64,000 nucleotides of DNA, from NCBI RefSeq assembly GCF_001194135.2, contig NC_068985.1, positions 21,328,266 to 21,392,265 of the forward strand. Reading direction: 5' to 3'. The first letter of the stretch is position 1. Each line of letters starts with the position of its first letter. The position numbers and the translations under genes were made by a program. The notes under the pieces are model-generated. The model made no database searches. It was not told where the DNA came from and saw only the letters and a list, made by a program, of their open reading frames with translations. Below are positions 1 to 64,000 of the stretch, piece after piece. Origin of the DNA: Octopus bimaculoides. Taxonomy: Eukaryota.

Positions 1-293
1 CTTTACAACTAGAAATATTTATCTTCTGAGCAACTAATATAGAATTTCCCTTTCTGTGAGAATTATTTTTCTTTCGTAAATACCTTCTCGAAATATGTTT
101 TCTCTTTCAAACATATATACATTCGTCATGGAATATAATTTCCTTATTGTCTTTAATGCTTATACTTACAACATTTGTGAACAGAGTTCAGCTAAGGCAT
201 TACAAATATTATGTTTGCTACTCTTTCAACATTCTATCAAAACATTATCTTTTGGTGATAAATAAATGTACAATGCATTTTCATTATAGGTAC

Positions 294-448
294 AGGCATG
301 GCTGTATGGTTAAGATGCTTGCTTCACAACCACATGGTTTTAGGTTCAGTCCCATTGTGTGGCAACTTGGGCAAGTGTCTTTTACTATGACTCCTGACCG
401 ACCAAAGCTTTTGAGAAGATTTAGTCAATGGAAATTGAAAGAAGCCTG

Positions 449-450
<2 letters not shown>
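294..450 (+). mobile_element. tRNA-derived SINE (most abundant family in the window, 'family A'), 5' part
   Basis: Head ggcatggctgtatggttaagatgcttgc...ggttcagtcccattgtgtggcaacttgggcaagtgtc matches copies at 21023, 25738, 60014 and 61150; ends in a (TA)n tract. Confidence 0.8.
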
Positions 451-486
<36 letters not shown>

Positions 487-524
487 TCTTTTACTCTTAT
501 TTGNNNNNNNNNNTATATATATAT

Positions 525-734
525 ATACTCTTTTACTCTTATTTGTTTCAGTCATTTGACTGCGGCCATGCTGGAGCGCTGCCTTTAGTCAAACAAATTG
601 ACCCCAGGATTCATTCTTTGTAAGCCTAGTATTTATTCTATTAGTCTCTTTTGCCAAACTAAGTTATGGGGACATAAACACACCAGCATTGGTTGTCAAG
701 CGATGGTGAGGGTAGGACAAACATACACACACAC

Positions 735-780
<46 letters not shown>

Positions 781-905
781 ACAAATCCACTCACAAGACT
801 TTGGTTGGCCCGAGGCTATAGTAGAAGACACTTGCCCAAGGTGCCATGCAGTGGGACTGAACCCAGAACCATGTGGTTGGTAAGCAAGCTTCTTACCACA
901 CAGCC
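525..905 (-). mobile_element. Family A SINE, near full length
   Basis: Reverse complement shows head, internal TA/CA microsatellite and the tail ccagcatggccgcagtcaaatgactgaaacaa. Confidence 0.8.
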
Positions 906-1623
906 ACTCATATGCATTCCTAACTTTGCGGACTCATGGGTGCGCTAGTACCACATAAATACACCTGTGCCAGTGCTGTGTAAAAGCACCCAGTACACTC
1001 TGTAAAGTGGTTGGCATTAGGAAGGGCATCCAGCTATAGAAACCATATATATATATTTGTGTGTGTGTGTGTTAGTGTTCCATTGTTTTTACATTGCATG
1101 ATAACTAAAAAGTCCCTGTTACGTAAGTGAAGTTCTCCATTTCCAGTCTTCCATGGAAACTTGGGGAAATAGATGAGGGTTGGTGACAGGAAGGGCATCT
1201 CACCGAAAAAAATTTGCTTCAACAACAAATTCCATCCAATCCATTCAAGCATGGGAAAGTGGACATTAAACCAATGATGATAGCTCTTGTAGTAATATAT
1301 TTTTTCCCTCTCAGAGTGAATTAAATTACTTGACAAACATCGTTCACCTTTATTTTGAAACAAACTAATTAGTGACCAATGCTTTGTTATTATTTCATTA
1401 AAATTGTCCCTAATCTACATAAATGTTGACTGTCACCAACACTAATTACTCATATTTTTACGTCCATTTTTAACTCATCTCAACTTGAAATTACATCCAA
1501 GTTGTTCTGTTTTCGTTGATGAGATTTCATTTCTACAGAATGTACTACTTAAAGCACATGAACTTGCCTGTTTATAAACGCAAACAGTTGAGGGTATGAG
1601 CTGAACATCCACAGTCACTAAAG

Positions 1624-1902
1624 CAGTGGTTCTTGACTGGGTTCCATATGGCCTTAAGAGGGTCTACGTAAGATTTTTTGTTAAAATTTGAGCAATAAAT
1701 TGCTAAAAAATTGCTTATACTTCTACAATATACAAAATATTTTATCAATTTTTTAAAAATATTATTCCAAATGATATTTAATAATAATAATAATAATAAT
1801 ACACTAGGATTTTTTTTTAAACACTGAATGGCTATGAGGGTCCACCAGAGTAAAATATGAAACAAAGGGGGTCCATAGATAAGAAGTGGTTGAGAGCTAC
1901 TG
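1624..1902. mobile_element. hAT (Charlie-like) MITE
   Basis: Termini cagtggttcttga...tgagagctactg; 8-bp flanks cactaaag/ctctaaag (7/8); homologous to 20144-20398. Confidence 0.7.
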
Positions 1903-2274
1903 CTCTAAAGGAAGCTTGATATCTAAAGGAGTTAAAGACCAAACAATGATGAACCTTTGACAAGCCACATATTTTTAGGTGATATGCCAGCCATCCAACC
2001 CATACCAGCATGGAAAGCGGATGCTAAACTATGATGATGTAATGGACTTGGGGAGGGAAAAAATCTCCCTGCAAGATCACATTTATAAGCATTTACCTAA
2101 AACCAAAAATCCTGTTGTCTGCGTAAAAAGATTTGTCATCACTGACCTAAGGTATATTTTATGGGCAGGAAATCAGTACACAGCAACTCAGTCTGTTATA
2201 TGCAATTAATCAGTGTGCAAGCAGTATAGTAAATGCTGAAGTGATCACTCATCATTATTGTTGTTTAATGTCTA

Positions 2275-2580
2275 TTTTTCATGTTGGCATGGATTGGGTG
2301 GTTTGACAGGAACTGACAAGCCAGAGGACTGCACAAAGCTCCAATGTTTGCTTTGGCATGGCTCCTATGGCTGGATGCCCCTCTTTTAGTGCCAAGCACT
2401 TCACAGTATACTGAGTGCTTTTTTTTTTTTGCATGGCAGGAACACTTGTGTGGTCACCAAGTAACTTGAAATGCAAGAGCCCTCAACTGAGGGAAGGGAT
2501 GTCACTGTTTGGAGGTAGTTTTATGCCAGGTGACGAGAGGTTATGGTATGATTAGAGGGACAGAAACAGGTGTTTTGAGG
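2275..2580 (-). mobile_element. 5'-truncated RTE-type LINE 3' end
   Basis: catgttggcatggattgggtggtttgac...ggctggatgcccctc motif shared with the 3' UTR of the RTE copy at 28770-29422. Confidence 0.65.
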
Positions 2581-3557
2581 TGTGCATTCAATTAACAAAT
2601 GGAAGCCTTCTTGGAAATATTAAATGTTCTGCTGGCTATATAATATCATTTTAGTTTTGGAGGTAGAGCTACTGATGGCAACATATTCAAGAAACTTGGA
2701 AGAATTTTAGAGGATTTCTATCCTTATTTAAGATAATAAAAAGATTGTCTTTTTATGTTGAAAGCAACCTGTTATATAATAGTTAAAAGCGAGTAATAAG
2801 TTCAGAGGACAACCTGATCAAAGAAAAACAAGTATTTATTTATCATTTTTTAATGTATATAATTTAATCTCTAAGTGACATTTTAAAACCATTAAATTTG
2901 AGTCTGTATCATCAATAATAATATTCATCTATCAAAAAACCATTTTCTATAAATATTTGTTGAAGGTAACATCTAGATCCATCATTATAAATGATAATTA
3001 TAGAAAACACAGTGCAATCTTTCTTCCAAATTGCTCTGCATTAGTTGAGTAAATACAATGTTTTAAGACAGATTCACATTTTTCTATAGTCGTTCAAAAA
3101 CCTCAACTATATCATCACATACGTATGCTCACATATACTGTTTATTTTCAAAGTAGTGGATGACTATCCCTTACCTTAATAGTAGTGTTTGGCAATTTTT
3201 AAGAAATATTTTTAGATGTTTATTTTATACAAGAGATGCATTATTTCTTCTAAAATCTATATAACACCCACCTTCATGCTTAAAAATGTGAATTAATACC
3301 AGCCTAGCCCTTTTGTTGCCATATTTCTGTTGAAGTCATTGCCTTTGTTTCAATTAATTCTAAAAATAGCTGAGAATTTAGTAAAATAACTGTCATTATT
3401 AAGTTGGTATTTGGAACATAAATTAATGTGAAATTTTGATGGGAAGTTTTAATCTGGGTCACTTTAAAGCAGGAAGTACTACTGTCCACCCAGGGGTGGT
3501 CTCAGGTGGGTTGATATCAAATGGGTTAAAGTTAACTCTATTAGTTATTTTAAACTT

Positions 3558-3604
3558 TCTCAAATGAAATACTAGTCTCCTGAGACTGAGTATTTCATTT
3601 GAGA
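3558..3604. repeat. Near-perfect 22/23-bp hairpin
   Basis: tctcaaatgaaatactagtctc-ct-gagactgagtatttcatttgaga, one bulged base. Confidence 0.85.
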
Positions 3605-6600
3605 GAAATCTTTTTTATTGCTTATCCAAGGGAAAACAACTTTATACAGTAGTGAAAAAATGAAACTAAATCCTTGGAGACTGGGTCTCACAGATGAAAT
3701 GACACAACATTGAGATGTTGGGTAATGTGCAAGCATACTCAGCTTCTGCCGACATTAAGAAATAAATGCTGAAGTATTAACAATGATAATAATGATTACC
3801 TGGCCTTAATACTTTAATCACTTCTCACTTTTTTCTCAACAGTTGCTCGAGGCCACTTAGCACACTATAGTACAGGATTTCTTATACTGCTTAAGAAATG
3901 CTGTACATCTACTGATAATGGTTCTTATTACCTGAAAAGAGTCCCACTATACTTTGAAGGGAAAAGAATATTGTCTTTAGTTTCTAACATGTTTAAATTT
4001 ATCTCTAAAGGAATCCTTTTTCCAACTGGGCTATAATATCTGAAATAACACACCTAAAATAACATCTGCTAAAATAGTGCTCTTCTTAAGAGCACTATTC
4101 AGAAGAAAATAAGTCGAGCATCATTAAAAAATAACATACTTTGAATGACATTGATAAAAATACACTATTAACTCAGTTATTTACAATTTGAGATGTTTAT
4201 AAAACTATGGAATATCTGCATACATTTGTAAAATTAGATATATACACTTAGTCTCTTACTCGAAGATAGCATAGTCCTTCCTGTTTATACTCTGAAAGAC
4301 TTAAGTTAGAACTAAGTCAATACAATATCAACCTGATAGCACTGTTGCTGCATTGCAACTTATTCCAAGCTATCATCCAGTCCACCTAGTTTATAGGTAG
4401 CCTAAAGAGGTACAGCTCACCACTGTAAGCAATTGGAATCATGTGTAATTGACATGAACTTCATTAGCTTCCAGTAGTTATCTCAAATTCTGTCTTGAGT
4501 ACAGTGTGGAGAGAGATAATCTTTACCAGTCTAATGTCTTAGATATATAACATAAATGCAATCTTCAGTGGTGTTCCCTAAGTCTAACCAGGTATTTTGA
4601 AAATCAAATATGGATTATGATATTTATAGCAAATATTTGTTACTGTATTCATTTTATTTTTAGATTTTAAGATGAGTTGGACTTGATAAATATTTTTTGA
4701 AATCAAATTCAATGCATAACTGAGTTCGTATAAGATTGACTTTGAATTAACCCCTCCATGGTCACTGTCAATAAACTACATGAGATTGGCATTTTTGCAT
4801 CTTAGCCTTAATATCTTCATTTATCACTCTCTCACAAGTGTACAAAATGTTAGTTTTTATCTCTTTCCTCATATTCACCTCTTTGTATTAGTTTTTATGG
4901 AAACAGATTAATATCATATCCACATGGCTAAAAAAACATGCTTATTTGTACTTAACAAATTATAATTTTTTTCTCTTTTCATCAGTTGGTCTTGTACTTG
5001 GATTTTAACCCTATCAACTAGTTTCTTCAGATTCTCCTATTTTACTACACAACAAAATTGGTATTGTACATAGTGAAAAATATACTATTATAATGTACCT
5101 GTCATTATCCCTCTCTGAGGATTGCAAGCTGAACCTGTAACTTGGTTTCAATTTCTGGTTGTAGTCATTTCTCTTGTATTGCTAATAATAACCTCTTGAC
5201 AGATGTGATCATCTATCTTCCTTTTTCTCCTTTCCCTTAAGATATCTTGGTCTGGATAGTAGTACTGTTAACCTTGTAGTAATAGTCAGACATTGCAAGT
5301 TTGAGAAAACCTTACATTCATTCATGTCTTGCATTGCAGTTATGGATGACCTACTAAATCACACCACCACCAATAACAACGTTATTCTTAATCTGTTAAC
5401 AACAATACTAGGATAACCATTAGTGTCTATAAATGGCCCTAAAATAATATTCATCATCATCATCGTTTTAACATCCACTTTTCCATACTTGCATGGATCA
5501 GACAATTTGATGTGACAGATTTTCTTCAATGAACTGTCTCTCCTGTTGCAAACCCTCACCTGTTTCCAAGTAAGGTGATATTTCCTCTTGTCTTGACATG
5601 TTTCCATAGAAAATTGTAACCAAGCAAATGACATCGCTGTACGATGGTGACACTCACTTACATGATGGGCCTGGGGTCATAGTATGAGACACTTGCCATA
5701 CAGTGGGACTGAACCTGAAACTATGTCTGTTACTCTGCATAACTAGAATAACAATTAGATATCCATCCCAACCTACAACACTCTCCAACTACTACCCCAC
5801 CAAGACTTCTACTCCAGCAGCTGCACTGTTTAAGTGTCTATTTACACTCCTTCCAAAATAAAACTGTTCAAATTTAAAAGATTAATTCCAAAATAGCATT
5901 ACTTACACTCTGCCAAACTTAAAAACATTGAAATATCATATCCACATACATAGGAAAAAAACCTGTTTTTTTAACCATTTCTTACATTTAATAAAATATA
6001 AATTCTATACTTTTTTTTCTCTTGGTTGTTGTTGCACTTGTTTTTTTGACCCTATCAACTCTTACAATAAATTAGTAACAGACAGATTATTTAGGAGCAG
6101 TATTAAACTTTAAAACATTATGCCATGATTCACTTTGGCTTTTTTTCTTTTTCAAATGGTTTAGTTGAATGGGAAATGGGTAAACCCATGCAAAAAAGTT
6201 ATCTTCAGACCAGAGGCCTAGCTTGAATGCTATCACCTGAGTGGCCCCTACTGAAGATAACCTAAGGTCAGTAGGTGGTGTTAGACTGAGTAACAATTTA
6301 AATTTACCAACTAAGAAACAGTGTTTTGACAGTTTGTTGTTGTTTAGCAATATGTTGGCCTTGGTTAAGTGGTCCTATGATCAAAAACATTCCAATCTCC
6401 ACTCTCCTATTTTTTTTTAAGCATCCTCTTTCTCATAAACACTACGTCATCCAATGAAATCTCAATGTGCCAGCTTAAGACAGTGGAGTGTGACGAGTGA
6501 AATATTGCTGCTATTTCTAATAGGTCTCCTGCTGAGTTGCACAAACAGCCCTTTGTATTTTGATTGTAAGGCATGATGATACACTGTGATGGTCTGCACC

Positions 6601-8867
6601 ATTTATATCAGTTCACCTGCATAGCAACAGCAGCAGTAGCTTCTTCAATATTTTCAAATTATTCAATTTGTGACTCTTGACTGTTTCAATAATCCTTTTG
6701 TGATGACTGTCTAACAGGGCTTTCTATCTTTGTTAATTTTAAAAATAAGTGAGAATTAGGAATAGTTTAGGTTAAAGTACTTAAAAGAATTTTTTTTTTG
6801 TTTAGTACTTATTGAAATATTGTATTATTATCTTTCATGTATTAAAACTATTTCAGCCCAAGATTTTAAATTAAAATTTCAGAATATTCAGTAAGAGGCA
6901 CTTACAGGCGGGACGACATTAAAAATATTCCATGATACTAAAGGTATAACCTTATGGTTACTGGTTTATTTTGCAGTTTAACATTTTCCAGATATCCAAC
7001 AACATGTTTTATAAATGGCCTGTCACACACTTTAAACAAGAATCACATTTATTGTTGGTGGTATTGGCAGACTTTATGTATCTAGTTCCGTTTATCTACC
7101 TATCTCAGGTTTCTTGCAATCTTTGCCAACATGTTTGTGTCCATATAAAACTCAACTTATAGTAATTTCAATTCACTAAGACACGTTACTCATATTTCAC
7201 TGTTGTTTTTCTAAATCGGTCCTCTGACCGGACAGGGCAGTCCAAGATGTACAGACGAATTGGCTAGGATTAATATTTTGAAAATTGAATGACACATATC
7301 TGCTTCTAGTCGTGTTTTAACAGCTAATTCACAGAATGTCTGTGCTCAAATCATCTATCCTTACAAATCATGAACTACGTCTTTATTTAACTTTAGAATT
7401 TAATAATCATGCCGATAGTTTGTTAACGTAGGCCGCTAAAAGTTTTCTCCATTCACATTTCATGTGTTTTATGTATTTGGTTTAAAATTTAAGTTTCTTT
7501 ATACTAAAAAGTAAAAAGAAACCAGTTTTACACATATCCTGATTATATTTTTTTAATCAGATAAATGAGTTTTGTTTTCATGAGCTGAGTGTAAACTAAT
7601 CGCAGCCTAGCCTCAAGTTAACCCTGATCAAGCAGACCTATTTCATCTGTAAACCTCTCGTCTTTTGTATATTAGAAACATTGTACAATTACCCTTTAGG
7701 AGGTAGGATGTAATTTGAGGAAGATTTGGTTGTTATTTATAGTTAAGCAGAGCAACCGCTTAAAGGTTCTCTCATTTTATTTAAAGAGTTTAAAATAACT
7801 CCTTTTCTTTCACTATTGAGAGTTTTTGTAGTTTTCTTGATATAATTTAACATCTGTATATTAAACCTTCAATAACTATACCAGAATAAGAATCATAGGA
7901 ACAAACTGAAGATCACAAGAGTAAATTTTAAAATATGAATCCATGAGTAAAAATTGAGATAATGTTTTTAAATAATTTATTCAAATTACCACAAACATTT
8001 CACAAAATTTATAAACTATTTGTCACACATTCTCGGGCATTTTTTTTAATAATTAGAATTTACTTTTAAAAGCGAGAGAAAACACACGGTAAAATTACTG
8101 TTCGATCAACAAACACCTAGGTGTGTGTTTCATACCACTTAAAGGCTTTCCTTTTATCGAAAGCGCCCAGTCGCACCAATCGACTGCTTACTCTTGTTTT
8201 CCATTACCGGCATATATTTAATTCACCATCAAATGAATGGAAGGTTGGGTTGACCCTCCCAGAATTTTTACACTGACAATCAGAAGTAATCATCCATTCC
8301 ACCGGTAAAATGGCAAGATATTTCCCTTTAGTGGGTGCCTTAAGGGTCTGATTTCGCCCAAACTACATATCTAAATTACATCATTTTTTTTTTTTATGAC
8401 CTATTCCTCTTTAATCGTAGTTAAATATTAATACAGTATATATTATTTAATCATGAATTACGTGATGAGAGATTATTTGTCTTTATTTCTCGGGAGACCC
8501 TTGACTGACCTATTTTAGAATTATTTCGTGTATCACAGAAATAATGTTCATAAAGTTTAGAGAAATTGCACTTGAAAGTATTCCTATTTCTACATTATGG
8601 ATTTGAATAAATGTACTCTTCTTGCTGATTTTGTCAGTTCGAGAGCACGACCGGGAAGAAAAAAAATTAGAATTAAAATAAAACGGTCTACTACTAACAA
8701 GTATTATGACCCAAACTAGTATTGTAATGATTATTATCTGAAGCTCCTCATTTATTATCTGTAAATCTAGTAGAATATAGCGTGACCGCAGCACAAGTTT
8801 AAATAAGCGTGTGTTTGCTGTGTACGAGCGGTGGTACATATTCAAATCAATTTAAAATCTTTCTTAC

Positions 8868-8946
8868 CTGCAATAAAACATAAAAAAGCTAAAATTATAC
8901 TGGTCAAAGTCGTCTCTTGTGTAGATGGAGGATCTGTAGTTTCCAT
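8868..8946 (-). CDS. Probable first coding exon of an unidentified membrane or secreted protein (METTDPPSTQETTLTSIILAFLCFIA, phase 1)
   Basis: ATG in good Kozak context (aaactATGG), open 79 nt, consensus donor CAG|GTAAGA, hydrophobic stretch; exon 2 not securely found. Confidence 0.5.
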
Positions 8947-11042
8947 AGTTTGCAGTTCATATGATCAGTGGATGTGAGAGAAAACTCTGGCAATGCTGAC
9001 AACACAACTAAGCTATTAAAATTTCGGTGCGTTGTGACTATAATGTATGTAGTAGTGACAGCAGGCAGTAGTAGCAGAAGCAGCCACAGTGGCAATGGAA
9101 CAGTTTTATCAAATGAGAAACATCAGTTTAGGTATCGCCAGTTATATGTGCTTCTTCTCTTCCTCACTCCTCCTCTCTCTCTCTAAATCAATGGAGTTCG
9201 TTGTAGGCTAAGAGTCCGCGGAAACAAATGATAGTTTGTGACGGTAGACACACGTCACGGAAATTCGTAACATTGAGCAGGGTCCTTCTCCAAAGAAATA
9301 GGAAATGTACTGATTAATTGTAAATAACGAACGTAGCAAACAAAGAGATGGGATGGGGCAGACAGAAAATGATAGGTCACAGGTTGGGTCGACGAAGAGA
9401 AAAGTGGATCTGAAGAGAAGGAAGATAAAAAGTTAGGCATAACATAGTTGTACACAAACACGCATGTATACACACACACACACACATACACACACACGTT
9501 TATTCAAGTGAGGTGAATAGGCTGAAGACGCGATAGTAATTATACGCTCTCACACGGGGCATGGCCACTAACATACAAATCTTTGTTATATACACATACA
9601 GATAAAGGAGAAAGAAGCATGCGATGCAACAAATGAAAAAGTAAATAGGTTCAGAAAAAGTAAGTAGGGCCTGGAATGGGTCAGTTGATGAAAAAAAATG
9701 TAAGAAATGTTTGCGCTAACTGCAAACAGTGTTACAAGAATATAGAGAAAAGATTCGAAAGAGGAAGTTGTGGTTAGGAAAATGAAAAGCTGTCGTTAAT
9801 ACTGTTTGAAGAAAAAGTACCCAAGATGAAGATGAAATGCTTCTTGTTTATGCTGATATAAGAAGATCCATGGAATAAGTGGTCTGTAGACTAGTCTGAC
9901 AGCCAACTAGTTGGGAAACTCCATACAGCGGCAGTGGTCACCCAAACGAAACCCCCTTTCGCTTACATACATTGCGATAAAATACGGGAGATGAGTTTGT
10001 TGTTTAACCATAGAACTACACGAATCGAAGAGACCTTAGTTTAAAGAACAACCTTGTGTTGTTCAAAAGCCCATCTCGTCTTTTTTTTTTTTTTTTTTTT
10101 TTTCAGGCTCTGAGTAAGATTTTGCGCCGCTATTTCTAACAGGTCGTATAACCACGTACTTGGTGCCCCGTTGGTTCATATAAATCAAGTTTGTGCAGAT
10201 GGTGTGAAGCAGATTTGAGCTGGTTATCACTACGGTGTGAAAGATAAAGTGACAGATTTGCCCTGGAGCAGAGGCATTTGTGGGTTCTGGGCTGGATGTG
10301 ATTAGCCGATATATCTTCTAACCATAAGATCTCGTTGTTGGAAAGTATAAAGTGTAAGGTAGTAACGCTGTTATGGGAGGACTGTTAAGTGGGAAATAAT
10401 AAAGAATTCGGTCCCTAGATAAAATATAAATATGACAGAAGTCCAATACACGTAACAGGTCGGAAAGAGAGCAGTGTTAACGACTTAACGAGAGTGACCC
10501 CTTAATAGGCTGAGCCGAGAACAGTGGTAAAGCCTAAGGTTTGTTCTCTTTTACTTCATTGTTACTACTATTCATGTTTAATGACAACAGTATAAAATAA
10601 AAGTCAATTATTCACTTTATAGTCATTGTTTATGCTTTTACAAGAGTGCTTATGTCATTTTTTTGTTCTTGTATGATAGACCTGTTTTCTTGACTGTCTC
10701 ATTCTTTCGCCGAGAAGTGACTCAGCTTCCTCTAAGTTTAGTGATTATCAGCCCTTCCTCTGTCATTTACCCCCTCTTCTCAACTTGATGTAGTTCGCCA
10801 TTTATCTGTCCTATACATCCATAATGTAGACTAAATAAGTACAATGGGAACTGCTTATTATAATCGCTGCTTATACTCAGCCGTTATTGTTATAAAAAAT
10901 GAATGGGTCCCAAAACACGATCATAAAAATTGTGATATTTTTCTGTCTAAAATTATCAGCCGGTTATTTTTCTCTTAAAGGTTCCCTCCCAAAGAAATCA
11001 ATAAGCGGCTTCCACGTAACAAAACGCACACACAATAAATAA

Positions 11043-11048
<6 letters not shown>

Positions 11049-11104
<56 letters not shown>
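11049..11104. repeat. (TA)n microsatellite
   Basis: Direct reading. Confidence 0.95.
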
Positions 11105-11105
<1 letters not shown>

Positions 11106-11699
11106 AAACCCCTCAAGCAAAAGTTGTATGAAAATTTTTTTTTTTTTAATATTAATTAGAATGAATTTACACCCTTCAGATGTTAAATTTACCTCTGGTT
11201 AAGTATCACTATTCTAGTAGCTGTATGTTAGTCATGTGTTGTTTTGTGTGTGTTACTCATTCATGAGTAAACCATAGAAAACATCTTCATACTTCCATCC
11301 CAAAAGCATTTTTAGCTGAACTCTTTACGGAACACTAATTCTAACTGCACCACCACTCTGATTACATTGGTTTAACTAGCATTTGTTTTTGTTTTTACTT
11401 GACTAGTTGCTGTCTATGCAAGCAACATTTTTTTTTTCCGTCGGAATCTATCTCATCTGTTTAGTTGTTGTTATTGCGGTGCTACTACGTCCAATGATAA
11501 AGATGTTTTTATTGCGGTATCCACATCCGATGAGGAATATTGGAGTCGTGGTTATTTGTTAGCTGAACAAGTTTACACCGCGTAGCAGAATCGATAGAGC
11601 GCTGTTGTCAGATGCGTCCTTTTTTTATTCTAAGTTCAAACCTGAGATGACTACTTCTCATCTTTCCCAGTTTAATAAAATAAGTAGCATTTAAAAACA

Positions 11700-11950
11700 A
11701 AAAACGTAGAGGTGGTGGTGGTGGTGCGGCAAGTTGAAAGAAGTGTAAGAGCGTCTAAAAAAAATGCCTTTGCTACAATTATTCTTGGCTCTTTGTGTTC
11801 TGAGTTCAAATTCCGCATAAGTCACTTTTGCCTTGGCGATCGGTTGGTATCACCTAACCGTCGATAAAATAAGTACAAGTCAAGCCCTGAGTCGATGCAA
11901 TTGACTACACCCCCCCCCTACAAAATTCCAAGCCTTGTGCCTATGATAGT
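11700..11950 (+). mobile_element. Degenerate tRNA-derived SINE with CORE-like central domain
   Basis: ttctgagttcaaattccgc...tttgcc...gtcgataaaataagtac motif; related copies at 19560-19750, 31649-31735 and 40140-40275 on the - strand. Confidence 0.6.
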
Positions 11951-13546
11951 AGTAGTATAGAGGTAAATGGTTGAAGTAGCTTAGTACCCAGTTGCACTAT
12001 TTAGTTATGTTCTTTAACTATCTGATTTAAGATCAACTTTGTCTTTCATTCCATTGACGTTAATAAAATAAAACCAGTGATGTACTTAGTCACATCAGCC
12101 AACTATACTGATTCCCTAGAAATCTGTAGCCTTAAATCAAGACTAAATATTTATTAGCAATGGAAGCAGTATCAATACCAAAAGAAAATCTTTATATCCA
12201 ACTCAATATAGATGTGTTAGAACATCAAATACTACATTATTAACCTTTGTGAGATCCTCTCATATAGGCGCTTGGGGTATAAAAGCACACATAGATTGTC
12301 GCAGACAAGAATCGTCTGTTAAGAGTACCAGAATTCCATATCACATGATATCAGTCTACTGGACATCCTCTGTGAGAGGCGTCCGGTCACCACATACCAG
12401 ACAAATCTCACTGCTACAATATATAGAATATTAGCATTGATGTCACTAATAGACAGCAGGCTTATCAAAAATTAATTATTAGTGACGGAAGCAGTACATT
12501 TTTAGAATTGTGATACCACTCTTCACTCTCTGTTTAGTTTTGCATACAGTTGTCATCCATATAACATAGGGAGTCTGCAAGAGAACCGCTACTAGTCTAC
12601 TCACAACCCTAGAAATATCAACCAAATTATTCTCTTATTTCACCCTACTGTCTTAAAAAATGGACAGACACATTAATGTAGAGTAAAATCTATTTGCTAA
12701 CGTAAATTGGCAGTCTTGTGCATTGGTAGCCAGCTGGAAAAGATGTTTTCCTGGAGCTAAAAAAGGTAGTAATGTCGTCCAAGCCAGGACTGCCAATTTA
12801 CGTTGGCAAATAGATTTTACTGTTACTACTTCTCACTCAGAGATTAAAAACTAAATGTTTTCCTCTTCACAAATTAGTGTAGTCCTAGATAAATTAATTA
12901 TGCCTGATTCAAAGTTAAACAACAGCATGCAACATAGACTCGCACTAATATGACAACTTAGTCTGTTGTAACAGTACAAATAGCAAAGACTAAAACATTC
13001 AAAATCTTTCTAGTGCTAGTCATCACAACCTCTTATGATTTTCAAGAGCATCTGCACATATAATACAAAAACATTGCCAAAACTATATCACAAAGATTAG
13101 ACTGTCATCTTCAGAGCCAAATTATGCTTCAGTACTATTTACTTAAATGGGACAGTACTGACATCATATCTGTTACACATGCAAGCATATAGACCATATC
13201 CAAAGGAAACACATTTGGCTGATTGACAAAGGTACCGCCACTTAGCTCACAAATGCACCAGTTCTTCTGTTTGTTTCTTTTACAACTACCACTGGGTGCT
13301 GCTGTCTCATGACCTTTGACTAATTAATTTAGAGAGCTATTAACAATTTAATGCTTTCAGAGGTTTTCACTTATTTTCCTCATACCTCTAATCAAAAACC
13401 CCATTTTCATGTTAAAGCAGTTGTTTTTACAATTAGTGCTTTCTGACTCACAAAATAGAGTTACTGCCAATTATCCTGCTAGGAAACTGATACCAATAGA
13501 ATAATAAGACACATGGATTCTGAAAGCTACAGATGTCTGAGTGAAA

Positions 13547-13868
13547 TCAGTGAAATCTTGCAATTTTTCAAAATTAAGCACTTTTATGTCATTTTGGGAC
13601 TTATTTAGAAAATTTATCATCATCATCCAGTGTTTTAAATCTGGGTTTTGTCCCCATTAACGGGGCTGGCCAGATCTACCTCAATGCCATAGCAACCGAG
13701 GTAGGCAGGTGTAGCCCACCCCAACCTTTGGGCTGGCTGGTGCCCATATTCCTTTGCTATCATGAAGGTTTTTTGGAGCTGGATTTTCTACAAAGAGCAT
13801 GCCCTTGCTTACCCCCAACCTCAGTTACTAGACACGAGTGATCCCAACACCAAGGCCTCTACCATTAT
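13547..13868 (+). repeat. 322-bp exact direct repeat, copy 1
   Basis: Identical by eye to 15121-15442 (offset 1574). Confidence 0.9.
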
Positions 13869-15120
13869 CAAACAACTAACTAGCTGGAAAAGTCAGTGTT
13901 TTTTATTCTGTCACCAGCCTGCAATGTATATCTCATCAAGATACTTGACTCTCAACTGCCCAGTCCACTTAGCTATGAGAAAGTGCCTTAAGGTGCAACA
14001 GTGCTATAAAATTGACAAGTATTTTTCTTTCTTTTTAATTCCTACTGCTCATGAGCTTAGGCCATGGTAGAAAAACTAATATGACCTTACCATCAACTCT
14101 ATCATCACAATGAGCTTGTATGGACAGATTCATTTAATATTAACAACCTGTAAAGATCTCTATTGTCCAAACATGCTCCCATTGGATACTGCTAAATACG
14201 AAATCCTGTCATGTGTTGGTCTGACATCAGTTTGTTTGATATGAGATATTTTTCAGATATATTTTACATACTAGTTTTTGTCATTATTATATGTTTCTAT
14301 TTGCTTTATGTTTCACACATTTTATTAATAAAATATTTTTGCTGTTAATTTCTTCATTAGGGCCATATTACTTGGGTAAATACAGCAGACAGTATATTGA
14401 TGGAAGTAGTAATATAATCAGGTTTACATTAGGAAAACCAAAAATATGTCTATACTAGCTCTAATACAGTATTGATTTCTATATCACTTTATTTTCTTAC
14501 CATGTTTACAGTAATAATGGTTTGTCAAATTGGCTATTCTTCTTCATTAAGGGACTATTATTGTATTTGATGGCATAAAAGGCACACAAGCATAATAGAC
14601 ACCCCAATTTCAGCAATGCATAGTCATAAAAATTATGCATATAGGAGGCCCAGGGGTGATTTTTCAACACTTTTTTTTTTTTTTTTTTGAAAAAAAGTGC
14701 ATCTTATATACTACTGAATATGATAATTGATATAATGAAAGATTGTTTTTCAGGTAACATTATTATTTTCCTATAATACTGTCTTTCTCGGCTTCCAAAA
14801 GTTCTTTCGACTTATCTGTGGTCGTCTTACTTCAATGTTTCCTATACACACACACACGCTTCAGTTATCAGTTATCTGACCTGAATCCCTTATTTATTGA
14901 ACATGTCTAAAAGTACAGAGATGTACTTTTGTAATTCTCATCCATCTTCTTAGTTTATTATCTTCTTTCTCTTTCCTTAGATTCACTCAAATTTCTTAGC
15001 AACATCATTTAATGTTCCATATATATATAATATTTTCAATATGCACCTATATAACTTGCCACTTGTAAAGCTGTTTGAAGTATTGTCAAAATATAATGAT
15101 AAGAATTAGATTTTTCTTTT

Positions 15121-15442
15121 TCAGTGAAATCTTGCAATTTTTCAAAATTAAGCACTTTTATGTCATTTTGGGACTTATTTAGAAAATTTATCATCATCAT
15201 CCAGTGTTTTAAATCTGGGTTTTGTCCCCATTAACGGGGCTGGCCAGATCTACCTCAATGCCATAGCAACCGAGGTAGGCAGGTGTAGCCCACCCCAACC
15301 TTTGGGCTGGCTGGTGCCCATATTCCTTTGCTATCATGAAGGTTTTTTGGAGCTGGATTTTCTACAAAGAGCATGCCCTTGCTTACCCCCAACCTCAGTT
15401 ACTAGACACGAGTGATCCCAACACCAAGGCCTCTACCATTAT
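15121..15442 (+). repeat. 322-bp exact direct repeat, copy 2
   Basis: Identical by eye to 13547-13868. Confidence 0.9.
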
Positions 15443-16007
15443 TTTTAAGAAATGTGGTGGGAAACTAACTCAGGAAGGCAGGGGCACTACTCCCTGAGAC
15501 CTCTTTCGGTGCTCCCCTACCTAAATTTAGAAAATTTATAGTTTTAGAAATATTTCTTTTCTTTTTCATAAAAATTTAGCTCAAGGTTGTTTTAAATATA
15601 ATTCAAGCATAATTGTATCACTAAGAAGCTTACTCTCCAACTTCATGGTTTCCGGTTCAGTGCCACATGCAGTACCTTGAGCATGTGTCTTCTATTATAG
15701 CCCTGGGCTAAGTAATGCCTTCTCAATGAATTTAGTGAAGCGAGATTGTGTAGACAGCTGATGTGTGTGTTTGTGTTTGCCCCACCGCCACCACTTACCA
15801 GGTGTTCTCATTTGTCTATGCTCCCATAACTTAGCAGTTCAACAAAAGAAACTGACAATAAAATAACAGACTTAAAAAATAAATTCTGAGGTCAATATGT
15901 TTGACTAAACCCTTTGTGACAGTGTCTGGCATGGCCATAGTCCAATGATTGAAACAAGTAAAAGTAAAAGAAAAAATTGTGTGTGTGTATACAAACGTAC
16001 ATATATA

Positions 16008-17178
16008 CAGACATGACAGAAGTAGACACCCTTATAATCATTAAAATTTATTTAAATCTGAAATTATACATTCAAATTACTTATTAATTTTTTTAATGTG
16101 AATATTTAATATTTAGTAGACATGCCTTTAGCATTTTTCAATGCAAGGACCCTATCAGGCATGTTACTGATCAGATGACAAATATTCTCTTGTGGAATTT
16201 CTTGTCAAGTTTCATGCAGTAATCTCAAAAGATCTGGCTTTGAAGATGTTTTCTTGTTCTTTTTATGAATTGTCCTGTTCAGTAGGGTTCATATCTGGTG
16301 ACTGGCTTGGCCATGGAAGCTTTTTAATGCCATTTTCATCCAACCAATCTTTGGTCATTTTAGCCATATGACAAGCAGTCTTATCTTTCATAAATAAAGA
16401 GCCTTCTTTAATCATTTCACCACTGGAGATTGGAAGGAGTCCTTTCTGTAATATGGACACATATTTATCTGAGTTTGTTTCCCTCACACTTCACCAGGTC
16501 TAATCAACCATTGCTCCAAATTGCTCCCCAAATCATCACAAAATAGCTACCATGTTTCATTGTTGGCTACAATCTTTTCACATCAAATTCTTGATCACAG
16601 AGTCTCCAAACCCACACTCGACCACTGTCAGGAAATACAGCAATTCTGGGCTCATCAGAGAATATGACAGTGTCCCAAAATGCTCACTAGCCAATCTCTT
16701 CTCTGCTTGATGTTGGCTGGTCAAAGAAGTGGCTTCCTTCTTGCTACTCTGCTATAGTAACCAAGTTTGTGGTGATACCTGACAGCTGTTCTGGGACTGA
16801 CATCAACTTGTTCTATACCAGGGGCCTTGCAACAAGGATTATCCTTCACACTTCTCTTAACAAAGAGAAGGGTCCTATCAGAGGGCCCTGGTTGATCTGG
16901 ATGAGGTGATGTGGACTTCTTCCCCCTCTTTGGTGAATTGCACAATCACTCTATTGACTTGTAGAAAGTAGAATCCCCAAGGTTTTCTGCAATTTTACGC
17001 TGACTGTGTCCACCTTGAGAATGACCCACAATGCGGCCTCTTTGAAATGCAAACAGTTCCAAGGCTTCTTTTGTGCACGACATGATTAAACAGTCACATA
17101 TAGGTCCTAAAACACAAAAATGTTAATTAATAAAAAACAATGTTTTATGGAGTGTCTATTTACTTCTGTCATTTCCTG
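16008..17178 (-). mobile_element. Decayed Tc1-like DNA transposon (DD34E)
   Basis: Minus-strand fragments LGYYSRVARRKPLL, WDTVIFSDEPRI and FMKDKTACH...WPSQSPDMNPTE (34 aa between D and E); imperfect TIRs cagacatgacagaagta / cttctgtcatttcctg; left TA; stops and frameshifts. Confidence 0.85.
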
Positions 17179-18779
17179 TGCATATATACGTATGGATATG
17201 AAAAGTGAAGAATCATTGTTATAATCTGACGTCATGTCTAACATCAACTAATATATACTCGTCATTGTTTCCCTTATCCACTTTCAATAGCTATTACCAA
17301 GTAATATATTTCCTGTGAGTATTTCCTGGTTCTCTTTCCTGGTCATTCCAATTTACTTACACATTATATCATTCCTATTTCTTAAATGTTTATGGAAAAA
17401 CATTGTGTTTTTGTGTATATAGATCTATATACTTGAGCTACTGCTGAATCTCAAGTCAACTCTAATCAAGCACATCTGTAAATAAAGGCATTCTTGTCAG
17501 GATCTCTTCTCTTTTCGGACATGGTGGGTCTAAGACTACATTATCCAATGTGTCTTTCTATTTAGGCAGTAGGATTTAATTTGAGTGAGATTTAGCTGCT
17601 TTTCCTAGCAGGTTAAGTAACCACAAAGGGTTCTCTCATTGGCTCAATATGTAAGTTTGTGTATGTGTCTTTACTATTCTCAGTCATTGGGCTGTGGCTA
17701 TTCTGAGGCACCACCTTCAAGAGTGGTGTTAAGTATATCAACCCCAGTAGTTGTTTTAGGGACTTCAGAAGGACAAAAGCACCAATTGAATGTACACAGG
17801 ATTTGGATTCAGGTGGGAAAGGGATCATCATCATAATTTAATGTCTGTTTTCCACGCTGGCATGGGTTGGAGGGTTCAACAGGGGCTGGTCAGCTGAATA
17901 GCTGCCCAGGCTCCATATCTGCTTTGGCATGGCTGGATGCCCTTCCTAACACCAACCACTTTACATACAGAGTGTACTGGGTGCATTTACACATCACTGC
18001 CACCAGTGCTTTTACATGGCACTAATACAGGTGCTTTTTACCTGACACTGGCGCCTATGAGCTCACAAGATTGGGAATACTCAGCTGTTGAGGGATTCAG
18101 GACATAACCAAATACCTCAAGCTATTTTGTCTAGTGTCTCATCATCTACCCATTGTGTGCATGTGTGCACACGCATGCACATGTGCATATAAGCATGTCT
18201 CTGATGTTAAAAATTTCACATTGCAACCTATGGTTCCATGTTTGATCCCACTCTGCAACATATTGGGCAAGCATTGTCTGTTGTAGCTTAATGTTGGGCA
18301 TTGTCTTGTGAGAAGAATATGGTAGACAAAAATAGTGCAGAAGTTTGCCACGTGTGTGTGTGTGTGTGTGATGCATATATGTGTCTGTGTGTACATGTGC
18401 ACATAAGTTTGACATTTATTTTCAAGGTGGGACCCCAGCATGGATGCAGTCCAATGGGTGAAGCAAAAGATAAAAGACACACTTGTACAACATGCCCATT
18501 GTAAACTTGTGGATGCACTCCAATGAGTGAAACAAAAGATAAAAGATATATACGCAGCACACTTGTACAACATGCCCATTGTAAACTTGTGGATGCACAA
18601 GAAGTGTAGTGGGATCACAGTCATATGTTGTAGACTCACAGGGCCAGTTAGCAATAAGAGAAGTACACATGGAATAGGTTTCTTTTCATAACCCAAAAAT
18701 GTCTCTAGAAGTAATTGATAACTTTGTTACCTCAATGATCTTATTAGCTATAGTGGAAAGTATTCTGAAAGCATAGTTG

Positions 18780-19255
18780 TAAGAGTAAGGTGTTCAGGGA
18801 GTTTATTCTTTCAGCTGTCAACAAAGCGCTTCTGTCTCAGAGTGAAATAAGATTGTATGATCTTTGTACACTAACTGTGATGTTGCACGGTAGTAGGACA
18901 TGGCCCCTGAATGCAGAGGATTTGTGAAAGCTGGAAAGAAGTGAAGCAAGTATGCTTTGATAGACGTGTAACATTAGTGTGTATGAATGACAAAGCACAA
19001 TGAGCTGGAAAGAAAACTGAAGATAAGAGGAATCAGATGTAGAGTGCAATGGAGAAGAGATGCAGAACGTTGGTTGTACAAAGAAGTCCTAAGCATTCCA
19101 TATGGAAGGAACATGTGGGAGAGGGAGAGTATTTATTTGAGGAAATCACAGGAGGAAATGATTAAGTCGGGTCACAAGAGTCTGAGTCTCATGACAGCAA
19201 TGACAAAGGGCTGTGACAAGAAATGAACTGTCGTACTGAAGAATACTCACCCAGC
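18780..19255 (+). mobile_element. RTE-clade LINE ORF C-terminal relic
   Basis: Translates to RLYDLCTLTVMLHGSRTWPLNAEDL*KLERSEASML...ELERKLKIRGIRCRVQ, a typical post-RT region of RTE elements, with stops. Confidence 0.75.
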
Positions 19256-19559
19256 ACATGAATTTATGAGAAACAGACACACAAAAAAAAAATGACAATA
19301 GTAATTAATAGAGGTTGTAAGTCTATATTTGGGTCTCTCTCACCCATTATGTTCATGTTGAATCTCCCTGTCAATTAACCATCCTGTTACTGTCTACTGC
19401 TACCTCTCTCTTAATTATACTCACTCATCACTCCCCACTCTCTCTCCCTCCCTCTCTCTCTCTTCCCCATCACACAACTTCTCTTTCATTGATTCTTTTT
19501 TCCTCCATCCCCTCCAAGATTATAAATTTACATTTCTGTCTCCAAGATATATTAATTTC

Positions 19560-19750
19560 AAATTTTGGCATGGGGCCAACACGTTTCAGGAGAGGCAGTA
19601 AATCAGATACATTGACTTCAGTGCTCAACTGGTACTTATTTTACCAACCCTGAAAGGATGAAAGGCAAAGTCAACCCTGAATGAATTTGAACTCAGAACA
19701 TAAAGATGGATGAAATGCCAGTGAGCATTTAGCCCGGCATGCTAACAATT
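19560..19750 (-). mobile_element. CORE-like tRNA SINE
   Basis: ggtacttattttaccaaccctgaaaggatgaaaggcaaagtcaacc...atttgaactcagaac. Confidence 0.7.
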
Positions 19751-20143
19751 CTGTCAGCTCGTCACCTTATATCTATAAGATGTATTGCTATCTAGTATTG
19801 TGTCCAGGCCACAAATATATTGGGTCAGGTGTAAACCTCAGTATTTCACTGGTACTTATTTCATTGAGCCTAGTAGAATGAAAGGCAAAGTCAACCAAGG
19901 TTGGACTTGAACTCAGAACATAAAGTGACATAGCTAAATACTGCATGGCATTTTTTTTTTTCTGCTACTCTACTTATTTTGCCTGTTTATCTATCACTCA
20001 TTTTGCATAAGAAATATTGATGAAATATCTTAGGGCTGCTTTTAATTGTTTAACTATTGTTGGTGGAATCACTTGCTTTTATTGAAAAAGAAAATGACAA
20101 AGTAAATTAAAACATTAACTCTAAATATTCACATTATTTAAAG

Positions 20144-20398
20144 CTGTGGTTCTCAACTGGGGTCCACATGGCCCTTGGTTGGGGCCCATGTAAGATTTTG
20201 TTGTTAAAGTTTATCTGAAATAGATTGGCTATACTTCAACAATATGCAAAATGTTTTAATTTTTCTTATACAATTCCTAATAGTGTTTAATTATGAAAAT
20301 GTAATAGGATTTCTTAAGCACTGGATTGCTCTGAGGGTCGAGTAAAGTAAAATAGGAATCAGAAGGGTCCACAGGCAAAAAATGGTTGAGAATCACTG
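20144..20398. mobile_element. hAT (Charlie-like) MITE
   Basis: TIR ctgtggttctcaac / gttgagaatcactg; perfect 8-bp TSD ATTTAAAG at 20136-20143 and 20399-20406. Confidence 0.85.
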
Positions 20399-21022
20399 AT
20401 TTAAAGCCTTCAACCTGTCACTTCATTTGTTTCAGCCTTGTAGCTGTTAATTAATTCATTTAACCTTAAGTTGGCTCTCATCAATCAGGTCTAAGGTCAA
20501 AGTATTCAAGCCATAATTATCCTTTTTTTTTTCCTATAATAATGAACAGCCAGACTACATTATTCAATGTATTCTATTATTTATGGTGCAGTATGTTTTA
20601 ATGGAGATTTGACTGCTATTTCTACCAAGTTGAGTAACTACATAGAGGTTCTCTCATTGGCTCACATTTTGATCAAGTTCAAGATTTATACACTGAGAAT
20701 GCTTCACGGCTAAGGAAGCTTTGTTTTCCCCTCTTTTTAGTTCATATTATTTACTGTTGTATTTATGGTTATTTTACGTTAATCTTCTTTAAAAAATTGT
20801 GTTTTGCATTTGGAAAAAGTCTCACTAATCTTCACTTTTTTAATATTATTGTTACATATCATTTCATAATATAAACCATGGTTTTTAGTTGTAGTTGTCA
20901 TAACTGAAAAGCAGAAGTTATTCTTTTAAAATAACTAGAATTCATTACATCATAACACATATGTATTAATCTTTTTGTTTTGTTTTGTTTTGTTTAAATT
21001 GTTCTTTGTTAAAATTTATATT

Positions 21023-21400
21023 GGCATGGCTGTGTAGTTTAGAAGCTTGCTTTGCCACCGCATTGTTTCAGATTCATGACACCTTGGACAAGTGTCTTCT
21101 ACGATAACCGTGGCCCAACCAATGCCTTGTGAGTGAATATGGCAGATGGAAACTGTGGTAGCCTCTCATATATATGTATATGTTTGTGTTTGTCTTCCAT
21201 TACTGCTTGACAATTGACATTGGTATTGGTTTGTTTGCATGCCTGTAACTTTGCGATTCAACAGAAAAGACTGATAGAATAGGAAGAAGTATAAAACTTA
21301 ACAAGATAAATACTAAGGTCGATTTATTCAACTAAACCTTTCAAGACAGTGCTCCAGAATGGCCGTGGTCCAGTGCCTGAAACAGGTTAAAGAAGATAAA
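21023..21400 (+). mobile_element. Family A SINE, full length, diverged
   Basis: Head, body and tail (ccagaatggccgtggtccagtgcctgaaacagg) all present. Confidence 0.75.
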
Positions 21401-24400
21401 AGAAGGCCATGTATCTAGGTTTTTTTTTTTTTTCTGATCCTTAAAAAATATTAAAATAATTTTGGCAAATAATTAACTAAGAAATAGTCTTACTAATCTT
21501 TGTCTTTTTGTTTTCGATTTTGTTGTTACATATCATTTCATAATATAAACCAGTTAAATTTGTCATGTTTCTTACAAGAGCAACTTCAAGTTCATTGCCA
21601 CACCAAAATTATATTTGTGATATCTGATTTCCATCAGGAATTTATTCATTTTCCTCTTTTCTATTTTTCTTTTTTTTTTCCTTAAATACTTAGGACAAAA
21701 CTAGTCCTTATTTCCAAATCTTGTATATAAATACACTTTTCTCCCCTACTAAATTTATATATAAAAAAAAACAACTATTTGTCTTACATATCAGTTTATT
21801 CAGAGACGCTTGCTTTATATTAACCAGTAATCTATTCTGTAATCTTTTAGACTGGAAACTTATTAGTTGACTGTTACTTATTTTAACGATCTTAAAGCGA
21901 TGAAAGGTAAAGTCAACATTGGCGAGCTCATACAACAAAATATGCCTTGTCATTAAAATATTTTTTTTAGATTTATGTTTGTGGCTCTTGTGCATACAAA
22001 TTTCTCAATTCCTCTGTACAGGATTTTGTAATGAAAGAAATTATAGAGTTCCAAGCAAAAAGCCATACAGCATTGAATTTTGTTTCCCTACATTCTGTGT
22101 TCAAATTCTACTTGGTCAAATATGTTTTCATTCTTCTGGAATTGATAAAATAAGTATCAGTAAGTTCATTGTCAGCTTGTTTGGAATGTTTGATTTAGTT
22201 TCCATATCATTTAAAAATTTATTCTGTAATAATGTCCATTAAGAAGTAACATATAGTCTAACACTAGAATCGGTCCATATTTTAATGGCATTTATTTAGC
22301 AACAATCACTCGAATGTAGTCAAGTTTAACAAGTTTTCAAGTAGGCAATAGAATATTGAAATATATGTTATAAACTGTCTTGTTGAATACTGTGCCATTT
22401 GATTCATTTCCATTTGCTCTTTCTGTTTTATTTAAAAGGTAGTTTTCACTCTTGCATACATTGACCAATATCTTTAATATACCATCATCTATTTAACAAC
22501 TTGCTCTCAACCTATTTAAGATTAGCTTGCACATGTAATAGATTATAATACTTTGTTCATTTCTTTCTTATTTCTACTGCTGCTTGTATTTCATACATCT
22601 AACATGCAGCATATAAGCTGCCTTTTCATATCAAAAGGTAATCCCCTTATTATCATTGCCAAGAGAAACATCTGTTTGTAGGTGTGGGTAGAAAAAAGTC
22701 AGTATAAGGGTGGGTGGATGTGTAGTTGATGACCTTTAGCTCTGTAATCATCACCTTGACCATCATTGGCCTTTCATCCACATCAGTAAATTTAGACTGA
22801 TGAAAAATTTGGCCAGAATTTAAGTCTTTAAATAGGCTGACTAGATATAACGATGATGAATTGCTAGATTTAATATTAAGTATGATAGCTAGGTTTCCAT
22901 TTAACTGTATCTTAAACTCCTTAACTATGCTGCAAAGTCTTAGTTTTTAACTTTTTCCAGTTCTCACAAGGCATTAACCAACAGTTAGCTTCCTCTGTAT
23001 TCTCTACATTATCAAATGCAGGAGCCTCTAACAAAAATATTGCCCTGATAATACAGAATTGTATTCTTCCAGACTCTTCACTTTCACTTTCTTACTCTTC
23101 TTTATTTCCTCAGTGAATGAAGTTTTGAAGCATATAATTATTAAATTTTAAGAACTTCAAGATTTAGATAATAAAACATATTGTGGATATTAGACATTTT
23201 GTTGAAAATATTTAATGGTGGCAATGTAAAAAAAAAAAAAAACATTGTCAGCCAAATTTGAATGCCTGAGCATATTTTTTTTAGAATTTTTATTTTTACC
23301 TCATATATGCTTCTTGCTAAAGTTAGAAAGGATTGGGTTCCTTTGTAGAAGATATCAGATACATGTACATTAATCAAATTCCTGGTTTGGTTTCTCTCAT
23401 CAACAACACAATTTCATTCCTTTTTATCTACAAAACAAGATTTCTTCTAAAATACAAAATATTGTTGTAGCCAGCCATAGTTTTGTTTAATCTATTTGCA
23501 ATTCTTATATAAGGGAGGAAGTAAGGATCTATTACTTTAAATAAAACAGAATCTCATAAACGTTGTCCCAGAGGACCTTCTGGAATAACAAGACTGACAC
23601 TTTTTATATGTTGGTTATAGTTTGTCATGAGAAAATATAGTATTGAAGTTGTGAGAATAAATAACAAGGAAACTAAATGGTTCTTTTAACTAGTGAATTT
23701 TATACTACAGAATTAACTGATAGTCAATTATAATGGGTTATAAACTTGAAAATTGAAAAGTTTGAATTCCTGTTTGTTTATACCAAAACCAGAAATGGAA
23801 ATATGTAAAAAGTTAAGAAAAATCTGATAATGAGATCCTACTTTGAGTAGATCCGAAATGCAAATAATTATTATTATACTGTTTTTTTGTTTTTTTTTAA
23901 CATTTCATTCCTGTCACATCTCGCTCATTACTGTATGTATGTTTTCATGGCAACCAGTGGTAGATTCTTAACAAACCAAGTCTTTGACCTTGTTTCAATT
24001 CGCAGCTGGAACTTATTTGTTTATTAATGCCCATAGGAAAGGCATAAATCTATAAATTTCCTACTTTCTTTCTTTCTTTTTTAGTCTCAAGCTTATGTAA
24101 AAAAAAATTTAAAAAACATGCATGCACACACACACACACAATGGTTATACACACATGAAGACAATCTAAATCTAATTTTCTTAATTTACATTATTATTAA
24201 TATTATCAAATCAAAATTCATATTTTATGCATAATGATTTTAAACTATTTAAATATTTTATGCTAGCATGTATTTGGTTATGCAAATGAAGCTATCATCA
24301 GCCACTTACAAAGAAGTATAGTATTGTGATTAGAACAATATGTTAGAGCTGATGACCTTTGGCTCATTAAGCATTTTTCGGCCATCATACCTTTCAATCA

Positions 24401-24589
24401 ACATCTGCAGCTTTAGACTGATAAAAACTGACCAAAATCTCTTTGTCTTTAAATAGAACAAATTTAAACAGACTGACTAGTTATAATCATATTGAAGTGC
24501 TAGATTTAATACTTTATACAAAGTTTGTTTCGAAATCTGTACAATTCAAGAAAATTTTGTATAAATGGTTGATTAAAAAAGCTTCCTTT

Positions 24590-24920
24590 TTCACAGAAAC
24601 TTTTATCAAAGTTTTAGAGTTTAGAAGTACAAGAGAACATTCATAAATGGGTCAGTAACGTTTTTGTTGCAACAATGCAAAATGTTAAGAGTTGACAGCA
24701 GATGTTTATCATGGGTGGAAATAAGAATGAGCATACTCTAGGGATCAGTAGTTTTATTTGCAGCCTATCTTATTCATGGTTTATGTAAATGACATGTCAT
24801 CATTAATTTCAAATATTTGCAACCTTTTTGCTTTGACTATAATATATTCTAGACTGAATGACAATGAGAGTATTAAAATATTGTGAAAAGATTTGAATAA
24901 GCTGAATATTTGACCTGGTT
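24590..24920 (+). mobile_element. Decayed CR1/L2-type LINE reverse transcriptase fragment
   Basis: Frameshifted translation KLLSKF...IHKWVSN...LSWVEI...GSV..PILFMVYVNDMSSLISNICNLFA resembles the QGSVLGP.LF..Y.NDM...LFADD region. Confidence 0.6.
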
Positions 24921-25519
24921 AACAGTAAATTTCTTTAAAATATTTGGGATTGCTTGAATGTACATTTTCCCCAAATTTTATCAACAGAACCATATTTTTG
25001 GAGCAGTTTACAAAGTAAAATAGTTTGCTTTCAAAATACCAGAGATTGTGCACCTGCATATAAGATAACAGGAAATGTCAACCTCAAAAGATAATTTGGA
25101 ATTCTGCCTAGAGGTCATTAATATAAATTATTTTAGAAAGATAACTGGGTGGCTTGACTGTAGGCCTTGAATTGAATCAAAATAAACTGGCAGTATAGAT
25201 TTCAGGAATACTGGAAGTGCATGTAATTCAAAATATCTTTCTAATATACAGAAAAAGCATGCTACAAAATGTCAGCATTTTCTAGATATACCTGTTAGTT
25301 GTAAAATGTTAAGATATGTACTTAGTCACTTTGTCTTGTATATGTTTCCACTTCTTTAGAGTTGATAGATATTTTAACAAACTAGCTCTTGTGAGATCTA
25401 CATTGGAGTAGTGCTCACATATCTGAGTTAGTGCTGCTTCTATATATACATGTTTAAGACCACATCCGAAATATAGGTCCTGATGTTGATGCTTCAACAC
25501 CAACTCACTGACTTGCTGT

Positions 25520-25558
<39 letters not shown>

Positions 25559-25737
25559 NNNNNNNNNNNNNNNNNNNNNNNNNNNNNNNNNNNNNNNNNN
25601 NNNNNNNNNNNNNNNNNNNNNNNNNNNNNNNNNNNNNNNNNNNNNNNNNNNNNNNNNNNNNNNNNNNNNNNNNNNNNNNNNNNNNNNNNNNNNNNNNNNN
25701 NAGTGTCTGTACTCTAATATCTGTTAAAATATATAGA

Positions 25738-26080
25738 CGTAGAAGTGGCTGTGTGGTAAGTAGCTTGCTTACGAACCACATGGTTCCAGGTTCAGGTCAA
25801 CCAAAGCCATGTGAGTGGATTTGGTAGACGGAAACTGAAAGAAGCCCATCATGTATATGTATATATATATATGTGTGTTTGTGTTTGTCCCCCCAAACAT
25901 CGCTTGACAACCGATGCTGGTGTGTTTACATCCCCGTAACTTAGCAGTTCGGCAAAAGAGACTGATAGAATAAGTACTAGGCTTACAAAGAATAAGTCTT
26001 GGGGTCGATTTGCTCGACTAAAGGCGGTGCTCCAGCATGGCCACAGTCAAATGACTGAAACAAGTAAAAGAGTAAAAGTA
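25738..26080 (+). mobile_element. Family A SINE with internal deletion, relatively young (CpG retained)
   Basis: Close to family consensus; lacks the cccactgcgtggc...cgggccg segment. Confidence 0.85.
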
Positions 26081-27258
26081 TATATCTCTTTCTATCTATC
26101 TGTCTTTCTATCTCTATCTATATCTATCTGTCTTTCTATCTATCTACTTATCTATCTCTCTATCTATCTGCCAGTTCTGCTCCAATGGCTTCTGCTTTTC
26201 TGAAGTAGTTGTATGCCACTTCTAATTAGACCCACCTGATACACCTGTCTTTCTTCTCAACACTCCTACTGTATATTGCCTTCTGGGATCCTGTGCTAAA
26301 CACAAGCTTTTTAAAATTCCCTCCATTCCATGTTCCTTTTTTTCTCCCCCCCCCTCCCTGCAGATATTAGAGTACAGACACTCAAATTATACATCAATTA
26401 CATAAAACTCACCAATGAGAGTGGGCTGTAAAGGTCATATTCACTGCCCTTCCTTTGACTGATTTATAAAAATATTACATTCAATTTTAAAATGTTACAT
26501 TTATAGTTCTTTAGTTCAAATCCTGTGGAAAAACACCCCTCAAATGTCAGTAATATAAAATTAATAGCTGCCACACCTAATAACAACCTTTGGCTATCTG
26601 CTCGGAGCCAACTTTATTGAGCATATAAGAATACAGTTTTACTCACATTATCATATATAATTTATTTGAATTATCTATATTTTGATCATCATTTAATCAA
26701 TGATAATAAATGAATTAGTATTAATACTTGTTTTTTATTGCCCTTGTTTAGATATTGACCAACAGAAACTAAGATTTTATGATATATGAAGAGGAAATTC
26801 TTCACATTTGAAATATATACTATATTGGATGATTTTGGTCAATGGATATATATTCCAAGACTAAATATAGCTGAGTGGAATTATTCTAAATAAGATATAA
26901 GTTTCATTGATAATTGGTTGGACATTTTATGTGGAAGAAGTCATAAAAATATCTTTTACATCATATGCAACTTCTTCCCTCCATTCCAGCAACCTTGAAA
27001 GCCCTGAATATCTGACATCTTCTGGGGTCAATTCAATCAATTATACCCCTCCTCTACAATTTGTGACTTTATACCATTATTTGTGCTGCTGTCTCACCAA
27101 CGGTTATGCCTTTACATTCATTTCTACTGCATTCCTTATAGTATCATACATCCTTCATTAAGCTTCTTTCTTTTTCATTTTCTGAAGAAATATAAAGATA
27201 TTTCTTAAGAGTTTTCAATTATATCATCCAAAGTAACTACAAACAAGGTTGTCTTTTA

Positions 27259-27592
27259 CATTTGTTTCAGTCATTAGACTGCAGCCATGCTGGGGCACCA
27301 CCTTGCAGAATTTTTTAGTTAAATGATATAACCCCCAGTACTTATTATGTTGGCCTCGGAGATGTAAACACACCAACACCGGTTGTCAAGTAGTGGTGGG
27401 GGACAAACATGGACACACATATATATACATGACAGACTTCTTTCAGTTTCAGTCTGACAGATCCTCTCTCAAGGCTTTGGTCGATCTGAGGCTATAGTAG
27501 AAGATACTTGCCCCAAAGTGCCACTTAGTGGGACTGAATCTGGAACCTTGTGGTTGGGAAGCGAGCTTCTTACCACACAGCCATGCCTGCAC
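27259..27592 (-). mobile_element. Family A SINE
   Basis: Reverse complement of head and tail motifs. Confidence 0.75.
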
Positions 27593-28769
27593 CTAATTCA
27601 AAATAGAATTAAGCACAAGTGAAGCAAGATATGTTACATCTTGTATTTGGTTTAATTTAGTCTTCTACCAAATTAACGCAAAAAGGAGGCCCTGAACAAC
27701 TGGTTGATGATTACATGAGATAAAGTAAAAAGCAGTATGAACAGTTGGGGGATAAGATCACCCAACTGAAGCTGGAGACTTTTTTTTTTAGAATTAGCCA
27801 AATGTTGTGCCACCAAGGAGCAAGTTAAGTGATTCTTCAGCAAAATCTTTAATGTCCGTTTAAGCTATCTGCTTGCTTTATCCATACATGTGATATTAAG
27901 ATTTTACTGACCTAGGAGATATCTTAGCATCATAAGAGGAACTTGTGAAGCTGCATATACTGCCGTATCTGTTAAAAAAAGCTGCTTTATAATTAGAGGT
28001 TATGTTACCACTTGTGTCTGAAGAGGGTACTTAATGTTGAAGCATAACCAGGAAGGTGGGTGAAAAGAAATTATAGTGATGTCAGTGTTAGAGGTGGGGT
28101 TCATGCCAGTGGTATGGCAGCAGACCTTTTCTATGAGAATGACCACTTAATGTTTTCAGCTAGCTATTGTCTCACTAAATACTCTTGATTTACTTTCCCA
28201 CTTATTCATAATTGTTTCCATTCTTCATATTAAAGTCAGTCGCTTAGATTCTTAAAATTCTTTTATACCATTAAAATCCTCCTGCAAAATGCCTTTCCCA
28301 ACTGCTATAAGTGAAATTAATTTGTTTATATTCAGTCATGTCTCAGCCCTTTTGTTGTGTCAGTTACCTTATTTAGCTCAAATCAATTATCAAATTGTCT
28401 CCAGCTAATTGTTTTGTTGTTTTGAATGTGACAGAAATAATTACCAGTATTATATTGAAGTTCAACAAATATCCACTTGGTTTTAGAACAACTAGCCTCT
28501 GGATAATTTCCTTTTGACAATTTCCCCAATTAAGAGAAAATTAAAAAGCACAATTAAGAGAGTGCGGCTAAATACTACTAGTTCTGATGATTTTATGTAA
28601 AAACATTATCCAATAAGATTTTATATTTTTATATCTCTCTCATTATACCATTAAAATTGCAAATTGTGAACTATATTCAAATACAGTAATTAATAATTAC
28701 ATTCAGTAAAACTGTCTAAAGAAATGAAGCTAGTATGATTCACTGGATGTGTAATGTTAGTGTGCATAC

Positions 28770-29422
28770 ACGACAGTGTCAGCACCCCGAGAGAAAAGTT
28801 GAACATAAGAAGCATCAGATGTGGTGTGCAAGAGAGATGACTGTGCTGGTATGGTCATGTGTTGTGTATGAATGAGGACAGCTGTGTGAAGAAGTGTCAT
28901 ACCCTAAGAGTGGCAGGAACCTGTGAAAGAGGTAGACCTAGGAAGACATGGGATGAGGTGGTGAAGCACAACCTTCAAACATTGGGCCCCACAGAGACAA
29001 TTACAAGCAACTGAGACCTTTTGGAGATATGCTGTGCTTGAGAAGACCTGGTAAGCCAAGTGAGATTGTAGCCATAGCCGATGCCAGTGTCGCATAACTG
29101 GCCTGTTTAAAAGTACCCCTTCAATTGTTGGGCAATGTGCTGTGCTTGAGAAGGTGACCCAGACCCTTGGTGATATACCATGCTTGAAAAGACCTATCAA
29201 GCCAAATGAAATTATAGTTGTGGCTGATGCCAGTGTCGCATCAGTGGCACATAAAAAGCACCCACTACACTCTTGGAGTGGTTGATGTTAGGAAGGGCAT
29301 CCAACCATAGAAACCTTGCCAAATCACATTGGAACCTGATGCAGCTCCTTGACTTACCAGTTTTCTGTCAAACCATCCAACCCATGCCAGAATGGAAAGC
29401 AGACATTAAATTATGATGATGA
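28770..29422 (+). mobile_element. RTE LINE 3' end (ORF terminus, 3' UTR, (GAT)n tail)
   Basis: WYGHVLCMNEDSCVKKCHTLRVAGTCERGRPRKTWDEVVKH motif, then a UTR ending acattaaattatgatgatgat. Confidence 0.85.
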
Positions 29423-30059
29423 TTTGATCTTAATTACAATTTAAATGTTAGTTAGTAATGTGTAAAACAAAACGTGTGTGTGTCAACTTCCCCCATCTTC
29501 ACATTGCAGCAAGAATTTCATCATGAAGAAGCCCAACATTTTCCTCTATAAAATGGTGTAAGCATTGAAGAACCAAGATTTAATTTTGACAGCAGACACC
29601 CAACAATCACTATATTAAAAATATATTAAATTTATCTGTATTTTTATATTTTTTTGATAAAATGCACGCTTAAATACTTTACTATTGTAAAGAACCTAGT
29701 ATCTTCAAACATGTTTTACTTTTCTTTTCATGCATCCATCTATTTGGCTTGATTTCTTTTCAATATTACAAAAGACTCTTCGACTAACCACATAGTACAA
29801 CCTTCTATGATAGTAATGAAATTCTTTCTTTGCATAACTTCTCAAATATTTCAGTCATAACTTCCCCTCAACATAGAATATTTCAAAATGCAGTGTCTAC
29901 TCTAATTAATAATTGTAATAACAGCTATTCATCTGATAAGAGATCCTTTCACTTACAATTAGTAAACAGAATGAAATAATTTTCTGCACTTCACATCTTA
30001 TATTCCCAACATTTTTTTCTACAGTTCAAGGACAGTGAGGTCAGAAAACATTTCATGTC

Positions 30060-30260
30060 ATATGTCAGTCAGAATTCACAGTCTGGTGAGCATTGAGAAA
30101 ACTAAGAGTAGAAGAATGGCTTGTGACGATGATTCAAGCTATGCACAGGAGTGATGTTAGCCAAGTTGGCAGTGATTTCAGTAAAGAATTATTGTACAAT
30201 AAGAGGAATGAGTGCAGAGCCTTCACTCCTCTAGCATTCATTCTAGTTTTCATTAAGCTC
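30060..30260 (+). mobile_element. RTE LINE reverse transcriptase fragment
   Basis: LRKLRVEEWLVTMIQAMHRSDVSQVG...FTPLAFILV resembles the RTE RT segment RKLGVEEWLVRAVQAMY...SPLLFIIV. Confidence 0.7.
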
Positions 30261-31339
30261 AGGAGTTCAGGTGTGGTTGTCTTTAAGAACATTTATACAC
30301 TGACAAATTTTACTGCATAAGTATGGCTGTGTAATTAAGAAGCTTGCTTTGCAACCTAGTGGTCCCAGAATTGATCCTACTGTGTGACACCTTTAGCAAA
30401 TATCTTCTGTCATAGCCTCAGGTTGATCAAATCTTTGTGAGTTATATTTGGTAGAGGTAAACTGTGTGGAAGCCTATGAGAGGGGCCATTCCTATTCTTG
30501 GGGGGGGCCTTTGGTGGAGTCCTCCTGTTGTAAGCATTTGTGTTAGATCTCTAGTCTGAGGATACCTTCTTTACACCAATCTCAATGTTGCCGTCCTTTG
30601 ATGTGACTATAGCAAAAATAGAAGGCTTAAACTTGAAAAAATACTCAAGTCAAAAAGTCAAAGTTCAACATTGGCTTTGCTCAGTGGGCAGAACAATAAC
30701 TCAGTTCTTTTTATATCATGTAAAGAACAGATTCACAAAAATTAGTTGAATCTCTGGCAAATATTGAAAAAGAACAAACGCCTCTAATTCACCAGATGTA
30801 TAGTAATACCTAACTGTAAGTACATCCTTAAAATGACATCCATATATTGTCCAATGGCTAAGACACTATGTGGTATCTTAACAGAGTTTATCTTGTTATC
30901 TAGGTGACCTAATTAGCACTGAATGTGGTTGTAGAGACTAATATAGCAATGGGAGATATTTAAGGAACTGTTGTCACTATTTGGCAACAAAGAAATTCTC
31001 TCTTACTTTCTTTATCTCTCTCTCTCTCTCTCACTCTCTCTCTCTTTCTCTCACTCGCTCACTCACTCACTCACTCTCTCAGATGGTTAGATTTTAAGAA
31101 CCATGTGTAGAAAATTAATGCTGCGTGGGAGTGACACATTGGCATTGAACCTAGAAATGAGGTGAGTATGAGCTGTTGTATGTACAACTTGCATGATGGC
31201 TGAATTACAAGGGTGCTAACAAAGAGTCCAGATATTAACAACACCAATATACATGCACAGGGAAAAAATAACTATAGCAGAAAAAAAAACTAAAAAATGA
31301 TAGATGTTGGGCCTCAAATATGATAACATAGTATCACAA

Positions 31340-31500
31340 TAACAAATTTGTCGTGTTATACAGCTGAACTTGTCCAAACCATTGGACATTAAAAGGAGGA
31401 TGGTAATATGTTTCTGCTTTACGCTGATGATATTCATATAGGCTTTTATTCTTTTACTAATTTCAGTAATTGGACTGTGACCATAAAGTGGCACTGCTTT
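31340..31500 (+). mobile_element. Non-LTR reverse transcriptase relic
   Basis: NLSCYTAELVQTIGH*KEDGNMFLLYADDI contains a YADD motif in RT-like context. Confidence 0.4.
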
Positions 31501-31593
31501 CAAGTCATATCAACCTTTCCTAAATTTTTTTCAAGTTATCAAACCACTTTGTTATAGAACATAAAATGGACAAAATAAACAACACAGATTTCT

Positions 31594-31638
<45 letters not shown>

Positions 31639-31999
31639 NNNNNNNNNNAATTTGAACTCAGAATGTAAAGACAGACAAAATACCGCTAAGCATTTCACCT
31701 GGCATGCTAACATTTCTGCCAGCTCACCACCTTAACACAAGCATATTACAAGCTTTTATTCAGCTTCCATATACCAAATTCCATTTACAAGATATTGGTC
31801 AGCCCCAGATTATAGCAGAAGACACTAATCCAAGGCCATGTAGTTTGATCCAACCCAGAATAATATAATTGCAAAAAATACACTCAAAAACTATTCCATG
31901 TTAGAGACTAGGCTGTCTTTGAAAATGTGATTGTGCAAATGAGTCGGTAGAAAGACTAAAGGGAAAATAGAAGATAATAGAAGAATCAGACATTATAAG

Positions 32000-32354
32000 T
32001 GTAGCATAATATGTACATTATTTACATTTGACGGATATTTGTCCTCATCTTGTTTGTTGTTAACACAACGTTTCAGCTAACATACTCTCCAGCCTTCATC
32101 AGGTGTCTTGGGGAAATTTCGAACCTGGGTTCTCATTCCTAAGCTATTTTTTCAATGTTATTATTATTCAGGTCACTGCCTGGGATCAAACTAGGAATCT
32201 TGGGGTTAGTAGCCTGCGCTCTTAACCACTACACCATATGCCTGTGGCCGAAACTTTGTGTTAACAACAAACAAGATGAGGACAAATATCCGTCAAATGT
32301 AAATAATGTACATAATTCCTCATCTCTTAAATCTAGAACTGTAGCATAATATGT
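32000..32354 (-). mobile_element. tRNA-headed short element with hammerhead ribozyme and inverted duplicated tail (Penelope-like insertion architecture)
   Basis: tRNA-like head 32242-32171 (A box TGGTGTAGTGG, B box AGTTTGATCCC); HHR; tail repeated in inverted orientation at ~32246-32339; 15-bp direct repeat tgtagcataatatgt at 32000-32014 and 32340-32354. Confidence 0.8.
32062..32107 (-). ncRNA. Minimal type I hammerhead ribozyme, core intact
   Basis: GACAC-CUGAUGA-AGGCUG(GAGAGUAUGU)UAGCU-GAAA-CGUU^GUGUU: stem I GACAC/GUGUU, stem II GGCUG/UAGCU, palindromic ACGU stem III; predicted GUU cleavage between 32067 and 32066. Confidence 0.8.
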
Positions 32355-33130
32355 TAACTGATGTTGTTTTGGAGTAAGATAAGTCTGAGAATAAAAGACC
32401 ATTCAATGGTTTCAGAAAAATATTTCATTGAATGAAATTTAATGGGGTTTTTTTTTGGTTTTTTTTAGTTTTTAATTTCAACTTATAAAGTAATCAACCT
32501 TAATGAAGTTAATTGAAAAGTGAAAATATATTTAAAGGCTTTACAAAACTATTTCCTTCTCACTATTCACATCTTTCACCAAAACGTTCTCTTTTAATTA
32601 TTTTATCTTCTGTTTCCATACCTGATAGTCTTCTCATTAATACACCGAGTTGTCAACAAATTATTTCTTGATTTGTTTTCCATACTTTAGAGTAACAAGC
32701 CTTTTCTGTTTTTTCCTCTCTCACTTGGTTTATACAGTTTGTCTAAATCATTACCTTTTATTGTAAATTTTACTCATGGTAATTCAATCTTGCCTATCTA
32801 GCTGTATATACATTTCATTAAACTAATTCTTCTATGGTTACTGGTTCGTCATTTACCTTCATTTTCAGGGCTTCACCATATCTTGTATGATTGTGTCACC
32901 TTGTCTTGACATAGCATGATAGTTGTAAATGAATTCATTTTCAATAGTTTGCAATAGCATAGTTGCCCATGAATAAATATTACCTTGCTTGGAAACAGGT
33001 ACGGGTTGGCAACAGGAAGGGTACCTGGCTATGAAAATTCTGCTCCCTCCATTCTGCATTGTTTCTTCTTTCTGTATGTATTTGTGTGTGTGCGTGCGTG
33101 CGAGATAGATAGACAGACACACAGGTTATG

Positions 33131-33885
33131 TCATAAGAATTAAGAAATTTTGAGAGACATGAAATAAATCATTATTAAAAGTGGAACTCAACTCAAAACA
33201 GATTAAGCTATGAGTTATCACATGTAAATATTTGGCCTTTAACTTTTTCTATCCAAGGGTATTTTTGTCGGGTTTTTTTTAACCCAATATTTACACACTA
33301 TTAGTTATAGCTTAATCAGCTTTGAGCTCCACCATTAAAATCTACATAATTTGATTAAACAGTTCCAAGAAACAACAAGTCTTCCTAACAGCTACTTAAA
33401 CTGCTTTCTTTTGATTTGAAAATTATGCAGTGGCTGTTTTCAGAGGATCATTGGGAAAAAATCTATTGAAATATGCAAATACCTCTTGGTTCAATGTTTC
33501 TACGATATAAACCGCTTCATAAAAGTTTTTGATAATGTTGGTTAAACAAAACTTACAGATAATGGAAAGAGTATAAAAAAGAAAGATACTTGAAGAAACA
33601 AATGGATTCTTAATTTCTATTAATAATTTACTACGTGATAAAGAATAAATAGTTCAAGAGGCGCTTGCTTGAATACTTTCTGTAATATTATATAATAAAT
33701 CCCATTTTTATTTGTTTATTTTATTATGATCTATCTTTTATATATCTATATATATATATATATATATACATACCATTGGATATAAGAAGTTAAAGGCCAA
33801 AATATTTACTTGATCTGTTTTGAGTTGAGTTCCACTTTTAAAAATGATTTACTTCATGTCTCTCAAAATTTTTTAATTCTTATGA
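33131..33885. mobile_element. Non-autonomous element with ~115-128-bp terminal inverted repeats
   Basis: 33131-33258 matches the reverse complement of 33771-33885, with a ~14-nt indel; no ORF; no clear TSD. Confidence 0.7.
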
Positions 33886-33949
33886 AATGATATATATCTA
33901 TATCTCTCTATCTATCTATGATTTTTATTTATATATATATATACACGTA

Positions 33950-34207
33950 TATATATGTGGCATGTAAAATACACCATTTTAGCATTGCCGTTGCCAGTAC
34001 TGCCTGACTGGCCTTCGTGCCGGTGGCATGTAAAAGCACCCACTACACTCTGAGTGGCTGGTGTTAGGAAGGGCATCCAGCTGTAGAAACTCTGCCAAAT
34101 CAGATTGGAGCCTGATGTAGCCACCTGGTTCACCAGTCCTCAGTCAAATTGTCCAACCCATGCTAGCATGGAAAGCGGACATTAAACAATGATGATGATG
34201 ACGATGA
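33950..34207 (+). mobile_element. RTE 3' UTR/tail fragment, young
   Basis: Ends gcatggaaagcggacattaaacaatgatgatgatg; CpGs retained. Confidence 0.8.
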
Positions 34208-34243
34208 TATACATACACACACACACATATATATACACACACA

Positions 34244-34840
34244 NNNNNNNNNNNNNNNNNNNNNNNNNNNNNNNNNNNNNNNNNNNNNNNNNNNNNNNNN
34301 NNNNNNNNNNNNNNNNNNNNNNNNNNNNNNNNNNNNNNNNNNNNNNNNNNNNNNNNNNNNNNNNNNNNNNNNNNNNNNNNNNNNNNNNNNNNNNNNNNNN
34401 NNNNNNNNNNNNNNNNNNNNNNNNNNNNNNNNNNNNNNNNNNNNNNNNNNNNNNNNNNNNNNNNNNNNNNNNNNNNNNNNNNNNNNNNNNNNNNNNNNNN
34501 NNNNNNNNNNNNNNNNNNNNNNNNNNNNNNNNNNNNNNNNNNNNNNNNNNNNNNNNNNNNNNNNNNNNNNNNNNNNNNNNNNNNNNNNNNNNNNNNNNNN
34601 NNNNNNNNNNNNNNNNNNNNNNNNNNNNNNNNNNNNNNNNNNNNNNNNNNNNNNNNNNNNNNNNNNNNNNNNNNNNNNNNNNNNNNNNNNNNNNNNNNNN
34701 NNNNNNNNNNNNNNNNNNNNNNNNNNNNNNNNNNNNNNNNNNNNNNNNNNNNNNNNNNNNNNNNNNNNNNNNNNNNNNNNNNNNNNNNNNNNNNNNNNNN
34801 NNNNNNNNNNNNNNNNNNNNNNNNNNNNNNNNNNNNNNNN
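34244..34840. other. Assembly gap (largest); other N runs at 504-513, 25559-25701, 31639-31648, 41269-41278, 51140-51154, 53058-53067
   Basis: N runs, several flanked by microsatellites. Confidence 1.
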
Positions 34841-34876
<36 letters not shown>

Positions 34877-35699
34877 GAATTAAGAAAATAAAGTACTAGT
34901 CATGTACTGAGATTGATGGTATCAACTTAGCCTCTCCTCTCAAAATGGGGTTATCTTGTATCTTAAATCAGAAATCATCACATGATTACCAAAGTTTTAC
35001 TTGTTCTTTCTGTAAAAATGTGAATTGTTAAAAATTCTGACACTCATTTTTTCATGAGTTTTAAGAATGATTTTACCATTTGATAACTTCCTTGAATTAA
35101 CTGATCGATGGAAACATAATTCCTTTGATAACCTCGTGACTTTAGTGACATTAGTTCAAGGCTTTGATTAATTATTGATTGCATTTCTAAATTTTTAATT
35201 TCAATGTCTCTATAATTATTAAAATATCAAATATTTTGAGAAATTTTTGTGTCTCTAAATTTTTTAACATTTCTTGTTTCATATTGCAGGTGAGTTGTAC
35301 AGAAATGATTTTTTGGATTTTTTCATTTGTCGGGTAAGTTTATATATTCCCTACTTTTTATCAAGACCCAAAATATCAGAATAAAATATGTTTTAAAAGG
35401 AAGAAACTATTCTAGCTCATCATATTCACTACTTTTTTCCTTTTGCCCCAAAATGAAAGATGTCAGAAAGACCAGCATAAGGGATTTTATCGTTGAAGAA
35501 ATACTACTATATTCTGTCATAACATCAGTAGTTAGGTTTTTCTTGTGTGCTAAGGATTCCAAATTAATAAAATGGCAAGAAAAACTTATAAGTAAAAAAA
35601 AAAAAAATAGAGAAAATGTTTTTGTATTTTGTTTTATTTGAATTTTGCTAACGTTAATTATGTGATGGTTAACTGTTATTAACTAATTGAAATGGTATG

Positions 35700-36000
35700 A
35701 AGGCATGTGGCTTAGTGGTTAAGATATTTGGCTCATGATCATATGGTTGTGAGCTCAATTCCCAGTAATACATTGTGTCCTTGAGCAAGACACTTTATTT
35801 CATATTACTCCAGTCTACTCCGCTGTATTTCAAAGGACCAGCCTTGTCACATTCTGTATCATGCTGAATCTCCCTGAGAACTATATCAAGAGTATGCATG
35901 TCTGTGGAGTGCTCAGCCACTTGCACATTAATTTTATGAGCAGACTGTTCCATTGATCAGATCAACTGGAACACTCATCATCATAACCAATGGAGTGCCA
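35700..36000 (+). mobile_element. Second tRNA-derived SINE family
   Basis: tggcttagtggttaag A-box head, gtgtccttgagcaagacacttt body; distinct from family A. Confidence 0.65.
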
Positions 36001-37230
36001 GCAGTAATTGAAATAGTAAGGTCCAAGGGAACTATTGGTAGTCTGCATTGGAAATAGTTCAAACAAACAGCTCATATGGTGACTTAATTAGCTTGCTGTA
36101 AAGAAAGGAAGAGGTTTGATGCTTTGATCAGAGCTCTTCACAGAAGGAATGAGTTCCACTCAAAATATCAGTTGTCTCCTCTTCCTCATTCTACTTGGTA
36201 GTTATTAGCTGATATTTGAAGTGTCTATGTATCACATTATCCTTTTTTTTTTTCTTTCTTTTTGTTTTTCTAATCATGATGTTTGGTCTTTGTCATAAAA
36301 AAAGATGTATTCATTTAAAGATCTAGAATTGTACTGCATATTTTTGTGCTATTAATATGAAGGAATAAATTCTTCTTAACTACTTCTGCAAACAGTGAAA
36401 GTTGAGCATTACTTGTTTGTTTGTTTTTTTTTTGTTTTTTTTTTTCTAAAAATATATCATTCTGTATTTCTAGTGAAGAACTGGCAATGTGAATAAATTA
36501 TTAGATTCTTTTTTTCTCATATTTTGCCATAGGCTCCTAAATATTACCTGTCTCAAATTTATCTAGCTGAAACTTTAGTTCCAGTTTCAAAGAGAAAGTA
36601 ATTTCTCTTGAGATTATATCCTGCTTAATTAAAATCTAAGTTCTTGCTGAAATCAAAACTAAGTACCAATCTTATGAGACTTCTAGCATGTTGTAAGTTC
36701 CATGCATGCTTATATACAACTTTCAAGCAATAAATTCAGATTTTTAAATTAAAACCTATTATGAAATAATTTCTAACAAAACTTAACAGCAATGGAGAAG
36801 GTGAAGTTAGACATTTCATAGCAAAATTGATCAATGAAGAATATTTTTGATTTAAGACAGCGTAGAAACACAAAGAAAGCAATGCTTTTAATTAAACATG
36901 AAACTGAAGTAAAGCTCCCAAATATCAATTTATTTATTATTTTCATTTAATATAATGAGTTTTCCTCTAGGATTTACTGTAATATTTCAACATTTAAGTG
37001 GAGATCACAAACATTTTTTTTTTCTCCTTTTATCTCTATAATATCAATTTCTAGATATGTAAGTTAGAACTGAAAACCATTAACACTTTTATTACATGTG
37101 AGTACATATTAAATGTATTCTCTTGTCGGTTACATTTGTCTGGTACTTTTCTATACATGACATTTTCCTGTGCAATTTTTTTCTGTAACATTCTTCTGTT
37201 ATCTGATACTGAGAATTATTCCTTATTTTT

Positions 37231-37382
37231 TTATTCATACATGCAGCAGGTCTGCAAAAGCCCAACTAAATACTGCAGTATTATGGCTGCCAGTAGACTT
37301 AGAATGCTCACTTGTTGTACTTGTTGGCTAGAGGTCTGTCTTGGTGTTATTGCACTCTGCTCAGTCTTCACCTCAGCAGTAT
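37231..37382 (-). CDS. Orphan secreted/membrane-anchored protein, last coding exon 5 (DTAEVKTEQSAITPRQTSSQQVQQVSILSLLAAIILQYLVGLLQTCCMYE*)
   Basis: Strong acceptor tttctttttctattgctag, phase 1 matching exon 4; S/T/Q stalk then hydrophobic tail; AATAAA overlaps the stop, another near 37090. Confidence 0.7.
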
Positions 37383-38216
37383 CTAGCAATAGAAAAAGAA
37401 ATTGCTCTTCTAAGGTCAACAATAGAATCATTATGTCAAGAAAATACATATATATTTATCTATTTATTTATTTATTTATGTGTTTCAGCCAAGTGGCTGC
37501 AGTCTTTTTTTTTTTTTTTTCATGAATATAGAAACAGATTAAAATATTTCTAACTCCTTATCTTTGCTTAAGTCTGTTTGATTTTTGTTTGCATTTATTC
37601 CTTTTATAAAGGTTCCCAATTATGAATTGGCAATTTTAGTTATCAACTCATCTATAGTAAAATTTAGGAAAGTACTTACTGTATGTAATAGTTTAAAAGC
37701 TACCAGCAGATAGTATTATTTCATTTCTCACAGGGTTTATAGAAATAATCATTGGATTTTGCTTGGACTGTATTATATTAAATCTCTGCTTTTATATTCA
37801 CAGTATGTTTTGAGCTAAGAATAGAGATCTAAATAAGCACATGATATCCCCTAACAGCCAGTTAGGAGATAATCATTTCTTCATAATATTTGGTGGGTTT
37901 TGAAGTTTGAATTTGAAATTAAAGAAAAAGGATGCATAAAATAGACTTTTTTATTGCTTATGTTTGTGTACACCCCCACACATCAAGTCAATTGTTTTAA
38001 TCAATTAATCTAATTTTTCAGTACCTTTCATTGTTTTTTTTACAAATGTTTCTATATAGAAAGTTACTGCAGGGGAATCAAGCAATGGCTACAGCCCTAC
38101 TTCCACTGATGATGGTTAAGAAGCCAGAAACTTTTGAAGTTATTTCCCTTCCTTCCTCAGCCTAAGAATAATGTTAATTAATCCTTAACATATTTTTTTC
38201 TAGTTCTCATGTGTAA

Positions 38217-38432
38217 CCCTTTAGCATTCAAATTATTTTGTCAAATGTAATGGTTATTTATTCACATTATTTTGAATTAATTATGTATCATCCCATAGCT
38301 TTGAAGTTTCAATGATGTAATGGTTTAGTTTTAGAATGTAGGATAGGTATGTGACAGGTTGGATCTTGCTGGTTTGAACATAAAACAGATAAAGTATTTG
38401 GGCCAGATATGGCCAGTTTAAATGCGAAAGGG
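38217..38432. mobile_element. piggyBac-type MITE
   Basis: TIR ccctttagcattcaaa / tttaaatgcgaaaggg; degraded TTAA flanks (gtaa/ctaa); homologous to 41526-41730. Confidence 0.65.
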
Positions 38433-38615
38433 CTAACCCTATTATTTCTGATGTTGAAAACATTGGAAATAATCAAACCCTCTTTGTTATTATAAAGACA
38501 TGCAGTCAGTGCTTCTTTATAAAGTTCTTCATTTAAAATTTTTCTTGTCCTGCATATTCTTACATTACCATTCTTAACCATCTACATAAATTCTGCTTTG
38601 CCTAAATATCATCTA

Positions 38616-39892
38616 TTGGGTCATCCCATAAATAATGCAGTTTTTTTTTTCAATTGCATGAACTAAAAGTTGGAGGGGGCAGGAAAAACTACCTGCTTCA
38701 ACCTACTATAAAAGCAAGTAGTAATTTTACTTTGTACTTATTCTTAGTGCAAGTTTTGAAGAGTACAGTTCGATTTTAACAGTTATTTTTCAAAGCTATA
38801 ATGGAAGTGACAGGGGCGCGTATTCGGCATATTTTGCTTTATGAGTTCAATAAAGGTAACAATGCAATGGAAAGTGCAAGGAATATTAATGCAGTATGTG
38901 GTGATCAGACAATAAGTATAAGCCAGTGTCAACAGTGGTTCCAGAAATTCCGAGCCGGAAACTACAGCCTAGAAGACAAGCCTCATTCTGGAAGATCTGT
39001 ACAGCTTCATGAGGACGTCCTGCAAACCCTAGTGGAACAAAATCCCATTGTAACTGTTGAGGAACTAGTAGAAAAGCTTGGATTTGGTCATTCGCCCATT
39101 CATCAACACCTGTGTGCCATCAGAAAAGTCAGCAAATTGGGTCAATGGGTTCCTCATAAACTTTCCAAGTCTAATCATGTGCAAAGAGTGAATATGTGCT
39201 CTTCTTTGCTGTCACATCTCATGAATGAACCTTATTTGGCCCAAATAGTGACTGGTAACGAAAAGTGGATTCTCTATAAAAATGTTCAGTGCCAAAGACA
39301 GTGGGTAGGGGAAGGAGAAACGCTTGCACTGCAGACTAAAGGTCTTCACCCACATAGGATGTTGTGATCTGTTTGGTGAGATAAGAAAGGTTTAGTCTAC
39401 TTTGAACTTTTGAACCCAAACCAAACAATAACAAAGGAGATCTACTGTGAGCAGCTTGAGTGGCTTAAGTCAGCACTTAAATGACCATCTTTGGTTTCAA
39501 GACAAAAGGTATTCTTCTATCAGGATAATGCTCGGCCACATACAGCAAGGATGACATTTCAAAGGCTGGAGCAATTTGAATAGGAAACGATGCCCCACCC
39601 ACCATATTCACTGGACATTGCCCCATCTGATTATCATTTATTCCACAGTCTTCAAAATCATTTGAACAGAAAAAATATGAATTCTGTAGATGAGGTCAGA
39701 ACAGTACAGGAGGAGTATTTTTCATCACAGACAAGTGAAATTTGGAAGAAGGGCCTTGCAAATCTACCAGATAGATGGAAGAGAATTGTAGAAAATGAAG
39801 GAGAGTATATTTTAGATTTTAAAAAAACTTTATCTTACTTTTGAAAAATAAAAGAGGTATAAAAAAAACACATTATTTATGGGATGACCCAA
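38616..39892 (+). mobile_element. Full-length mariner transposon (1277 bp)
   Basis: TIR ttgggtcatcccataaataatg / cattatttatgggatgacccaa with TA TSD on both sides. Confidence 0.95.
38801..39844 (+). pseudogene. Mariner transposase pseudogene (DD34D)
   Basis: WVPHKL, TGNEKW (first catalytic D to N), QDNARPH and YSLDIAPSDYHLF with 34-aa spacing; one reading frame with four in-frame stops. Confidence 0.92.
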
Positions 39893-40339
39893 TATTTTTA
39901 TCATGCCCACACCTTTATATAATCTCTTAAATATCTTCATCATCCACCTAGGCCATAGTACTTATCTCATTTCTATAGATATCTTTTGGGTTTTTATATC
40001 CTCATTATTATATTCATAGTATGCTAGACCTTAAATTGAAAACTTCCTTTTTGGCAACGGTATGCTCGCTCCCAAAATTCTTACCTCACTAAAATGCCTA
40101 ATCACGAAGCTCTATTTCATGTGAAATAAATTTTAAATATTGGTTTCAAATTTTGGCACTTAGCCAGCAAGTTTGGAGAAAGGATAAAATCATTTACATT
40201 GACCCCAGTTCTCGACTGGTACTTATTTCATTGAACCTGAAAGGATGAAAGGCAAAGTCAACCTCAACAGAATTTTAAAATTAATTCTAAATATTAACGA
40301 TTCATTGCTATAGATTACATTTATAACTTCTGTTCTAAA

Positions 40340-40628
40340 CTACTTTTTTCTCTTTTTAAGCCTGGTGTTTATTCTATCATTTTCTTTTGTCGAACCACTA
40401 AGTTACAAGGACATAAATAGATCAATACTGGCTATCAAGCAATGATGGAGGACAAACACACACACACACACACACTTCTTTCAGTTTCTATCTACCACAT
40501 CCACTTATAAGGTTTTGGTTGACCCAAGGTCATAGTAGAAGACATTTGCCCAAGGTGCCACACTGTGGGACTGAACCCAGAATCATATGGTTGGGAAGAA
40601 AGCTTCTTAGCACACAGCCATGCCTGCA
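40340..40628 (-). mobile_element. Family A SINE
   Basis: Reverse complement of head and body motifs. Confidence 0.75.
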
Positions 40629-41525
40629 CCTTTTTTTTTTTTTTTTTTTTAATCTTACCTCTATTCAGTTTTATAACCCCAGTATCATCATATTTCATTT
40701 CTTGATTTCTATGTATCTAAACATTTCACATGTTGAGCAGTCATCAAGCTTTCCTTTGGTTGTTGTTTTGATCCAGTCATACATTTTACATTGCAAATAT
40801 TCATGTATCAACTCCTTTATTTATTACTTTGTAACTTTGTATTTCATTTTCTCTATCTATGTAGGTATGCTTCACACATTTTTTGGCATCTTTGTTTATA
40901 CATTTAAGAGATTCATTTGTAGGAAGAAAGTGGAATGACAATGTGCACTTTACTTTCATACCTAGATGTCATCTGCATACCTCTTCTATTTTTCCTTCAT
41001 TCCATACTTTTTTCTCTCATCACTTGTCAGACCATTTATGATTGCTTGAATATTTTTACCCTCAAATAGGGTAAATAGCTACTTTTAGCTTCTATTAAAA
41101 CATTTCTTTCCCTCCACTATACTACCATTTCTCAGCTGGCAGTGACATGTAATAAACTACTCGTCTCTTTGTTACCAGTCACATTCTTCAATAGGTTTTT
41201 TTTTTCTTCTTTTGGTGGGGGGGGGGGTTCTTTTGTACTGCATTATACAACTTATTTTATTTCTATATNNNNNNNNNNTTGATTAGCAAAGTCATTAAAC
41301 AAAAAATCATTTTCTTCATTAATGTATTTGGTTCAATTTCTTAATTACTAGTTCTCTGCAAAATAATAATGTAACTAACTAGAAAGATAATCCAATTAAA
41401 ATGCTCTTTCTATAATACCTCTGTACCTGTAAGATGAAGTTAAAAAATATAGGATATCAGTTTTTCAGTTTGTTAATTCTTTTGTGTATTTATAGCTATG
41501 ATTTGTCTGTGAAGAGAATGATAAG

Positions 41526-41730
41526 CCCTTTTGCATTCTGATTACTCTGTCAAATGCAATGCTAATTTATTCACATTGTTTTGAATTTAATCTTGTAGCT
41601 TCAAGATTTAAATGATGTGATTGTTTATTTTTAAAATGACATTGTAGGGTGAGAGGCCAGATCAGGCCAGTTTGAACATAAAACAAGTAGAATATTTAGG
41701 CCAGATATGATCGGTTTAAATACAAAAGTG
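41526..41730. mobile_element. piggyBac-type MITE, second copy
   Basis: cccttttgcattc...tttaaatacaaaagtg|ttaa; homologous to 38217-38432. Confidence 0.6.
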
Positions 41731-42227
41731 TTAATAGTGAGAAAAATTATTTTATATTTTGTGCTACTAACCGTTCAACATGCAGTGGTAGGGTTCTTTA
41801 CTGTACGTCTTTTTGACAATTGTGATACCTCGAAGGGAAGAACTCTTGCATCCAGTTAGCCTAGGTTCCACACACTTGATATAGTTTAAAAATGCTCTGA
41901 AATAAAGGTTTTAGTCATTTTAAAAGCATTATTATTATTATTGTCTGCTAATAAATTGTTTTAATGAAAAATTAGTGATATTGAAAAACAGCTGTCTGCA
42001 GAAAATATTCATGTCTGCATAAAATATTCATGTGGTCTTCTTCGCAGTATATCATAAACCACAGAAACTATTAAAAGTCAATGGATTCAGTAGTGTTGGA
42101 AGATAAGGAATGAACCTACTACTAGTTAGGGCACCATTCTCTGATAGATAGCATTTTCAAAAGATGTATTGCAGTTAAGTGAACCTAGACACAAAATTAG
42201 AAGCCTTATCCAAAGCTACAACAAAAC

Positions 42228-42560
42228 AGTAGCCATCCACCCAGCTATTTTCTTTGCCCACTATTCCTGCAAGGGTCATAGGGGTAGAGTCCTCAGGCAC
42301 CTCCTCCACAGAGTCCTATCAGAAGCAAGCATCATTACACTTTCTGACTGTATTCCTAAGCATGGCCAACTGAAACTATGGATATTATCCAACCATATCG
42401 TTTTTGCTCTACTCTTTGGTCTCCTGCTGGTTGGTTCAGCTTGAAGAATTTATCTTGCAATTCTTTCCTGTGACATTCTAATTGCATGTCCATAGTACCG
42501 GAACTGTAACACCTCTATGCAGAGAAGTAGCAACTCAACCTGGAGAGACTGCCTGAGCTA
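42228..42560 (-). mobile_element. RTE-type LINE C-terminus (second family)
   Basis: LRQSLQVELLLLCIEVLQFRYYGHAIRMSQERIAR*ILQAEPTSRRPKSRAKTIWLD...DRTLWRR. Confidence 0.75.
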
Positions 42561-45045
42561 TGTAACAAGTATAAAACACTAGCAACAAATAAATTTGTAT
42601 TGGATGTACAGATAGTCTAATTTTTATCTAATTAGCTTGTTCACCTCTTTATTGTATCAAAAGTTTCAAATGAGGTTTAGTTAGATCTTCTAAACAAATT
42701 ACTTTGTATATTCATATTTTTGTGAATAAACTATAGCAGTTCACCAGCTTGGCAATAAGCCCACTGGCTGTAACTAATAAAAGAATAAATCAGAAATAAC
42801 TGAGATTATTAAGAATCATGTTCTTTGGAATGTGAAGAAGGTAAGGCAAATGAATTTCATTAACGAGCCAGTTACCTTATATATAATTCACCTGACAGCA
42901 TATATACCATTGATAACCTTAAAAGAACTACATATTATTTATTTAGAAGCCAACTTATTCAAGAAGGTATCATTTTTATCAATTGCAATTTCTTAATTTT
43001 TGTTTTAGCTGATTATACTGAATCTAAATTCATGGATCATTTTGGTACAAAATAATATTCAATATGGTCAAGTTTATATTGTAACTAAGTGATTTACTGA
43101 ATAGTTTACATGAGAAAACACAAAAACTAGCTTATTTTATGAGTCTAGAACTGTTACATATACAAGGATTGCATTTTGTAATCATTAGTAAGAATGTGAC
43201 GCCATTAGATTCTGTGCCCAATTTCCATCATCCCCTCACTCCCTCCTATCCAATCTATTCTGCTACTATAACATCTGGTGCCTCTGTTATGACCAGTTTG
43301 TCTGTCTCTTTGATTAATTGCTTGAGTCTTCATTCTGGTATCTTGAAATACTGGGGATAGAAAGTCCTTATTACATTAATGATTAATGAGAAAAAAAATT
43401 CTTTTTTTTTTTTCTTAAATTTGCTTTTTAGCAAGCTATTTCCAGTATATTTTGGTCAAGCAACAATTTGGGCGAAAATAAAATCAATTTTCACAAATTG
43501 AAGTACAATATATATACAGTTCATGCAATATATATGAAATAAGTTACAAAAGACAAAATCCGATATAAATATGTTCACACACATGGATACATAGCAACAA
43601 GATTTCTTTTAGATATCAGGAGCTAAAATAGTCAGGAAAGCAAAACACAAATTTTCTTTTGTTTTCATTCATTAATTTTTTAGTTCACTTTTGTTTTCAG
43701 TTATTTCTTCCAACTTTGTAACTGAATGAGAGAGAGAGAAAGAGACATTGGACATATTCCTGTTCTGTTTCATTCTTTTTTTCCTCTTTTTCTCCATTTT
43801 ATTTAAAATTAATGAGATTGCATGTTGATAACATTTTTTAGGAAAAATGTCAAAAATACTTGAGAGATGTTTAAGATTTTAAAGTAACAAATGTTTGAAT
43901 GATATTTAATTTTCATATCTGTGTCTATCCAATTCTCCGAACTGGAATAAATTAAATTTGTTTTCCAAACCATCTTGCTCCATATTTCTTTGAAAACCTT
44001 TTCCTTCATTTCTAGTCCTTCAAGGATCGTCACCATTCTCAGTAAATCTCCTCCACTTTCAGTGCCTGTAATTTTCAATACTAGCCTCATGTATTGTAAG
44101 TGTGCACATGTATGCATACCCCACCCGCGCACACACCCTTCTTCCTCTCTTTCTCCCCCCCCCTCTCTCTCTCTGGCATGCTTTTAAAAATTTATACTGG
44201 AATTCAATACATCATCCATTGTTTTATATTTCATTTTCACTTATTCATAATTTTACAAACATGTCTTCTGGTTTGCTCTTTATACGGGTTCTGCTTTGCT
44301 CATTATCACATGATGGTGATGTTTAGCCTCAAGGTCAGCTCTGACTCAGTAAACTTATGAAGTCGATGACATTCCATCCATGGTAATCCCATATTTTTTC
44401 AATATGTCCAATGTGTCCTTTATTTAAGATGAAATGATATGTTTTTGAATAGATTTGGTTGCTATTTCTAATAGATAGTAACTGCATGGAGGCTCTTTCA
44501 TAGCTCATTTGACATGATGGATAGTGTTGGTATTGAGTGTGAAGGCAATACTGCCAGATTCCTTCTCAAACAGTCGAGCTGACTGGATATTTTGCAATTG
44601 TAAAAGGCTTTCTTTGGAGAGGTGGGGGAGCATGATTTTTTTTTTTCTTTCTCTCTTTGTTTCTTCCTTTGTTTCTAAGTTTAAAACTTCACAATAAAGC
44701 TGTTTATACTTAGCTCAGAAATGTCTGTTTAACCTTTACCTAAAACTTAAATGTTTTTTTCCCCTCTCCACTTATCTCTGATTTCCTATCTTCTCATCTT
44801 TTGTTTGCTTTATTTATAGTAAAAGAAGCATACAATAGCTCAATAAACCTTCCACTTTTTACACTTTTCTCAACTTGCAAAGGATAGAAGCTGGCTAAAA
44901 CAATTGTAAAACAACAGTCTTGATCATTGAAATAGCCATTGTATTTATACGACCTTCAGTATATCTACAATTCGAGCTCTATAACATCACCCAGAAATAC
45001 TTTCTTTCATATATATAACCACACTAGACCCTGTGACTCTTTCTT

Positions 45046-45091
<46 letters not shown>

Positions 45092-45779
45092 ACTCACACA
45101 CACACATAGAGCATCATAGCTGAATCAAATATTTTTACTCCTGTAGTAACAAATATATTTTACCTCTTAAAATTTAAAAATAACAAGAAACAAGTAATAA
45201 CTCTTTCTGCTATAAGAACAGTTATACTGATGCCATTGCTCAGCTGTCACTTATTTTACTGATCCCAAAAGGATAAAGGGCAAAGTAAGTAGATATTAGT
45301 GGAATTTTCAAAGAACTGCTGCTAAGCATTTTGTTGACTGTGCTTAACAATTCTGCCTTTTTAGAAACCATCCTTTTTAGAAACAAGTAGTAATAAAATA
45401 TCTTTGCTCTGTACAATGCACTTTTTTCAAGAGAATGGTTCAGTTCCCAATATCTTTAAGTGACAAAATAAAGGTATAGTTTAACCCCTTTTAACTTGGA
45501 ACCATAAACTGAGCCAAATACAAATGTCTCAGCAATCTGTGGACCCATATACACACAAACTAACACAAGCCACAAATTTTCATGGAAGAGCATAATCAAT
45601 TGAATTGATCTCATTTAAGTAAATAGTATTTATTATGTCAATCATTGAGAGATGAACAGCAAAGTTAGCCATAACAGGATTTGAACTCAGAAAGAAGTGA
45701 AAGAAATACAGCAAAAATGATATTAGCTATAAGTGACTGACTACCATTGTTCTCTCAGAGCTATGTGCATGAACATTTA

Positions 45780-45952
45780 ATATAATTATTAATAACCACA
45801 TTATTTTAAGCAACAAACAAAAAATTCATTAATTTTGTTAAGCCATGTGCCCAAACATTGCAAAATGTTCGTGCACATAGCTTAACAAAATTAATGTACA
45901 TGCATGGATTTTTGTTTGTTGCTTAAGATAATGTAGATATTAATAATTATAT
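45780..45952. repeat. Fold-back palindrome, ~80-bp arms
   Basis: Centre aacatt-gcaa-aatgtt; arms pair with a few mismatches and one short insertion. Confidence 0.85.
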
Positions 45953-46033
45953 TTTATGGAGATGTACTTGCATGGTACGTGTTTTGATCTGAGATTGTAC
46001 ATTGAAACTGAAATGATTGCAATGTGGAAGACT

Positions 46034-46274
46034 CAAGTTAACCATTCAGAAGCACACAAAGACAGTTAACTTCACTTAAACATTTAGTGTTTGTAATATG
46101 GTGTCAAATTTTTCATCACTCAAAACTGCAGCCTGATCACTGACAAATTTGTGCAGCACAAATTTGTCATTGACCAAGTCACAGTTTCAATGACAAAAAT
46201 TTTGACACCACATTACAAACACTAAATGTTTAAGGAAGTTAACTGTCTTTGTGTGTTTCTGAGTGGCCAACTTG
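46034..46274. repeat. Fold-back palindrome, ~120-bp arms
   Basis: Centre tgacaaatttgtgc-a-gcacaaatttgtca; outer arms gacagttaacttc..aaacatttagtgtttgtaat are complementary. Confidence 0.9.
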
Positions 46275-46480
46275 TGTTTTCTATGCTGCAATCATTATAA
46301 TTATATTTATCATACATTCATTGCACAGATAATTTTATCAGTAGGAAAAATTGCACAATATAAGATTTCTGTGCATACTGATTATTTAGACATTAGAAGG
46401 AACATTGGTGAGTACTAAAATCATTGCATCATTCTGAAATTTAGACAGATAGTGTTAATATGGAAAGCTGAGACATATAC

Positions 46481-46589
46481 CTGATGTATAGTGGTAGCTG
46501 GAGCAGAGGTTTGTACAAAGACTTGAAGCTTGTTGTCTGCAGCTTGTTAAATTTTGTATAAGAAAAGACCCTATATAAACTTTAAACAT
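46481..46589 (-). CDS. Orphan gene exon 4 (MFKVYIGSFLIQNLTSCRQQASSLCTNLCSSYHYTS)
   Basis: 109 nt, phase 0 to 1; acceptor ttacatcag, donor CAG|GTATAT; open and chains in frame with exons 3 and 5. Confidence 0.6.
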
Positions 46590-46897
46590 CTGATGTAATG
46601 TAAATTTAATCTAAACATCTAATCTGATGTAAATTTTAAACACTTCAATGCTTCAAAAAAAAAATGTTAAGAAATTCCGCATAAATGATCCTTGTATCTC
46701 AACCAAGTTATTCTTATTCTAACATTTGAAGAATTAAAAGTAGAGATATTTAAGAAAATGCAAGAAGCTTAAGCTTTCCCAGACAAATAATAAAGAAAAC
46801 ATTGAATTAGTCAAATATTTGACCAGGCACAGAAATAAACTATTTTCTGAAAATTAGTTTAATTTTCAGCAGTGACATGAAGCTCATATAGAATTAC

Positions 46898-46973
46898 CTC
46901 CATAACAGGAAATGCTTTATATCCATACTTAGAACTCAAATAACAGTGCACAATTTTGTATCTAATAACATTT
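46898..46973 (-). CDS. Orphan gene exon 3 (KNVIRYKIVHCYLSSKYGYKAFPVME)
   Basis: 76 nt, phase 2 to 0; acceptor gttctcttttctcag, donor GAG|GTAATT; only the required frame is open. Confidence 0.6.
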
Positions 46974-48730
46974 CTGAGAAAAGAGAACATCTCTGCTTAA
47001 CATGCCATTCTGACAGTTCATTTATTTGGTGAAGGCTTTATAATGCATATGTTCTTTGATGGGGATTATTTCACCCAAACATGATGATAAAGTTCAAGTT
47101 AACCTTAGCTGTTACAATTTATACCAAAATAGGTCTACAGCAACACACAGCACAGTAATAATAATGCTTTAGAATGTTGCAATAGTTGAAGATCCCAAAT
47201 GTGAAGCATATGAAACATAAAGCATCTCAGTAACAGATGCTGAAGATGAACATTGTTAAATGATTTTTGATGATAATGATTTACTTGTTTGCTGTATTCT
47301 GTTTAATTTAAAATAAATTCATTTTATTTTAGTCTGTTCTTATTGTTTCTAAACCTAAAATGCTTCCCCAATACCACTCTCCATATTTATCCAGAATACA
47401 TTTTTATTATTATAGCTTCCCCTTCAGATACCGTGTTGTATTACTTTGTTATCTCTTGGACTGCTTTACCTGTTCTGCTGGTAGGTATTGCAGAATTCCA
47501 AAGATAGCATTGTTTTCTTATGCATTACTTTAGTTCAAAGAAAGACCCCCATATATTTGTGTGCAGTGTGTGTGAAGGAATAAAAATAGATTACTCTTTT
47601 ACTGGTTCCATCCAGTTGGTGGAGCACAAATTTCAACAAAAGTATGAATTTTCAGTTGTCCATCATCATTATCATTTAATGTCTGGTTTCCTTGCTGGTA
47701 TAGGTTGGAGGTTTGATAGGGTCTGAGGAATTGACTGTGTCTGCTTTGGCATGGTTTCCATAGCTTTATGCTCTTCCTAATGCCAACCACTTTATAGTGT
47801 GTACTGGGCCCTTTTCTTTTTTTTTTTTATATATTTCCATGTCACCAGCATTATTGATGATTGCCTTCTAACTTGCAAAGCTAAGGATTTACAGTGCTCC
47901 CTATAACTAAGAGAGATCCTTGGTAGAGGGTTGTGAGATAGTAGGTAAAAGAAGAATGGAGGAGTATGGCAGGAAGGAAGGAAGGGATTAGTGCCAGGAT
48001 TGAGAAAAATGAAAGGATAGAGTTGAAAAGGCAATTGGATGGGTTGTTAGGGAGTGGGAGTAATATGTTACTCAGAATTTTAAGATACTGGTTTGTTTGT
48101 CTCTGCATGTAATGAGGTTTGAGAAGGAGTAAAGGCAATAGAATTGATGGCAGAACATCACTGATATTTGTTTTATTAGCCCTTGTTAGATGAAAGACTA
48201 AGTCAAATCTACTGAGATTTGAACTCTCTAATATAGAGATACAAAACTTAATGCTGTAAACCATTTTTGTCCAACATTCTACTTTTATTACCAACTGCTT
48301 GCTTTTCAGAATTTTAAACATTGGCCTCTGTTAAATTTATATTTAATTATTCTCAGTCTTGTGAATACAAAACTAATCTTAAAATGTTTTATTGCAAAAT
48401 TCCACAAATGATTATTTCATGAATGATCAAATAAAACTAGTTTACTTGTTTTATCAATTTTCTCTGGTTTGTTAGACTTGAAATTGAGAGAAAAATAATC
48501 TACATTTGAAAAAAAAAAAGTTTTCCTTGTAGGGGTTACACCCCTACAAAGAATTAGAAATGTACCGAGTCAAAAATGAATAGATATAGAAGCCTATCAC
48601 ACTGTTGGCCTCTTTCTCTTCTTTTATGCTAATAATGTCAGTGGAAATAATACAAATATCTTAACTCCTATTTGCTTTTTTTTTTTTTGTTCTTTGCCTG
48701 TTGATGGCTATTTCCCATTAGATAAAACCA

Positions 48731-48930
48731 ACATTATTTACATTTGAAGGATATTTGTCCTCATCTTGTTTGTTGTTAACACAACGTTTTGGCTGATATA
48801 CCCTCCAGCCTTCATCAGGTGTCTTGCGGAAATTTCGAACCTGGGTTCTCATTCCTAAGGTATTTTCGATGTTATTATTATTATTATTCAGGTCACTGCC
48901 TGGAATCGAACTCGAAATCTTGAGGTTCGT
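48731..48930 (-). mobile_element. Second copy of the tRNA-headed hammerhead element (5'-truncated)
   Basis: Colinear with 32015-32205; B box GAGTTCGATTCC retained; abuts an RTE tail. Confidence 0.85.
48778..48823 (-). ncRNA. Minimal hammerhead ribozyme with G12A core mutation (predicted inactive)
   Basis: GACAC-CUGAUGA-AGGCUG(GAGGGUAUAU)CAGCC-AAAA-CGUUGUGUU: perfect stem II but GAAA changed to AAAA. Confidence 0.75.
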
Positions 48931-50395
48931 AGATGGCAAGCCAGAGGACTGCCTCAAGCTTTGTCTGCTTTGGCATGGTTTCTATGGCTGGATACCCTTC
49001 CTAACACCAACCACTTGACACAGTGTACTGAGTACTTTTTATATGGCACCAGCACTAGTGAGGTCACCAAGTAACTTGCAAGGCAAGCCCCCCCCCCTCA
49101 ACTGAGAAGGGTTTGTATTGAGTTTGGTGGCTTTATGCCAGTTGATGAGCAACAGAAACAAGTGTCTTCTAGGGGAGATACCTGATTGCCCCAGTTGGAA
49201 AAGAGGATGGTGGTGAAGATAGAATTTACATGAACATAGGATCCAAAATGTTATCTAAGTCCAGGATTATTTTTAACACAGCAAGTTATTAGACAACCAG
49301 TTAAGGCTCTGAACATACATATCTTACCATGACAAAATTGGTATCAGAGAAGCATTCATTGCAACTACTTCACTTATCCAAAAAATGAAGTAAGCTCCTT
49401 TGTACTTCATATCCCTGGTAATTTCATCTTACTGAGGATATGTGGAAATAGAGAAGCTAGTGAGGTGGCATTGTTACTTTCAAATACTTAAAAGTTTACA
49501 TGTACAAATGGTTGAAAGTATATTTTATTTGTACACTCCATAACAGAGAAGGGGAAGTAGTGTTTTCCTGAAAAGGTAATTTGTTGTAAAGAGAGACACC
49601 CATGTGATCACCAATATTAGACACACACAACTGGTCGTTGCATCTTGCAACCTCAAATGAGAGACATCATCATCATCATTACCCTCAGTTAAATATCCAC
49701 TTTTTCATGCTTATAATAGGTCAAACAGAATTTGTGGAGGCAGATTTTTGTAAGGTGAGATACCCATTTTGTTATCAATCTTCACCTGTTTCCAAGCAAG
49801 GTAATATTTTCCCAGAGCAAGACATATTTTCCCATGGAAGACTGAAAACAACAAACCTTACTTGTATGATGGCCATGTACATTTACAATCATCACATGAT
49901 GTCTAGAAAAGAATTCGCATAAACACACACACGCACACATGTATGTGTGTGTGTGAGTGTATATGTATACAAAAAGGTTTCTTTTCCATTTCTGTCTACC
50001 AAATCCACAGTAGTAAAAGACACCGAAGGTGCCATCTAGTGGGACTGAAACCAAGATGCATGATCTAAAAGCAAACTTCTTAACTACACAACTACACATA
50101 AAATTAAGCTACCTGAATGTTTCAAGTCTTTCATAAACTGGAATTAAAGCAGTGGGGTGGAAGTGTGTATTTGTGTTGTCAGCAGCAATAATCTACATTC
50201 ATCTAGAAGCATGAAGGTGTGGATATAGAATGAGAGAATAAGGCTTCTTATCCAGTTGTAACTGTACCAAAATTGCTCCTTCAAATGAAAAAATGCAAGA
50301 AAATATACATTTTTATGTGCATATCAATTTGTAGACCTTGCGTAAATAGAATGAGAAAAGAGAAACACACAAATCTGAAAATATTTCTGACTCAC

Positions 50396-50522
50396 TTGCA
50401 GAGTTTGGTGTAATTGGTGTCATTGACTATTTCGCTTGTATTTGACAGGACTAATCTTTCTGTCTGACAACCTGTCAATGCTTGATGGATCTGAGCTGTG
50501 TTACACTGGCCTTTGATAAGAA
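50396..50522 (-). CDS. Orphan gene exon 2 (VLIKGQCNTAQIHQALTGCQTERLVLSNTSEIVNDTNYTKLC)
   Basis: 127 nt, phase 1 to 2; excellent acceptor ttttttttcttctgcag and donor CAA|GTGAGT; one open frame; three N-X-S/T sequons. Confidence 0.8.
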
Positions 50523-50611
50523 CTGCAGAAGAAAAAAAATTGACTTAAATTTCTGCTTTGACTAATGTACCATATGAAAACATTTATGAATTTTATAGAA
50601 ATACTAATAAC

Positions 50612-50673
<62 letters not shown>

Positions 50674-53600
50674 CTGAATTCTTTTTTCTATGTATTGAGT
50701 ACACTTTTTCACTTTTGTTTATAAGTTGTAACATTTGAATGTGTGTGTGTGTACCTTTATCACACTCATATATATACATATATACATTGGAATGTTTTCA
50801 TTTGCCAAGCTAATCTATCAAACTGCTTGAACAACCCTCAATTCTAAATGCAAATATAGAATATCCATTGTATTGGTACAGACTGAATTTCTGTGTTTTA
50901 ATTATGTTCTGTCCATAACCTTCCTATCTATTATGAGAGATGTTGTCATATGATCTCTATTATAGAAATAATACAGTGTGTTAAGGAAGGGATTAGATAC
51001 TACTTAAAATAGCTGGAGCTTGTACACAGAAACCCTACCTTAGTTCAATAGTTAAGAAGACAATTATTTCACATGATACTTAAGTTACTCCTAGTAAGAA
51101 AGATAGGATAGTGTTTAATTGCTTTTGTTATTTAGCCCCNNNNNNNNNNNNNNNATCAGATATTGTGATCAAAGATATTCTAGATGTGACCATCTTATCT
51201 TTTTCAAACAATGCAAAAAAAAAAAAAAAAACTTTGGTTACTCAAAGCATGTACTTGTAGAATACCAAGTGAAGTGGTCAAATTCAGGAGAATTCCCTGT
51301 ATTTTATTTTATTTTAGATTGGCATCTTATTGTCTGTGGTGGTAGTCAGACTTTGTTTGAGACAGGCATTCTGCCAGAATGTTATCTATTATCTGTTCAT
51401 ATTAACCATTGGTACAACTCCACACTCAAGCTCTATTATCAGCTAAAATAGCTATTTATATTTTCATGGTATGAAGTTTTATCTTTGGCTGTAATTATAA
51501 GGATTTCCATTTTGGGATATATTAAGCTGAAATTTATTTTATACATTATTACTGAGCAATTATGATCTGACTAAAGTATAATGTTAAGTCATCTGAATCT
51601 CACTATTTCTACAGCTAGAATACATTTTTTTCTGGTATATATATTTCTATTGTCCCTTAGTTGTTTAGTTCTAATGAATGAATGCACACAGATGCATGGA
51701 TCAATTTACGTAATATTGCATTGTTTTATTAATTAATTACTTGTAATGTAATCTAGTTATTCCTACCTAGAAAGGGTATTTTATTCATTTATCAACAAAA
51801 ACTAGGCAACATTTACTAATACTAAGAAAACAACCAGTTCAAAGTATAGCTTCTTATGAATCTCATACTTAAGCAAAGCTTCTTGTGGTTCCTTCCAGGT
51901 AAAGATACTTGTAACATTCATGTCTTCTTCAGTTGCATTAGTAATGTAAGTTGAATAAAATAGTTGAAACTGAGAACCAACTTTACAGACTTGGCTCACG
52001 AGATGCTTACCTTTTTATACTGTAGTGTTTGCTTTGAAAATATTAAATGTTTCTAAAGAACCTGACCATTAAAGGAATCTTTCATAAGTTCCTTTGTCAT
52101 TATATTACAGTGTTCTTTTTAAAAAAAAAGCTGTTCTCCTCAAGAGACAGTTGATAAAAATCCATATCTTATGTCAACACTTTAAACATTTTTTTGCTTT
52201 GAAGAAACTCTATTCCAGAGTAGTGGATGTTGTGTTGATGCAGCTCATATTTCAATGAGAATTAGCTTTGGAAGAATGTCACTTTCTCTCAGATGTTTTT
52301 TTTTTCTTTTTACAAGGATAAAGAATCAAGAGTAAAAAAAATACTGATAACCAGATAAGGAAAAATAGAAAAATGCTATCAAAATAGCACCAATGCTCAG
52401 ATAATATAAATGCATACATAGTAAGTCCATAAAATAAGGCACATGAAAACTACATAGTAATACCATCTCTAAACTCCTCCACATTGAAATTGTTTTGTAG
52501 CAGTGTGGGAGAAATGTGGACATAAAATAAGTTAATGAATGCTGATAAAAGTTTGAAAGAAACAGAAAATATATTGGTGGAAGAAATAGATTGAAATGGC
52601 AAATCCCAGAATAAAAATGCATTTTATGTTATGTCTTTTTAATGTTCTTTAAACATCACCATCATCAACATATATCTAATGCCAAGAGTCTTCAATATTG
52701 CTCAGTCGGTTGGCAGATACTGTCTTCTCACTAGTTATTACAAACTTTACTTCCTTGGCTTTTAACACTTTCTTTTAAACAGGACATGGAATGATCTGCC
52801 AAATGTCTTAAGTATGCTACAATAACTGTTTGTTGAGGTTACTTATTGAGTATTTGTATTAAATTAATTAAACTTTTTTTAATTTTTCTTTCAGAATGTC
52901 AGGAGAGATGGGTAAAATAAAGTAACACAGTCTACACAATAAGCTATGTGTAAATAGATCAGCTTGATGTCCCTAATCATTTGAATAAGGATGGTTTTCT
53001 TTTTCAAAAGTGAGAGGTATTGGTTAAAGTTCTTAGCATTAGAAAATAACTTTGATCNNNNNNNNNNGAGAGAATGGTGGCATTAAGCACACTCATCAAC
53101 AGAAACCTCTTAGGAAATCATTTCTAAAAGCCATGTTATCATTGACCTTTCTCTTGACTAGATATCTTGTACAGAAATGATGTTGATTAATCATAATAAA
53201 TATACTATGTATTGGCAAAGAGTTCTTCTAAAGAAAGAGAGCAAAAAATTCATTACATTTATTGTTGTATTTATTTTCATTTTAATTCTTAACAATTTCT
53301 TTTTTTAATTTATTTATTTTTTCTTTTTTGTTCTTTCAATCAAAACTGCCCATAAATTGACCTTTTGCAAGAGTAACTTTAATTGGCATTTAATTTAAAT
53401 GGAAATTACTATCAGTAAGTACTGCTTTATTAAAATGAAACAGACTGACTGCTCTGAAAGAAAATCTGTTTTTAAGAATTTCTCTTAAGATGTATATCAG
53501 AATTCCTCATTCAGCATCAAATTATTTTTGAAAGTAACACATTACAGTGAATTAATTCCCTGAACCATTGAGTCTTACGCAAAGATAACAGATCAAACTG

Positions 53601-53846
53601 TCCTACATAGGATATTTTTACTTTTAATCAACATCATACCTGTACAGAACATCTAAGCAAAAGAAAACTCATAATGATTATGATACTGTTGGTTGCAATT
53701 TCCTGAGACATTTGGGTGCTTTTAATGTCACTATTCTTTCATCTACAAAATGAAGGCAATTGATAATACATCTAAATGAGAGAAAAGTTACTTTGTCCAG
53801 TGAAAAACATTAGCAACACTTTCTTTCTCTTAAAAAAGAAAACCTT

Positions 53847-54408
53847 GGATCTATTTTAAAACGGGGGCCACATTTTTCATTAATGTTTTACGTAGTGTTT
53901 TTGGTACGGAACGACTTTCAAACTTCGTATACTTATCTATTTTGTGTTATAGAACAGAAAAATGTTTTTGTATTCGAATTTATTTCATGTAAAAAATTGT
54001 CCTATTTCGATAATTTTAACCAATCACTGACAAGTATTCAGTTGTTTATATTTACTCCTTTGGCTGATTAAGCGATGTAAAGCGTATTTAATCTCCATAC
54101 CTTCGTTTTATTTGCTTTTTTCATTTTAAATTTGCTTTAACCCTAACCCTAAGGTTAGGGTTAGGGTTAATTGTTTCAGAATCGTTTGTTTATGTAGTCG
54201 GCACTTAATGTATATCGGCTGAATGGACGTCAGTGATTGGTTGAAATTACAGAAATACGACAACTTTAACATGTAATAACTTATGGATTTCTTTTTTTTT
54301 TAAGAAGACTAAGAGAAAAAGATGTTTTATATGACACATTCTACCAGTGTTCCAAGTTTCAAAGTGTTTCGTTAATGAAAAATGTGGCCCCCGTTTTAAA
54401 AAAGATCC
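53847..54408. mobile_element. 562-bp GG-terminal MITE with 8-bp TSD and internal telomeric-repeat palindrome
   Basis: ~37-bp TIR ggatctattttaaaacgggggccacatttttcattaa; TSD AAAACCTT at 53839-53846 and 54409-54416; ttaaccctaaccctaa-gg-ttagggttagggttaa at 54137-54170. Confidence 0.9.
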
Positions 54409-55019
54409 AAAACCTTTCTTAATCAGACAATGATGAACATTATGTTGAACTGTATACAGACAGCTGACTATGTAGCTTGTGTTATTTCATTTTCCCTCTT
54501 TCCTCCACTCTTTGAAACAAAATTCTTCTCATAAAATTAAACTAACATCTTAGTATAGCATAGAATTGATTAACAGATATCAAGCAAAATTCTCATGTAA
54601 GTTAGTTCTGAAATCTCAAATAATTAAGAATACTTTCCAAAAAAGTTAATATACATAGAATCATTGACCCATAAGTTAGCTGAAAGTTTTGAGAAAATTC
54701 TAAGAAGATTCAGAAAGGAACTGTAAAAATTTGGTTTCGTCTCCATCATGGTGATCATCATCATCGTTTTAACATCCACTTTTCTATGCTTGCATAAATT
54801 GGATGGAGTTTGAGGCAGATTTTCTATGGCTGGATGCCTTTCCTGTTACCAACTCTTAATTGTTTCCAAGCAAGATATTATTTCCCCATGGCCAGACATG
54901 TTTTTGCAGAATATTGGAAATGAATGACATTCATTTCCAGCAGTCATAATGTCAGGATAGAAACAAACATCATCATCATCATCATCATCATCATATATAT
55001 AATATATATATGTATGTGC

Positions 55020-55198
55020 ACATGCACACACACACACACATGGGCTTCTTTCAGTTCCATCTACCAAATCCTCTCATAAGGCTTTGGTCAGCCTGGGACT
55101 AGAGTAGCAGACACTTGCCCAGGATGCTACAAAGTGGACTGAGCCTGACACCATGTGATTGGGAAATGAACTTCTCCAAGACAAACCATGCCTATACC
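55020..55198 (-). mobile_element. Family A SINE 5' part
   Basis: Reverse complement of head motifs. Confidence 0.7.
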
Positions 55199-55229
55199 TA
55201 TTTTATACACACACACATGCACATAGACA

Positions 55230-55460
55230 TCATCATCATCATTATTGTTTAACGTCCATTTTTCCATGCTGGCTGGCATGGGTTGGATGGTTTGACTGAG
55301 GTCTGGAAAGCCAGCGACTGCACCAGGTTCCAATCTGATCTGGCAATGTTTCTACAGCTGGATGCCCTTCCTAACTCCAACCACTCCGAGAGTGTAGTAG
55401 GTGCTTTTTACATGCCACCGGCACAGGAGCCAGTGAGGCAGGCTTGGCATTGATCACGTT
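55230..55460 (-). mobile_element. RTE 3' tail fragment
   Basis: catcatcatcattattgtttaacgtccattttccatgctggc...ctggatgcccttcc. Confidence 0.75.
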
Positions 55461-57569
55461 CGGATATATTTATAATTGCAAGAATCTGGTGATTCCCACA
55501 TCATACTCAGTTTTTGCTCAACGTGAATTTCTATTGCGTGTAAGATCTCACTGAATTAATTACTAGTTTCGTACAAATAAATGTACTCTACAACCTGTAC
55601 TGAGTGCTTTTCATTCCATTTGGGGGAAAAAACAAAAAAATTCCAAGACATGCATTGTTGTATTCATTTGTTTATTTGTTCAATGTCCCTTTTTTTCTCG
55701 CAAGTGCCCTTAAGTGAGAGCGATTTAGTTATGTTCATAGCTTTTGTAGGCTTTCCCAGACTAACAATATTGATACAGTTAATGTTTAATGTTAACTTTT
55801 GCAAGATGACACCTCTAGGGAAAGCCTAGACAAGGAAACTGCTCCAGAGAACTGCAGTTCTGGCAAAAAGGATTGGTTAAAATGTTTAAACAGGATTTGG
55901 GGGAAGGGATGTTGAAGACCTGCTGAGAAAGTGTGATGCATCTTCATGGTACACAGCTTGCTAGCTCAGGAGAGCAGGAAGTGTTGTACTCTCAGTAAAA
56001 GAGATAGCATATTGAATGAATATAAGTCTGCATTTTACTTGGTAGAACTATTTTTGTGGTTCTAGAATGTTTGTGTGTATAGCCGAAACATAAATAGTCC
56101 TTTACTGCAAATCACATTTATGTCCTGTAAAGGATTTTTTAAAAAAATAAAAACTATCCTGAAGAAAACTTATACTTTTAGATGTCGTTTTGGTTATGTT
56201 ATAGAAATGTAGCTGCCATAGAAGACAGCAGAAATTGTGTGTTCTAAACTTTTAATAATTTGGTGAAAGTTTTACTTGTGTGTTGTTCATGAATTAGACA
56301 AGTGTTGCTGGTGTGTCTCCTCAATATCTGTATTAACTGCATCTTTATGCTATTGGATGACACTAAGTTGTTATTACAAGAAATTTTCAAGATTTTGTTC
56401 AAAGAGCTACTAACAGCGTAAAAGAAGTAATTTGAAATTCTAGCAAGAAGGCTGTGCATGCTGAAGGAAAATAAATTACAGCAGGCCCAATGAAACTGTG
56501 TGTATATGTGTGTGCATGCAAAGTGTCTGTTAGTTTCTTATATTTGAATACAGTAGCTGTTTAATCAGAGTGATAACACATATTTTAATTTTCCTTTAAA
56601 GATTTAGTTCCTTTAATCAGTATTTTTGTGAAACTCTTAAATATATTTTGTATCTAAGAAAAAAAAAAACTTTCATTCAGTAAAAATATCCAGATCTCTT
56701 TGATAATAAAAAATAGGTTTGTAGGAGGGAAAATCTGTGGTTTTAATTTCATTTCATTCAGCTGTGTAAAGATATCCAATTGAGTGACAGCTATGAAATT
56801 CAGCTACATTATATTCGTAAGGGAACAATCTGTAGTTTCATTCAGTTTTTAAGTTATGGTCACATTATTTTTATGAGCTATGTCTGGAAGATAGGGTTGT
56901 GTTTGTAATTTTCACACTCTAAGGCTAATGGAGTTTATGCCATCATTTTCCCACTTAAACTGTTGCAAATCAATGACTGCAGGAAAAACATGTGCAGAAA
57001 GGAAATTCCGGGGAATCAATGTTTTGGAGTGATTAATACTGGGTTTGGGAGATGGGCACAAATTGAATGCATCACAAAAAGGTGATGAGCTGAATGGAAT
57101 GAAAGGAGTTAGTTTTGGAGATAAATCATGTGTAAACAATGTATATCAACCATGAATCCTTCAAGGAATGTTAAGTTTGTTGATTTTTCTTCTTTGGAAA
57201 ATAAGTTTATTAGCTTCATTTGTGTTGTTCATATTGAATAAATTATATATTTTCTTGTTGGGTATGTTCTGAAAAATGCCGTTTATTTGAAAATGCTATG
57301 CATTTAATAAAAGGAACATAATAGATGATTATGAAGAAATTTAATTATTCTATTATATAATGATGGATCTATTTATGCTGGATGCTAGTATAAATTATCC
57401 ATTTTACTTTTCATCCAAACATCTTTTATAAATTTATACGATTAAAAAAATTAAAGATGATTGTAATTACATATTTTTATTATTAATTCCCTGTAAAGAG
57501 TAATAAACCCATTAATTGTTGAGGCCATTCTGCTAAGACAAAATATGATTGATGCTATGATTGTTTTAA

Positions 57570-57683
57570 CCCCTTTAAATCTTCAGAGAGAAAAGAGATT
57601 TTTTAAATTTGACTTCTCTTATTTCTTTTGAAATATGAGAAGTCAAATGAAAAATCCATTTTCTCTTTAGATGTTTAAAAGGG
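57570..57683. repeat. Fold-back with CCC...GGG termini (piggyBac-like ends)
   Basis: ttaa|ccccttta...tatttc-tttt-gaaata...taaaaggg|ttag; ~55-bp imperfect arms. Confidence 0.7.
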
Positions 57684-57966
57684 TTAGAACAAATAATAAA
57701 TGGCAACATCAATAATGTTACAAAGTTGGAACCAGAATACATTCAAGGACAACAAAGTCAATAACTACGATTATTTCTTTGATTATTTTGGGGATTTTTC
57801 CTTTCTAGTTGTTTCTTTGTTAGTTATTCTCAAATGATCCTTTGAAGCATAAATACTTCAACAATCAAGATCTCTATTTCATTATTAAACTAGATTATTG
57901 AAGTAAATGAATAGATACATCAAGACCTACTCATCATCATCATCGTTTAACGTCTACTTTCCATGC

Positions 57967-58071
57967 TAGCATGAGTTGAACGATTTGACTGAGGACTGGT
58001 GAAACCGGATGGCAACACCAGGCTCCAATCCGGTTTCACCAGTCCTCAGTCAAATCGTCCAACCCATGCTA
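57967..58071. repeat. Fold-back of an RTE 3' tail, 44-bp arms, 17-nt loop
   Basis: tagcatgagttgaacgatttgactgaggactggtgaaaccggat pairs with 58028-58071 with 2 mismatches. Confidence 0.9.
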
Positions 58072-58364
58072 AAGTTTGAATAAGAAAAAAGCAATTTATT
58101 TAACTTATCAGCATTGTAAATTGATGAAAATGCTTGAGATGAATTATTATATTGTTTTATTCAATTCTATTATTTTCTTTTTTTCTTAATCACAACCTGA
58201 GATTTCTTGTAACAACTCCGCTCCAAATACATGAGCAATATTCTATAGTGGATGACTTCTAGAGAATCACCATTTGTTTAGAACTGAAATAAAGTCATGC
58301 TTAGGTGCACAAATGTAATAGAATTCTGAAATCTCTCTAAGAGATCAACGCAGTGGTTGTACTA

Positions 58365-58562
58365 ACAAGTAATGTTCATAGCCACTTCAACATGGCTGTC
58401 CATTCAAAGGGACTTTACTGCAATTTTTTAACCCCAAGACACCATCTCCTCTAGCTGTGCATCGTTACCCAGCTAGAGGAGATATCCACTTGGGGTTAAA
58501 AAATTGCAGTAAAGTCCATTCGAATGAACAGCCATGTTGAAGTGGCTACAAACATTACTTGT
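58365..58562. repeat. Fold-back, ~93-bp arms, 12-nt loop
   Basis: acaagtaatgtt...atctcctctagctg / cagctagaggagat...aacattacttgt; 12-bp direct repeat tgtaatagaatt at 58314-58325 and 58560-58571. Confidence 0.9.
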
Positions 58563-59044
58563 AATAGAATTGAAATATATTTATATCTTACTTAGAAATG
58601 TTAATACCTGAGAACTGAATGATCTTAATATCAGCTGTTCTTTTACTCTTGCTACCTAACATTTATAGCGAAGTATACTTTTTATAAACTTTAGATTAAG
58701 ATTTGCATTCATTAAAAACCAAACCAGTTTATACACTTCAGAAATAAAGAAACTCATTTTGATACTAAAATCAAGATCACTCATATGTGTGTGTATACAT
58801 CATCATCATCTGTTTTCTATGTTGGCATGAGTTAGACAGTTTGGCAGGTGCTGGCAAACCAGTGAGCTGCACCAGGCTCCAGTTGTCTGTTTTGGCATGG
58901 TTTCTACAACTGGATGCCCTTCCTAATGCCAACCACTTTACATAGTGTAGTGGGTACTTTTTACGTGACAATTGGAGTCTGGACAGCTTTACATCAAACT
59001 ATCCAACTCATGCCAGCATGGAAAACGGATGTTAAATGACGATG

Positions 59045-59363
59045 ATGTATGTATGAATGTATGTATGTATGAATGAATGTATGTATTTATGTATGTATGT
59101 ATGTATGTATGTATGTGTTGTGTCGATGCCCCCAGGCGAAGAAGTAGGATCTTCCAAGACATATAATAGGGGTAGTCTGGCCGTGGTAGGAGTGTTGAGT
59201 AGCAGTTGTGTAGAGATCATCCAAAGGTGCTAGATAGCAGTAGCATTGAGACATAACAGTATGTATGTAGGTATGTATATGTATGCATGAATGAATGAAT
59301 GTATATATGTATGTGTATATGTATATGTTTGTATGAATATATATATGTGTGTGTGTATATATG

Positions 59364-59396
<33 letters not shown>

Positions 59397-59399
59397 GGA

Positions 59400-59436
<37 letters not shown>
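59045..59436. repeat. Compound microsatellites (TATG)n, (TA)n, (GA)n
   Basis: Direct reading; interrupted by ~130 bp of other sequence. Confidence 0.85.
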
Positions 59437-59439
<3 letters not shown>

Positions 59440-60013
59440 CAAATGTAAAATGTTTTCAAAGATATTCTTTCAAGTTGTGTAATATATAAAATGTATTTTC
59501 GATGACATAATCATCTTAATTCCATGGAAAGTTATTGGTTTCAAAAATCATTGCCTGGAGATTCAATATAATCAATACCATCTTCACAGAGGAATTTCTG
59601 CCAGTTTTCAAAGATAAATCATTTATTTCAATAACTGATTTTCTTTTTTCAATTGGATTCTTAATTATTACAAACTTTAAAGTAGTCTAAATATTTATGT
59701 AAAATACTTTCTTAATGAATTTGTTTACATGTATCAGATCAGATATAAAATTTATGAATAGAAATTTTAATCAAGCTAAAAAAATTTTAAAAATTAAAAA
59801 ATCAAATAAATATAATTAACTTTGGTTTGTTGTCCATTACTTCCTGATTAATATAAGTTTAATAATAATTTTGCCATGTCTATTTCCTAAAGTAATTGTG
59901 TACTGTAGAATCAAATAGTACATTCAATATATTTTGCCTTATTATGCTTATCCTGTTCATAAAACAAATAAGTACATTTTTATAGAAGTATTTTTTGAAA
60001 AATTCTTGGTGCA

Positions 60014-60601
60014 AGCATGGCGGTGTGGTAAGAAGTTTGCTTCCCAATTATATGGTCCCACTGTGTGGCACCTTGAGCAAGTATCTTCTACTATAGCCGG
60101 AGCCAACACTGGTTTTCAAGCAGTGGTGGAAGAAACACAGACACAAACACACACACACATACACACAGATATATATATATATATATATACGATGGTTTTC
60201 TTTCAGCTTCCATCTACCAAATCTACTCACAAGGCTTTGGTTGGCCTGAGGCTATAATAGAAGACACTTGCCCAAGGTGCCATGTGGTGGAACTGAACCT
60301 GGAACCATGTGGTTGGGAAGTAAACTTCTTACACCCAGGCTTTGTGAGTGGATTTGGTACACAGAAACTGAAGGAAGCCCATCATATATGTGTGTTTGTG
60401 TTCATGTTTGTCACCCCCACCATTGTTTGACAACTGATGTTGGCTTGTTTACATCCCTGTGGTTTAGCATCAACCAAAAGAAACTAAATAGAATAAGTAC
60501 TAGGCTTTAAAAAATAAGTACCAGGGTGGATTTGTTTGACTAAATTTTCAAGACAGTGCCCCAACATGGCTGCAGTCCAATAACTGAAGCAAGTAAAAGA
60601 T
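60014..60601 (+). mobile_element. Family A SINE interrupted by an inverted SINE segment (60103-60340)
   Basis: Outer head ends ...gccaac and resumes tttgtgagtgg; inner segment is the reverse complement of 61150-61388. Confidence 0.8.
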
Positions 60602-61149
60602 CATGAAGAAGTCTATACATATCCTTAAAGTTGCGTATAATATTTATATCTATTTTAGTTTTACAATTAAACCTTGGGAGAGGCATTATGCCGGTAATAA
60701 ACACGTGCACTGGTTCAGTCCTTTATTTATTTATAAACAGTATTTAGAATCTTGCACACCAAATACACATACGAAATATTTTAGTTTTATTTTCTTCCAA
60801 AAATATAACTTCTTACTATTTTATTACCACATTTTAATCTTTCTTAAAGGGTTTCCCTTATCTGTTTCTCATAAAATAACTATACACCAATGCAAAATAT
60901 AAAGCTCTACATATATATTTATACTAAACATTGTCAACTTCGACCTTGAAAATAAGTATCTCTGAGTACACTCATTGTGATCACTTAATACAATGTTTTC
61001 CTGTGGGGGAAAAAAAAGTATTGATGTTTACTTACATAGAAAAACATAAAAAAGAACTTTCATTTCTATTGATTTCAGTCTTTGGACTGTGCCCATGCTG
61101 GGGTACCACCTTCAAGGCTTTCAGTTAATTATATCAACCCAGTACTTTG

Positions 61150-61560
61150 CCTGGGTGTAAGAAGTTTACTTCCCAACCACATGGTTCCAGGTTCAGTTCC
61201 ACTACATGGCACCTTGGGCAAGTGTCTTCTATTCTAGCCTCGGGCCAACCAAAGCCTTGTGAGTGGATTTGGTAGATGGAAGCTGAAAGAAACCCGTCAT
61301 ATATATATTTATATATATATATATATATATATATCTCTGTCTGTCTGTCTTTATTTTTTCCACCACCACTGCTTGAAAACCAGTGTTGGTGTGTTTGCAT
61401 CCCCATAACTTAGCAGTTCAGCAAAAGAGACTAAAAGAATAAGTAGCAGGCTTTAAAAAATAAGTACTGGGGTCAATTCATTTGACTAAAAATTCAAGGT
61501 GGTTCCCCAGCATGGCTGCAGTCTAATGACTGGAACAAGTAAAAGATAAGATAAAAGATG
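61150..61560 (+). mobile_element. Family A SINE, slightly 5'-truncated
   Basis: Body and tail complete; preceded by an inverted SINE tail at ~61060-61145. Confidence 0.8.
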
Positions 61561-61871
61561 AACCCTAGAACTCTTAAGACCGGACTTTAACCTGGTTTCC
61601 ACGATGATATATAACTGAGATTTCAAAATTCCTTAAAATACTCATTTACAGATGAGTGGAATGGAGCAATGTGAAAGAAGTATTTTCATCAAGAACACAA
61701 CACAGCCCAATCTAGGAATTGAAATCATGCTCTTATGATCATGAGTGTAACACCCTAACCACTAGGCCAGGTCCCTTCCTATGTATATATAGAGAGAAAA
61801 AACCTAAATTAACAAGCATTTTATCATTATTAATAATAATTGTGATTGTTGTAGAAAAAAAAGGAACTTAC

Positions 61872-61923
61872 CACAGCAAAGGCAGATGGCAAAAATATAA
61901 ATAACTCCTTTTAATACCGTCAT
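61872..61923 (-). CDS. Orphan gene coding exon 1: signal peptide MTVLKGVIYIFAICLCC
   Basis: ATG at 61923, 52 nt, consensus donor G|GTAAGT, phase 1 joins exon 2 to give a classical signal peptide ending VLIKG/QC. Confidence 0.8.
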
Positions 61924-62430
61924 ATTGATAGCAGTTTATTCTTCTGGTGGTAATCTTTGACTTTTCAACTTAAGATGTTCTTGTTCGTTAAGCTACTCAC
62001 CTGATTCCAATATTGCAATGGTACTCTGCGACTGCATTCAATAAACATCATACTCAAACTGCAGGTATTTTCCGGATATGCTACTTGGGTTTTATTTGAA
62101 TACAAGGAATGTGACTCTCACAAGTGATCTTTTTTTGTTTGGGGACAAATATTTACCAACCCTGTTCATATAGGGATAAAACATTTCCAACAAAACTGCG
62201 ATCCCTTTGTAAATATTATCTCTGACTCACTTTACTTCAGCTTGCCTTGGGTCTCTAACTGTATTAACTTCCCAACACTAACTTAACATTCTTCAACTGA
62301 CATTTAATGCAAAATGTATCCTGTAAAGCCGTTGCCCTTGTCAAAGTCTATTTGTCCTGTCTTTTGTCATAAATCAATTGTGAAATTGATTTGTTCAAGA
62401 AAATGGAGTTTTTTTTTGTTTTTTTTTCAG

Positions 62431-62633
62431 AATGAACTATTTCTACTGGTTACTGATCAAGGTTTCTTGAATGAATGCAATGTGGTTTGGGAAACATTGT
62501 CCAGTGTTGAAGGAGACTGTTATTTTGTTGACACATCATTCCACACTTATACCAAGCCTGATTCTGCATCTTCCACCACTGCTGTCACACCTCCACTTGT
62601 GCCAATAGGCTCTGATCAACAAATTGACCAAGA
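62431..62633 (+). CDS. MINDY1: Internal exon of MINDY1/MINDY2-like (FAM63) K48 deubiquitinase
   Basis: NELFLLVTDQGFLNECNVVWETLSSVEGDCYFVDTSFH...QQIDQ(D) matches the recalled MINDY1/2 segment LYLLVTDQGFL..E.VVWESL..VDGD..F.DS.F...Q.DQD; strong acceptor, donor GA|GTAAGT; MINDY1 vs MINDY2 not resolvable. Confidence 0.92.
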
Positions 62634-64000
62634 GTAAGTTCTTCTTTTTCTTCTCCTTCAGTAAATTTATTCTGGTCAAGCATTGCAGGAAAGGAGACAC
62701 ACTTCTAGACTTCAGCAAACAACAATGGAAACTGACTTTACTAAGTTGTTAGAAAGTTTGTTTGTTTGTTATTTTTTGCTTTTTTTTTTACTTACTATTG
62801 AACTACACTTTCATATTTTTGTTTAAACTATCTTCAAGCATTAGAAATTAACTATTTAAAAGAAAAATCTGGGAATCTGCTTAATAAACAAAATATGCTA
62901 GTTATATTCAAGTTTGTTCACCTGGTAAATTTGAATTTAGTTTTGGCACTTTGAGATAATGAATTGATAATTCATCAAGTAAGGATAGTTAAATTGAATT
63001 TTCATTGTCTCTTTTTCAGTATTTTTGTAGATATTTTGTTCAGTAGCTATGATACAGTGGTAAATTTTTAGCTATTATAATTATAATAAAATGGTAAGAT
63101 GTAATTTTTTTCAAAGCTTCTTATATCCTCTTACAAAGTTTGTCAAATATTTGTATAAATTGCTCAACAATTTCTAACAAAACTATATCTTTCAATGCCA
63201 GTTTTCATGTCACATATATTAAACATTTGTCAGAATTCACAAGTTTAAATATGTGAAAAGAATCTTTAAAGAAAGGCAATTTTTTCATTAACTTCTGAAT
63301 CCAACTAAGTTCATTTGATAATGCTTCCACAAATTATAGGGATCTACTGAGCCAGTGCTCAGCTCCATACAAAGTGCTAGCATATAACCAAATAACTTTA
63401 CTGGAAAAACCTAACACTTAGCTAATTTCTTTCCTAATCACCACATTTAGCCTAACTGTGGATATTTGTAATGTTGAAAACATTGGAAATTATGGAACCC
63501 ATGTTTTTATTATTTAAATATGTGATCATTGCTCTTTATACTTAAACTATCAAATAACTTGTAGTTAACAGTTATTTCTATCACCTTTGAGGTATTAGAA
63601 GTAGGGGCAAGAGGTTTGTAATTAGAAATATCAAAGAGCTTGCTTGTCTTGGAATAGAGCACATAGATCAGGACAGATTCCTCTTGCAAGAAAGACTTGA
63701 ATTTTATGAGAACAGAAACTATTATATAAAATAATCACTTTATTATGTAAAATAGAGAGGATTTTTAGTTCAATCTCCCTGTGTAATATGCTAGGCAAGA
63801 GTCTCCTATTATAGTCACAAGCTTGCCACTGCCTTGTGAGTGGAATTGGTAGATGGAAACTGTATGGAAGCCTGTCATGTGTGAATGTTGGTATTCTATG
63901 CTGCTGTTTGTCACTGCCTGAGTGAAACAACTTTGATTCTTTGTTGACAATGTCTCATCATTCTGCTTGTTCAAAGACCAGTGGAGTAAAAAAATGTCCT

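Follow-up and report, generated by a model that had tools for sequence, protein, structure and literature searches.

What does the minus strand of this locus encode, and to which known proteins, if any, is the product related? The window analysed is a 64,000-nt stretch of the Octopus bimaculoides genome (contig NC_068985.1). A preliminary description, made from the sequence alone, had joined five segments of its minus strand (61923-61872, 50522-50396, 46973-46898, 46589-46481 and 37382-37231) into an orphan gene with a 171-aa product carrying seven ectodomain cysteines.

Exon structure and RNA support

The gene is a minus-strand chain of four exons with coding lengths of 52, 127, 125 and 152 nt (456 nt in total), which extends over 24.7 kb and encodes a precursor of 151 aa; we regard this model as practically certain. 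Its exons are as follows.

61872..61923, minus strand: exon 1, coding part (52 nt; ATG at 61923), the predicted signal peptide MTVLKGVIYIFAICLCC plus 1 nt
50396..50522, minus strand: exon 2 (127 nt), the end of the predicted signal peptide, C24, C36, three sequons and C59
41772..41896, minus strand: exon 3 (125 nt; AFLNYIKCVEPRLTGCKSSSLRGITIVKKTYSKEPYHCMLN), carrying C68, C76 and C98; absent from the preliminary description
37231..37382, minus strand: exon 4, coding part (152 nt; stop TAA at 37233-37231), the fourth sequon, S/T/Q stalk and hydrophobic C-terminal tail

A single open frame runs across the four joined exons, and both this frame and the exon structure are demonstrated. Exon 1 ends at the donor G/GTAAGT, and a sister-octopus RNA contig (X7) spans 62060..61877 and then enters TTCTTATCAAAGGCCAGTGTAACAC, the opening 25 nt of exon 2. 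The 5'UTR upstream of exon 1 reaches at least 62060 and probably ~62143. No spliced read joins exons 1 and 2 in the organism-A RNA runs; the N-terminus encoded by exon 1 is identical in Octopus sinensis and conserved in Argonauta. Two organism-A contigs (X17, X29) carry another upstream exon, not located, spliced onto exon 2, and since that exon has an in-frame stop, some of these transcripts may be non-coding. Exon 2 is covered by RNA contigs X2, X28, X29 and X17 and has an Argonauta counterpart with 78% identity. Its joint to exon 3 (50396 to 41896, not 50396 to 46973) is present in contigs of two runs (X28, X29), as is the joint 41772 to 37382 in contigs of two others (X2, X3). Exon 3, bordered by the acceptor CAG/ and the donor G/GTTAGT, matches its Argonauta counterpart at 76% nucleotide and 81% amino acid identity. 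Contigs X2, X3 and X6 cover exon 4, with a loose end at 37383 that matches the last part of exon 3 in reverse complement, and the 3'UTR runs on below 37231. In O. sinensis, as in Argonauta, a unique GT-AG solution yields these same exon lengths, exon 3 being 125 nt in all three species and exon 4 152 nt in O. sinensis.

The preliminary model overlaps with this gene at its two ends. RNA supports three of its segments as exons 1, 2 and 4, and its remark that the gene is invisible as a long open reading frame is borne out for a multi-exon minus-strand gene; it missed 41896-41772, however, and supplied two false exons in its place, so that three exons differ between the correct model and the ab initio reading.

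46898..46973, minus strand: third exon of the preliminary description; intron sequence, skipped by the 50396-to-41896 joint
46481..46589, minus strand: fourth exon of the preliminary description; intron sequence

The five segments do chain in phase, with GT..AG borders, to 516 nt and 171 aa, and that product is correct over its first 60 and its last 50 residues, but residues 61-121 derive from the two false exons. RNA that joins the true exons bypasses both, and cover on them is zero in the four runs with the spliced transcript (X2, X3, X28, X29). The sole RNA contig at the claimed fourth exon, an unspliced, low-depth contig of run X1 (46481-46830), happens to stop at 46481 and is collinear through the claimed acceptor. 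Neither segment matches the Argonauta locus significantly in collinear order, the conserved blocks there being exons 1, 2 and 41896-41772, and the 151-aa orthologs align without them. Over the 13 kb from the exon 2 donor to the last-exon acceptor there are 2,851 stop-free AG..GT segments, which in the required phases yield 359 single-exon and ~161,000 two-exon solutions; phase-compatible chaining in this interval is the chance expectation, and in 34%-GC cephalopod introns it cannot be relied on unless RNA or a distant ortholog backs it. As the main isoform, the five-exon model is refuted by the RNA joints, the zero cover and the ortholog comparison, and we give the proposal of five exons, a 171-aa orphan product and seven ectodomain cysteines almost no chance of being correct.

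Genomic setting

The studied gene lies antisense within an intron of a MINDY-type deubiquitinase gene, upstream of an internal exon of this host gene, and its introns contain three assembly gaps.

62413..62636, plus strand: internal exon of the MINDY-type deubiquitinase host gene (Pfam MINDY_DUB, 42.4 bits)
41269-41278: assembly gap, intronic, ~40 nt missing
51140-51154: assembly gap, intronic, ~3 nt missing
53058-53067: assembly gap, intronic, ~29 nt missing

The MINDY exon shows 87-90% amino acid identity to Argonauta and has the donor GA/GTGAGT, and the nesting is shared with O. sinensis and Argonauta. Gap sizes come from comparison with the O. sinensis locus, which has no gaps and is collinear on the flanks, and transcripts are spliced across all three gaps. 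An exon concealed in a gap, or a free cysteine, had been suggested to account for the odd cysteine count. The gaps conceal at most ~40 nt of intron each, and the ectodomain has six invariant domain cysteines rather than seven, so neither a free cysteine nor a hidden exon is required.

Orthologs, relatives and selection

Far from being an orphan, the gene has an annotated 151-aa ortholog in O. sinensis (LOC115211634; 96% identity, 100% coverage, matching exon lengths 52/127/125/152) and an ortholog in Argonauta hians (Ahia01_000517400; 66% identity) with the same four exons of the same lengths, the latter model bearing a 26-aa N-terminal extension that is probably spurious. The protein search returned no self-match for O. 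bimaculoides, and for this reason the protein set of that species seems to lack the gene. Orthology is thus demonstrated, and so is purifying selection, with an omega of 0.13 against O. sinensis; between octopus and Argonauta the domain has a dN of 0.11, with synonymous sites saturated. Six further relatives (E 3e-13 to 6e-6) come from five gastropod genera (Patella, Batillaria, Littorina, Physella and Lymnaea) and the annelid Ridgeia, all unnamed in the database records found. They share a layout of signal peptide, six-cysteine domain (spacing 11-x-8-7-21), stalk and hydrophobic C-terminus, and the family alignment has 12 invariant positions, all six cysteines among them.

Protein product and probable anchoring

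The layout first proposed, namely a signal peptide, a cysteine-rich ectodomain with N-glycosylation sequons, an S/T/Q stalk and, at the C-terminus, a hydrophobic tail, is upheld in the 151-aa protein, which has ectodomain cysteines at 24, 36, 59, 68, 76 and 98 and sequons NTS45, NDT51, NYT54 and NDT101. Its sequence makes a secreted, GPI-anchored glycoprotein quite likely, the signal peptide and GPI signal being assigned from hydropathy and family comparison only. Residues 1-22 would be cleaved as the signal peptide; residues ~23-100 are predicted to form a bundle of three helices, stabilised by three disulfides from the six invariant cysteines (spacing 11-22-8-7-21), with a conserved putative N-glycan site immediately preceding the third; residues ~101-125 would be a disordered S/T/Q stalk. 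In an AF2 model from nine sequences, pLDDT is 75-90 across residues 21-100, the helices span 26-49, 55-73 and 78-92, and the stalk comes out disordered. For the hydrophobic segment at the C-terminus we predict a GPI-attachment signal, with a candidate omega site near S119/S120; a mature protein of ~97 aa would then sit at the extracellular surface of the plasma membrane.

All nine family members have the hydrophobic tail, with 0-9 residues beyond it. The 6-7 polar residues that follow it in the octopus protein are unusual for a GPI signal, though tolerated, and two of them are adjacent cysteines, which together with the 19-20-residue length of the hydrophobic stretch might instead indicate one membrane-spanning helix followed by a short cytoplasmic tail (QTCCMYE) that is palmitoylated. 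The CC motif noted in the preliminary description is, however, GC in O. sinensis and missing in Argonauta and elsewhere in the family, and for this reason we favour the GPI signal. Six other members stop 0-5 residues past the hydrophobic stretch, leaving no cytoplasmic domain, and the stalk and tail are nearly neutral (omega ~0.65), as expected for a cleaved signal; we consider a transmembrane helix improbable.

Resemblance to the RGM N-terminal domain

RGM_N, the N-terminal domain of repulsive guidance molecules (RGMs), is the module by which these proteins bind BMP/GDF ligands. The RGM family comprises RGMA, RGMB, RGMC-hemojuvelin and C. elegans DRAG-1, with N-domain structures in PDB entries 4uhy, 4uhz and 6z3j. 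Although the preliminary description recognised no family, there is a weak yet consistent link to this domain: in search spaces of 24,736 Pfam families, 177,635 PDB sequences and 350,542 PDB chains, RGM_N ranked first by four methods (Pfam, PDB profile, hhalign and Foldseek), each time weakly. The Pfam model (PF06535) matches five of the nine members at 13.8-21.4 bits (best E 3e-4), all below the 24.2-bit gathering threshold, and the octopus protein itself has no Pfam match. The RGMA N-domain is the only match of the family profile in PDB (E 0.053). Across runs, hhalign gave Prob 74-86% and P 5e-6 to 3e-5; an alignment limited to C2-C5 scored 31.1 (Prob 80%, below 95%; P 1.4e-5), whereas 200 controls with shuffled columns reached at most 18.5 and reversal of the alignment gave 17.3. 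The family HMM gives RGMA_N 19.3 bits and RGMB_N 16.3 bits, reached by 0 of 1000 cysteine-preserving shuffles. With the three-helix model as query, Foldseek placed the RGMB N-domain at ranks 1 and 2 among the PDB chains (E 0.7-1.2, TM 0.41-0.49), and the RGM_N fold is a three-alpha-helix bundle (PMC7354924). The RGM C-terminal domain (PF06534) is matched in none of the nine members, whereas real RGMAs have both PF06535 and PF06534; the octopus protein passes straight from its six-cysteine domain into the stalk and hydrophobic tail, where it ends. RGM_N tops the rankings, yet no single test reaches a conventional threshold.

We conclude that the domain is probably a distant relative of RGM_N. 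A lineage-specific (mollusc/annelid) cysteine-rich helical surface protein, its likeness to RGM_N and neuritin produced by convergence of small disulfide-locked helical bundles, would fit the sub-threshold RGM_N scores, the identity of just 15-22%, the first cysteine interval of 11 against 4 and the absence of the BMP-contact residues. Convergence is harder to reconcile with the first rank of RGM_N by four independent methods, with similarity exceeding both the cysteine-preserving and the column-shuffled controls, and with four of five cysteine intervals identical to RGM, and we think it unlikely.

Neuritin (CPG15/NRN1), a small GPI-anchored six-cysteine neuronal protein of vertebrates, offers a further reading, in which the family would be its lophotrochozoan counterpart and not an RGM_N derivative, or all three would share one ancient domain. 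The architecture is the same (signal peptide, one six-cysteine domain of ~80 aa and GPI signal, ~140-165 aa in total), a likeness of design and not evidence of membership. The cysteines of NRN1, whose identity was verified by Pfam, are in register (9-24-8-7-27 against 11-22-8-7-21), C1-C5 are in register by hhalign, and the family HMM gives NRN1 10.9 bits, matched by 1 of 1000 cysteine-preserving shuffles. The Pfam NRN1 model (PF15056), which scores human NRN1 at 134 bits and NRN1L at 85 bits, nevertheless finds no match at E<=10 among the nine members, and the hhalign score against NRN1 and NRN1L (17.4, Prob 3.4%) falls within the shuffled range (maximum 19.6). RGM_N clearly outscores neuritin in every test, with the fold search blind to neuritin because PDB has no neuritin structure. 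A neuritin counterpart is in our judgement rather improbable.

Proposed function and significance

Taken as a whole, the observations are probably best explained by a four-exon gene for a GPI-tethered protein with an RGM_N-related binding module. The most likely role of such a protein would be that of a binding module tethered to the membrane, serving as co-receptor or decoy for some secreted signalling ligand, conceivably of the TGF-beta/BMP family by analogy. The BMP/GDF-contact residues of RGMB are Arg100-Gly101, Leu103 and His106 (PMC7354924); Leu103 and His106 are not found at the aligned positions of the family alignment, and C5 is followed by KSSSLRG in octopus and [KQ]G[EA]A[LK]xAF in gastropods. 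These contact residues are not conserved, and binding of a BMP/GDF-type ligand, argued from analogy with RGMs, seems doubtful.

To our knowledge, the RGM_N domain is otherwise found only at the N-terminus of RGMs; if the link is true, the family represents a new architecture for this domain and, for molluscs and annelids, a candidate modulator of BMP/GDF-type signalling that is small and tractable, with a possible bridge to neuritin. More speculatively still, the protein might be a stand-alone 'mini-RGM', a lophotrochozoan-wide GPI-anchored RGM N-domain serving as a TGF-beta-superfamily co-receptor or decoy without Neogenin coupling, and might in addition supply the sequence link that is missing between RGM_N and vertebrate neuritin, a protein of unsettled receptor and fold origin. 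The gene itself was already predicted in a sister species, and the functional proposal derives from weak remote homology.

Comparison with known systems

LOC115211634 and Ahia01_000517400, both uncharacterised database predictions, do not differ in kind from the studied gene. Neuritin (NRN1, NRN1L) has central cysteine intervals of 8 and 7, equal to those of the family studied here, but differs in the outer intervals (9/24/27 against 11/22/21), has no significant sequence or profile similarity to the family and is known from vertebrates, whereas the family comes from molluscs and an annelid. RGMs, at ~430-450 aa, are much longer than the 151-aa octopus protein, which lacks their C-terminal domain (PF06534, a partial vWD fold with a GDPH autocleavage site and the Neogenin-binding surface) and the RGD/RGN loop, keeps neither Leu103 nor His106 of RGMB, departs in the first cysteine interval and scores below the family thresholds throughout. 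Like the octopus protein as predicted, however, RGMs are GPI-anchored cell-surface glycoproteins with an N-terminal domain of ~75 aa, three helices and six cysteines. The cysteine spacing 22-8-7-21 of PDB-verified RGMA is identical to that of the mollusc/annelid family, in which the disulfide pairing is predicted, and RGM_N and the family have in common a motif around C3-C5, LCxAhxxYxxCxxxxxxxC[KR]G.

Gene structure and transcript evidence

The window is AT-rich (GC 0.336) and carries seven short N gaps. Within it, the preliminary description had joined five minus-strand segments into a gene for an orphan protein, and these do chain in phase, with GT..AG borders, to 516 nt (171 aa). Such chaining is a cheap property here: the 13 kb from the exon 2 donor to the last-exon acceptor hold 2,851 stop-free AG..GT segments of 40-250 nt, with 359 single-exon and ~161,000 two-exon solutions of the required phase.

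To read the exon joints, we placed RNA contigs on the locus. Exon 2 and the last exon are present in RNA runs of O. bimaculoides, and in contigs from two of these (X28, 229 nt; X29, 234 nt) position 50396 is spliced straight to 41896, leaving out both of the middle exons claimed earlier (46973-46898 and 46589-46481). RNA cover over 46400-47060 was zero in the four runs with spliced contigs. Contigs from runs X2 and X3 stop at the 37382 acceptor with a loose end whose reverse complement is ...AGTAAAGAACCCTACCACTGCATGTTGAAC, the 3' terminus of an exon missed earlier, 41896-41772. The joint between exons 1 and 2 was seen only in a run from a sister octopus (X7), where a 417-nt contig that reaches past 62060 crosses exon 1 and continues into TTCTTATCAAAGGCCAGTGTAACAC, which is the start of exon 2 (its first 25 nt). 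It was not found in RNA of O. bimaculoides (zero cover in four Logan runs, only an unspliced contig in run X46, and ~0 reads in three deep raw-read runs). The RNA joints therefore give four exons.

Exons of the gene, with the transcript joints that place them
61923-61872, minus strand: exon 1; joint to exon 2 in X7
50522-50396, minus strand: exon 2; joint 50396-41896 in X28 and X29
41896-41772, minus strand: exon 3 (new); joints in X28/X29 and X2/X3
37382-37231, minus strand: exon 4 (last); acceptor 37382 in X2/X3

The resulting coding sequence is 456 nt (151 aa), and only one frame is open across these exons. The gene is real; its ends had been read correctly and its middle wrongly, with two false exons included and one true exon missed. 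An exon hidden in an assembly gap, as had been suggested, is ruled out: the flanks of the three flagged gaps are collinear with the gap-free Octopus sinensis locus, the missing stretches (~40, 3 and 29 nt) are all intronic, and splicing across them was directly seen.

Contigs from the O. bimaculoides runs X17 and X29 carry another upstream exon (...ATGTTGATACACAATATTGAACACAG), spliced onto exon 2 at 50522 and containing an in-frame TGA. Neither the window nor the 47-kb O. sinensis locus contains this exon, which could be an alternative first exon lying at a distance or mark a non-coding isoform. At 37264, an A>C change on the plus strand (codon 141, GTT>GTG, Val, synonymous) occurs in X2, X3 and X6, is absent from X1, and is probably a polymorphism.

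Orthologues and selective constraint

The 151-aa product is 96% identical, at 100% coverage, to the O. sinensis 'uncharacterized protein LOC115211634' (151 aa), and 66% identical to a hypothetical protein of Argonauta hians; residues 61-121 of the 171-aa protein have no aligned counterpart. For each orthologue a unique GT-AG solution recovers the database protein from its locus, giving exon lengths of 52/127/125/152 in O. sinensis and (75+52)/127/125/155 in Argonauta. The Argonauta database protein has 26 extra residues ahead of the conserved signal peptide (positions 10001-10078 of that locus, L002). This extension is probably an annotation artefact with a wrong annotated start, because starting at Met27 gives 151 aa, as in the octopus.

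Since O. sinensis is too close to tell exons from introns (92-98% identical throughout, false exons included), Argonauta was used instead. The conserved blocks that are collinear cover exon 1 with upstream sequence, exon 2 and exon 3, with the last exon less strongly conserved; neither 46973-46898 nor 46589-46481 has a significant collinear match in the Argonauta locus. A tblastx similarity of the 46589-46481 peptide to Argonauta (37% over 35 aa) was rejected as noise, being on the wrong strand, non-collinear and adjoining exon 1. The dN/dS ratio against O. sinensis is 0.13. Against Argonauta the domain has a dN of 0.11, with synonymous sites saturated, and constraint is looser in the stalk and tail (about 0.65).

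Genomic setting

The gene is nested antisense in an intron of a MINDY-type deubiquitinase gene, upstream of an internal exon that lies ~490 nt from exon 1 and is accompanied by a conserved block at 61866-62719. This nesting is kept in O. sinensis and Argonauta.

Other features of the window
62413-62636, plus strand: internal exon of the MINDY-type deubiquitinase; Pfam MINDY_DUB, 42 bits; 87-90% amino acid identity to Argonauta
38801-39367, plus strand: Mos1/mariner-type transposase remnant inside the last intron of the gene; Pfam HTH_48, 69.7 bits

The intronic positions 50605-50640, 55092-55755, 48452-49115, 44468-45131 and 53764-54427 have RNA words at depths of 10^3-10^5 and numerous inter-repeat 'joints'; these stretches are dispersed, highly expressed repeat families and no part of the gene. 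One part of the region 44100-64000, perhaps a simple repeat or a contaminant-like segment, occurs mostly in human sequencing runs.

Protein features and family membership

The N-terminus is a predicted signal peptide, judged from an h-region of mean hydropathy 2.7 followed by LIKG/QC. Beyond it lie a domain with six Cys (24, 36, 59, 68, 76 and 98), a disordered S/T/Q stalk and a hydrophobic C-terminal tail; there are four sequons (NTS45, NDT51, NYT54 and NDT101). The odd Cys count and the NLT sequon reported earlier are both products of the two false exons.

When 1.84 billion representative proteins were searched with a profile, six further relatives emerged (E 3e-13 to 6e-6), from Patella, Batillaria, Littorina, Physella, Lymnaea and the annelid Ridgeia, all annotated as 'uncharacterized'. 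The gene is thus no orphan and belongs to an unnamed mollusc/annelid family of nine members, including those of O. sinensis and Argonauta; a literature search on the locus name found nothing relevant. All nine share a layout of signal peptide, six-Cys domain, stalk and hydrophobic C-terminus with 0-9 trailing residues. Their Cys spacing is 11(12)-19/22/25-8-7-21, a sequon before the third Cys is conserved, and the stalk is variable, either acidic or S/T-rich. Because this layout ends hydrophobic with so few trailing residues, a GPI signal is favoured for the tail. The 'CC' motif noted after it is not kept, being GC in O. sinensis and missing from the rest of the family. The picture is of a small secreted glycoprotein, probably GPI-anchored, whose fold is predicted to be helical and to hold three disulfides.

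Comparison with RGM and neuritin

Pfam gave nothing meaningful on either the 171-aa or the corrected 151-aa protein. Across the family, five of nine members have sub-threshold matches to RGM_N, the N-terminal domain of repulsive guidance molecules (the highest at 21.4 bits, where the cut-off is 24.2), and the only PDB match of the family profile at E<=10 is the RGMA N-domain (4uhy_C, E 0.053). When the family was aligned to RGM_N with hhalign, probabilities were 74-86% and P values 5e-6 to 3e-5; an RGM_N alignment of 14 sequences scored 31.1, against 17.3 when reversed and a maximum of 18.5 in 200 column-shuffled alignments. The RGMA, RGMB and HJV N-domain sequences were checked against PDB chains. 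The family HMM scored RGMA_N at 19.3 bits and RGMB_N at 16.3 bits, values reached by none of 1000 Cys-preserving shuffles. The Cys spacing of RGMA is 4-22-8-7-21. A homologue search seeded with RGMA had only vertebrate RGMAs among the 120 matches listed.

An AF2 run on a three-orthologue alignment was unusable (pLDDT 38) and was replaced by one on the nine-sequence alignment, which modelled a usable domain of three long helices (pLDDT 75-90). Foldseek placed the RGMB N-domain first and second among 350,542 PDB chains, but only at E 0.7-1.2 and TM 0.41-0.49.

Human NRN1 and NRN1L, whose identity Pfam confirmed, have their architecture and in-register Cys in common with the family. The fold search could not see neuritin, because the PDB holds no neuritin structure. 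By sequence, Pfam matched neuritin in none of the nine members, the hhalign score of NRN1/NRN1L against the family (17.4) fell inside the shuffled range (maximum 19.6), and the family HMM gave NRN1 10.9 bits, equalled by 1 of 1000 Cys-preserving shuffles. Literature searches on a neuritin-RGM link and on invertebrate neuritin found nothing relevant.

The best-supported relative of the octopus protein is the RGM N-terminal domain, which here stands alone. Lacking the RGM C-terminal domain, the protein is therefore not an RGM, and the residues through which RGM N-domains contact BMP/GDF are not conserved in this family. At most, the protein represents a new architecture with an RGM_N-like domain as its base, and analogy suggests a putative role as a membrane-tethered ligand-binding module.
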